A stretch of 63,865 bases of DNA, filler included, from Welwitschia mirabilis (taxonomy: Eukaryota), in the NCBI GenBank assembly GCA_051453625.1. It is 5 parts of one record of this genome, joined end to end, with 100 filler letters (N's around TTAATTAATTAA, not from the genome) between each part and the next. Parts side by side here need not be neighbours in the genome. Positions count along the whole stretch, not along the records: positions 1 to 12,442 come from JBOZIK010000001.1; positions 12,543 to 30,060 come from JBOZIK010000001.1; positions 30,161 to 52,742 come from JBOZIK010000001.1; 2 more parts are not named here. One strand, given 5' to 3'. How positions within the stretch are numbered: position 1 is the first letter of the stretch; each line of letters starts with the position of its first letter. Made by a program: the position numbers and the translations under genes. Under the pieces are notes generated by a model. It ran no database searches and was not told the DNA's origin. It worked only from the letters and a program-made list of their open reading frames with translations. Below are positions 1 to 63,865 of the stretch, one piece after another.

Positions 1-1283
1 ATGATAAGAATTGAAGGAGCTAGGGAATGATTTTCTGGAGGCTTGATCCTTTATACTATAAGAAGTTGATGCAAGGCTATTTTTTAGGTTATTAACTTTC
101 TTATTCCTAATATCAAGCTTATCTAGAAGGATCTTATTTCCTTTTCTAAGTTAATTTAATCTGTGAGCTAGATTTTAGCATTCCAAATATAATTCCAATT
201 TAATATCATTAAACATATCTTCACTAATGACTGAATCAATGTGAGAAGTAGAACATACTTTTTCATCGGATCATCATGAGAGAGATACCTCCACGTTATG
301 AATTTGAGTTTTATTTACTTTTACTTTTATCATCGTTCCATGTTGTAGATAGGACTTTCTTGCCTTTCTTTTATTATCCTTTTTGTTATTTGGGCAGACA
401 TTTGAAGTATGACCAAAACCTTTATAGAAATAGCATTGAATCTCATGACTTCTTTCATCTTTTCTTCTTGGTGGTCTCCTAGACTAATCTCCACCTTACC
501 ATCTTTGCATGAAGCATCTGAACCTTTTAGCTAAGAGGGCCACTTCATCATCGCTTTCTGGTTCTAGGTCAGACCCATCCTTGATTTCAGGAACTTTATG
601 TGTGGAAGATAGTGCCACACTCTTCTTCTTCTTCTGCTTTCAAATTTTAGCTCAAAAGTGTAAAGGTTCCCTTGGAGTTCATCTAGTTTCATGATGTTTA
701 GGTCGTTGTTTTCTTCTATAGTAATCACTTTTGATTCAAATCTTTTTGGTAGAGATCTCAAGGCTTTGTGAACCACTCTTGATTCTTTAATTGGTTCACC
801 TAATCCACACATAGAATTTACAATATCTGCTAGTTTTGCAAAGAAATAATTTATACCTTTATTATCTTCCATTTTTAGGTCCTTAAACTGGGTGATCAAC
901 ATTTAAAGCTTAGTCTGCTTTACCAGATTTGTTCCTTCATAAATAGTCTCTAAGATATCCCATGCTTCTTTAGTAGTGGTGCAGTTTACCACTCTTTTAA
1001 AATCTTCTAGGCCTAGGGCACAGAAGATAGCATTTAGGCCTTTGAAGTTGTAGGTTGTGGCTTGTTTCTCATATGGTGTCCATTTGTCCTTGCTTTTTGG
1101 AATTGTCAACTTGGTAACCGGATCCTGTATAGTAGGAGAACATTATCCATTAATAATAAACTCCCAGATTTCTAGGTTAATGGATTAAACAAAGACTCTC
1201 ATCTTTGCTTTCCAATAATCATAATTCTTTCCATTGAAGAAGGGAGGTCTTGTCACAGAGTTTTCTTTAGTGGGTTTACTCAT
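1..1283 (-). pseudogene. gag: Copia gag (DUF4219/UBN2 and zinc-knuckle region) with premature stops
   Basis: Reads MSKPTKENSVTRPPFFNGKNYDYWKAKMRVFV*SINLEIWE from the ATG at 1283. ORFs 903-1109 (KEAWDILETIYEGTNLVKQTKL) and 564-902 (RVVHKALRSLPKRFESKVITIEE) are UBN2-type gag. Confidence 0.9.
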
Positions 1284-1334
1284 TCTCTAAGGATGAGTGA
1301 AGTAGAGATCTATTAGGATCTATTGCTCAACCAT

Positions 1335-1346
1335 GCTCTGATACTA
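1335..1346 (-). promoter_or_regulatory. Primer-binding site (tRNA-iMet) of element F, decayed
   Basis: Minus strand TAGTATCAGAGC versus consensus TGGTATCAGAGC, 2 nt from the LTR end. Confidence 0.85.
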
Positions 1347-1348
1347 AT

Positions 1349-2590
1349 TAATAGCTAAGGATCATCCCTAGAGGGGGGTTGAATAGGTCTTTTAAGTTTT
1401 GTCTCTTTATTCTTCACGACTTATAAAAACAATAAGTATAAAGAAATACTAACACAAGGTATTTAATGGTGGATAGATACCACCCTTCAGCTTTGTATAC
1501 TCCTTGTCCTAGCTGGCATATATTCACTCACAAGAATGGTTTTCAGGCTTACCAAATAACATTTCACAACTAATGAGGATTTTATGGCTTATCCTCAACC
1601 AAGAACAAATGATAGAAAGAAGGATGCACTAATGCCGAGATGTGATCTCTAAAGTACATCAATTTTCTTTTCAAGAAAATGCAATGATGCAAGTACAACA
1701 GGAATCTGAACCTTTTTGGAATGTTTAGATGTGATAGTAGAAAGTATAATAGTCCTTATTCAATCTTGGATTTGACAAAACAGTATGAGTCCCCTCTAGT
1801 GAGTAGAGGAAAGATTTTATACTTAAGATGTAATATATGACCATTTTCTCAAAAAAAAAATGAACCATTGTAATTTTCTAAGGAGCCGTTGTGCTTTTGC
1901 TAATGAACCATTGTGTTCATAACAGTTACATTTTTCCATCTCATGGTCGGCCTTTCATTATGTTTAGTCGACTGTAACTGTAGTCGCCATTATTCTAACA
2001 TTTGGTCACCCTTACTTATTATAGATTTCTCAGTACAGGATATGCTACAAATTCAGTCACCCTTGTGAAAATACTCGGTCACCCTTAGTTAGGTCACCCT
2101 AATCATTTCTACCTAGTCGATCTTATGAGAGGATATTCCTAGTAGAATGTGGTCGCTTGATTTCATTTTATGCAGTCGGCCTAAAATCACCGGTTCATGT
2201 TCTACTTATTATTGTGCGGTCACCCGTATATTAACTGTTAGTCGCCTATACTGCTATCAGATAGATTCTTACTGCATGTCATGCAGTCGCCCATATAAAT
2301 CTCCTTGGTTGCTTATCTTTTTATTAGGTTGGATTTCACTGCGTGTGTTGTAGTTACCCATATGAAAGAGTTCGATCGCCTGTACTACTATCAGATTTGA
2401 TTAGGCTAAGTGAAATGCGATCGCCCGTTTAAGAATGGCAGTCGCTCATGTATTAACTAGTCTTCTTTATGTTGTCTTAGTTCGGTCACCCGGTAAGTCA
2501 TGTGTAGTCTCCCGATGCTAAAAGTTACCTACACAAAAGACTAACTTACAAAAACTCATTAAATTAATCAATGAGAATGGGTTCTTAACA
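1349..2590 (-). repeat. 5' LTR of Sirevirus F (~1.24 kb) with a cluster of GGTCACCC/GTCGCC repeated motifs
   Basis: Aligns along its length with 32253-33930 and shares the terminal GGGTTCTTAACA. The motif cluster lies at ~1940-2515. Confidence 0.85.
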
Positions 2591-4942
2591 TTTTCGATTT
2601 TCATGATGCTTATATTATTACACGTGCATGATGCATTCTAGTAATAAGGCCAATAAAAAGCATAATGCACTTTACACCACGGAAGAAGAGCCTAGTATCT
2701 CTCATTGAAACAAGAATTGTTTGTTATTTGTTACCCCCCCCAAAAAAGTGGGGGGAAGACATGAATCAAATCAACTACTCAACCCTAAAAAAATTAGAAG
2801 AACTATTCCTTAAGAACTTAGAATGATATGTTGATCAATGTAAATAAGATTTAAGAATATCCATTGACTTACATAAATCTAAATTACTTATGCATATAAA
2901 AAAGAATTAATTTTATCTTAAGTTATTAAAGAGAATAAAAACCATTTTATCATGTGCTTTGAAAAACTAAAGAAGACGTAGAAACTCCTAGAAATAAGAA
3001 TAAATTGAAACTAGAATCAAAAGTAATTTTATTACCTTTATAAAAAGAACTTAAATATCTATTGGATGGAATTTGAGAATAAACATGATTTAAATTGGTA
3101 ATAGAAGAAAGAACCAACAATCCACCAAAAGTAAAACTCTACAAAAATTAATTAAATTTTACCAATTTGAAAATTTATTAGTAGTATATAAACACTTTGG
3201 TATCTTAGATTAAAATATTAATATAGGAATGAACCCACATCACACACTCACTAAAGACATCCTTTGGATAAGTTTTGAAGCTAATGCCTTTCTTCTTTTT
3301 CTCCTTCTAGACTTCATATTCTAATTTATTTCCTATTATGTGTTGCCTTTAGAATTTGTCTATATATAGGGAAAATATTAAATAAATTTACCTCTTTTTC
3401 ACACTACTTAAAAAATGGATTATTTTTTAATCTATAGTGCAGAAATAATGTCTTTTCCTCTTTCTCACATCCTATAAAACAAAAAGGGATTTTTTTTAAA
3501 TAGTCTTAACTATAATGAACTCCTTTAAAATTCTTGAACTTTACTAAAATCAAATAGTCTAAACAATAATATCATGCTCATAAACTTGTAGTGTTAGTTA
3601 ATAATATTATTGAGCTTTTTGAAGAGAAATCACATGAAATTCATTTAGAAGGTTTACATGGCATTTGTGTTGAATTCAACATTAGCAATTTTTTGTGAGG
3701 TTTATCTTACATTTAGGGTTGATAGCTTCATGAGATTTAGGTAACCTTCCTTGTGGCCACATGGATTCAAATTTTAGATCATATTTCTTTGTGACTAGAT
3801 TAATTAAGATCCAAGAATTTCAAATCATAAAGTATTTCTAATTGAATAAGTTGAACTTCAAGTGGTATTTCTACTTATAATGTGATAATATCTAAAAATT
3901 AACATTTATCTCAAGAGTCTTAGATAATTTTATCATAGTGAAGACATTAACCTAATTGATTTAATCATAAATATATGTCTTCAACTATTTTTTATGCCAT
4001 ACTTGAACTTATGCACTTTCCCATGAAAATTTTATATAAAATTATGGTTTTTAGATAACATAGCAAAATATTAATATAATCTAGCTAAAATTCTAGTGCC
4101 AGTATCTAGATCATTAGTACCACTAGTCCTTTTAAGTAGAATACTTCCAAACTTACATTTTGAAACTATCATGAAAAAGCAACCAACTTCTAGTTATGGA
4201 CTTACTTAGTTATGACATAAAAAACAACCATTATCTTCAATGACATGTGACAGTGGTGTAGGAGACATGTGGCAGTGACATGGGGTAGTTACATATGTGG
4301 TAACATTAGAGACACATGGTTATAATGCTAGTTGATATAGGCATCATGACCCAAAGGGCAAATGTTAAACTTGTAATGATAAACCTTTAATAAATACTAT
4401 AAGATGGAAGATCCAACCACCATGACAAAGAATTAAAATCACCTACCTAACACTAAAAGATAAACCAACCTAAACTTATCCTCACCTATAAAAAGAACCA
4501 AGAGACCCTTAGTATCTATTGAATCTAAACTTTGATTGACAAAGGCTTTGTGATGGAGTATTCCTAATGATGTCTAAGCTTCTTTTTTGGGAGTAAGCTA
4601 GATTTGAGGCTAGATTCCAGGAGTCTATATCAGCTTTACTTTCATCCTTCAATGTAATAAAATCCCTATTTTTAATAAAGTAATAGATATTAATTCTTGA
4701 TTTTGAGTTTCAATTAATCTTGTACTTTGAATATGTGAGTGAGGTTAAGTCCTTTCATTACCATGTGAGTTTTATGTGATTACCTTTGGCTGTAGTCATC
4801 TTATTTGATGGATCTTTAGCATAATAGTTCTTACTTTTCATGCTTATTTTAGGTTATGAAAGATCAAGTAGACTGAGGAATACACTAATACTCATGTGGT
4901 GGATGATATTAGATCACCATGATTTGAGCCATAATGGCTTAA

Positions 4943-7900
4943 TGTAACACTCTTGAATTTTCACTCAAATTGCATCTAATTTTTTTTTAAAATTATTAAT
5001 TAATTACATAATTCACTGATACATTGGATCAATTGGGTTACAATTAAAAGACATACTCTAAATTACCCATAAGCTATCCCTTAAAAAAACTATATGATGA
5101 TAGCTCACCTGACCAACACCATAGTCTAACTTAAGAACATCTAGAAGACTCAATTAGGAACACAGAATAAAGGTATGAAGTCACACTAAAGTGGATGATT
5201 AGCCTAAAATGAGTAACCATGCCTATGTATCCTTTTCTAGAGGAGATTATACTAGACATGGTTCTATCTTGGATCTTATCTCACCACTAATATATGTACA
5301 TGTGTGATAGGTCCAGGTGATTAATATCATTAAGAAAATGAGCTAACAAAATGCTAGATCTAATCAAGACACAACATCGATATAAATCCACAAAAACTAA
5401 TCATATAATATATATCCATATAAAATATAGAAAATAACTAGGTAAGTATCACATGGATCTCTAGTTTAATCATTCATTAGCCACTACTCTTAGGCCATGA
5501 TCTTACAAGTCCATATATTAGTAGGCTTGACCACACATGGCTCATGTGAATCGATCTTGTATAATACCACTATCTAGATGTACCCTTCACTTGGCAACTA
5601 CATAACCTTATTATGAGGATCGTCTACATGTATCATACCATCATCCGTAGATCAATTATATACAATTGCATCCTCTATGACATGTGTCCGCCACTGGGTA
5701 AAACATGACCTCTTAGTTATGTAGTCGATCTCCTACTAATTAACCATCCATATCATATATTGTAAATCGACCATATGCTTGCTCCTTAAAGGAGCTCACC
5801 CATCTCTAGGTAAATCATGACCTCTTAGTCATGAAGGTCAATCTCCCATCCTACATCATCCATATGTATGCCTTTCATAAATGCTACCTTTTGTAAAGTT
5901 TGGGACATACTAAACTAATCCTTTTATAATGAACAAAATAGATATAGAAATAGATAATGTGTATCAGATAAAAACATCAAATCTATAAGTCTATATGTCA
6001 CTAGATTAGAGATCTGGATCAATTAACATCTAGTACAAATAAATGATGATGAAAGACACAAATATACGAATCCACTATATAATATACTATTCTCATATGT
6101 CATCATAATAGTTGTATTATGTCCATTATAAGTCAATTTACATTAACTATCATAATCAAATTATTATCATATCGATTATTAATCTATCTTACATACATCT
6201 GTAGATCATCACTATCCAATCAACTAAGATTAAAGTATGTCTTAGTCATCAATGTCATTATTATAGCCAGGTGTATTTATATTTAGGTTATTAGTTGAAG
6301 ATAATTACTACCTTAAAGATTATTTCAAATGATATCACACACACATCCAAGACCTTCCAAGGCAACCTAATAATCTCATTAATATCATAAGGATTAACAT
6401 CAGTATCCAATCTCATTGTGTACTCGCATGTATCATTAAGCATGATTAGAACATTAAGATAGACGATTCATCACCAACAAGCAAGAGAGTATGACCATTT
6501 GAGTAATAGTTACTAAGATGATAATCGCCTTAGTTAGATTTTATTATAGTTAATCATGATTAAGGATAGTTAAGTGTTACATCCCATTTATCAATCATTT
6601 ACACATGTAGTTCTTTGTTTAGGTCCTAATAGAATCCATCATACTTTCACTGCGTAACTATGATATCTAGATTAATATAATTATGGATATAACACTCTAG
6701 GGGTTATGGGCCCATTATTCATTTTAATTAACATAAATACAGATCCATAGTATTATTTATCTATCCTTCTATTCATTAGGAATATAATATTAATACTTAT
6801 TAGTCATTATTTATCATTAGGATTGGTGTAACTTATATTCATGCTTGTTTCCCATTCCATATGATGTCTAATATCTTAAAGGAAGATTAATTAAGTAATT
6901 CTAAACACCATTACTTATTAATTTTGCCATGCTTTTGTTATCATCATAATTAAGCCTTTAGTTTACACTTTACTGCTACATAAGACTCATGTTATTATGT
7001 TAATCATATCACTATAATGCTACTAAATATGTTATTACATTGTCATTAGATATTTGCCAAGGTTGTTTAAACAAAAGTTTTGTTAATTAATGAAACCTTA
7101 CAATTGTATTACATAACTCATGTGTCAACAACCTTAAGTAAAGAACAAGAGGTTTCTAACAAGATGCTTGTAGATATCTATTATGTTTCCTATATTTCTA
7201 TTATAACTAATGTCATTAACACAATATTCATTAATAAATAGAAATCTACATTTATATATACATATATATTTCTACTATCTTCCATTATCATACTATATGC
7301 AATTTTGCTAATATGAAACTTACTAACTATAACTTATAAATCTATGGTTATAATATTAATATCACAACTTAGGAGATACCAAATTAAGAAGGATATAGCA
7401 TACAAATTGTGCTAATAAGCAAATTCATCATAAATAAAGGTTGGACCATAATATTAAATTAAAAATTATAATATTACAAGGTGAGCTTAAAACCTTGATT
7501 CTCATTTACTTCCTTTTCATTTTACTATATCATATCAATATAATTGCGTAGGATTACCCCTTTATGTTTTAGTCTATCCATCCTGTCCTTTATCCTGTAT
7601 TTCTAAATGGTTATATAACTAGTTTTTATATATGTAATTCCATGTATAATTATTCCAAAATTTCTATCATTATACTTCACCTTTTAGCATTAAATTTCTT
7701 AACACTTTGCCTATCCATTAGCCCTCAGTATTTACCTTTTTATGATATGTTATATTTTCTATTTTATACTATCATCACCTTTATTTAATCTTTACCCCTT
7801 AATGTTTACTTCTATGCCTTATTTTCATTTACTAAGAAGTTTTCCATTTACTTATAAAATTAGTTTCACTCCTTTATACTTTTAAAGTGCATATTCTTAT

Positions 7901-10900
7901 AAATCTATTTAAAGCACTATGGAAGGATAAGTATGTAGATAGGATAAAGGTATACAATTCTTGACTTTGCTAGGTTTTATTCAACTTTGACCATGGTTTG
8001 GATGACAAATCCAAGATTACTAGGCTAACATACTACTAACGATATATTTATTTAATAAACCATTAAAATATTTTTAAAAAGTGAAAATTAATAAAAGGAA
8101 GGACATGTTAAATATATAATAACATTTTTATCATAAATTTCCACATGTTATTTTATAAGACTTTGTTATTCATCTTTTCTACCTTTACTCCTATTATATC
8201 TATAACTAAGAATATTAAGAGGTGAGAAGCCATATAATTTATTTCTCACCACTTAATATCACCCTTGACATCTTCTTATATATATACCATATCATCTATA
8301 AGTATTAACCTTATATATATATATAATTTGGTACTTACTTATTACTTCTGCATAATATAATTTTCTATATAATATTTATTATGATATTTACCTTTATGAA
8401 ATATAATTTACTATACAATTTTCTTAGACCTTTACAAAATATAACTTACAATAGCTTATGGCCCCTTCTTATCCTTTCAACATTAATAACTGTATTTTTT
8501 GTTCCCAAAGAATGCAAGCTTAAGCCCTCTTTTCAAAATTTGATTCATGCATGATGGACACGAGTGAAATCCTCCTTTCCCCACGTGTCTCACGCGTAGC
8601 CATTTCAGCCCCTAAGACTCTCAAGTCCCCCTTATCCGAGCTCCAACCCCTCGTTTCCATAACGCCGTCCCGTTTTTCACCTCAACGTCTCACAATGGGT
8701 CTCCTTTGTCGGTGTCCGTTCTCACAATCTCACGGCGTTTCTCTGCACCAGTGTCCCTCCTTTCGGTGCACCATTCGTGCTCATGACACCGCTCCTTCAG
8801 TTATTTTTCATCTACGCGCTCATGTTTAGATGCAAGGCAATAAAGGGTATACACTATTTAGCCATGCAAATGAAGTATAAAAACATGTATAGAGGGTCTA
8901 TGAAATTCAAACATAGAGAAATTAATTGCTAGACTAGTGTTACTTCTAACACAAAAATATCTTTTTAAAATAATAAACCTACTTGTAGAAATAAATATTG
9001 CTTGCTAACTTCTTGGCTTTAGTTGAAGAATAATAGCATCTTCCAACCTAGAAGACCTAAACATACATTTCAATAATTGAAGAAAATCTTCTACGAAACT
9101 TAGAAGTTTAATAGAGGAACTTAGAAGATAAGCCAAAACTAAGAGTTCTGACATAAGGAAATTTAACAAGAATAGTTTAGATTTAGACACACATAAGCAT
9201 ATTCTCTAATTATTTAATAATAAATGCAATGCTATACTGTTAAACATCTAAAGAAAATCACCTTTACTTCATATGAGAAAAGCATAATTCCAACTATATT
9301 CAAAAATTGTATTTTGTAAAGCCTTTATTTTAACAGAAAGATCTTTGTTCTTAGTAACTAAATAAGCTAACTGCAACTATCATATCTATTTTAATGTTTA
9401 ATTAAAAAGGTTTAATAAATAGAAAAAGGCTAATGGACTTATCTCATAGGCTGAAGTTGAAAGAGAGATCATCCTTCTTCTCCTTAATAGGAACTCCCTT
9501 CTTCATCCTTTTCTTCAATGAACCACAGTGGATGAATGTAGTCATTAATTGTTATGGGAATTGTAGAGTCTAACCCTCTTCCAATTGCAAAGGGTAGATT
9601 TTAATGGTTAACTAAATTTAACCCTACAAGTCACTTGTCTCTATGCATGAGTCCATCATGCATAGAGCCATCTTCTTCTCATGCATAATGCCACATCCTT
9701 AATATGCAGCCACCTTGCCACCTCACCAAGAGTTTGATGCCATATATAACTTGACATTGCCACCTATAATCATTTAGTAAAATTCTCCATTTAATATTAC
9801 TAACATATAACATTTTTTATATTCCAGTTAATACTTAAGGCATTTTAATTTAAGCTAATCTATTATATCTTAATTAATTATTACTTACTAACCAACCATT
9901 TAATAACCATATCCTTACTCCTTAATCATTTATATTATTATATTTTATTTATTAGCTATTAGTTATATAATATTGACATTAAGACATAATTCACAATGCC
10001 ATTCAAAACATCCAAGATCTTAAACTTTTTCATGATTATACTAACTAATAAAAATAATATACTTATCATATATTCTTAACTAAATTATTAATACATTTAA
10101 CCAAAAAGATCTATTTCTAATATTATAATTCCATTAATACTCATTAATCATATATTATGATTTTAATAACATTTTAACCTTCCCTTTAATTTCTTAACCA
10201 CAAACCTTATTTATTTAACAAGAATAGTTTAGATTTAGACACATGTAAGCGTATTCTATAATTATTTCAAATGATATCACACACAAATCCAAGACTTTCC
10301 AAGGCAACCTAATAATATCATTAATATCATAAGGATCAACATCAGTATCCAATCTCATTGTGTACTTGCATGTATCATTAAGCATGATTAGAACATCAAG
10401 ATAGATGATTCATCACTAACAAGAATGAGAATATGACAGTTTGAATAATAATTATTAAGCTCATAATCGCCTTAGTTAGAGTTTATTATTGTTAATCATG
10501 ATTAAAGACAATTAATTGTTAAATCCCATTTATCAATCATTTACACATGTAGTTCTTTGCTTATGTCCTAATAAAATCCATCATACTTTCACTGTGTAAC
10601 TATGATATCTAGATTAATCTAATTATGGATATAACACTCTATGGGTTATGGGCCCATTATTCATTTCAATTAACATAAACATAGATCCATAGTATTATTT
10701 ATCTATCCTCCTATTCATTAGGAATAAATAGTATAACTTATTAGTCATTATTTATCATCAGGATTGGTGTAATTTATATTCATATTCATTTCCCATTCCA
10801 TATGATTTCTAATATCTTAAAGGAAGATTAATTAAGTAATTCTAAACACCATTACTTATTAATTTTGCCATGCCTTTGTTATCATCACAATTAAGCCTTT

Positions 10901-12756
10901 AGTTTACACTTTACCACTACATAAAACTCNNNNNNNNNNTACTAAATATGTTATTACATTGCCATTAGATATTTGCCAAGGTCGTTTAAACAAAATTTTT
11001 TGCTAATTAATGAAACCTTACAATTGTATTACATAACTCGTGCATGAACAACCTTAAGTGAAGAACAAGAGGTTTCTAACAAAATGCTTGTAGCTATCTA
11101 GTATGTCCCCTATATTTCTATTATAACTAATGTCATTAACATAATATTCATTAACAAATAGAAATCTACATTTACGTATACATATATATTTCTACTATCT
11201 TCCATTATCATACTGTATGTAATTTTGCTAATATGAAACTTACTAACTATAACTTATAAATCAATGGTTATAATATAATATCACAACTTAAGAGATACCA
11301 ACTTAAGAATGCTATAGCATACAAATTATGCTAATAAGCAAACTCATNNNNNNNNNNNNNNNNNNNNNNNNNNNNNNNNNNNNNNNNNNNNNNNNNNNNN
11401 NNNNNNNNNNNNNNNNNNNNNNNNNNNNNNNNNNNNNNNNNNNNNNNNNNNNNNNNNNNNNNNNNNNNNNNNNNNNNNNNNNNNNNNNNNNNNNNNNNNN
11501 NNNNNNNNNNNNNNNNNNNNNNNNNNNNNNNNNNNNNNNNNNNNNNNNNNNNNNNNNNNNNNNNNNNNNNNNNNNNNNNNNNNNNNNNNNNNNNNNNNNN
11601 NNNNNNNNNNNNNNNNNNNNNNNNNNNNNNNNNNNNNNNNNNNNNNNNNNNNNNNNNNNNNNNNNNNNNNNNNNNNNNNNNNNNNNNNNNNNNNNNNNNN
11701 NNNNNNNNNNNNNNNNNNNNNNNNNNNNNNNNNNNNNNNNNNNNNNNNNNNNNNNNNNNNNNNNNNNNNNNNNNNNNNNNNNNNNNNNNNNNNNNNNNNN
11801 NNNNNNNNNNNNNNNNNNNNNNNNNNNNNNNNNNNNNNNNNNNNNNNNNNNNNNNNNNNNNNNNNNNNNNNNNNNNNNNNNNNNNNNNNNNNNNNNNNNN
11901 NNNNNNNNNNNNNNNNNNNNNNNNNNNNNNNNNNNNNNNNNNNNNNNNNNNNNNNNNNNNNNNNNNNNNNNNNNNNNNNNNNNNNNNNNNNNNNNNNNNN
12001 NNNNNNNNNNNNNNNNNNNNNNNNNNNNNNNNNNNNNNNNNNNNNNNNNNNNNNNNNNNNNNNNNNNNNNNNNNNNNNNNNNNNNNNNNNNNNNNNNNNN
12101 NNNNNNNNNNNNNNNNNNNNNNNNNNNNNNNNNNNNNNNNNNNNNNNNNNNNNNNNNNNNNNNNNNNNNNNNNNNNNNNNNNNNNNNNNATCTTCTTATA
12201 TATATATATACCATATCATCTATATGTATTAACCTTATATATATATATATAATTTGGTACTTACTTATTACTTCTGCATAATATAATTTTCTATATAATA
12301 TTTACTATGATATTTACCTTTATGAAATATAATTTACTATACAATTTTCTTAGACCTTTACAAAATATAATTTACAATAGCTTATGGCCCCTTCTTAACC
12401 TTTCAACATTAGTAACTGCATTTTTTGTTCCCAAAGAATGCANNNNNNNNNNNNNNNNNNNNNNNNNNNNNNNNNNNNNNNNNNNNTTAATTAATTAANN
12501 NNNNNNNNNNNNNNNNNNNNNNNNNNNNNNNNNNNNNNNNNNTAACCAAAAAAATCCATTTCTAATATTATAATTCCATTAATACTCATTAATCATATAT
12601 TATGATTTTAATAACATTTTAATCTTCCCTTTAATTTCTTAACCACAAACCTTATTTATTTAATCTATCAACCAGAGGTAATCAAGATCCCAATCCAAAC
12701 ATAAACCTAACTAACCACACATATGATCGAGCACACTATAAAAGCAGGGTATTACA
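4943..12756 (-). repeat. 3' LTR of element A (~5.4 kb core plus an internal duplication at 10218-12442)
   Basis: 4943-6455 aligns with 12878-14388, 6460-8825 with 35263-37375, and 8825-10218 plus 12543-12756 with 45253-46790. Ends ...GGGTATTACA at 12756. Confidence 0.85.
12443..12542. other. Artificial 100-bp scaffold spacer (Ns with TTAATTAATTAA); also at 30061-30160, 52743-52842 and 62178-62277
   Basis: The same 12-mer sits centred in exactly 100-bp N blocks four times. It is palindromic and gives stops in all six frames. Confidence 0.95.
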
Positions 12757-12877
12757 TCCTTTCCCCCTTAAGAAGTTTCCTCCTAGAAATTGCCATTAGA
12801 CACCAATGAAATGAACATATTACTTTTTGTATTAACTCAACTCACTCTGGATCAAATCCATAGCTTTGATACCAAAG
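12757..12877 (-). other. Entire internal domain of element A (121 bp): PBS (tRNA-iMet) at 12863-12874 and PPT at ~12757-12772
   Basis: Minus strand reads TGGTATCAAAGC ... CTTAAGGGGGAAAGGA, followed directly by TGTAATACCC. Confidence 0.85.
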
Positions 12878-14388
12878 TGGAACACTCTCAAATTTTCACT
12901 CAAATTACACCCAAATTTTTTTAAATCATTAATTAATTACATAATTAACTAACATAGTGGATTAATTAGGTTACAACTAAAAGACATACTCATAATTACT
13001 TATAGGCTATCCCTTAGCAGAGTTATATGATGATAGCTCACTTGACCAATGCCACATCCTAACTTGAACATCTAGAAGATTCAATTAGGAACATACAATA
13101 AAGGTGTGAAGTTACGATTGAGTGGGTGATTCACCTACATCAAGTAACCATGGCTATGTAAACTCATCTAGAGGAACTCAGACCACATGTAGTTTTGTCT
13201 TGGACCTTTTTTCTATTACCATCAATACACTTAGGTGTATGATAGGTCTAGATGGTCCGTATCAGTGAGCAAATAGACTAACAAAATTTTAGATTGAATA
13301 AAGACACAAAATCCATATAAATCCATAGAAAACATCATATAATATATATCTATATAAAATATAGGAAACAACTAGTTAAGTATTCTAGGGAGCTCTAATC
13401 CAGCCATCCATTTTTCACTACTATGGGGCTATGACCTCATAGGTCTATATATAAGCCAACTTAATTACACATGAATCATGTGAATCGATCTTATATTATC
13501 ACTATCTGTGCGTGTCCTTCACTATACTACCATATGACCTCATCATGAAGATCATCCACATATATCATACCATCATCCATAAATCGACTGTGTGAAGTTA
13601 TCTCTTTTATGAGGCTCACTTACCATTGGGAAAGACATGAACTCTTAGTTATGTAGTTGATTTCCCACCAATCAACCATTCATATCACATATTATAAATC
13701 AATCATATGCTTGCTCCTCAATGAAGCTCATACACCTTTGGGTAAAGCATGACCTCTTGATCATGAAGCTTGATCTCTCACCATACATCATTCATATATA
13801 TGCCTTTTGTAAAGGCAACCTTCCACAAAGATTGGAACATACTAAATTTCTCCTTTTATAACCAACAAAATGAATATAAATATAGATAACATATATCACA
13901 TAAAAACATAGAATTTATAAGCTCGTAAGACACTAGATTAGAGATCTATATCAATTAGGATCTAGTACACATGAATGATGATCAAAGACACAAATCTAAA
14001 AATACAATATACAAGATACTATTTTTGTATGCCATCATCATTAGTGTATTACATATATTATAAATTAATTTACATTTATTATCATGATTAAATCATTATC
14101 ATAACCAATTATTAATCTATCTGACGTATACCTTTAGATCATCATTAGCTGCTTAGGCTGATATTAGCCTATGTTTTAGTCATCAATATCATTAGCATAA
14201 CTAAGTATATTTTTAATTAGGTTATTAATTAAGGATAATTAATATATTAAAGATTATTTCTAATGATATCACACACAAATGCAAGATCTTCCAAGGTAAT
14301 CCAATAGTGTCATTAACACCATAATGATCAATATCAGTATCTAGTCTTATTTTATGCTCATAAGTATCATTAACCATGATTAGAACAT
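12878..14388 (-). repeat. 5' LTR of element A, segment 1 (interrupted by element B)
   Basis: Starts TGGAACACTCTCAAATTTTCACTCAAAT, matching TGTAACACTCTTGAATTTTCACTCAAAT at 4943. Confidence 0.85.
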
Positions 14389-15356
14389 TGATGGGTTCTT
14401 ATGTGGTAAAATAAATGCAGAAAATATTATAAAGTAATATGTTGAAAACAATACAAAACCTATGCTGCTATTAACCTAAAATAAGCTCACACCATTAAAT
14501 AAAGATAATCAAAGGCTTACTAAATAATTAGTTGAGATTAACCATTTAGTTCAAAATGCATCATTAACCATTTATTTTAAAATGCATCATTATGATTATG
14601 TCATGATGAAGTTACTTAAACTAGTCAGGTTGGTTTATTACTATTGCATTATTATGTACATATACTACAATAGGGGGAAATGAAGAAACTAGTAAAACAT
14701 GATAGAAATCATATGATACACTGAACAATAATTATTTTGTAAATACTGTTAATTATTCAAGTTTATGTTCAGCTGTAGAAACAAGAGCCAATAGAAATAG
14801 TATTACTTTTTCAAGTAATAGAACATGCACAAAATGATATTCAAATATATGATTTTCAGCGTAATATTGAGATACCAATTGTTACATAAAGATGTACTAA
14901 GTCTTTTTCATTTGTAGGTAACACTTTAGAGTATGGGAGATGCTCTTGTACCTTTTGTAGAATAGCTAGAGCTTCCCTTATTAACCTTCTTATTGAGTTT
15001 ATTCCTAGAGATTTTTGCCAAAAAGATCCCACCTTTAATGGTGATCACTTTCTTATACACCTATTTATTTTTCTATTTTCTTTCTTTACTTCTCAGGGAT
15101 AGGTTTATAATCGAGGTTTTTATTGATTTTTCATCACATCAGCTTACTTTCTTATCTTCATGCTAAATGGCATTCTGCATCTGTATCTCAATAATAAAAA
15201 TGTATATACTACCCTACTAACATACTAACTAAATAATAATTTCATTAGTGAGTACAAATATAAAGAAATACATATATTGTTATTTAAAATGCATAATTAT
15301 GAAAATTAAAAAATTTCATTACTAAGTAAAGTTTGCATCAAAATTAGTCATCATCA
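14389..15356 (-). repeat. 3' LTR of element B (~970 bp)
   Basis: Collinear with 34309-35257 and abutted by the reverse-complement PPT GTTCCCCAAGCTCAAG at 15357-15372. Confidence 0.9.
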
Positions 15357-16441
15357 GTTCCCCAAGCTCAAGGTTTTATTAGTCCCTTAGTAGACAAATA
15401 TATACAAAAGAAAGAGAGAAAGATTCAGGTTAGGAATGCTTAAAACACTAAATTTCGAAAGGATAGATCTCCTTTAGCATGTTCATAGTACAAGAAACTT
15501 AGTAAAGTAGAAGCTGTAGATTTTGGTTCTACCAATTTAGTACTTTATAATTGTCCATCCCTTTTAAATTTAAAATTAGCACTTTTAATCTTAATGATTG
15601 TATAAATGTGATCATGATTATCTTGGCTTACATTAACCACTTTATATTCTGTAGACCATGAATTTCTTATGTATAAGTCATAAAGCTCTGTATAAAAACT
15701 TCTTATTGAGCAAATTCCTTCTGAAAATCTAACCCATTTGCTTTAACTGCTTTTACCTCTTTGTTTCCTGGGTGATTTTCTATTTTGATTTCATTCTTCT
15801 CATGTTTGACTTCTTTTAGGTCCTTAATGATGTGGCTTACTGTTCGGTTTTCTCTAAAGAAGGGTTTAGGCCAAGTTTAACTTACTTCCACTAAATCTTC
15901 CAACACCTTTTAAGAGTCTCCTAAGGTTTGGTTTAAGAGGTTACCTCTACAAGAGAAATCTAAAAGTTACTTGGTACGACTATTTAATNNNNNNNNNNNN
16001 NNNNNNNNNNNNNNNNNNNNNNNNNNNNNNNNNNNNNNNNNNNNNNNNNNNNNNNNNNNNNNNNNNNNNNNNNNNNNNNNNNNNNNNNNNNNNNNNNNNN
16101 NNNNNNNNNNNNNNNNNNNNNNNNNNNNNNNNNNNNNNNNNNNNNNNNNNNNNNNNNNNNNNNNNNNNNNNNNNNNNNNNNNNNNNNNNNNNNNNNNNNN
16201 NNNNNNNNNNNNNNNNNNNNNNNNNNNNNNNNNNNNNNNNNNNNNNNNNNNNNNNNNNNNNNNNNNNNNNNNNNNNNNNNNNNNNNNNNNNNNNNNNNNN
16301 NNNNNNNNNNNNNNNNNNNNNNNNNNNNNNNNNNNNNNNNNNNNNNNNNNNNNNNNNNNNNNNNNNNNNNNNNNNNNNNNNNNNNNNNNNNNNNNNNNNN
16401 NNNNNNNNNNNNNNNNNNNNNNNNNNNNNNNNNNNNNNNNN

Positions 16442-17131
16442 GTTCATAAGTAGAGGCATAGTCCTCGTTAGGTAATTGTTAGAAGTTTGTGACTTCTTTC
16501 TTATGCTTCTGGATGGTTGTTTCACTCATGAATGTCTTTATGAAGGCTTCTTAAACTTGACTCTAAGATTTAAGGCTCTTATGGGGAATTGTTCTACGCC
16601 AAATTTTTGCTTTATCTCTTAAGGTGATAGGAAAGATAACAATGTAGGTTCTATCACTTATTCGTTTTTTACCCTTTTTGGAAGTAAGGATAAGTTGTTC
16701 AATTTTGATAATGTGTTGTAAAGGATCTTCATCAGGATCTCCACTAAAGTTAGGATAAGCATTCAAGTTTCAAAGTTCTACATCATCATCGGGAGGTAAG
16801 TCGAAAGAATTTTGGATTTCATATTTTTTATTTGCAATAAGATCTCTCAAAGTAGAATGAGTATTGGGTTGAGAAGAAGTAGAAGTAAGGGTTCAATAAT
16901 AGAAAGTGGATTTCAAAAGATAGGTTGTTTAAGCTTTTGATTAGAGGTCGACTTAGTAGCAAAATCAGACTTTGCAGAATTAAAAGTGGAAATTGCAGGA
17001 AATTCTAAATCTTACATACCTTCGCTATTTTGATCTATATATATTTCAAAATCTATCAAATCTTCTCTGATGTTTTCAGTAACTAAATATTACTCTCTCT
17101 GCTATTTTTCCCTTTTTCCAATTTTAACCAT
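16442..17131 (-). pseudogene. gag: Athila gag N-terminal region, disrupted
   Basis: Contains YPNFSGDPDEDPLQHI...IFPITLRDKAKIW (retrotransposon gag motif) and is paralogous to 53852-54450. Confidence 0.85.
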
Positions 17132-18466
17132 TCAGACTCTGTCTTGGATCTATGAAAGTGCCATCTCGTAAGTCATCTGGATAATAACCTGAACAATAGA
17201 AACACAAAAAACCATAGAAAGGGGAAAGAAGAAAATGGTAATGTCATTCACGTATGATGTCTGGACGACAGAGGGGTGTTAAGGATTAGTAGAAAAGAAA
17301 AAACCGAAACAAAAAACTTACAGTAGGTACTGGTACACCGCTGTTGCAGCAAACATTCAGAATATTCATCGAAGCAATGATAACTCTTAAACTCCAAGTA
17401 GCCTTTTCCGACAATGGCACCAAGATGTTCCGGTGCATATTTATGCAACGTTCATATCCTAATCTAAATCTTATTAATCACAAATAATATGCACAAAAAA
17501 AACACATTACTATAGATGAGAGTAATTCTGTTAAAGGCCAAAGTATGGAAATAAAAGAGATACTTTTAAGATAGAAATATGTAACTCTAACCTACAGAAA
17601 TAATTTGCAATGCATGGAAATGAAATAAAACACACTCGTGCAAATTTAATCTAGGAAAGAGAATAGCAATGCATCTAAACTAACTAAGCATAGCCTTGAC
17701 AAAGGTTGCCCTCATAATCTATATCACAAAAGAAGCTTGTCACCAAATCTTAAATAATATAAACTATGAGAGAAAAGATCATTGAACATAAAAGAAAATA
17801 TTTTATTATTGAAATGCTATCACATCTGCATTATAAATTAGCCATTTCTCAATAGAGAAAACGCTGCCCAATACCAAGGAAACATTTCTCTGAAATTACA
17901 GAATGGTTCTCAAGTCCTTCGATCTCCTGTCACAAGTATGTTGGTACTGTCAAAGATGATTAGAAATTGAGGGGAGACATTTATTTATAGATAGACAAGG
18001 AAAGGAAACTAATAGAAAGGTATGGGAAAAACCCTAGCTGAAATGCAAAGAAAAGTCACAATAAATGATAACAACTTGAGGGAACATTCAGTAAAAGTGT
18101 GAGAAAATAGTTTCATACTTTTGGTCATCCAAACAATATAGAAAACAATGTGGACTAATAGATAGATCTTTATTTACTCTCAGTTAACTACCTGTCTGAC
18201 TGTTATCGACTAGTTGGAGATATTATCCTCACTGACGTCTAGACGATGAGGTGGTGATGGTCTTTTATCAATCTTTAGTCAGTCTAATTGCTTGTTATTT
18301 ATAAGAATTATCATTTAAAATATCATTTATCCATATCTACACAAAATGCTTATAATTTATCTGGAAATTGCATGTTTTCATTCTTTTCATCCTAGTTCTC
18401 CATTATCATGGGAACTAAACATTTATCTACTAATTTACCTATAAAACAAATCAGAATACCCTATCA
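16442..18466 (-). mobile_element. Athila element C fragment (5' LTR, tRNA-Asp PBS, 5'UTR, gag start), nested in B
   Basis: PBS TGGTGCCATTGTCGGAA at 17406-17422 and LTR at ~17426-18466. The UTR and gag are homologous to 53374-54450. The left end is lost in the N gap. Confidence 0.8.
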
Positions 18467-18469
18467 AAT

Positions 18470-20400
18470 ACATGTAAGTTGGCAGTGTAATAGATATACT
18501 ACCATATTTTTTATTCATTTCTTGTCAATAATTTTTAATTCAAACTCCTATAGTAATAGTATCCATTTCATAATTCTTAAGTTTGCTTCTTTCTTGTTCA
18601 TCAAAAATCTAATGGCACTTTGATCCATATGAACTCTTACTTCATAACCTAATATATATCCTGAATTTCTCTAATGCCATCACTACTAGTAACAACTCTT
18701 TCTCTATTACTGTATAATTTTATTAAGCCAGTTTGAAGTTCTTACTAATATAGGCAATAACATAAGGTTTATTGTCTCTATCGATTTGCCCTAAAACTAC
18801 TCCCATACTAGGAATAGATGCATCAGTCATAATGTAAATTGGTCTTGTACAATTTGATCCTTATAAAATAGGTGCTAATAAAAGTTTATCCTTTAAGGTT
18901 TTATAAGAATTTTAACATTCATCAGTCTAGCCATATTCCACATCGTTTTGTAATAGGTTATTCAAAGGTTTAGAAATTTTACTAAAGTTGGACATGAATC
19001 TTATATATTATCCAACATATCCTAGGAAATATCTTAATTCTTTTAGTTTAGTTAGGAGTTGAATATCTTTGATATATTTAATTTTCTATTCATTAGTTTC
19101 AATCCCTTTGAGATATCTTATGTCTTAGCACTATGTCTTTTATAATAATAAGATGACTTTTTGACTAGCTAACTCTAAGGAATTTTTCTTCACATCTCTC
19201 TAAAACATTTTTTGGTCTATTGAGTGACTCCTCAAAATCATTTCCAAAAGTTTACAAATCATTCATAAATACTTTGACTGATCTTCCTATCATATCTTGA
19301 AAAATACTATTTACTAATCTTTGAAAAGTAATAGGGGCATTATATAGTCCAAATGGTAATATCTTATAGGCATAAGTATCCTAATGAAAAGTGAAAGTTT
19401 TTCTTGCTTGGTCCTATAAAGCTATAAGAACTTGGTTATAATCACTATATCCATCCAAAATACTATATGTCCAAATACTCTTTCTAAAACTTGATCTATA
19501 AATGAAAGGGAAAAACAATTCTTATAAGTTACAGTTTTCAACATTTGAAAGTCTATACATAATCTCTAATTATTTCCTTTCTTTACATCATCATGATGGG
19601 ACTAACTAATTCTAAATCAGATATAGGATAAATAAATTCCACATCTAAGAGTTCAAAAATTTCTTGTTTAATTATCTCTTACATGTATGAACTACATCTT
19701 CTTTCTAGTTACTTACTTAGTTTAATAAAGGTATTTAACTAAATTTTATGGTGATATATTTTTTTTGATCTATTGACCAGAGGTCTATTTGGAGCTACTT
19801 TGATATACTCTAACCCTTTATTAAGTAGAGGCTTTTCTATTTCTTGAGCTATCAAATCTTCTTCTTCATACTTTTCTTAATTTTATTTATTTAATATTAT
19901 ACTAACTTACTATGTTAGAATTGCATTGGCTCTAGCTTCTGTGTTCTATACCATCTCTTTAACAGTTACTGCATCAGAAAGTTTAATCTCTTTTTTAAGA
20001 TATCCTAGACTAATTTCCATTATTCTTCTCATAGAATAAATAGTAGCATCTACATATCCATCCAAAGTCTTCTCAAAATTATTGCATGGATATCTCCTTC
20101 AGTTTTTATTACCAATGAATTTATCAAGTAGATAAAACCTTAAAGTTTAATGGGTATATCCTTTAGAATTCATTCTAATGTTACTACTAAGTCATCTATT
20201 AAGTAGAATTTTTCTTAATAAGGTGTTAATTTTGGCTTTTCTAATTCTTTGTAAGTTTTATAGGTCATAACATTGATACTTGTGCCAAGATTCATAAGTA
20301 TTTCTACTTTGATTTTTCCATTAATTTTTATATCTATCATAGGTGTTCTAGGGTCATTATACTTTTTATGTTATTTCTTCTAAAAAATTACATGGAAGTC
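18470..20400 (-). pseudogene. pol: Element B pol: protease, reverse transcriptase and RNase H, heavily degraded
   Basis: Minus-strand motifs LMNLGTSINVM (PR, cf. LIDLGASINVM), [34 protein letters not shown] (RT), IMTDASIPSMGVVLGQ and ALEKFRIYILG (RH). Confidence 0.85.
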
Positions 20401-20721
20401 TCCAAAACTTGATCCTTCCTCATCATTTCAATTTGTTTTTTTTTCTTCCTTTCCTTTTTATTCTTTTATTTTAAACACATGCTCATCATTTGTTGTTAGT
20501 ACCTAGGCATGTCTTTTAATAACTTTAAAAGAGGTAATGTCTTCTAAATCTTTTGGTAAATATTCTATATTATTTTTAATTTTTGGATGTTACATTTATT
20601 TACTTCTCATTGAAAATGTAAAGGATATATTGAGGAATCATTTATTATTTTTCTCTCAGTATATTTCTCTTCAATATCTAGAGGGTTATTTAAATTTGTA
20701 TTCTTCTTTTATGATTCATAT

Positions 20722-22010
20722 TGTTGAGTTAATATTTTTTAATTTGATGTTAACCTAACATTTTCTATTTAGTAAAACATGTTGTGTCTTATGTAGAAAA
20801 TATTAATCTATGTAGGTTAGAAGCTAAAACATTTTATCACAAATTCTTCCTAAACCTAATAGTTTTCATACCCTCTAAGGGTTCAATTGGATTCCTAAAG
20901 AATTGACTAATTCTAAATCTTAAGGTATCAAAAACTAATCATCAAGGGCATTGATCAAATTACAAAGCAGTGGATAAGACCTAAACATCAAATCTTTTAC
21001 ATCTGATTATCAAAGAGTCAACTAGATTTCAAAGGAGTCGATCAGACCTAGAGTGAAATGTTTCCATTCTTTGTCAGTAAGGGGTCAACTAAACTTTCAA
21101 GAAGTCAATTAAACCTAGATCAGAAAATAGTTTTGCAATTTTTCTTGGACATGGAGTCAACCGAATGAATATGCAGTGACTAAATATGTGGTTGACTAGA
21201 CCCTGAGGGATTGATCAGATATGAAGCTATAAGAAATAGAGATATATTAAAAGAAGATAAGGGCAACTGATTTTAGTGATGGCACCAAATGGGGTCGACT
21301 AAATATTTTAAGGAATCAATTAGCTATGATAGAAATAGTATATTTCTAGCTATTTGAACATCCATTTTCATCTATTAAAGAACATTTTCACTTGTAAAAA
21401 CATTAAAAAATTTTCTTCTATATATTTGTAAAGAGTCAAAATTAGTGTACCACTTTTTACATCAGTTTTAAAATCATTTGAAGAATTGATTGGCACATCC
21501 TCTATTTGACCAAAGTTGAATAAACAGGAGTTGTTAGCATTTATACATAATCAATCAGTTGCACTATAAATTTGTGGATTATACTATCTTCTCAAGCACT
21601 ATAGTAATATCATTTTTGAGATATAGATCTAGTGGAACTTATGCATTATGATACACCATTATTATCACATCATATTCTTTCTAAAGGTTGAGACTAAGCC
21701 TTAAGAAACTCTGATTGTAAAGATTATAGGTAAATCTAAAATACTTGAAAAGTGATTAATGAAGATTTAGATCAGGATTGGATAGAAGCTGATGATCAAG
21801 AGTAAAGTAGGGGGGTTTTCCATACCACTATCAATTATGTGTGCATCTCCATTGGTAACTTTATGCTTTCAGTACTTTACTTTCAGATTATTTTTTGTTT
21901 TTCATTTGTACAAATATTTTAGTATTTATTTTTTATGAAGATAGCTTGTAAATATATTTTTTTAATTTTTAAAGCCTATGAACTCACCCTCTAGGATTCT
22001 AGATCCTTTA
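20722..22010 (+). repeat. 5' LTR of Sirevirus D
   Basis: TGTTGAGTTAATATT start, GGGGTCGAC-type repeated motifs, collinear with 27502-28793. Confidence 0.9.
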
Positions 22011-22076
22011 TTTGGTATTAATGCAAGATAGAATCATTGTTAGATCCTAATAGGCCTAGACTTCTAAACCCTAAAA

Positions 22077-24140
22077 ATGACTAACCCTTTAGATGGATTT
22101 TCTACTAGTCATCCACCCATGTTTTATAGGATAAAATATGCATATTGGAAGGTTCATATAAGAATTTTTCTTAGATCCACTATGTCCACTCTAGCAAAAA
22201 TTAATGCCCTTGAAAATACTATAGTGGTAGCAAAAACTTAAGATCAATGGACCCCCACTAATAGATCTAAAGCTATCCTAGATGCCTATACTCTTAATGC
22301 AATTTTTTGTGTAGCATGTGCTAATGAGTTCAAAAGAATTGTGAACTATGAACATGTAAAAGAAGCTTGGGAGATCCTTAAAATAGCACATGAAGATACA
22401 TTTACTATTAAAAAGACAAAACTCCAAATGCTTATTTCCAAGTTTGAAGGCATTCATATGCATGAGGAGGAGATACTACAAGAGTTCTTTACTAGATTAA
22501 GAGATATCATAAATTCTATGACAAGTATAGATGAAAGAATGGAAGAAGTAAAGGTGGTTAAAAAATTGTTGAGATCTCTTCCAAAATGTTTTGAGCTAAT
22601 GATCATAGCCATTGAAGAAAGCAAGAACATCAATCAAATGATACTTGAGAAACTACAAGATAATATTCTAACTTATGAATTAAAATTTACTAAATATAGA
22701 AAGAAGAGTCTTGTTTTGAAAAGTATTTAGGAAGCATATAGGTCAGACAAATTAGACAAAGACCTTAATAATGAGGAAGTTATTCTTCTAGTAAGGAGAT
22801 TCAAAAATTTTTTGCACGAAAGAAAGAAAGAAGGTGAATCAAGCAGAGGATCAAAAAGAGGTCATTCCAAGTTCATAAAAGATCAAGAAAAAGGGAAGGA
22901 GATCCAATGGTATGTTTGCAAGGGTTATGGTCATGTTGCAAACAATGTTCAAACAACAAAAGAGATCAGAGGAAGTCAAAGACATCATCTTTTCTTGTTA
23001 CATGGGACAATGTAGATGATGAAGATAATAGCAGCTCAAGCCAAGAGTCAGATGGTGATTGAAGACTTTCATTCATGGAAATAGTTCCTTTCTTAAACAA
23101 CTTGCCTTGTTCATCTGAACCTGATGACTTAGATCTCATTGAAGAAAATTAGAATGAACTTAAAGACACATGCCATGAACTTTACTAGAGTGTGAAAAAT
23201 TGGCGAAACGTATTAATGATCTGAACAAAATAGTAAAGGTTCTTACCAAGGAAAAAGAGGAGTTGGAGATGAAGTACAAAATGGTCCAAACCAAAAACTC
23301 TGAACTTTCTCAAGAGATAAANNNNNNNNNNNNNNNNNNNNNNNNNNNNNNNNNNNNNNNNNNNNNNNNNNNNNNNNNNNNNNNNNNNNNNNNNNNNNNN
23401 NNNNNNNNNNNNNNNNNNNNNAGTTCATAAAAGATCAAGAAAAAGGAAAAAAGATTTAATGTTATGGTTGCAAATGTTATAAACATGTTGCAAATAAATG
23501 TCTAAATAATAAGAAAGATTACAGAAAGTAAAAAACATCATCTTTTATTGCTACATGGGATAATGTAGATGAAGAGAATGATAGCATCTCAAGCTAAGAG
23601 TTAGATAGAGATTGATAACTCTCATTTGTAGCAATAGTTCGCGCCTTAAATAACTTTCATTACTCATTTGAACTTGATGACTTAAATCTCATTGAAAAAG
23701 ATCAGAATGAACTTGAAAACACCTGTCAAGAACTTTGCTCAGAGTGTGAAAAATTGGTGAAATGTATCAATGATCTAAACAAAATAGTAAAGGCTCTAAC
23801 CAAAGAAAAAAAGGAATTGGAGACAAAGTACAAAATGGTTTAAACTGAAAACTTTAAACTTTGTCTAAAGGTTAAAAAAAACTTATCTCATTTTGTTAGT
23901 AAATTTTCAATAGTTTAACTAAGTTAAAATAGATGCTTTAGATATAGAAATCATCTCACAATAGGATAGGTATTGGATTCATCCCTCAAAGACCATGAAA
24001 TCAGCCCAATCAAGTATTATGGCAAAATAGTTTTATTTTAAAAATTACATGTCATCTATGTAATAAGTCTAGTCACTCTACGTTATTTTGTAATGCTAGA
24101 AAATTAATGCTTTATTCAAATTATATTAGCACATTTCCTT
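22077..24140 (+). pseudogene. gag: Sirevirus D gag (UBN2, two zinc knuckles, coiled coil), disrupted and partly duplicated across a gap
   Basis: MTNPLDGFSTSHPPMFYRIKYAYWK, KEAWEILKIAHE...KKLLRSLPKCFE, knuckles WYVCKGYGHVAN and CHLCNKSSHSTLFC. Confidence 0.88.
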
Positions 24141-24142
24141 TT

Positions 24143-25560
24143 AAACTTGTTTAATGACCAAAGTACAAAAATGTTATTGGGATAAAATAGATTTTCAAAA
24201 CTAAGTGTGATAAGAGAAATAATATAATTAAGAACAAAGTTAAATTAGTGACACATGGCTAAAATCAAACTAAAGGTATTGATAAAGGTGACACTTTTGC
24301 TCTTATAACTAGACTAGATAGGATTAGAATGTTTTTATCTTATATAGCCTTTAAGAATAATAAAGTTCACTAAATGGATATGAAAAGTACTTTTTTAAAT
24401 AAAACCCTTAACAAAGAAGTGTATGTGTAATAACCTCAAGGGTTTATAGATCCATATAATCCAGACTATGTGTATATACTTAAAAAGGCCTTACATGGTT
24501 TAAAGCAAGATCTAAGAGCTTGATATAAAAAATTAGCCACATTTTTAAATGAAAATGATAATATCCATGGAAATGTAGATAAAACATTATTTGTTAAGAA
24601 TTTAAAAAAGAACTTTATTATTATTCAACTTTATATAGATGACACAATTTTTGATGCCTCAAATGAATTTTTATCAAAATAATTTGCTAGTATCATGACT
24701 ATACACTTTGAGATGAGTATGTTTGATTAAGTTAGAATGTTTCTTGACCTACAAGTCAAACAATTAAAAAATGAAGTTTTTATATCTCAATCTAAATATT
24801 CAAAGGATTTAATCAAATGATTTAAGCTAGAGAATGTAAAATCAACTGACATACCTATGCCTACTTCTTGTAAAGTTAGTCTAGATGAACATAAAAATTT
24901 TTTAGATCAAAAACATTATAGAAGTATGATAGGAAGTCTATTGTATCTAACTACAAGTAGATCTAATATAATATTTAGTGTTGTCCTGTGTGCTAAAAAT
25001 CACACTTAACTAAAATAATTACACCTCCAAGCTATTAAAAGAATAATGAGATATATAAAAGGTACATGTGACTTTGGATTATGGTATCCAATGAAAAATT
25101 TATTTGATCTTGCAGGCTTTAGTGATGAAAATTAGGTTTGATGTAAATATGATAGGAAAATTACAAGTGATAATTATTTTCTTTTAGGACCTTACTTACT
25201 AGAATGGGCTAGTAAAAAGCAAAAATCTATCTCTTTTTCAATAGCAAAAGTAGAGTATATAGCAGCAGGAAGTTTTTGTACCCCTCTCCTTTGGATGAAG
25301 GAAATGTTAAAAGATTTTGGTTTAGTTTTTGAATAGGTGCTAATTTTTTATGATAATACTAGTGCAATTAATATTTCTAAAAATCCTATTCAACATTCTA
25401 TAACTAAAAACATTGAATTAAGACATCATTTCCTTAGAGATAAAGTGGAAAAAGTTAATATTTCAATTAATTTTATTAGTACTGATAGACAACTTGTTGA
25501 TATTTTCACTAAGTTCCTGAAATTTGACAACTTTATAAGACTTTAAAATGAACTAAGGGT
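24143..25560 (+). pseudogene. pol: Copia reverse transcriptase and RNase H of element D, disrupted
   Basis: KNVIGIK*IFKTK, MDMKSTFLN, LKKALHGLKQ, IQLYIDDTIF, YRSMIGSLLYL, FYDNTSAINISKNPIQHSITKNIELRHHFLR, QLVDIFTK. Confidence 0.92.
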
Positions 25561-25898
25561 TATTTATCTATAGTTTAACTGCTTACAAGATGATTGACTA
25601 GATCATTAATTCAATCGACCAGATGTGGTCAGTTGATCGATATAAAAACTTAGTCATCCAGACCTGAAGAATTATGACCTGAGTTTCGATAGGTTGACCA
25701 AATCATAACTTGATTGACTGGATCTATAGGATTACAGTGTAAAAGTTAAGGCGGTGAATCTAATTTTTTTAAATCTAACTTAATTAGCCTCTCTTATAAA
25801 ATCTTATGAAGATTAAACCCTTTCCATTCACTTTTGGCCACCTGTCGCTTTTAGTTCTAGCTTTTTCTTTCATGTTTTCTTGTCTTTAAAATGTTGCC

Positions 25899-26935
25899 AT
25901 GTGTTTTTAATGGTAGATAAAAAGAGCTAGTAAGCAAACACCTAGGTTTTTTTTTTTTTTACTCTGAAATATCTAATGAGGACATTGAAAAGTTTGCAAA
26001 GAAATTTAAAAAGAAACCTATGTTCTAAGAGCAGCCTATTACTTCTGGAGAACTACGAAAACTCAAGGATGTGGAAAGGCTTTTAAATGATCTTGATATT
26101 TGCTTTTTTTTTTTTATATCTCAAGAATGATATACCCTTTTCTCACTAGAATTTTCTCTTACAATGCCTCTTTTTATGCTAACTAGTACCCTAACAACCC
26201 TTGTTTTGAGGAAGAGGATCAAGGTTATTAAAAATCTCATTACTGCATTGCAAATCTCCTTAGAGGATATTATGAGGAATTTTAGCCCCTTTATGATTCC
26301 ATAAAGGACAAGGTAGAGGTAATAAGAGAACTTTGTGATAAGTTCCATAGGTATAAAACCACCCTCTCCACTTCTGTCCTTACCCCAAAGTATCATTTCT
26401 TGCACTTAGTTTTTACTTATAATTTCTTGTATTTAGTGGGTCACTATGATGAAATACTTAATTATAGAGTGTATTTGATGTATTTGATGAGAACTTAGCA
26501 TATCATTAATGCTCCTACCATTATGTTAAAAAAATTGATCTCTCAGTTGGAGTATCACAAGACTAGGACTCTTCCCTATTCAGTGTTGATTGCTAATATC
26601 TATGACCATTATAGATTCCAATTACACCCAAAGTTAGAAACCCTTACTCTTAAGTTATCCATTAAGTGTATGATGTTATCATGCATTTATAACTTTGTAG
26701 GTTCTAATAAAACCTTTAAATCTTCTTCTCCCATACGAGCCTCTTCTGAAGAGACTTTTTTATACCTAAAGAGGATAGATTCTTGTACGAGGCACATGAA
26801 AGAAGCTCTGATCATAGTAGGATATGAGATCATTAATACTTCTGAGGAAGATGGTAGCTTAATACAAAAGGCAATCAAAGAAGAAGAGCAAGAAGAGGAA
26901 TAAAAGGAAGAAGATTCTAAAGAAGAATCTAAGTA
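25899..26935 (+). pseudogene. Extra 3' ORF (env-like / putative plant transposon protein) of Sirevirus D, disrupted
   Basis: Lies between pol and the PPT. The motif TLPYSVLIANIYDHY resembles the LPYG-LLT-IF-HF motif of plant retrotransposon extra ORFs, and there is an acidic C-terminal tail (KEEEQEEE). Boundaries are approximate. Confidence 0.6.
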
Positions 26936-27501
26936 GAAAGCAGAAGAATCTTATTGATCTTATCTTCTTTATTGTTTTTCATGTTGTGCTTGTTTTTCTT
27001 CTTTCCTTTGTCATTGATTTAAAAAGAGGGAGAGATAATTAGTTATATTTTTATCTTTTATCATTTGAAATAAAACATTTTTAGTGTTTTTAGTAGTACT
27101 TCTTAGTTCTCATCATGTTCTAATGACTCTTGATGAGTACTTTTCTGTTGCACTACTTAATATTAAAGTAATGGAAATGCATTTTTGTATTACTATTGTT
27201 TTTAATTTTGATGTACATTTAATTTATCATGAACTATAATTTTTATCACATCTTAATGGCTATTAAATATCTCTTGAACTATAAATTTTATCACATATGT
27301 TATGAATTTTACATGCCTCATAAACTATGCTCAAAATTGTTATATTGATTTATCTTATTGTAAAATCTTTAGAAATGTTTAAATTAATTTACATTTTTAA
27401 TAATCTTTTACAAATAAAATGGAGAATTATCTGAGGAAGAATTTTTCCAAATTAATATTTTCAACTAAGTAGAGTTTACCATCAATATCAAAGGCGGAGA
27501 T

Positions 27502-28793
27502 TGTTGAGTTAATATTTGCCAAGTTGATGTCAAACTAATATTTTCTCTTTAGAAAAACATGTTATAACTTGTATAGAGAATATTAATCCATGTAGGTCAA
27601 AAGATAAAACATTTTATCACAAATTCTCGCTAAACCTGACAGTTTTCATACCCTCTAAGGGGTCGACCGGATTCCTAAAGATTTGACCAAACCTAAATCT
27701 TAAAGTATCAAAAACTCATCATAAAGGGGATTGATTATATTATAGAGTAGTCAACCAGACTTGAGCATTAAATATTTTACATATAATTATTAAGGGGTCA
27801 ACCGAATTCTAAAGGGATCGACCAAATCTAGAGTAAAATTTTTTCATCTTTTATCAATAAGGGGTCAATTAGAATTTTAAGGGGTTGACTGGACCTAGGC
27901 TAGAAAATAATTTTATAGATTTTCCTAGACATGGAGTCAACTGAATGAATATGTAGGCAACCAAATATGTGATGGATCAAATCCTAAGAGTCAACCAAAC
28001 ATGGAGCCATAAGTAATAAGGTCAATCAAAAGAAGATGAGGAAAAATGACTTCAGTGATGATACCAGATGGGGTCGACTAAATATTTTAAGAGGTCAACT
28101 AGTAATGATAGAAATGGAATTTTTTAAGACATTTGGACATCTTTTTTTTTTTCTGTTGAATAATATTTTCACTTGTAAAAACCTAAAAAGCTTCTTCTAC
28201 ATATTTACCAAGAGTCAAAATCACTATACCACTTTTTGCATAACTTTTAAAATTATTTAAAAAAGTGATTGACACATCCTCTATCTGACCAAAGATGAAT
28301 AAAGAGTTATTGTTATCATTTATACTTAGTCAAGTAGTTGCACTATATGTTCATGGATTATACTATCTTCTCAAGTAGTGTAGTAATATCATTCTTGAGC
28401 TAGAGATCTAGTGAAACCTATGTATTATGACACACTATTATTATTGCATCGTATTCTTTTTAAAGGTTGAAACTGAGCCTCAAAAAAGTCTGATTGTAAA
28501 GGTTACAAGTGAACTTGGAATACATAAAAAATGATTAATAAATATCTAGATTAAGCTTGAGTAGAATCTGATTAACAAAAGTGGAGTAGAGGGTTTCCTG
28601 AACTACTATAAATTATGTGTGCATCTCATTTGGTACTTTTTTGCTTTTAGTTATTTACTTTCAGATTATGTCTAGTTTTTAATTTACATAAATATTTTAG
28701 TATTCATTTCTTATGAAGATAGCTTGTGAATATATTTGTTTAATTTTTTTAAATCCTATTCATAACCCCTCCTCTATTGTTTTAGATCCTTTA
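27502..28793 (+). repeat. 3' LTR of Sirevirus D
   Basis: Follows the PPT and ends AGATCCTTTA, like the 5' LTR, before TSD CATAT. Confidence 0.9.
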
Positions 28794-28798
28794 CATAT

Positions 28799-29961
28799 GT
28801 CATCTTCTGGTTTCCGGATCTAGTAGTTACTGCTTTACTTATTACTTCTCTAGGTTTTGGTTGAGGTTAAGTAGGAATTTTTCTCTTTTTTTTCCTCTAT
28901 TTCTAATTTTTCTCTCATGTCCTTTGAATCTCTATTTTTCTAATTCCTGTAATTAATAATCATATTGTTCCCGCCTTTTTGAATTAACATATGTTTGTAT
29001 ATGCTTTTTTATTTTACTTTTCCATTTTCTAATTTGGTATGGATATAGTTTCTTTCTAGTTTAAGGTTTATTTCCTAAATTTAAACCTAATTTATTAATA
29101 TCTAGTCATTGAACAAATTCTTACATCCAAGGATATTATGTTTCTCCATGATTATCTTCCTCACAATGTTCACATGTAGTTCCTTCTTTCTTCTTAAAGT
29201 CTTGTACAACTAACTAATCAAATTTTCCTATCATGATATTAGTTACTTTTTGAGCTACTTTTTCCATAAGAATAATATGTTTTAAACTATACATACTATC
29301 ATATGCTTCTGGTGTACATACTTCATTTACCTTTTTCTTCTTTTCATTTTTTCTATCCCCATCGTTGACTTATGTTATAAAACTAAGTAATGGCTTTTTC
29401 CACTTCTTAGATGTTCTCTATTTTGATGTTTTTTCTACATAACATGTATATTTCCTCTAAAGTTTAACTCTATAATCCTATAAATAAAGCTCTCACTCAT
29501 TCCTTAGATGTGATTTCATGGTTAGGATATTTAGCTAACAATATTTTATACCTATCCATGAATTCATTAAATCTTTTATTATCTCTTCATTTAATATTCA
29601 AAATTTATTCCCTTAGATCTTCAATCATCATCATGGATTAAAATTTGATTAGGAAAGATTTTTAAGGGATTTCCTTCAAAACTAAAGAAATGATTAGGAT
29701 TCCTATCATATCATAGTTGGGTGTCTCCTTTTAGAAAAAAAGGAAAATATCTTAAAAAGTTGGATTCTAAGTCAAGATAATTAGATTTATAAAAGGCATC
29801 AAATAGGCTTAGATGTAATAAGGGTTTTTCCAATTTCTTACCCTTGAAAGTAAGTACTAATATAATATTCATATTTCTTAGTTTGTCTAGTTATTGTAAG
29901 GCTATAGGATTAATAGGACTTAAATATTCTAGCCAATGGATATCATGATTTAAAGGTTTTG
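28799..29961 (-). pseudogene. gag: Element B gag, central part, degraded (continues at 33936-34260 and 20400-20716)
   Basis: Minus-strand FNEFMDRYKILLAKYPNHE resembles the retrotransposon-gag ERFK-LL--CP-H motif. Its position between PBS and protease fits. Confidence 0.6.
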
Positions 29962-30160
29962 AATCTTGATAAATGAGGATCAATCCTAGAGGGGGGATGA
30001 ATATAACTTCTAAAGTTCTGTCTCCTTGTTTTTCATGAGCTGCAAAAATAATAGATAAAANNNNNNNNNNNNNNNNNNNNNNNNNNNNNNNNNNNNNNNN
30101 NNNNTTAATTAATTAANNNNNNNNNNNNNNNNNNNNNNNNNNNNNNNNNNNNNNNNNNNN

Positions 30161-32187
30161 TTTGTTTATAACATGATAAGATTTCTTGATAAATGTAAAC
30201 TTAGATCCTAAAAGGGAGTGCGAAAACTAACTTTGCTAAAGATATAATCAATCTTAGAGTGACCCTTGTGGCAGGTGATATTAGCTAATGAATTCTTGGA
30301 ATCTACCTTCAACAAGGGTTTGAAATAAAAGAAGTGATAGGATTTGAAAGAGATAGGAAATGATTTTCTAAAGGAGTGATTCTTTATTCTATAGAAAGTT
30401 GATGCAAGGCTATTTTATAGGTTATTAACTTCCTTTTCTCTAATCTCAAGCTTATCTGGAAGGAGCTTATTTTCTTTTCTAAGTTGGTTTAGTCTGTGAG
30501 TTATATTTTGGCATTCCAAATATAATTCTAATTTAATATCATTAAGTGAATCTTCACTAATTACTGAATTAATGTGAGAAGTAGAACATACCTTTCCATC
30601 GATGATTATCATGAGAGAGATACCACCACATTCTAAATCTGAGTTTTGTTTACTTTCACTTTTATCATCGTCCCATGTTGCATACAGGACTTTCTTTCCC
30701 TTTATTTTATCATCCTTTCTGTTATTTGGGTAGACATTTAAGGTATGACCAAAACCTTTACAGGAATAGCATTGAATCTTGTGACGTCATTCATCCTTCC
30801 TTTTTGGTGGTCTTTGAGACTGACCTCCACCTTACCATCTCTGCATGAAGCATCTGAACCTTCTGGCTAAGAGGGCCACTTCATCATCACTTGCTAGTTC
30901 TAGGTCAGACCCATCCTTGATTTAGGGAGCTTCATATGTGGAAGATAGTGCCACACTCTTCTTCTTCTTCTGCTTTCCAAATTTTAGCTCAAAAGTGTGA
31001 AGGTTTCCTTAGAGTTCATTGAGTTTCATGATGTTTAGGTCCTTGTTTCTTCTATAGTGGTTACTTTTGATTTAAACCTTTTTGGCAGAGATCTCAAGGC
31101 TTTACGAACCACTCTTGAGTCATCTATTAATTCACCTAAACCACGTATAGAATTTACAATATCTATTAGTTTTGCAAAAAAATCATTTATACCTTCATCA
31201 TCTTCCATCTTTATATCCTTAAACTGGGTGATCAACATTTAAAGCTTAGCCTACTTTACTAGATTTGTTTCTTTGTGAAAGGTTTCTAGGATATCCCATG
31301 CTTCTTTGGAAGTGGTGTAGTTTACCACTCTCTTAAACTATTTTGGGCCTATGGCACAGAAGATAGCGTTTAGGCATTTAAAGTTACAGCTTGTAGCTTG
31401 TTTCTCATCTAGTATTCATTTGTCCCTACTTTTTGGAATTACCAATTTGGTAATAGAATCCTACACATTAGGAGAACAATACCCATTAATAATAGACTCC
31501 TAGATTTCTAGGTCAATGGATTGAATAAAGACTCTCATCTTTGCTTTCCAATAACTNNNNNNNNNNNNNNNNNNNNNNNNNNNNNNNNNNNNNNNNNNNN
31601 NNNNNNNNNNNCACTGAATGAAACTTAGTCACTTTTGATTTAAACCTTTTTGGCAGACATCTTAAGGCTTTGTAAACCACTATTGAGTCGTCTATTGATT
31701 CACCTGAACCACGCATAGAATTTACAATGTCTGTTAGTTTTGCAAAGAAATCATTTATACCTTAATCGTCTTCCATCTTTAGGTCCTCAAACTGGGTGAT
31801 CAGCATTTGAAGCTTAGCCTACTTCATTAGATTTATTCCTTCATGAGAGGTTTCTAGAATATCCCATGCTTCTTTAGCAGTGGTGCAGTTCATCACTCTT
31901 TTAAAATATTCTAGACCTATAGCACAAAAGATAGCATTTAGGCCTTTGAAGTTGCAGGTTATGACTTGTTTCTCGTCTAGTGTCCATTTGTCCCTGCTTT
32001 TTAGAATTACCAACTTAGTAGTAGCATCCTGCATATTAGGAGAACAATATCCATTAATAATAGACTCTCAGATTTCCAAGTCAATGGATTAAACAAATAC
32101 TCTCATCTTTTCTTTCCAATAACCATAATTCATTCCATTAAAGAAGGGAGGTCTTGTGACCGAGTTTCCTTTAGTGGGTTTACTCAT
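30161..32187 (-). pseudogene. gag: Sirevirus E gag, present as two overlapping divergent copies either side of the gap at 31557-31611
   Basis: MSKPTKGNSVTRPPFFNGMNYGYWK, KEAWDILETSHEG, RVVRKALRSLPKRFKSKVTTIEE. Confidence 0.88.
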
Positions 32188-32252
32188 TCTTTAGGGATGA
32201 GTGGAGCAGAGATCTATTAGGATCTATTGCTTAACCTCACTCTGATACCAAT

Positions 32253-33930
32253 TGATAAATAAGGATCGATCCTAGAGGGGGATGAATAGGACTTTTAAAG
32301 TTATGTCTCCTTATTCTTTCATGACTTGCAAAAATAATAGATAAAAAGTAATACTAAAACAAGGTGTTTAATCGTGGGTAGACACCACCCTTCAACTTTG
32401 TAGACCCCTTGTCCTAGCTGGCATGAAATCACTCTTCAAAAATGGTTTTTAAGCTCACCAAGTAATCTTTCACAACTAATAAGGATTTTATGACTTATCC
32501 TCAACTAAGAACGAATGAAAGAAAGAAGGATGCACTACTGCACAGATGTGATCTCTAGGGTACATCAATCTTCTTTTCAAGAAAATGCTATGATGTAAGT
32601 ACAATAGAAATGTGAACCTTATTAGAATGTTCAGATGTGCTAATAGAAGGTATATCAGTGCTTGTTCAATCTTTGATTTGATAAGAATAGTATCCATGTG
32701 CTCTAGTGTTTAAAGGAAATCTTTTATACTTGAGATGTTAGAGGGAAATGAACCGTTATAATTTTCTGAAGAATCATTGTGCTTTTGCTAGAGAACTATT
32801 GTGTTTAAAATGGTTATATTTTTCGTCATACGGTCAACCTTTTGATATATTCAGTCGACTGCAAATGTGGTTGCCCTTATTCTTATGTTCAGTTTCCCTT
32901 ACTTGCAGTAGATTTTCTCAGTATAAGATATGGCCCAAAAGTGGTTGCCCTTGTGCAAATACATGGTCGTCCTTAGTTAGGTTGCCCTTATCATTTTATA
33001 CAGTCGGCTAGATATTACCCAGTTCATGTTCTATTGATTGTCATAAGGTCGCCCGTATAGTTATGATTGGTTGCCCATACTGCTATTAGTAAGATTCTTA
33101 CCGTGTATCATGTGGTCACCCATATAAATATTCTGTATTTCTATCAAGTTGGATTTCATGCATGTGTTTCAATCGCCCGTATGAATATATTCGATCGTCC
33201 ATGTTATAATGGCAATCGCCCATGTTATAATGATGGTCGCCCATATTTCTATTATATTATATCAGAGTAAAATGCGGTCACCCATTTTATAATGGCAGTC
33301 ATCCATGTGTTAATCTGTCTTCTATATGTTGTCAATGTTCGGTTGCCCAGTAAATCATGTGCAGTTGCCTACTTCTGAAGCANNNNNNNNNNNNNNNNNN
33401 NNNNNNNNNNNNNNNNNNNNNNNNNNNNNNNNNNNNNNNNNNNNNNNNNNNNNNNNNNNNNNNNNNNNNNNNNNNNNNNNNNCTAATGATTGTCGTAAAG
33501 TCGCCCGTATAGTGACAGTCGGTCACTTGTACTACTATCAGTAAGATTCTTACTACATGTCGTGCGGTCAGGCATACAAATATTTATGGTCGCTTGTATT
33601 TTTATCAAGTTGGATTTCACTGCATGTATTTCAATGGCCCGTATGAATATCTTCACTCATCACTCTATTAGATTAAATCAGGCTAAGTAAAATGCGGTCG
33701 CCTGTGTTATGATGGCAGTCATCCATGTGTTAATCGGTCTTCTTTATGTTGTCAATATTCGATCACCCAGTAAATCATGTGCAGTTGCCTACTTCTGAAG
33801 CAGTATTATAGTTCTTGAACATGTGGTTACCCGATCTTATAAATCGATCGCCCGGTGCTGGAAGTTACCTACACAAAAGACCAACTTACAAAAACTCGTT
33901 AACTTAATCAATGACAATGGGTTCTTAACA
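32253..33930 (-). repeat. 5' LTR of Sirevirus E, with an internal duplication across the gap at 33383-33482
   Basis: Aligns to 1349-2590 and ends GGGTTCTTAACA. Confidence 0.88.
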
Positions 33931-34290
33931 AATCTCGATAATCTTCCTAATAATATCCCATTAGGACTTTCTTTTCAAGCCTTTTTTTCTAAACTATTTA
34001 AGAATATTTTATTTATGAATGAGATGACATAAGAATGGTATGTAATTATTACTTAAATTCATTCATAAATTTGGAAAAGATTTGTTCCTTTACCACATTT
34101 TCAAGGGTGACTTCATCCTCTATGAAATCTTCTTCTTCCACTTCTATTTTAATTTTATTTATAGTTTACTCATTTAGACCATATTTATGAGGTTTTTAAC
34201 ATACCCACCTTTTTCATCTTATCATTTTCCTTGGCTATCTTTTTTAATCATAGTTTTTTTTCATCTCTGCTAGTCGACTTTAGAGCTACT

Positions 34291-34305
34291 CTCCTTCTAG
34301 CACCA
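34291..34305 (-). promoter_or_regulatory. PBS complementary to plant tRNA-Asn (element B)
   Basis: Minus strand TGGTGCTAGAAGGAG versus TGGCGCTAGAAGGAG, the complement of the plant tRNA-Asn(GTT) 3' end CTCCTTCTAGCGCCA. It lies 3 nt from the LTR. Confidence 0.8.
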
Positions 34306-34308
34306 AAA

Positions 34309-35257
34309 TGATGGTTGATTATGTGGTGTAATAAATGCAAAAAAAATTATAAAATAATAAAAAATAGTGCTAAAAAATGTAGAAACTATGTTTCTATTAA
34401 CCCAAATAAGCTCACATCATTAAATAAAAATAATCAAAGGCTTACTAAAGAACTAGTTAAGATTTAACCATTTAGTTTAAAAAGCATCATTATAATTATG
34501 TTATAATGAAGTTACTTGAACTAGTAAGGTCATTTTATTACTACTAAGTGGTTAGGTACATATAATATAAGAGGGGAAAATGAATAAAGTAGTAAAACAT
34601 GATAGAAATTAAATGAGACACTAAACAATGCTTATTTTTAAGTACTGTTAGTTATCCCAGTCTATGTTTAGTTGCACAAATAGGAGCAAATAGAAATAGT
34701 ACTACTTGTTCAAGTAATAGGACATGCAAAAAATGATATTCAAAATATGCTTTTTAGCTTAATATTGAAATACCAATTTTTACATAAAGATGCGCTAAGG
34801 CTTATGTTTTCATTTGCAGGTAACACTTTAGAATATGAGAGATGTTGATGTGCCCTTTGTAGGATAGCTAGAGCTTTCCTTCTTGACTTCCTTATTGAGT
34901 CTATTTCTAGAGCTTTTTGTTAAAAGGATTTCTACTTTAGTGGTAATCCCTTTATGATACCCCTGTCTATTTTTATGTTTCCTTTTTTCGATCCTTAGGG
35001 ATAAGCTTATAGTTGAGGTTATCACTGTTTTTTCACCACCTTAGCCTTCTTTCTCATCTTCATGCCAAATGGTATTCTATATCTGTAACTTAAGAATAAA
35101 AATGTATATACTAATCTGATAACATACTAACTAACTAATCATTTAATTAGTGAGTACATTTATAAAGAAAAACATCTATTGTTATCTAAAATGCATAATT
35201 ATGAAAATGAAACCATTTATTACTAAGCAAAGTTTGCATCAAAGTTAATCATCATCA
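34309..35257 (-). repeat. 5' LTR of element B
   Basis: TGATG...CATCA, collinear with 14389-15356. Confidence 0.9.
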
Positions 35258-35262
35258 AACAT

Positions 35263-37375
35263 TAAGTTATACTATTCATCAACAACAATTAGGAGAATAC
35301 AACCATTTAAACAATAGTCATTAAGATTGTAATCTTCTTATGTAAATTCTATTAAAGCTAATAATAATTAAGGATAGTTAATTGTTATATCCCATTTTTA
35401 TCAATTATTTACACATTTTATTGTGTATTTAGGTTCTAATAGAATACTATGCAACTTGATATTTAGATTAATTTAATTATGGATATAACATTCTAGGGGT
35501 TATGAACCCACTATTCATTTTAGTTAACATAAAGATCAGTCCATAATATTATTTATCTATACTCATAATCATTAGAAACATAATAGTATAATTTACTAAT
35601 CATTAGTTGTTATCAAGATCAGTGTAACTTATATTTATACTTGTTTACCATTCCATATATTTCTAACATTCTAAAAAAGATTGATTCAATAATTTTAAAC
35701 GCAATTACTTATTAATTTTGCTATTCCTTTGTTATCATTACAAATAGGCCTTTATTTTGTACTTTACCACTATATAAGAGTAATGTTATTATGTTAATCA
35801 TATTGCTGTAATGCTATTAAATATTTCATTACATTACCATTAGATATTTGTCAAGGTTTTTTAAATGAGGTTCTTTGTTAATTAATGAAACCTTACAATT
35901 ATATACCTACTTGTGCATGAATACTCTTAAGTAAAGAATGAGGGATTTCTAGCAAGATGCTGGTAGCTATCTATTATGTCCCATATATTTTAATTAATGT
36001 TATTAACATAATATTCATTAATAAAAATACATCTACATTTATATATACATATATATTTCTACTATCTTTCATTAACATATTATGTGTAATATTGCTAATA
36101 TGAAGCTTACTAACTATGACTTATAAATTCATGGTTATAATATTAATATCATAACTTAGGAGATACATATCAAATTAAGAATGGTATAGCATACAAATTA
36201 TGCTAATAAGCAAACTAATCATAAATAAAGTTTAGATCATAAAATTAAATTTAAAGGTTGTACTATTATGAGATGAGCTTAAAACCCTAGTTCTCATTTA
36301 CTCCCTTTTTAGTTTATTATACCATATCAATATAATTGCCTAGGTTTAGCCATTTCTATTTTACTCTATTCTTCCTATCTTTTATCTTGTATTTTTCAAT
36401 GGTCATATAACTAGTTTCTATATATTTGATTCCATGTGTAATTATTCCAAATTTTTTATCATTATACTTCACCTTTTAGCATCACATTTATTAACACTTT
36501 GCCCTTCCATTATCATCTCCTTTAATTAATCCTTATCCATTAATGTTTACTTCTATGCATTATTTTCATCTAGTAAGAAATTTCTCATTTACTTATACAA
36601 TTAGTCTTAATTCTTTATAATTTTAGAGTCCATATTCTTATAACTCTATTTAAAAGAACTATGTAAGGGTAAGTATGTAGAGAGGATAAAGGTATACACT
36701 TTTTAAGTTGCTAGGTTTTATTCAACTTTGACCATGTTTTGAGTACCAAATTTAATATTGATAGGCTCATATGATACTAACAACATATTCATTAAATATT
36801 ACATTAAAACGTATTTTATAATACTCTATTATTTATCTTTTTTACCTTTACCTCTTATTATATCTATAACACTAATATATTAAGAGGTGAGAAGCCATAT
36901 AATTTATTTTCTTCTACTTAATATTATCTTTACCTTCTTTTATTTATCTTTACAAAATATAATTCACTATATATTTTTTTTACTATGTTATTTACCTTTA
37001 CAAAATATAATTTACTATACATTATGGTATCCCTTTTATCCTTTCAACATTAATGACTGCATTTTTACTTTTTAAAAAAAGAAAGCTTAAGAATTATACA
37101 ATTTTTTTTTCAAAACTTCTCACATGGCTCAAGGAGATTTACCTCCATCTTTTTCAAAATTTGATTCATTGCATGGTAGAAAGGTGGAAAACCCTCCTTT
37201 CAATCCCTTATTTCCATATCAATGTCAGATTTCTCACCTCATGATAATGGCTCTCCTTCATCAACATCCATCCTTATAATCTCGTGACATTTCTCTATTC
37301 TAATGACCCTTTTTGTAATGCATCATTAGTGCTCACAACACTCCTCCTTAGTTATTTCTCATCTAGGTAGTCACA
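35263..37375 (-). repeat. 5' LTR of element A, segment 2
   Basis: Resumes homology to ~6460-8825 immediately after TSD AACAT. Confidence 0.85.
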
Positions 37376-37430
37376 TTTGGTTTTAGTAGTGCTAATGGTT
37401 AGCTCACAGTTCTAATAACTTCCTACTTAT

Positions 37431-37732
37431 TATTGGATATACAGTTCTCATGCCTAGCCCAATAAGTGGGTAAATATGATGGGTTTCAGTTTCCACCTAA
37501 GTTATGGCTTTTAGTGTAAGTCAACAATTAGTATCAAAGCCATGGTTGTTGGCTGGTCTTGGGTTTGAGTCTTCCCAGTGGCTTCCCAATTCATGTGAGC
37601 ACTTTGCATATGGATTAAGGGAAAGATTATTGGCTATGCGGTCCCCATGCCTAGCCTAACAAGTGGGTAATATGATGGGTTCTAGTTTCCACCTAAGTCA
37701 TGGCTTTTTATGTGATGGTAAATGGATCAACA
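37431..37732 (+). mobile_element. TRIM (terminal-repeat retrotransposon in miniature), ~300 bp
   Basis: Direct repeats at 37431-37526 and 37628-37732 (TATTGG...TCAACA), PBS TAGTATCAAAGC at 37529-37540, PPT AAGGGAAAGAT at 37617-37627, 101-bp internal domain. The flanks CTTAT/CTTTC match only partly. Confidence 0.85.
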
Positions 37733-38759
37733 CTTTCAAGATGCTACTCACTATGCCAAACCCTTCATAAGATAGAAAGAACATAAAAGGATGCCCTTTA
37801 TCAAAAATGTAGGCTAGGGTTTAGGTTTTCTCTTATTGTTTTCTATGTTTTTTTTAATTGTTTTCTCTTATTGTTACTTGCAAGGCATGATATTCTTGGT
37901 TTCAAAGATATTAGAGGATTCTTCTTATGGTGTCACAGTTGGATTCCCTTGGTACCAATGATTCTTGCTAGAGCTATTCTCCTCCCATGATAAGCCTTTT
38001 CTATGCTATTTTACTACCTCATGATACACTACCTCCTTAATCATTAACATATTTTAGCATTCAAACACCTCCATTTGTTCTTTCATTAGGCTATTCTCCT
38101 ATCATAGACCCTTTTTCTTAGGCCATGTTTATATTTGGATGCAATTTCTAAAAACCTCAACAATAGCTATAGATTCATATCTTTGCATAAAGATGATCAT
38201 ATAGGTTAGGATTATAGTGGTTTTCTATTTATTTCCTTCTTTTTAGGAAAGGGTTTTTTCTTATATACTATTTACATTACTAGTTTAGTAAAATACCTAC
38301 ATGTAGAAAAAACACATGATGTAATTTGTTAGAGGGAGAAATGCAACACCGAGGTAGATAGATGACACCAATGCCATTTTTAGCCTATGGCCTATTTTCA
38401 TGCTAAAACCTTCTAATTTAATTTTGAGTAAAGATATTCTGAAGAAACATTGGATGCTTGTGATGGATTTTATGCTATAACATGTTAACATATAATTTCA
38501 TTAGGAAGTGAAGCCCTGCAATTTTTTTCTTTTCATTTTTAAAAGATACTAAGAGGCTTAGAGGAAGACTAAGGAAGCACACTCTTGCAAATACCCAATA
38601 CTATGCTCTCATATGAAATATTCAAATGGATTTATTTTGTAAGAGTAGTGATGCTTGTTTGATGTTAAAGTTTAGTGGAGGGGGTTTGTTAAGATGTCCA
38701 ATACAAGACAAGATAAAAGCCATACTATAAAAGAGTTCAATAAGAGAGAAAAATGCTAA

Positions 38760-41700
38760 TCACACCTCCTAAGACAATACCATTAAAGGCATTACACCCT
38801 AATAGACATTAGATTATAAAGTATTCATAAAAGAATCTCTAAAAACTTCTTTTACATCTCTTAATTGAATATTAACTAAATAAATGATAAGTATTTGATC
38901 CCCTCTAGAAAACTTATCAATCTAGTCCCCTAAAAAAGGCTTGATAATGATTCTTTCAAAGAAAAACATGCTTGCTACAAACAAAATTTATCATCCATCA
39001 TTAAATTTACTGTGAGAGCATCTTGCATTAGAATAGAAAAAGTGTAGGAGAAAGATATTCCAAACAAGCTAAATAACCAAGACAAAAGCTACTTAGTCAC
39101 TTGACAATCCCAAAATATGTGGCATTGAATTGGATTGGCATTGTCAAATTAAATTGATTTACTAATTGGAAGATCTTGATGAAGAAGAGACTAAAAGAAA
39201 AACTTGATTTTTGGTTTACTTAAGACTTTTATAATTTCTAAATCATGTCCTTCCATTTATCCTTTAAACAATCTAAATTCCAATTCTTACTCATTTGGGT
39301 CTAAAGATCATACTCATTTTCCAATCAAGAGTAAGCCTTTAAAAGAGAAAGGCGATACATGTTTTGATCATTTGGCCATAATCATTCATCTATCTAAGAA
39401 TCATTACCATTAAACCCATTAAAACTTCTTAGAATGAATTCCACATGTCTAATAAAGGGAAGATATCTCATCTAGAACTGCCGTTTGACTTTATAAGATT
39501 GTCATCTAAAGGATATGACTTCTTGATTATTGACTAATAATTGACCTATGTGAAGAAGTCCCTTTTGAGTCAAGGTCCTAGCTTTAGACTTGAAGTTCTA
39601 AACTAAAGGTAAAGAATTGAATTCAAAAGCTAGGGACCACCAAAAAAAGTGTAAATTCAAAATATTTTAAGAGAGACCCTAAGGCTTTCAAGTGAGATAG
39701 ATTTTAACTTTATTTTAGTAGCTCCAAGTTTGCTGGAAGAAATAAGAACCTCATAGCTTTACTTTCTCCTTGATCACCATCTAGTAAGAGTTATTTCAAT
39801 AGGAAGAGGATTAAACTTTTCCTTTAAAGACGTAATGTTTAAAGGTATCTTCCAAGCCTCATTTCCTTAAAAGAATTGAATAACCCATTTAAAAGTTAGA
39901 AGATGACCTTGTATAGAAATAGAAGGTATACCAAGATCTCCAACAATTTTATCTATAAGATAGATATCCTAGACTACTTGATGAAAAGATTTATGATTTT
40001 CCTTATCATCCTAGAGGTAACACAAAATTATTTTATTAATAAACTCTATAGCCTTCTTTGAAGGAGCCATAAAATTGGAATTGCACTTAAGATATGTTTT
40101 GTTATCACTAATTTTCCTACAAGAGAAAGAGGCTTAGAATCCCACTTAAGGATCTTATTTTGAACCTTTTTACTACATTTTATCAAAAATAATTGGAAGT
40201 GTCTTGAATAGTTCAAGGAATCCCTAAAAGAGAAAATTTATCTATTGGAGAAATCCACTTAAAAAGAAAAATGTTACACCAAGAATGCTAGGGTGAGAGA
40301 CTACTTCTAATAGCTTGAGTTTTATCCATAATGATTTTGGAGTTAAATGTCTTACAGTATATGGAAACCACCTCTAAATTAGCCAAAAAATTTTGCTCAC
40401 TCTCATCTAGAACAAGATAAGTATCATTAGTGAATTGACTATGAAGGACTTTAAAATCATTTGGAAGTGTGACTTCTCTAGGAATGAAATTATGCTTCTT
40501 AGCATTAACCATGGTTCCTAATAGATCTATTAAGATAATAAAAAGATAAGGAGCCAAGGGATAACCTTGTCTAATAGATTTTCCCAACTTGATATCAGAA
40601 GAGAATAGATCATTTATATAGGTAAAGAATCCTCTAATAAAAGTATTCCTATATGATCTTCAAAATCATCCCCAAGATTATGATTATTGATGAGGCATAA
40701 GAGATAATTCTAATCTAGTATATCATAAGATTTGAAAAAATCTAGTTTCAATAATAGATCCTTTCGAGAAGAAATGAAAGTGCAATTCATGCATTTCATA
40801 GTTGTAATAACATTGTCAAATATATATTTGTTTTTCATAAACATGATTTATTCCATTGTGATAAGATCAGGAAGAAAGGTCTTTAATTTATTATCTATAA
40901 CTTTTGTAATAATTTTATAGAGAACATTTAATAGAGTGATCGATTTTCAATTATTGATTAGAAAGTATCACTAGACTTAGGGATAAATTTAATTATTCTT
41001 GTATTTAGAGTTGTAACTAGGGAACCCTTATGAAGAGCTTTTGAGTATACTTAGTAAACATCATTAATTATATATCTTTATAAGTTCTTAAATAAGTTTA
41101 TAGGGAATCCATCTATAACTAAAGCATTTTCATCTTTTAATTGTTAAAGAGAAGTTGTAAGCTCAGCCTTTGATAAATGATTGTTACTTCTAAAGATTAG
41201 ATTTGTTAAGAAGAGGAGTTACATTAAGACAAAGATTTAAACTTTTTATGAAAATTGATCCTTTCTTAAAAATGCTAGGATAGTAAGACTAGAACTCTAA
41301 GAAAATGTCTTCTTGGATGATGAATAACCCTTTATTTGAATAAATGATATTCATTTAAGAAGAGGAAAAATTTCCTTTTAAAAAATTAAAACAATCAGGA
41401 AAAGCCTTGTCACTCATACAAAGTCAAGAAAGACAGCTTGTTGTTGTTAACTATGAGCCTTCTGATGCTCGATCTATCATAGCCTAGATTTAGTGGAGAC
41501 TAAAATTGAAAATTTTAAGTTTATGCCATTTTTCCCATTGACTATGGATTAATAAGTCTAAATATTATAAAGGAATTCCATCTTATAATGTTGAGATTTT
41601 CTAGCTAAGATTTTTTTCAAAGTGCTTAATTAGGTGTTGAACTCTAATAGATGCATCATTCCACTAGTTAATTTAATTATTCTTATCATTTGGTCTTAAA

Positions 41701-42670
41701 CATAAGTTCCAAAAGCATAAAATGAGATTTCATAAAGAGTGATTACATAAAAAGGACATGTTAAAAATAAAAGGTCTCAATGAAAGGAAGAATTTCTACA
41801 ACTTTAAACAAAACAAGAAATTGGAGAATGATTAAATAACACTTGAGAATAATCCATTTGAACTAGTATTTTTTTATAACTAAAAATGAACTATATTATT
41901 ACTAGATAAGTAATATTGATCAAGGTAGGAAGAGATATAGACATCTCCTAATCTAGCATTATTCTAAGTGAACCATCCTAAATTACTCATAGTTCTATAA
42001 TTATAATTACCATATTGAAGATTAAACTTATTTTAAAATTGGATCCAAGATAATAATACTAAAAGATATGGCCTCATAACTATCCTTGCTAAATTATCAT
42101 AAGGGTATTTAACCATATTAAAATCATCAACTATGATCCAGATAGCCTTTTGTAATGTTTAAGCAAGCCAAATTCATAAATTAGTGCTATCCTGACCTTG
42201 AAAAGGATCATAAATACATAAGAAGAAAAACATATTATTTAGGTAGTTGATGTAAGTTCAAACATAGTTTTCATTGTGATCTCTACCAGAATTTGTGATA
42301 CAACTTATTCAACTATGGTAAAGAATAAGATTTGCTCCTTCTTTACAATTATCATGATTGGTAAAATTGAACTAGCCATTTCCAAAAAGATTTTAACAAA
42401 AGGATTCAATGATAAAGCCTTGAATTTTAACTTCTTGCAAAAAAAATAAGTACATTTTATCTTTAGACTAACATATGGTTTCAGACTATTCTTTTTGTGA
42501 GGGAGTCTAAAAGGCCCCTTACATTTCAAGATATGCAATTCATGTTGAACAACTCAGAGGAGTATCCTCAACCTTTAACCATTTAAAAGAGTTTACTAAT
42601 TAAAAAATATTTTCTACAGGTTTGCTTGCCTCTTAAGATGGGAAACTTTAACATCACTATTCCATGTCAT
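38760..42670 (-). pseudogene. LINE ORF2 (APE endonuclease and reverse transcriptase), many stops and frameshifts
   Basis: WIIVDDFNMV (cf. WIIGGDFN), RLGDVYIS (RLDRFY), LFNHSP (LSDH-P), ALVIDGFP (APGPDGF), SITLLNVLYKII, LDFFKSYD, SIRQGYPLAPYLF, SQFTNDT (QFADDT). Confidence 0.88.
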
Positions 42671-42699
42671 ATTTGATTTCCTTCTTACATCTAAAAGAG

Positions 42700-44050
42700 T
42701 GGTTTCTCCTTAGTGACTAAAGCATAGATTTTTTTTGGTCTATTGTGTGGATACGATTTTCTTGTGTAGTAAGATTGCTAATTCCCTTTGGCCTCATTTG
42801 CATATGACCTTGTAATTTCTTTGTATGCTATAAAGAGAGATTAAGCTATGAATCCTCATTTTGCTATGAAGAAAAGCCATAATTCTTGAGACTATATTGT
42901 TTATTTATATTAAGAACACTTTCTATTAACTTAATTGATGGATTATATGCAGAACCTTTGCTTTTAAGTTTAGTTTCCACTTTTTCTACTAGTAATTTCT
43001 CTTTTTTTTAGTTTGTTTAACAATTTAGGATAATGGGATGAATATGATTGGACTCTTTATGGTAGTAACACTTACCAAGTAAAGCTAATTAAACTACTTT
43101 TTATATAATTACTTTTCTTTAGCTTTGAATTTAAACCTTTCTAGGAGAGGTTTATGTAAATTAAAAATAACACATCCTCTTCTGGAAGGACAGGTTCAAA
43201 TACCCATATAAAATTTCATACCCATCACTTGTCCTAACTAAGATGCTAAATTTTAATATGAGCCACAAAATAAGGAGTGAGTTCTATAAATCCAATGCAT
43301 ATTGGAATCTTACTTTGACTTTCTATTTCTAGATCAAAATTCTCCACCCCTAATTTGAGAATAAGATAGGAACCATAGGCATTCTAAATAATCTATTTTT
43401 TAACATAATATACCATTTCTTTTGTTTCAAAAAACCACCAATTAGATTAGAGACAAGAGTAATAATGACATTTTTATAACCCCATTGTTTCTGAATCTAG
43501 TCCTAAAAGTCTCCCACAAATGGTATTTTTCTAATGAAGAAACTCATAACATAAAGTTCCTTAAAAGTGTTAACAGTTTTATCATAGATATCTTTTGGAA
43601 TTTTAAATTCAATAGTTAACAGCTAGGTTTCCTTATTAACATTAAGTTGTTCAAATTTATCTAAAGCATTTGTAAGAACTTATTACATGTTAAAGTTCAA
43701 AGCTGATATGTGTTCATACTTACATCTTTTGAATGGATCTACCACATGCATTAGGCGTATGTACTTCAAACTAGCTTTACCATCTGTAAGCACATTAACG
43801 GTTTCTACTGAAAAAAATTTCTTTGGATTTTTTAATTTATTTTATGCAACACATGCACTATATTTTTTGCTTTTTAAGTTACCTTTCTCTATCCACTCTT
43901 TTTTTCCCTAATTAAAGGCTTCTAGCTCTTTTGCATGCATGGATATTTGCTAAATCCTGAGATGTCCTTTCAACCTTTGAATCCCTCAAACACACTATCT
44001 ACATAGAATAAGTGCCTACTAAGCAATGTTTTACATTTTACCAAACTGTA
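42700..44050 (-). pseudogene. LINE ORF1 (DUF4283-like RNA-binding region), degraded
   Basis: Minus-strand D*IQKQWG and ENFDLE...KIPICIGFIEL resemble the plant L1 ORF1 W-PNFDP...PVWV-F--LP motif. It lies upstream of ORF2. Confidence 0.55.
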
Positions 44051-44520
44051 CTTTTTTTCCTCCATTATGCAAACCTCTGCTTAGACTAGCCTTTGCTCTT
44101 AATCTCTCAAAATGCCTTTGTCTCTAAAAACATCTCTAAAAATGCCTCTATAATGCCTTCTAAAAATACCTTTGTCTCTAAAAATTCCTTTCTCTCTGAA
44201 AACACCTTCTAAAAATCCCTTTATCTTTGAAAAGGCCACTGAAAATGCCTTCTTGTCTAAAAATGCCTCTAAAAATTCCTCTAAAAATTCCTTCATATTT
44301 CAATGGATTTCATTGGATGTGAAAGCCTTACATGAGAGGGATGCCATACTAATTATGACATTTTGATATGGATTTGATTTTCTCCATTGTGCAAACCTCT
44401 TCTTAAACTAGCCTTTGCTCTTGGTCTTTAAAAACACCTTTTAAGAATGCTCTTGTCCTTTACTCTAAATATCTAAAAGTTCTCTTGTCCTTGTAAAAAC
44501 ATTCTTGTCCTTTTCTCTCG
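44040..44520. repeat. Tandemly repeated LINE 5'UTR with a 12-bp CTCTAAAAATGC-type minisatellite
   Basis: TCCATTRTGCAAACCTCT-CTTARACTAGCCTTTGCTCTT occurs at ~44061 and ~44384, with short CTCTAAAAA repeats between. Confidence 0.7.
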
Positions 44521-45252
44521 GTCTTAATCTCTATAGAAATATTTCTCTTTAGCATTCAAATCATAGTGAAAATGAACTTTACAATGCATTTAAAAATGAG
44601 AAATATTTTGGCATCTTCTGTTTGGCATTAAAGCTCATTATCTTTAGAGAAAATTGATATGTAACATTTTGAAAAGAAATTATTAACTAGAATTCTAAAC
44701 TTTTTTACTATATTTTTTTAATTTTAAATATACAATTTACCATTATTTTATGTGTATTACATGCTATTTTACTATGGATTCTTACTCTTAATTTTATAAG
44801 AGATTTCTCTAAAGCTTATGGGCTTTTTGAAGCTACTAACAATTATAATAGAAAAGAGATTTTTCCTAGTGAATTTTAAAGACATTTTAGTGAATCTGTT
44901 AGAGTATTTAATCACCTGAATTATTAAATATCTTAAATAATAAAAATAAAAAGTGAGGTTATGATTATTTAATCACATTAGGATTTTAATCTAAACAGAA
45001 CATTTACATAAATATTTTTAATAGTATATCCTACTTTGACACATTTTCTGGTGATTTGAGGTGCTTGCAAAGTAATCATCTAGACAAAGGAATAAGAAGT
45101 GATTGCATTCTAGTAGGAAAGAGCTTAAATGAAAGTTAAAAGAATAGTTTAATGCTAATCAAGTTGAATCTCTTAAATTTATCTAATTGTTTTAGTTCTG
45201 CTTTCTTGAAAGAGATTTATAGCAATGTTCTCTAGAATATGGTTAGATTTAA

Positions 45253-46790
45253 ATGTTTAGATGTAGGAAAACGAAATGTATACACTATTTATCCCTACAA
45301 ATGAAGCATAAACAACATTCTTAGAGGGTCTATAAGATTCAAATGTAAAGAAATTAATTGTTAGACCTGGTATTACTTCTAATATAAAGATATAATTTTC
45401 TAAAATATATAACTTACTTATAAAAATAAATATTACTACTTGCAAACTTCTTGACATTAGTTAAAGATTAACAACATTTTACAACTTAGAATACGTGAGC
45501 ATATATTTTAAATAATTGAAACCTAAAGAAGTTTAATAGAGGAACTTAAAACATAAGGTTTATATGTCTTATATGTGTTTATGGCATCTAGTTAACAATT
45601 TATAGCTTTTGTTGACTTTTATTCCAAAACTAAGAGTTCTAATGTAAGAAAGTTTAACAAGATTAATTTAGATTTAAACACACCTAAGCATGTTCTCAAA
45701 TTCTTTAATAATAAACTCAAAACTATAACACTAAACATATAAAGGTAATTACCTTAACTTCATATGAGAAAAGCATAATTCCAACTATATTTAAAAATTA
45801 TATTTTGCAAAGCCTTTATTTTAATAGAAGGAACTTTGCACTAGTAATTAAATAAGCTAAATATAACAATCATATCTATTTTAATATTTAATAAAAAGGT
45901 CTAATGAATAGAAAAAGGCTAATNNNNNNNNNNTCTCATAGGCCCAAGTTATAGGAGAGTCATCCTTTATCTCCTTAACAAAAACTCCCTCCTCCATCCT
46001 TTCCTCTAATGAACCATGGTGGATGAATGGAGTCATTAATTGTTATGGGAATTGTAAAGTATAACCCTTTTCCAATTACAAAGGGTAGATTTTAATGGTT
46101 AACTAAATCTAATCATGCATGCCACTTTTCTCATGCATAGAACCATCTTCTTTTCATGCATAATAGCACATCCTTAATATGTAGCCACCTTGTGATGTGC
46201 TACCATCTCACCAAGTGTTTAACACCATATATAATGGAACATTTCCAATCACAATCATTTACTAAAATTCTCCATTTAATATTATCAACACAAAACATTT
46301 GTTATATTCTAATTAATAGTAAAGGCATCTTAATTTAGGCTAATCCATTATATTTTAATTAATTATTACTTACTAACTAACCATTTAATAACCATATACT
46401 TACTCCTTAATCATTTATATTATTATACTTTATTTATTAGATATTAATTAAATGATATTAACATTAATACATAACTCACTATGCTATTCAAAATATCTAA
46501 GAACTTAAAATTTTTTATTATTAGACTAATTAACAAAAATTATATACTTATAGCCTTAACTTAACTAGTACTACATTTATCCAAAACATAACTCATTTAT
46601 AATATTATAATTTCATTATACTTATTAAACATATATTATTATTCTAATAACATTTTAATCTCCCTTTTACTCTCTTAACCATAAATCTTATTTAACTAAT
46701 TTATCAACTATAGCTAATAAAGACCACAATAGACACAAACTTAACTAACCACATGCCCTATCAAGAATGTGAAAAACATAGGGCATTATA
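45253..46790 (-). repeat. 5' LTR of element A, segment 3 (terminal)
   Basis: Aligns to 8825-10218 and 12543-12756 and ends GGGCATTATA before TSD CTTAA. Confidence 0.85.
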
Positions 46791-47950
46791 CTTAATAATT
46801 TAAAGTTCATTTTAGGAATTTAGATAATATTATGGAAGTAAAATTTTTATACTAAAGGATTTAAGCTAGATTTTTAGAGTCAGCTTATTTCCCTACTTTA
46901 TCATTCAAGTTCAAAATCATCACAATATTGATTCTTCTATTTGTTTTGATTTCTTATAGGCTTAAATAATGTTGTGTTGGCCTTGTTTAGTCCTATCTCA
47001 ATTTATTCCTATGGAAAGAAAGAACGACATCAAAACTCTATTACAACAAGAGTTTTATTTTATATAAACTATAAAAGCTAATCACGAACATAATGTGTTT
47101 ACGTGAACCTTTAATATTGTGCTCTTCCTTTTCAAACTTTACTTCTCAAAAATGAACTCATACCGATCTATAGGAGAAATCTTGTTGAGATGGAAAATTT
47201 CAAATTCATTTTCAATGATAAGAGGTAAGATAAGGACTAGAAATTAATTTATTGTAATGCAAGTAGGTTTTAATCATGCTTGAGATGATAAGGGTTATGT
47301 GGGTTTTAAGAAAACCAATAAAAAGAGTTATCCAAGTTGTACCCTTCATAGATTTGATTGAAATTTATTATAACATTGCAAAAACCTGAATTTAGATAAA
47401 TCTAATTTTTATTTATATGCTTCTAAGGCATTGAATATTAATTAATATAAAGTAATAGAACATGGACTTAACTATGAAAATTGATCTATGCTATAGTGGT
47501 TTTTAAATCAGGCTTTACTAATATAATTGTTTAAATTAAACATTATCTTAAAAAAATGTCAACTATAAATCATAAAAAACTAATATTTGAAAATGACTTA
47601 AAGCCATAATGATCGAAATACATCATTATGAAATAATTAATTTCCATTGCACATCTAAAATTCAATCTTTAGATGATTTTATGAACTATAAATAATAGCC
47701 TTTAAATTTAGGATTTATACTAAAAGCATTGACCATTCATAATCATTACATTATTATTTTGGGCTATCATGTCATTATGCTTTTAAAGGAGGTATCATTA
47801 CTAAAAGTTTTAATTTTGACATCCCTTAATAATTAGGCATAGCATTAGTTTCAAATGTGAACTCTAAATAACTTTACAATCATGATCAAATAAGTTCATC
47901 TTATTTTGTTATCCATACTAAAGTAGATTAAAAACTTTTGTGTTACCTAT

Positions 47951-48160
47951 GGTGTCATAGTACACTTGGTGGAACATTCATCTTCTAGAGAGGAGGTTGT
48001 GGATTGGAATTTGAATGCCCTTATTGGCATACTATGGTGCCTTGAACATAATTGAGATCATTCACTAAGGCCATTGCAATGGATGTACTTTTGAGGCAAA
48101 CTTCATTCATTAGAGGTTTTAAGTTTAACATCCCCCAAATCCTTATATTTAAAAATATTA
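47951..48160 (+). mobile_element. Possible degenerate tRNA-derived SINE
   Basis: A-box-like TAGTACACTTGG (~47958) and B-box-like GAGGTTGTGGATTGGAATTT (~47993-48012) at tRNA-like spacing, with an A/T-rich tail at ~48145-48170. Confidence 0.35.
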
Positions 48161-48929
48161 TAACAAAAACTAGAATGGAGTGTTAGATTTATTTTTTTAA
48201 AAGAAATTTTAAGATTTTCATAATTTTAAATTACTAGCATGAATCACTTTTAGGAAAAATATGTTTTATATCATTCCTTAAGTTTGTCAAGAATTTATAA
48301 ATAAGATTCTATTAACATAGAATATAGTAATAAATGTTAATAAGAGTATATGCAAACTTCATAAAGATGATTTTTCTTTATGTATTTCAATAATTATAAC
48401 TTCAATGGAAATAAACCAAAGTATTTTCAAATACTTCATTGATAATAAACACAATTTAAAAAAACACACAAAACCAAAATTTTATATTATCAAGAATACT
48501 AACCAAATCTACATTAAAAAACCAATAATTTATACATGGTTATTTATGTTATAAAATGTCTTATGTCATGAAATTATAGCTGCAAAGAAATTGATTTATG
48601 AAAATGTTAGCTATATAAAAGGTGAAGCATTTTTTACTCCTTTAGTTATATATTTTTAATAGTCAACTGGTTGTAATAAAAGTCAATTCCAGATATGATA
48701 GAATTGAAGCTCCTAGATTAGGTCTTTTTAAATTAGTATTGTCTAAATTATTCCCATACATTTCTCCCCAAATTTCTCAATACTTATCCATGTTATTATT
48801 AGCCTTATATCATATATTTATGGCACAATCTTACTGATTGTAAATGTGAGTGATTGGATAATCTTCTCTCTTTATTTTATCTATCCTAAAAAACCACTTT
48901 TCTAAGATTAATCTCACCAATCAATATTA

Positions 48930-51180
48930 GAGTTATGTGGTAAGTTCTTTTGACAAATTCATGATATTGAAAAGTTGAACAATTTAGGGTCTGTTATCTT
49001 TTAGGTTCTAGTATTTAATGATGACAACTATGAATATTATATCATTTAGATGATGACATTTCTAGTTTTATAATATCTATGGGATCTGGTCATGACAGGC
49101 TTCATACAGGTGATGGATTATTTTGTGTTTACAAGCTTAGATTAATAAGAAATACTTGTGCACACAAAGAAAGGCTAATGCAAAAGATTTATAGTCATCC
49201 AAACTAGTGTTGATAGGATAATCTTTCTAAAGATTACTAAGCATAAAACTTAAAAGGTTAATTAAGAATGTTTAGAAGTATTCTATAAAGGATCTGCCAA
49301 ACTTTAATTTTTTAAGCTTCAAATGTTGAAGAGAGAATTTGAGTCTTTAAAAATAAAAGACTGAGAATATATTAATCAATTTTTTAACAAAGTGCAAGAG
49401 ATCATAAATGATGTACATCTAGTAAATAACTAGCTTAATGAATCAACAATTATCACAAAAAATTTATAAAATTTATCTAGATGATTTGATCCTATCATCT
49501 TTATAGGTTAGGAAGCACATGATCTTTCGTGATTAACCATTTTATAGAAATACTAAATACATATGAACAAAGGATTGTAGATCATGATAGTAGTGTTGCA
49601 TCTTCATTTAAGACTTAAGTAAGTAGTTAAAACTTTTCTAAGAAGAAAGTTTTCATAATTCATCAAGTAATTTATCTAGTTCTCAAGGAAACTTCCATAG
49701 GAAAGGAGGCTAAAAGAAGAAATCTCAAAGTAGGAATGGAAAAGGCAATAAGTTTTATGCTTATTGTAAAATGTCAAATCATGATAAAACATGATGTTTC
49801 AAGAAAGAAAAATATTATAGAATGCAAAAAAAAAAAAAAAAAGAATCTTTTCTATGTATAGAATGAATAAGGAGTTAAATTATTCTTCATTTAGCAAAAA
49901 GTATCATATTTTTCCCAAATTTCAAGAGTGGCACCAATGACATTTCATATCTTTATAGTGTTTGTAATAATTACATGATTAGAAATGAAAGGTTTGATGG
50001 GAAATTTTTCTTTGGTAATGGGAAATAAATCATAGTCAAAGATATTAACTCTTTTACATTCCTTTCCAAATGTGACAATAGATGTATGATTTCTAATATC
50101 TATTATGTACCTTTTTTAACTAAAAATATTTTAAGTGTTAAACAAATGTGTGATAATGGTTATCATGTATAATTTAAAAAGAATCATTACACAATTTTAA
50201 AGGATAATGGATAATAAGTTGCTACTTGGGATATGACATCAAACAAGACTTTTGTGCTTCAAAATCAAAATGATGTGAAATGTCTTTTAGCAAATTAAAG
50301 ATCAAAGTTTTCTTTAGCATGTTCATCTTAAACACCTAAATTTTCAGACACTGATGGATATGCACAACAGAGAAGTAATACAGGACATGCATTGTTTAAA
50401 TTTTTTAAGCATGACAATTGTGAAATTTATACAATTTCAAAGTTTAAAATATTACCTTTTTCATAAAGAGAACAAATTTTATTGCATTGTCTAAATCTAG
50501 TCCATATTGATCTCGATGAACCAATGCAAATCATAAGTATTGGCAAAAGTAAATACATGTTTTGATCATTGTTGATCACTCTCATATGACATGAAGCTAT
50601 ATTCCAAAAACTAAAGATCAAGCCTTTGGCTATTTTCAAGAATTCAAGGCTAAATTTGAAACTTAAAGAGGTGTTCAACATAAGAAGATTAGATCCACTT
50701 AAGGAACAGAATTTTTTTAACAAGAAATCAAGGAATTTTACAAGAAGCATGTTATTTTACATCAAATAATAACTACATATTCTTTACATTAAAATGATAT
50801 TATGGAATGAAAGAATCAAATAGTTCTATATATAATAATATGCATGATGAAGTAAGTAGATTTGGATAATCAATTTTGGGCTAAATCTTGGTCCACTATA
50901 GTTTACATCTAAAATTTCCTTTCAGCAAAGATGAAAAAGGAAAGATCATCATATGAAATCTAGTATGGATATAAACCTAAGATATGCTATTTTCAAATTT
51001 TTAATACTGCATGTGTTGTGTATATACCTATAAATCCATGTAAAAAAATTACACGATCAAGAAATTTAAGGTATTTTTATAAGTTATAAAGAGTATATTA
51101 AAGATTTAAAGTTTATGATGTTAAAAATAAGAAGGTAGTAATATTTAAAGATGTAAAAGTTTTTGAAGAGTTATTTTAGC
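48930..51180 (+). pseudogene. Ty1/copia (Ivana/Ale-like) gag-protease-integrase remnant, truncated before RT
   Basis: FNDDNYEYY...YLWDLV, KLQMLKREFESLKIK, YCKMSNHDKT*C, YLYSVCNNYM (cf. WYLDSGCSNHM), HLKHLNF, LNLVHIDL, DVKVFEE. Confidence 0.8.
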
Positions 51181-51259
51181 ACTGCATCATTATCACTAAC
51201 ATTGGTCGCTTTGCATGTGGGATTCATAGCTTCACATACATTGATGAGGGGAGTTACTT

Positions 51260-51637
51260 CATAAAAAGTTTGAACTTGGTCAACTTATCCTTTTATACAA
51301 TACTAAAGTACATCTTTTAGATAACAAGTTAACCTCTAAATGGTTAGGTCTTTGTCTTATAGAGAAAATACATTCTAATGGCTCTATTATGATTTCTGAC
51401 TTAGAAACTAAGTAGATTAAGAAAGTTATTAGATAAAAGTTAAAACTATATGAAAAATATTTCAATGTAATCTTGAACGTGGTAGAAACACTTATTTTAG
51501 AGGTTTTCCTCAATGAGGAGGACTTTCACCCTATCATTGTCTAAATTCTTTCTTAGCTTATTCCTTTGGTAAATGTTATGATATCATTTAATCATCTTTT
51601 AAACTTAACTTATGTGTTACTCTTTGAAGTTTCTATG
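51260..51637 (+). mobile_element. Isolated Athila integrase C-terminus and 3' flank fragment
   Basis: AAAAAGTTTGAACTTGGTCAACTT...AACAAGTTAACCTCTAAATGGTTAGGTC matches 60625-60890. Confidence 0.8.
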
Positions 51638-52742
51638 TGTTATGGTGCAAATTTATGCAATCCGAAAGTTCTGTAGGTAAACCTGTAATTCAATAACTTA
51701 TAGAAAAACATATGCTAGTATGGACGAGAGTTCACCCAAATGTCGTAATCCAATGAAGGCACTAGGCTTAGAGTTAGAGAATTTATTTTGCCAATGTATT
51801 TTGTTCTTTTATCCTTAGGAAAACTGAAAGAAAATAACTTAAGTAAATGTAATGCTTAAATAGAAATGAAATGCAAGTGAATGGGAATGAAATGCAATGC
51901 AATGGAAATGAAAATAGATCCTACTTAGATCTTAGTCTTTCTTTCACAAATACCACTTCTCTATAACTTATATCAAAGAAGAAGAGTATTTACTAGTTCT
52001 TAATCAATATAAACTATGAGATCTACCAAGTAAAACTTGAAATACAATATGGAAAGAAAGAAATAAATAATGCAAATCTATTCTACTAAATAAGGTTAAT
52101 CTTAACAAAGGTTTCCCTTAAGATATAAATAAACCCAAGCTTGTCACTAGCTAAGATCAACTTAAATCATAAGGGAGATGCACAATANNNNNNNNNNNNN
52201 NNNNNNNNNNNNNNNNNNNNNNNNNNNNNNNNNNNNNNNNNNNNNNNNNNNNNNNNNNNNNNNNNNNNNNNNNNNNNNNNNNNNNNNNNNNNNNNNNNNN
52301 NNNNNNNNNNNNNNNNNNNNNNNNNNNNNNNNNNNNNNNNNNNNNNNNNNNNNNNNNNNNNNNNNNNNNNNNNNNNNNNNNNNNNNNNNNNNNNNNNNNN
52401 NNNNNNNNNNNNNNNNNNNNNNNNNNNNNNNNNNNNNNNNNNNNNNNNNNNNNNNNNNNNNNNNNNNNNNNNNNNNNNNNNNNNNNNNNNNNNNNNNNGT
52501 CATCTCATGTGTCATCCACATGATGGAGGAGACGATGTTGCCTTAACGGCTTAGGCAATGTGCCATGTGTTGTTGTTAGCCTCGTGGATTGTCTGTGTGT
52601 AATTCTGATGTCATCGTCCTGTCTGTCGTCCAAATGACTATACAGTCAATGCCTTGTTAAGTTGGCCTCATGTGCTATTGTTGCTATCACAGGATCTGAC
52701 CACATCACTAGTATGATCATCCTATCTGTCGTGGGGATGATG
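51638..52742 (-). repeat. Athila-family LTR, minus orientation, incomplete
   Basis: Begins TGTTATGGTGCAAATTTATGCAA, like 17426 and the reverse complement of 53346-53370. Shares the AACAAAGGTT...CTTGTCAC motif. Confidence 0.7.
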
Positions 52743-53373
52743 NNNNNNNNNNNNNNNNNNNNNNNNNNNNNNNNNNNNNNNNNNNNTTAATTAATTAANN
52801 NNNNNNNNNNNNNNNNNNNNNNNNNNNNNNNNNNNNNNNNNNGACAGAAGATCGAAGGTCCCAAGAACCATCCTGTAGTTCCAGAGAGACATTTCCTTAG
52901 TGTTGGGTGGTGTTCCCTCCATTGAGTTGTTGCTACTTTGTAACACAGATGTGATGTGATTTCTAATACAAAACATTTCCTTTTTGTGCTTCAATGTGTG
53001 AATGATATTCTCCCTCATAGCTTATGTTGCTTGAGATCCAGTGACAGTTTCTCTTATGATATAAGTGCAACCTTTGTTAAAGCTGTGCATGNNNNNNNNN
53101 NNNNNNNNNNNNNNNNNNNNNNNNNNNNNNNNNNNNNNNNNNNNNNNNNNNNNNNNNNNNNNNNNNNNNNNNNNNNNNNNNNNNNNNNNNNNNNNNNNNN
53201 NNNNNNNCTCTTTTAAAAGTAACTCTCTTATTTCCATACCTTGCCATTCTACGGACTACGACATCCGGGTTACTTCCATCTATATTAGTGTGTTGTGTTT
53301 GTGCATTATTATTTGTGATTAACAGGATTCTACTCAGGATGTAAAGGTTGCAAAAATACGCATCACAACATCT

Positions 53374-53391
53374 TGGTGCCATTGCCGGGGA
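53374..53391 (+). promoter_or_regulatory. PBS complementary to tRNA-Asp (Athila type)
   Basis: TGGTGCCATTGCCGGGGA versus consensus TGGCGCCGTTGCCGGGGA. Confidence 0.9.
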
Positions 53392-53851
53392 CGGCTGCTT
53401 GGAGTTCGAGAGTTATGGTTGCTTCAGTAAGTATTTCGGTTCAGATGCTTGTTGCTGCAGCGGCGTAACAGTAAATACAGTAGCGTAGGTTTCCCATTTT
53501 TGCAGAGTCAGTTTTCTGTTTTTCAAATCAAAGTTTGTTTTTCTATTCTGTAATAAAAGTTCATCGTCGGCTTCATCGTCCAAACGACACGCGACGACGG
53601 CGGCCTTCATGCCGTGAGTTTTCTGTTTCAATTTTCTATTAAATTTTTTAGGGTTTTAGTCCCATTGTCCCCTTGGTCGTCCAGACGACTTAGGTGGATG
53701 ATAGTCTATTTCCTGATTTTTTTCTATTAGAGTCACTCTTTCGTTTCTGTTTTCTGTTTTTTTTTCTTGTGGTTTCTGTGTTTTTATTGTCCAGGATATC
53801 GTCCAAACGATGACAAGGATGGCACTTTTACAGATCCGAGACTGAGCATGA

Positions 53852-56800
53852 ATGGTTAAATCTGGTAAAAAAGAAAAATACCCAAGAGAGAGATTGTTGA
53901 TTGCTGAAAATATCAGAGAAGGTTTGATAAATTTTAAAATAGAAATAGGTAAAAACAGCGAAGGTACGCAAGACTTTGAAATTCCTGCAATTTCCACTTT
54001 TATTTCTGCAGAGTCTGATTTTGCTACCATGTCTACCTTAGCCCAAAAGCTTAAACAACCTATCTCTCCAAATCCACCCATTCTCATTGGAACCCCTACT
54101 ACCACTCCTCCTTAAACCAGTACCCATGTCACTCTTAAAAATCTTATAGCGAACAAGAAACGCGAAATCCAAACTCCTTTTGACTTACCTCCCGATGATG
54201 ATGTAGAACTCTGTAACTTGAATGTTAATCCTACCTTTAGTGGAGAACCCAATGAAGATCCTTTACAACACATCGCCGATATAGAACAACTTGTTCTTAC
54301 TTCCGAAAACGGTAAGAAACGAATAAATGATAGAACCTACATGGTTATCTTTCTCATCACTTTGAGAGATAAAGCAAAACTTTAGCTTAGAACGACTCCC
54401 CACAAAAATCTTAAATCTTGGAGTCAAGTTCAAAAAGCCTTCATCAAGAGATTCATAAGTGAAACCACTACCCAGAAGCGTAAGAAATAAGTCACCAACT
54501 TCCAACAAATGTCTAACGAAGATTATGCCTCTCCCTATGAGAGATTCTTTGTTGCTTTACATTCAAATCCTATAGATGCCTTTTCACAGGTAGAACTAGT
54601 TGACTATTTTTACAGTAGGTTAAACAATCATACAAAGCAACTTGTAGATTTTTCTTGTGGAGGCAACTTGTTAAACCAAACCCTATATGATGCTTGGAAG
54701 GTTTGAAAGATTTGGTAGAAGTAAGTCAAACTTGGCCTAAACCCTCACCTAAAGAAAACCAGACCGTAGGGCAAATCATTAAAGACCTAAAAGAGGTAAA
54801 ACATGAGAGGACTGAAACAAAAACAAAAAATGAGTCAACTAGTGTCATAAAGGATTTCACTTCTACCTTAGAGAAATTCACCCAGATGATCCTTGATGCC
54901 AAAGTGGCAACCGAGAAGAGTGAAGTTATCGTTCCAACATGTGATTTGTGTGAAGATAGCTGCCATGTCACAAAAGATTGTCCCTTACTTCCTACCAACA
55001 AAGAGAAAATCTATGAGGAAGTTTGTGCCTTTAACTAAAGACCTTCAAACTACACTCAAAACCACAACCAAAGACAAGTCCAAAATCACAAAAACTTCAA
55101 CATAGGATGAGTGAACAACCAGACTCTAGAAATTTTCAAACACACCATCCTAACTTCTAACCTTTTAGAAATAGATTTGAGTACTTAAACTTCCAATCCA
55201 ACAACTCAAACAACTTAGCAAGCCCTTCCAACTCCCAAAACCATAGTGATCCTCTTAGGAATTCCATTGAGGAGTTGAGAAAAAACTCAGGAAAAGACAA
55301 ACACCAACATAGACAACCTTGTGAGTATTATACAACAAACCATGCTTGCCAACCAAAGACCACAAAGGTCTCTTGCCACTCAACCTTTACCGAACCCTAA
55401 CAAGGTAAGAAAAGATTGTAAGGTGGTGACAAAAAATGAAAGTGACACAACTCCTCCTACCCATGAGGTTTCAACTTCACAAAGTGACAAGAATGATGAG
55501 GAAGAGGACATAGAAATCCTAGAAAACCATTCCTTCTCTTCTTCATTTAACAACAAAAAGAATCCTTCACAAAAGAAACCTGCTACCCTATGGCTTAATA
55601 GACTTAACACAGATCTCGTCTTTGATAATCATTTGAAAGCCTTAATGCAAAATGTGAGCATCAACTTATCTTTTTAGAAACTTTTGCAAGAAAACACAAG
55701 ATATTCTAAGCTATGGAAAGACTTAATAAAAAGAAAACAAAAACGAACCATCCCTAGTAAAGTCTTCCTAACTCAATCTGTTAGCAACTTGGTGTGCCAA
55801 GAATGTCCAAAGTTTAAAGATCCAGAGGCGGCAACCGTGAATGTCACTTTAGAGGGAAACCGTACAATAAAGAAAGCCTTGATAGATATTGGAGCTAGTG
55901 TTAACATTATGCCCTTGCACATTTGTCAATGTCTTGGTTTGAAAGAAAGAGTAGAACCTACATGCATTATCTTAGAGTTATTCGACACATATGTGAAGAA
56001 ACCATTAGGTGTGATCAATGACTTGGTCATTCAGATAGAGAAAGCCTTCTACCCCATTGATGTAGTTATTTTAGAAGTTGAGCACCATGGTGAATATCCT
56101 TTACTTCTAAGTAAAGCTTTCTGTGCAACAGCCCACTGTATCATAGATACAAGAACCGGATTGATAAAGTCCCATTTTGGGAATAAACAATTTTCAATAA
56201 AAGTGTTTGATGCGGCCGAAAAAGATTTACACAATGATTTGAGTTTGGAGGAAGAAATAAAGCCAACCTTGATTTTACAGCACCGTCCACTTGAGGAAAG
56301 ATGGTCCATGCTTTACGAACCAACCTTAGTACACTACCTTTATGTGCTTAACGATCAACTTGAGTTTGACCATCTGCCATTGAGTTTGACCATCTGCCAA
56401 CTGAGTTTTCTGATCTGGGGAGTAGTGAGCCTTAGTCTGTAAACTGTGCAGAAGTCCGAGAAATTAGCAACACTAAGATTTCTTGTTTTGAGGGCGGTCG
56501 TCCACTACTGATGTCCAGACGACAGTTTTTCTAAGAATTTTCCTGAAACCAAAAGTCTGAACCTAAGCCTGAACCTGAAACACTTAGGTAGTGGACTGAA
56601 ATACATTTTTCTAAACAGAAACCAAAACAAACCATTGATTATCAACAAAAACCTTTCCCCTCAACAAGAATCCAGTCTCATCTTTCTTTTAGAATTTAAG
56701 GTTCATGTGTTAGCTTGGTCCCATAACAATTTGACAGTCATACCCACTTCCATTGTGCAACATAAAATCTACCTCAAAGAAAATGCTAAACCTGTGAGGC

Positions 56801-59143
56801 AACCCCAACGTAGACTCAATCCAGCCCTAAAGCAAATTGTAAAAGATGAAATCATAGAAGTTATGGATGCTGGAATCATTTACTCCATTGCTAATAGTGT
56901 GTGGGTCAGCCTCTTGACAGTAGTACCTAAAAAGGGTGGGAAATGGTGTATGTGCATAGACTTCCAAAAACTAAATGAGGTAACCGGAAAAGATCATGTC
57001 CTTTGCATTTTCTTAATCAGATTCTTGATAGGATTCAGGGTCATTCTTTTTACTGTTTCCTTGACGGTTATAGTGGTTACAATCAGGTTTGCATTGCCAT
57101 TGAGGACCAAGACAAAACTAGTTTCACTTCTCCTTTTGGTACTTTTGCTTTTAGATGCATGCCTTTCAGATTTTGTAATGCTCTCGGTACTTTTTAGTGT
57201 GCTATGATGGGTATCTTTTATGATATGCTTGAGGATTCCATTGAGATTTTCATGGATGGCTTCTCTATCTATGTTGAAACTTTTAAACAAATCTTAGATC
57301 ATTTAGAGAAAGCCTTAGATAGATGCATTTCTAGTGGCCTGCACTTAAGTTGGGAAAAGACTCATTTTCTTGTAGAGAGTGACATTGATTTAGGTCACCA
57401 TATTTCTCGGGAGGGGATTAGGATGGGTGCTTCTAAAGTTGGTATTATTCAAAATCTTAGTCCCCCTACAAATGTCAAACAGATCTGATCTTTTCTTCGT
57501 CATTGTGGCTTTTACCGTCAGTTCATTCGCGATTATGCTTCTATTTGTAAACCCCTTCACTCGTTACTAGAGAAAGATGCCAAATTCGAATGGAATGAAT
57601 CTTGTCAACTTACTTTCGCTAGGCTTAAACATAAATTGTCTTATGCTCCTATAGTGATGGGACCCTATTATAGTGATAGGACCCAATTGGGCACTTGATT
57701 TTGAGCTCATGTGTGATGCGAGTAACTTTGCTATGGGTGGGATTCTTTGTAAAAAATATGAGAATGTTTTTAAAGTTATATCTTACCATAGCAAATATTT
57801 GTCTAGAGCTTAGATGAACTACACCACTACAGAGAAAGAGATGCCAACCATTATCTTTTGCCTTGATTCTCTTAGATACTATCCTTTAGGCTTTCACACA
57901 AATGTTTATACCGACCATCCTGCTATTCATTCCCTCATGACCAAGAAAGATGCTAGTGCCCGTTTGATTAGATGGATCCTTTTTTATGTAAGAATTCAAT
58001 TTAACCATCATAGATAAAAGTTTGGAAGCACAATTTTGTTGCAGATCATTTGTCTCAACTTCCTTCTCCTCCAGATGATATTGTCATTGATGATTTCTTT
58101 TCTGACGAGCAGCTTTTTGTTCTCTCTTCTTCTCATCCTCCTCCATGGTATGCCAACATTGTGAATTATCTGGTAATCATGAAAACACCACAACATTGGA
58201 CCTATAACCAATGTAAATCTTTTCTTTATTGTATAAGTGACTATGAGTGGATCAAACCACATTTGTACCGTAGGTACAAAGACCAAATCATGAGAAAATG
58301 CGTGCTCGATTAGGAAATACTTGAGATTCTTCATCTTTGTCACGGTGGTGTTTGTGGAGGACATTTTAGTAAACATAAAACTACCATGAAAATCCTTCAT
58401 TCTGGTTTTTACTGGCCTTCTCTTTTTTGTGATTTGTTTGATTTTGTTAGAAGGTGTAATCCTTGTTAGCGTTATGGTAGCTTTGTTCGTTCACAAGAAA
58501 TGCCCCATAGACCTATTCTTGAGTGTCAGCCTTTTGATTGTTGGGGTATTGATTTCATAGGCCCTATTCACCCACCTTCTTTTAATCAAAATTACATTTT
58601 AGTGTTTGCTGATTACGTGACTAAATGGATTGAAGCCATACCTACTTCTTTGAGTGATGCCCGAACTGTCTGTCATTTTCTTAGAACTCATATCTTTCAG
58701 AGATTTGGTTTTCCTAGAGTAATCATTAGTGATCAAGGTACTCATTTTATTAATACACGTTTTAAGAAACTTCTTCTGTCCATTGGTATAGAACATAGAG
58801 TAGCCTATGCTTATCATCCTTAAACTAATGAACAGACTGAAAATGCCAATAGAGAAATAAAGAAAATGCTTCAAAAATTTATCTCTGTTAATAAAAAGTC
58901 TTAGGCTTCTAAGCTTAATGATGTACTTTAGGCTAACCGTACTACTTGGCATACTTCTCTTGATTTTTCACCTTACAAACTTGTTTAAGGTAAAGATAGT
59001 GTCTTAGCGGTTGATTTGTGTTATAGTTCTTATCGTGTATCCCATCAACTTAATCTTGTGGATTTTGATGAAAATCTTAAGTATAGATTAGCCCAGTTAG
59101 ATCGTCTTGATGAAAAAAGAACTAGTGTCATACATCATCAATT
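53852..59143 (+). pseudogene. gag-pol: Athila gag-pol polyprotein, multiple stops and frameshifts
   Basis: FSGEPNEDPLQHI (gag), CDLCEDSCHVTKDC, ALIDIGASVNIM (PR), PVRQPQRRLNP, FLDGYSGYNQ, EIFMDGFS (RT), MCDASNFA, NYTTTEKEM (RH), FDCWGIDFIGP, DYVTKWIEAIP, IISDQGTHF (INT). Confidence 0.95.
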
Positions 59144-59243
59144 NNNNNNNNNNNNNNNNNNNNNNNNNNNNNNNNNNNNNNNNNNNNNNNNNNNNNNNNN
59201 NNNNNNNNNNNNNNNNNNNNNNNNNNNNNNNNNNNNNNNNNNN

Positions 59244-60892
59244 TGAAATGAACTACACCACTACAGAGAAAGAGATGCTAGCTATTATCTTTTGCCTTGA
59301 TTCTCTTAGACATTATCTTTTAGGCTTCCACACGAATGTTTACCCCGACCATGTTGCCATTCGTTACTTCATGACTAAGAAAGATTCTAGTGCATGTTTG
59401 ATTAGATAGATCCTTCTTATGCAAGAATTTCATTTGACCATCATAGGTAAAGCAGGGAAGCACAATTCTATTGCCGATCATTTATCTTAACTTCCTTCTC
59501 CTTCAGATGATATTATCATTGATGATTCCTTTCCTGATGAGTAGCTTTTCACTGTCTCTTGTTCTCATCCTCTTCCATGGTATGCCGACATTGTGAACTA
59601 TCTTGTAACTATGAAAACACCACAACATTGGACCTATAGTCAACGTGAATCTTTTCTCCATCGCATAGGTGACTATGAGTGGATCGAGCCACATTTGTAC
59701 CTAGGTGCAAAGACCAAATTATGAGAAAATGTGTGCCCGATTAGGAAATACCTGAGATTCTTCATCTTTGTCACGGTGGTGTTTGTGGAGAACATTTTAG
59801 TGGACATAAAACTGCCATGAAAATCCTTTATTCTGGTTTTTATTGGCTTTCTCTTTTTCGTGATTCGTTTGATTTTGTTAGGAGCTGTGATCCTTGTCAG
59901 CGTTACGATAGCCTTGTTCATTCACAGGAAATGCCCCATAGACCTATTCTTGAGTGTGAGCCTTTTGATTGTTAGGGTATTGATTTCATAGGCCCTATTC
60001 ATCCACCTTGTTTTAATAAAAATTACATTTTAGTGGCTGTTGATTACGTGACTAAATGGGTTAAAGCCATACCTACTTCTTTGAATGATGCCTGAACTGT
60101 CTTTCATTTTCTTAAAACTCATATCTTTCAGAGATATGGTTTTCCTAGAGTCATCATTAATGATCATGGTACTCATTTCATTAATGCACTCTTTAAGAAA
60201 CTTCTTCTGTCCATTGGTATAGAACATAAAGGAGTTTGTGCTTATCATCCTTAGACTAATGGACAAGCTGAAAATGCCAACAGAGAAATAAAGAAAATGC
60301 TTCAAAAACTTGTCTCTGTTAATAAAAAGTCTTGGGCTTCTAAGCTTAACAATGTACTTTGGGCTTACCGTACTACTTGGCGGACACCTCTTGGTTTTTC
60401 ACTTTACGAACTTGTTTATGGTAAAGTTTGTGTCTCATTGGTTGATGTGTGTTACAATTCTTATCGTGCATTTCATCAACTTAATCTTGTGGATTTTGAT
60501 GAAAATCTTAAGTATAGATTAGCCCAGTTAGATCATCTTAATGAAAAAAAGAACTAGTGCCATACATCGTCAATTAATTTATAGAGCCCAAGCAAAGTTT
60601 AAACATGATAAAAGGATTTTCCATAAAAAGTTTGAACCCGGTCAACTTGTCTTATTGTGTAACACTAGAGTTCACCTTTTGAATAACAAGTTGACCTCTA
60701 AATGGTTAGGTCTTTATCTTGTAGAAAAAGTGCATTTTGATGGCTTAGTTAAAATTTTAGATTTAAAAACTAGAGAAATTCAGAAGGTTAATGGACAACG
60801 GTTAAAATTATATGAGGGATCTTTAGATACAACCGTGCACATGGTAGAAGCACTTGTTTTTAGAGGTTCACCTCGGTGAGAAGGACTTCCTC
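59244..60892 (+). pseudogene. Second copy of the Athila RNase H end and complete integrase (with C-terminal module)
   Basis: Restarts at NYTTTEKEMLA and ends KLTSKWLGLY...VNGQRLKLY. Confidence 0.9.
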
Positions 60893-60992
60893 NNNNNNNN
60901 NNNNNNNNNNNNNNNNNNNNNNNNNNNNNNNNNNNNNNNNNNNNNNNNNNNNNNNNNNNNNNNNNNNNNNNNNNNNNNNNNNNNNNNNNNNN

Positions 60993-62103
60993 CTCCATCA
61001 GATAAGTGATTATGAGTGCATCGAGCCACATTTGTACTGTAGGTGCAAAGACTAAATCATGAGAAGATGTGTGCCCGATTGGGAAATACCTGAGATTCTT
61101 CACCTTTGTCACGGTAGTGTTTGTGGAGGACATATTAGTGAACATAAAACTGCCATGAAAATCCTTCATTCTAGTTTTTACTGATCTTCTCTTTTTCATG
61201 ATTCATTTGATTTTGTTAGAAAGTGTGATCCTAGTCAGCGTTACGATAGCCTTGTTCATTCACAGGAAATGCCCTTAGACCTATTCTTAAGTGTGAGCCT
61301 TTTGATTGTTGGGGTATTGATTTCATAGGCCCTGTTCATCCACCTTTTTTTTGATAAAAATTACATTTTAGTGGTTGTAGATTACGTGACTAAATCTGTT
61401 GAAGCCATAGCTACTTCTTTGAATGATGCCCGAACTATCTGTCATTTTCTTAGAACTCATATCTTTCAGAGATTTAGTTTTCCTAGAGTCATCATTAGTG
61501 ATTATGGTACTCATTTTAGTAATGCACTTTTTAAGAAACTTCTTCTGTCCATTGGTATAGAACATAGAATAGCTTGTGCTTATCATCCTCAGACTAATGG
61601 ACAGGCTAAAAATGCCAACAGAGAAATAAAGAAAATGCTCCAAAAACCTGTCTCTGTTAATAAAAAGTCTTGAGCTTCTAAGCTGAACAATGTACTTTGG
61701 GTTTACTGTACTACTTAGCGTACTTTTCTTGTTTTTTCACCTTACGAACTTGTTTACGGTAAATTTTGTGTCTTACCGATTGATGTGTGTTACAATTCTT
61801 ATCGTGCATCTCATCAACTTAATCTTGTGGATTTTGATGAAAATCTTAAGTATAGATTAGCCCAGTTAGATCATCTTGATGAAAAAAGAACTAGTGTCAT
61901 ACATCGTCAATTAATTTATAAAGCCTAAGCTAAGTTCAAACATGATAAAAGGATTTTTCATAAAAAGTTTGAACCCAGTCAACTTGTCTTGTTATATAAC
62001 ACTAGAGTTAACCTTTTGAATAACAAGTTGACCTCTAAATGGTTAGGTCCTTATCTTGTAGAGAAAGTGCATTTTAATGGCTCAATTGAAATTTTAAATT
62101 TAG
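60993..62103 (+). pseudogene. Third copy of the Athila integrase region
   Basis: DYVTKSVEAIA...IISDYGTHF...AYHPQTNGQAKNANREIK. Confidence 0.9.
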
Positions 62104-62277
62104 TGTTGACTATTCCGATTGTGTTCAATTGTAGTATGTAATTGCTACTAGCCCCATAATTTGCTATTTTATGTTATNNNNNNNNNNNNNNNNNNNNNNN
62201 NNNNNNNNNNNNNNNNNNNNNTTAATTAATTAANNNNNNNNNNNNNNNNNNNNNNNNNNNNNNNNNNNNNNNNNNNN

Positions 62278-63113
62278 CATTTACATAGGTTTAGGTGTAA
62301 TTCTAAGATTTTGGAGAATTAATATAATATCTTAGAAATTTGCAATTGTCACCCAAATTTGATGCATTTAAGGAACATTCTGATATATAGAGCCTTAAAG
62401 GAAGATTATTGAGAAAAAGGCTAGTTTCTCCTTTATAAAATAATTAAAGAAGATCATAGTCCCTTATGTCTATAAGAAGGACGATGAAAACATTTGCTAC
62501 TGATGTGGACTATTGAATCATCTGCTAAGTCATCTACTGAGTCATCTTTTGTAATGAGATGTTATTCCCCATGTTGCTCAGATGATAGTTAGGATGACAT
62601 TGACATGTAGTTGACTCTGATAATCGACTCTTAACCATTTTATATGTTTCTTTTATCTAAAAGAGCACATTTTTGGAGTGCCTTCTTCTATCATATTCTG
62701 CTGTGTATACGTGTTACCCTTCTTAATATAAATTTTGTTTTCTTTATTACATATTAGTTTGTCTAGTGATCCTTATGGTTTATATTACCCTTGATCTGAG
62801 TGATACATATTATCAAGAGTAGCCTTTGTTAAGACTAAAAACAAGTAGTTTAGTTTATTTTTATTTCATTTAGATTAGTTGCATTTTGCATTTACATTAC
62901 ATCCTTTATTTTCTACATTATTATTTTCTTTTGGTTTCCATTTTCTTTGTAAAAAGCAATTCACGTCTTATCTCATAGTCTTTAATGAGAATACAAAATT
63001 TGGGTTTACTCTCACTCATACTAGTGTGTTGTATTATGTAAGAAATATATCTTATTTTATAAATGATAGAATCCCTTTGAATATAAATGCTTGCATAAAT
63101 ACACATTGCAACA
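62278..63113 (+). repeat. Athila-family LTR 3' part, inserted into a copia integrase
   Basis: Ends GCTTGCATAAATACACATTGCAACA, like GGTTGCAAAAATACGCATCACAACA at 53346-53370. The copia homology on the minus strand stops exactly here, after KCYV. Confidence 0.7.
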
Positions 63114-63865
63114 ACATAACATTTACTTTCGAAGACTTTAAAATATAAAACATTAGGTTTTCTTCTTTTCCATAACTCATATGGCATTTTATCCATTCTA
63201 GGTCTAAGATAAACTTTATAAATAATATAACATGTTATGCTAACAGACATAATCCAAAACAATTTTGGAACCTCCTTATTATTTAATATAGTTTATGCCA
63301 TTTCTTAGAGGGCTCTATTCTTTCTTTTAGTTATACCATTTTGTTGTGGTATTTCGGGGGCTAAAAATTGGTGATTATTCCATTATCATTATAATATTTC
63401 TTAAACAAATGATTCTTAAATTCATCATTATAATCACTTCTTATTTTCTTTATGGTATACCCTTTCTCATTTTGAATCTTTTTATCTCAATCCAATATTT
63501 ATACATTTCATATTTGTTTGACAGAAATGCAACTGATGAATATCTAGAGAAGTCATCAACCATAGTAAGAAAATAATGTTTACCACCTAGACTTTGAGAT
63601 TGAGTGGGACCTAGTAAGTCTATATAAATAAGCTCTAATGGCATAGTTATGGAAACTTGATTTTAACTTTTATATGAAGTTCTTATTTGTTTTTCCTTTT
63701 GACATGCATTACATAAACCTTGCTCTTCTACATTCATCTTAGGAATATGTTTTATAATGTTTTTATGAATAATCATTTTTAATTAAACATAATTAACATG
63801 GCCTAATCATTTATGCCAAATCCCTTCTTAAGCAACATGAGAAAAATAACATGGGAAAAATGATT
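63114..63865 (-). pseudogene. Ty1/copia (Sirevirus-like) gag-pre-integrase and integrase core remnant
   Basis: WHK*LGHVN, CNACQKGKQ, PLELIYIDLLGP...LTMVDDFSRYS, QNGI, PYELWKRRKPNVLYFKVFESKCYV. Confidence 0.9.

Follow-up and report, generated by a model that had tools for sequence, protein, structure and literature searches.

The window, that is, the whole stretch of 63,865 nucleotides of Welwitschia mirabilis DNA analysed here, contains a retrotransposon whose two LTRs of more than 5 kb are separated by only 121 bp, and which is probably an old non-autonomous copy derived from the Tekay lineage, already without gag-pol at insertion and mobilised in trans by an autonomous partner. The layout itself is already known from sugar beet and Medicago, and the copy described here is an extreme example of it, no other element compared combining LTRs of this length with so short a core. 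Its features, by position in the window, are as follows.

4938-4942, no strand: target-site duplication (TSD) CTTAA, left copy
4943-12756, minus: 3′ LTR as assembled; begins TGTAATACCC at 12756 and ends AGAGTGTTACA at 4943
8443-8830, minus: GC- and CpG-rich island, 5′ half of the 3′ LTR
10219-10260, plus: 42-bp filler at the duplication junction
10261-12663, minus: tandem second copy of 6319-10218, interrupted by three gaps
12757-12877, minus: internal core, 121 bp, without an open frame and unmatched in Pfam and Rfam
12757-12768, minus: polypurine tract (PPT) AGGGGGAAAGGA, directly ahead of the 3′ LTR
12773-12791, minus: imperfect palindrome AATTTCTAGGAGGAAACTT, just upstream of the PPT
12843-12879, minus: 14-bp hairpin, the LTR end and most of the primer-binding site (PBS) paired with sequence 8 nt downstream
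12863-12874, minus: PBS for the initiator Met tRNA, TGGTATCAAAGC, 3 nt past the 5′ LTR
12878-14388, minus: 5′ LTR, core-adjoining piece, ends GTTCCA
14389-35257, minus: later insertion, an LTR element presumed Athila-like, with further Copia elements inside
35263-37377, minus: 5′ LTR, middle piece
37378-45252, no strand: later insertion, 7.9 kb, without terminal repeats, bordered by ACATT / ATGTT
45258-46790, minus: 5′ LTR, outer piece; begins TATAATGCCC at 46790, a decayed TGTAATACCC
46791-46795, no strand: TSD CTTAA, right copy

Structure of the element

The copy has the build of a non-autonomous LTR retrotransposon in the broad sense of Maiwald et al., with two LTRs, a PBS and a PPT at the LTR junctions, a TSD and no gag-pol. 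The preliminary description had claimed that a single CTTAA duplication brackets 41.8 kb, and both copies do lie at the exact ends of the enclosed span (4943-46790, 41,848 bp), an exact 5-mer identity at fixed ends having a chance probability of 0.002-0.003. Two points of that description are corrected here: the element lies on the minus strand, in the order 5′ LTR (46790-12878), core and 3′ LTR (12756-4943), and 28.7 of the 41.8 kb were added later, by two insertions into the 5′ LTR. Once these are subtracted the 5′ LTR measures 5,159 bp and one unit of the 3′ LTR (4943-10218 plus 12664-12756) 5,369 bp, in agreement with the claim that the LTRs exceed 5 kb and are parted by the 121 bp of 12757-12877 only. 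Without insertions the element is 10.6 kb long, the LTRs make up 99% of it, and the ratio of its length to twice the LTR is 1.011.

The two LTRs are collinear from end to end, as had been described, the alignment covering the whole length of both with 4,035 of 4,914 columns identical (82.1%, K2P 0.208). Piecewise global alignments gave 4,078/4,992 identical positions and 61 indels, the biggest of 78 bp. The TG / CA borders are kept at three of the four LTR ends, the exception being TA at the outer 5′ LTR end. The 18% divergence between the LTRs points to an old insertion, which would date to 8, 16 or 42 Myr at assumed rates of 1.3e-8, 6.5e-9 or 2.5e-9 per site per year, and this copy is almost certainly dead today. 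The preliminary description had mentioned neither the LTR identity of only 82% nor the 3.9-kb tandem duplication and its templated filler in the 3′ LTR.

The 3′ LTR is not one clean copy, the 3.9 kb of 6319-10218 being repeated in tandem at 10261-12663, where 1,358/1,444 columns match the first copy (94%, K2P 0.06). The 42-bp filler at the junction is templated from 9167-9208 (38/42 identical), with microhomology at either end (TTTAA and ATTATTT). In the 5′ LTR, the larger insertion has LTRs at 14389-15356 and 34309-35257 that are 83.5% identical, and an AACAT TSD at 14384-14388 and 35258-35262; we take it to be Athila-like from its PBS, PPT and terminus patterns. The Athila rows of the sugar beet table (PMC13570524 table 1.1) were also used to name it. 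Nested within it, the Copia element at 20722-28793 retains gag and reverse transcriptase and gave no integrase match, all within one contig. The 7.9-kb insertion contains a reverse-transcriptase fragment on the minus strand (40291-40659), presumably LINE-like.

A Pfam scan of six frames of the 3′ LTR unit 4943-10218 and of the three sense frames of the core gave no family, and tblastn with five Gypsy pol proteins matched nested or outside elements only, which together rule out that the LTR conceals a decayed gag-pol. Of three protein searches with Gypsy pol pieces from the neighbourhood, one gave no hit, one gave 5 hits at 52-55% and one gave 374, of which the best 120 were at 42-51% identity and those with a name came from various flowering plants. 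Nor is the LTR a small element with short LTRs of its own, as self-BLAST shows no likeness between the two ends of the unit.

The internal core

On the minus strand the core opens with CTT followed by TGGTATCAAAGC, a PBS matching the Met primer site at 11 of 12 positions (consensus from PMC3605345 suppl. 1), and it closes with the PPT. Both signals claimed for the core were thus located, and there was no coding trace; in particular, neither inspection by eye nor Pfam gave any chromodomain remnant in the core. The spacer holds its PBS and PPT in the orientation of the element, which rules out two tandem solo LTRs. The palindrome AATTTCTAGGAGGAAACTT may resemble a motif at the 3′ ends of Tekay elements; no such motif was found in a literature search, and it has no occurrence in the part of the Medicago element file that precedes the Tekay family.

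The inverted repeat of the hairpin begins 6 nt after the PBS. Its fold has a z of -4.7, with 0/500 shuffles as good, for a segment picked after seeing the fold, and only 2 of 748 LTR windows of the same size fold equally well. The folding energy of the PBS region is -16.9 kcal/mol here versus -3.3 to -9.3 at four other PBS regions of the window. The core taken whole folds no better than its shuffles (z -0.84), the PBS hairpin being its one conspicuous fold. Rfam gave no match at gathering score in the window and none at E up to 1 between positions 4900 and 14400, where decay could mask a weak match.

Lineage assignment

The element probably derives from the Tekay (Del) lineage of Ty3/gypsy chromoviruses, as judged from its termini and LTRs. 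The U3 end TGTAATACCC matches the commonest Del attachment site, TGTAACACCC (PMC4029996), at 9 of 10 positions; the LTR is very long and had a 5′ CpG island, a Del trait (PMC4029996), and the PPT AGGGGGAAAGGA is 11/12 to those of Tekay-assigned sugar beet families. The island is retained in the 3′ LTR only, where two 250-bp bins from 8443 hold 19 CpG versus 1 in the corresponding, eroded bins of the 5′ LTR. A Met PBS no more than 3 nt from the LTR also fits Tekay / Del, a trait common to many other lineages as well. The Tekay-type PPT and assignment proposed earlier agree with published termini and PPTs. At the U5 site, where Del elements have type A (GGG at -8 to -10) or type B (TTC), both LTRs have GAG, which is 2/3 to type A. 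Tekay / Del elements have the longest LTRs among chromoviruses, with a maximum for Del of 4,831 bp among 2,187 elements in ten genomes (PMC4029996) versus 5.2-5.4 kb here. Unlike them, the present copy has no gag, pol or chromodomain, and since it offers no RT-RH-INT or chromodomain coding region to place (no Pfam match), we file it as Tekay-derived rather than as a Tekay member. Ogre, the other lineage with very long LTRs, is ruled out by the Met-type PBS, that of Ogre being tRNA-Arg (PMC2533021).

Comparison with known non-autonomous elements

The preliminary description held that the layout fits neither TRIM nor LARD. The near-absent internal domain is indeed that of a TRIM, whereas the size is beyond the strict limit for that class (short terminal repeats and a total of <1 kb, or of 1.5 kb if defined more widely); and the element is non-coding and >4 kb like a LARD, but its 121-bp core is not a conserved internal core domain. 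The founding LARD examples have a conserved internal core of several kb. That the layout belongs to no known class does not hold, however, as a multi-copy class with multi-kb LTRs around a non-coding core of a few hundred bp has already been described in sugar beet and Medicago.

In sugar beet, TRIM-95, -97 and -116 to -127 have multi-kb LTRs around a short non-coding core (PMC13570524 table 1.1), and share with our element the Met PBS, the TGTA...TACA ends and the 5-bp TSD (Maiwald et al.; PMC13570524; bioRxiv 10.64898/2026.03.01.708851). TRIM-116 to -126, which form modular group M16, comprise 11 families with 63 full-length copies, 61 of them with a TSD (PMC13570524 table 1.1), and have LTR medians of 3,352-4,600 bp, cores of 331-593 bp by subtraction, a Met PBS, TGTA...TACA ends and no domains (PMC13570524); the LTR of TRIM-127 reaches 5,533 bp (PMC13570524). 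Compared by description rather than by sequence, the core is 121 bp here versus 331-1,218 bp in the beet families, and the ratio of length to twice the LTR 1.011 versus 1.048-1.112. The PPT is only 7-8/12 to that of M16 and nearer that of the Tekay-assigned families, so the element is not one of the M16 families. It is also one old copy at 82% LTR identity, whereas most beet families stand at 85% or more.

Mtr77 of Medicago truncatula likewise combines long LTRs with a tiny, non-coding internal domain and is itself multi-copy, with an LTR of 2,191 bp, an element length of 4,668 bp, 5 full-length copies and 26 strong hits (PMC2533021). Its internal domain is given as ~200 bp in the text and is 286 bp by subtraction, and it was classed as a LARD by the length rule (non-coding, >4 kb; PMC2533021). 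Unlike our element, its LTR is under half as long and no PBS was detected. The classical TRIMs (Katydid, Cassandra, SMART) resemble our element in a core of ~100 bp cut down to PBS and PPT (by subtraction, 81 bp in beet TRIM-08 and 104 bp in TRIM-02) and differ in being under 1-1.5 kb versus ~10.6 kb; the LTRs here are about twentyfold those of most TRIM subfamilies (under 250 bp). In contrast to Cassandra and the retrozymes, Rfam matched no 5S rRNA-like domain or hammerhead ribozyme here, though decay could mask a weak match.

Origin of the short core

That gag-pol was already missing at insertion is suggested by the core, which retains exactly the two signals required for mobility, both with canonical spacing from their LTR, and by families of the same layout that exist and moved (beet TRIM-116 to -126, -95, -97 and -127; Mtr77). 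Following general LTR-retrotransposon biology, the 5′ LTR would drive an RNA of about one LTR length plus the core, which would be packaged with Gag, reverse transcriptase and integrase supplied by an autonomous Tekay partner; the initiator Met tRNA at the PBS would prime the minus strand and the PPT the plus strand, and the cDNA would integrate via its Del-type LTR ends, leaving the 5-bp TSD. The two insertions in the 5′ LTR and the tandem duplication in the 3′ LTR are later damage. We infer both the multi-copy family and the partner, and the 121 bp would represent either the family's native core or a core of a few hundred bp trimmed in place. The first option, a native core in a multi-copy family of Tekay derivation with 5.3-kb LTRs, would make this the most LTR-dominated mobile retrotransposon among those compared; it is a tentative reading to which we give somewhat less than an even chance.

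A mobile non-autonomous family and a single copy deprived of gag-pol had been put forward as the two candidate origins, rightly so in our view. For the latter, a full-length Tekay element would have inserted and then lost 5-6 kb of gag-pol through one or more genomic deletions during double-strand-break repair, the hairpin arm at the PBS being fold-back filler. We consider this unlikely, although several observations count in its favour or against a gene-less insertion: the locus and its neighbours have undergone large rearrangements, with the microhomology-flanked templated filler and 3.9-kb duplication at 2.5 kb distance within this element, several further old local duplications in the window and the nested Copia element without an integrase match; the inverted repeat so close to the PBS could be a fold-back deletion scar rather than a functional stem; one copy was observed, with no second PBS-PPT junction in the window; and the core is about one third of the shortest (331 bp) among beet families with LTRs >2 kb. 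Moreover, from identical 5-kb LTRs with only 121 bp between them, easy reduction to a solo LTR would be expected, an outcome favoured by long LTRs and short internal regions (bioRxiv 10.1101/710657), yet the copy survived, which a late loss would explain. Against a deletion, both breakpoints must fall in windows of <100 bp; in a toy model where a single random deletion takes all of gag-pol, with assumed internal sizes of 4,660 and 6,443 bp from beet Tekay elements, 1-6 in 10,000 deletions leave both signals and ≤121 bp. All 61 indels between the LTRs are ≤78 bp, and multi-copy families with the same layout are on record. A one-off product of reverse transcription, in which a template switch or splice cut gag-pol from a full-length Tekay RNA and the lone short cDNA integrated without founding a family, would keep PBS, PPT and TSD by necessity, and template switching has been discussed as a source of non-autonomous elements (bioRxiv 10.64898/2026.03.01.708851); as it leaves the scantness of the internal sequence unexplained, we regard it as improbable.

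In regards to the assembly, contigs of different family members or haplotypes could have been scaffolded together, the TSD pair or the short core then being accidental. This is a draft assembly with 19 N runs in the window, 13 of which fall in the span (as 11 gap blocks, two pairs being halves of a 100-bp spacer), and one spacer, standing for a gap with a predicted size of 1,581 bp, lies 214 bp from the PPT. Divergence is also uneven along the duplicated LTR segment, with 77/1,076 mismatches in its first part versus 9/368 distally (Fisher p = 0.0005); mixed reads or a second haplotype may be the cause. However, the single contig 12543-15988 holds the core together with its two LTR junctions, and includes 214 bp and 1,511 bp of the respective LTRs, so that a gap did not create the core. 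A misjoin at the 12443-12542 spacer, a concern raised at the outset, is largely answered in this way and by the LTR end in that contig, which is 118/121 identical to the local 3′ LTR (p ~1e-5 under the 86% found on comparing the two LTRs). The 842-N gap agrees with the 841 bp predicted from the first copy, and the AACAT TSD of the nested element, together with LTR collinearity, confirms the contig order across the 5′ LTR. We thus hold an artefact to be the least probable of these origins, and very improbable.

Implications

The element extends the size continuum already known for non-autonomous LTR elements, standing at its far end, and adds a very old example of the layout from a further, seemingly distant plant. 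Partner specificity and the mobilisation of non-autonomous elements have been described as an open question (bioRxiv 10.64898/2026.03.01.708851), and if a family is confirmed, its aligned cores would reveal the internal bases required in cis by a Tekay-type element. Should the 121 bp be native, the minimal internal cis-core for Tekay mobilisation would be a PBS in a 14-bp hairpin, a short palindrome and a PPT, and the packaging signal would lie in the LTR itself or in the PBS hairpin. Such families would leave mostly large solo LTRs, and would therefore be mis-counted in repeat annotation.

Structure of the element

The two copies of CTTAA on either side of 4943-46790 form a target-site duplication (TSD; chance match at these fixed ends 0.002-0.003), and the LTR retrotransposon that they bracket lies on the minus strand. 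Its LTRs align end to end at 82% identity (4,035/4,914 columns, K2P 0.208) with 61 indels, the largest of at most 78 bp, and its length divided by twice the LTR is 1.011. The TSD, the collinear LTR copies and a 121-bp core with a Met primer-binding site (PBS) and a polypurine tract (PPT), all claimed in the preliminary description, were borne out. The 5′ LTR is in three pieces owing to an Athila-like element, so named partly from PBS, PPT and terminus patterns, and a 7.9-kb insertion.

Features of the element, its insertions and the artificial spacers
46790 to 12878, minus strand: 5′ LTR, 5,159 bp after subtracting nested insertions
Three bases past the 5′ LTR, minus strand: PBS TGGTATCAAAGC, a Met primer site, 11/12 to the consensus in supplement 1 of PMC3605345
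Between the LTRs, minus strand: internal sequence, 121 bp in total, ending in AGGGGGAAAGGA, then the 3′ LTR
12756 to 4943, minus strand: 3′ LTR, unit 5,369 bp
14389-35257: Athila-like insertion splitting the 5′ LTR, own TSD AACAT
37378-45252: second insertion splitting the 5′ LTR, 7.9 kb
20722-28793, plus strand: Copia element, presumably SIRE-like, LTRs 79.7% identical, TSD CATAT
12443-12542, 30061-30160, 52743-52842, 62178-62277: non-biological spacers that mark gaps, each a 12-base word with stops in every frame set between two blocks of 44 N

At 83.5% and 79.7% identity, the two nested LTR pairs compared over their length are as old as the element's own LTRs, which makes this an ancient nest. 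Within the Athila-like element at 15775-19753 (minus strand), the sequence downstream of RT-RH remnants (19705-18497) is similar to 52843-54831 in the neighbouring Gypsy element, so that this part would be either rearranged or doubly nested. The 7.9-kb insertion lacks terminal repeats, contains an RT fragment (40291-40659) and an 84-bp internal repeat (37429 and 37626), and is flanked by ACATT and ATGTT, which we infer to have decayed from a single site that contained CpG. One Copia family occurs twice, outside the element and nested in it (2-2615 and 29966-33956, minus strand; up to 86% identity).

The window is plant repeat DNA in draft assembly, with 30% GC, a CpG observed/expected ratio of 0.26, 19 N runs and four 100-bp spacers whose length does not give the true gap size. 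The open frames that can be recognised belong to fragments of retrotransposons; Pfam matched 5 of the 20 scanned (two Copia gag, two RT and one integrase). Among the best 120 of 374 protein matches to a neighbouring Gypsy integrase, identity is at most 51%, and those with names come from assorted flowering plants. An assembly artefact is unlikely, since a single contig (12543-15988) runs from 214 bp of 3′ LTR through the PPT, core and PBS into 1,511 bp of 5′ LTR; this largely answers the earlier concern about a misjoin at the 12443-12542 spacer. The 3′ LTR end in this contig is identical to the local copy at 118/121 positions, against a between-LTR level of 86% there (p about 1e-5), an 842-N gap agrees with the 841 bp predicted from the first copy of a duplication, and the nested AACAT TSD ties the 5′ LTR pieces together.

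That duplication, overlooked in the preliminary description, lies in the left LTR and repeats 6319-10218 (3.9 kb) in tandem at 10261-12663 with 94% identity. At the junction, a 42-bp filler (10219-10260) is a copy of 9167-9208, with microhomologies of 5 and 7 bp at its two ends, a pattern that we take to resemble templated break repair with template switching. Given this, and because the junction falls within one contig, the duplication probably has a biological cause and arose after the element had inserted. Mismatches are fewer in the distal parts (9/368) than in the first part (77/1,076; p = 0.0005), a difference that could come from gene conversion, mixed reads or a second haplotype. Further local tandem duplications (57814-62102, 22870-23875, 31060-32123 and 33031-33802; 71-91% identity), including three copies of a Gypsy integrase region, each lie next to an assembly gap and are either old biological events or an assembly habit. 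The 3′ LTR also keeps a CpG island at 8443-8830 (19 CpG in 500 bp), unlike the CpG-depleted surroundings and its 5′ LTR counterpart (37013-37378, one CpG); judging by sequence, it may have stayed unmethylated, with possible promoter activity.

Coding content and origin

None of nine translations matched Pfam (six frames of the LTR unit with stops as X, three sense frames of the core), tblastn with five Gypsy pol proteins matched nested or outside elements and nothing in the LTRs or core, and Rfam gave no match in this region or the window. Since there is no coding region to place in a phylogeny, the element is called Tekay-derived (Tekay being the Del lineage) instead of a Tekay member. Ogre is ruled out by the Met PBS.

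We consider it likely that the element was gene-less at insertion, with its core native or trimmed from a slightly longer one, because the core retains exactly both priming sites and mobile families of the same build are known. As in LTR retrotransposons generally, RNA of such a non-autonomous element would be transcribed from the 5′ LTR; proteins of an autonomous partner would package it, copy it with priming at the PBS and PPT, and integrate the copy via conserved LTR ends, giving the 5-bp TSD. Against a gene-less insertion stand the single copy seen in the window, the clear repair scars within the element, and the nearby Copia element (20722-28793; extra frame 26499-26903), whose gag and RT matches without an integrase match show that sizeable internal stretches are lost fairly often at this locus. 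In a toy model one random deletion of gag-pol spared both priming sites in only 1-6 of 10,000 cases, and we regard loss of gag-pol after insertion as unlikely; a one-off reverse-transcription product is less probable still. The PBS also lies in a 14-bp hairpin (12843-12879, -16.9 kcal/mol; a window picked post hoc), which 0/500 shuffles and 2/748 LTR windows matched in stability; this may be a stem with a function or, which would count against a gene-less insertion, a scar left by fold-back.

Known relatives

Similar layouts are described from sugar beet, where 115 non-autonomous families form a size continuum (Maiwald et al., bioRxiv 10.64898/2026.03.01.708851; PMC13570524). Families TRIM-116 to -126 have median LTRs of 3,352-4,600 bp, and cores of 331-593 bp; they carry a Met PBS, have TGTA...TACA at their ends and contain no domains, with a TSD in 61 of 63 copies. 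TRIM-95 and -97 are similar to them (LTRs 2.1-2.3 kb), and TRIM-127 has a 5,533-bp LTR and a 1,218-bp core (PMC13570524). These are 14 long-LTR, short-core cases chosen from the 115, with core sizes obtained by subtraction of medians, and element length divided by two LTR lengths is 1.048 in the lowest of them, against 1.011 here. Medicago Mtr77 (LTR 2,191 bp, element 4,668 bp, five full-length copies) was classed as a LARD (PMC2533021), and strict TRIMs are below 1 kb (PMC4717578; PMC7215508). Our search of largely open-access literature, which also took in PMC6317226, PMC3605345, PMC2829016, PMC1940013 and bioRxiv 10.1101/2020.01.02.892430, gave no account of LTRs longer than 5 kb around a core of some 120 bp, which is weak evidence of absence.

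An element built like this one would be expected to collapse readily to a solo LTR (bioRxiv 10.1101/710657), and the Athila-like insertion of similar age in the 5′ LTR may have protected the element from it. The element is real, an old and extreme long-LTR, short-core non-autonomous LTR retrotransposon of a layout already described.
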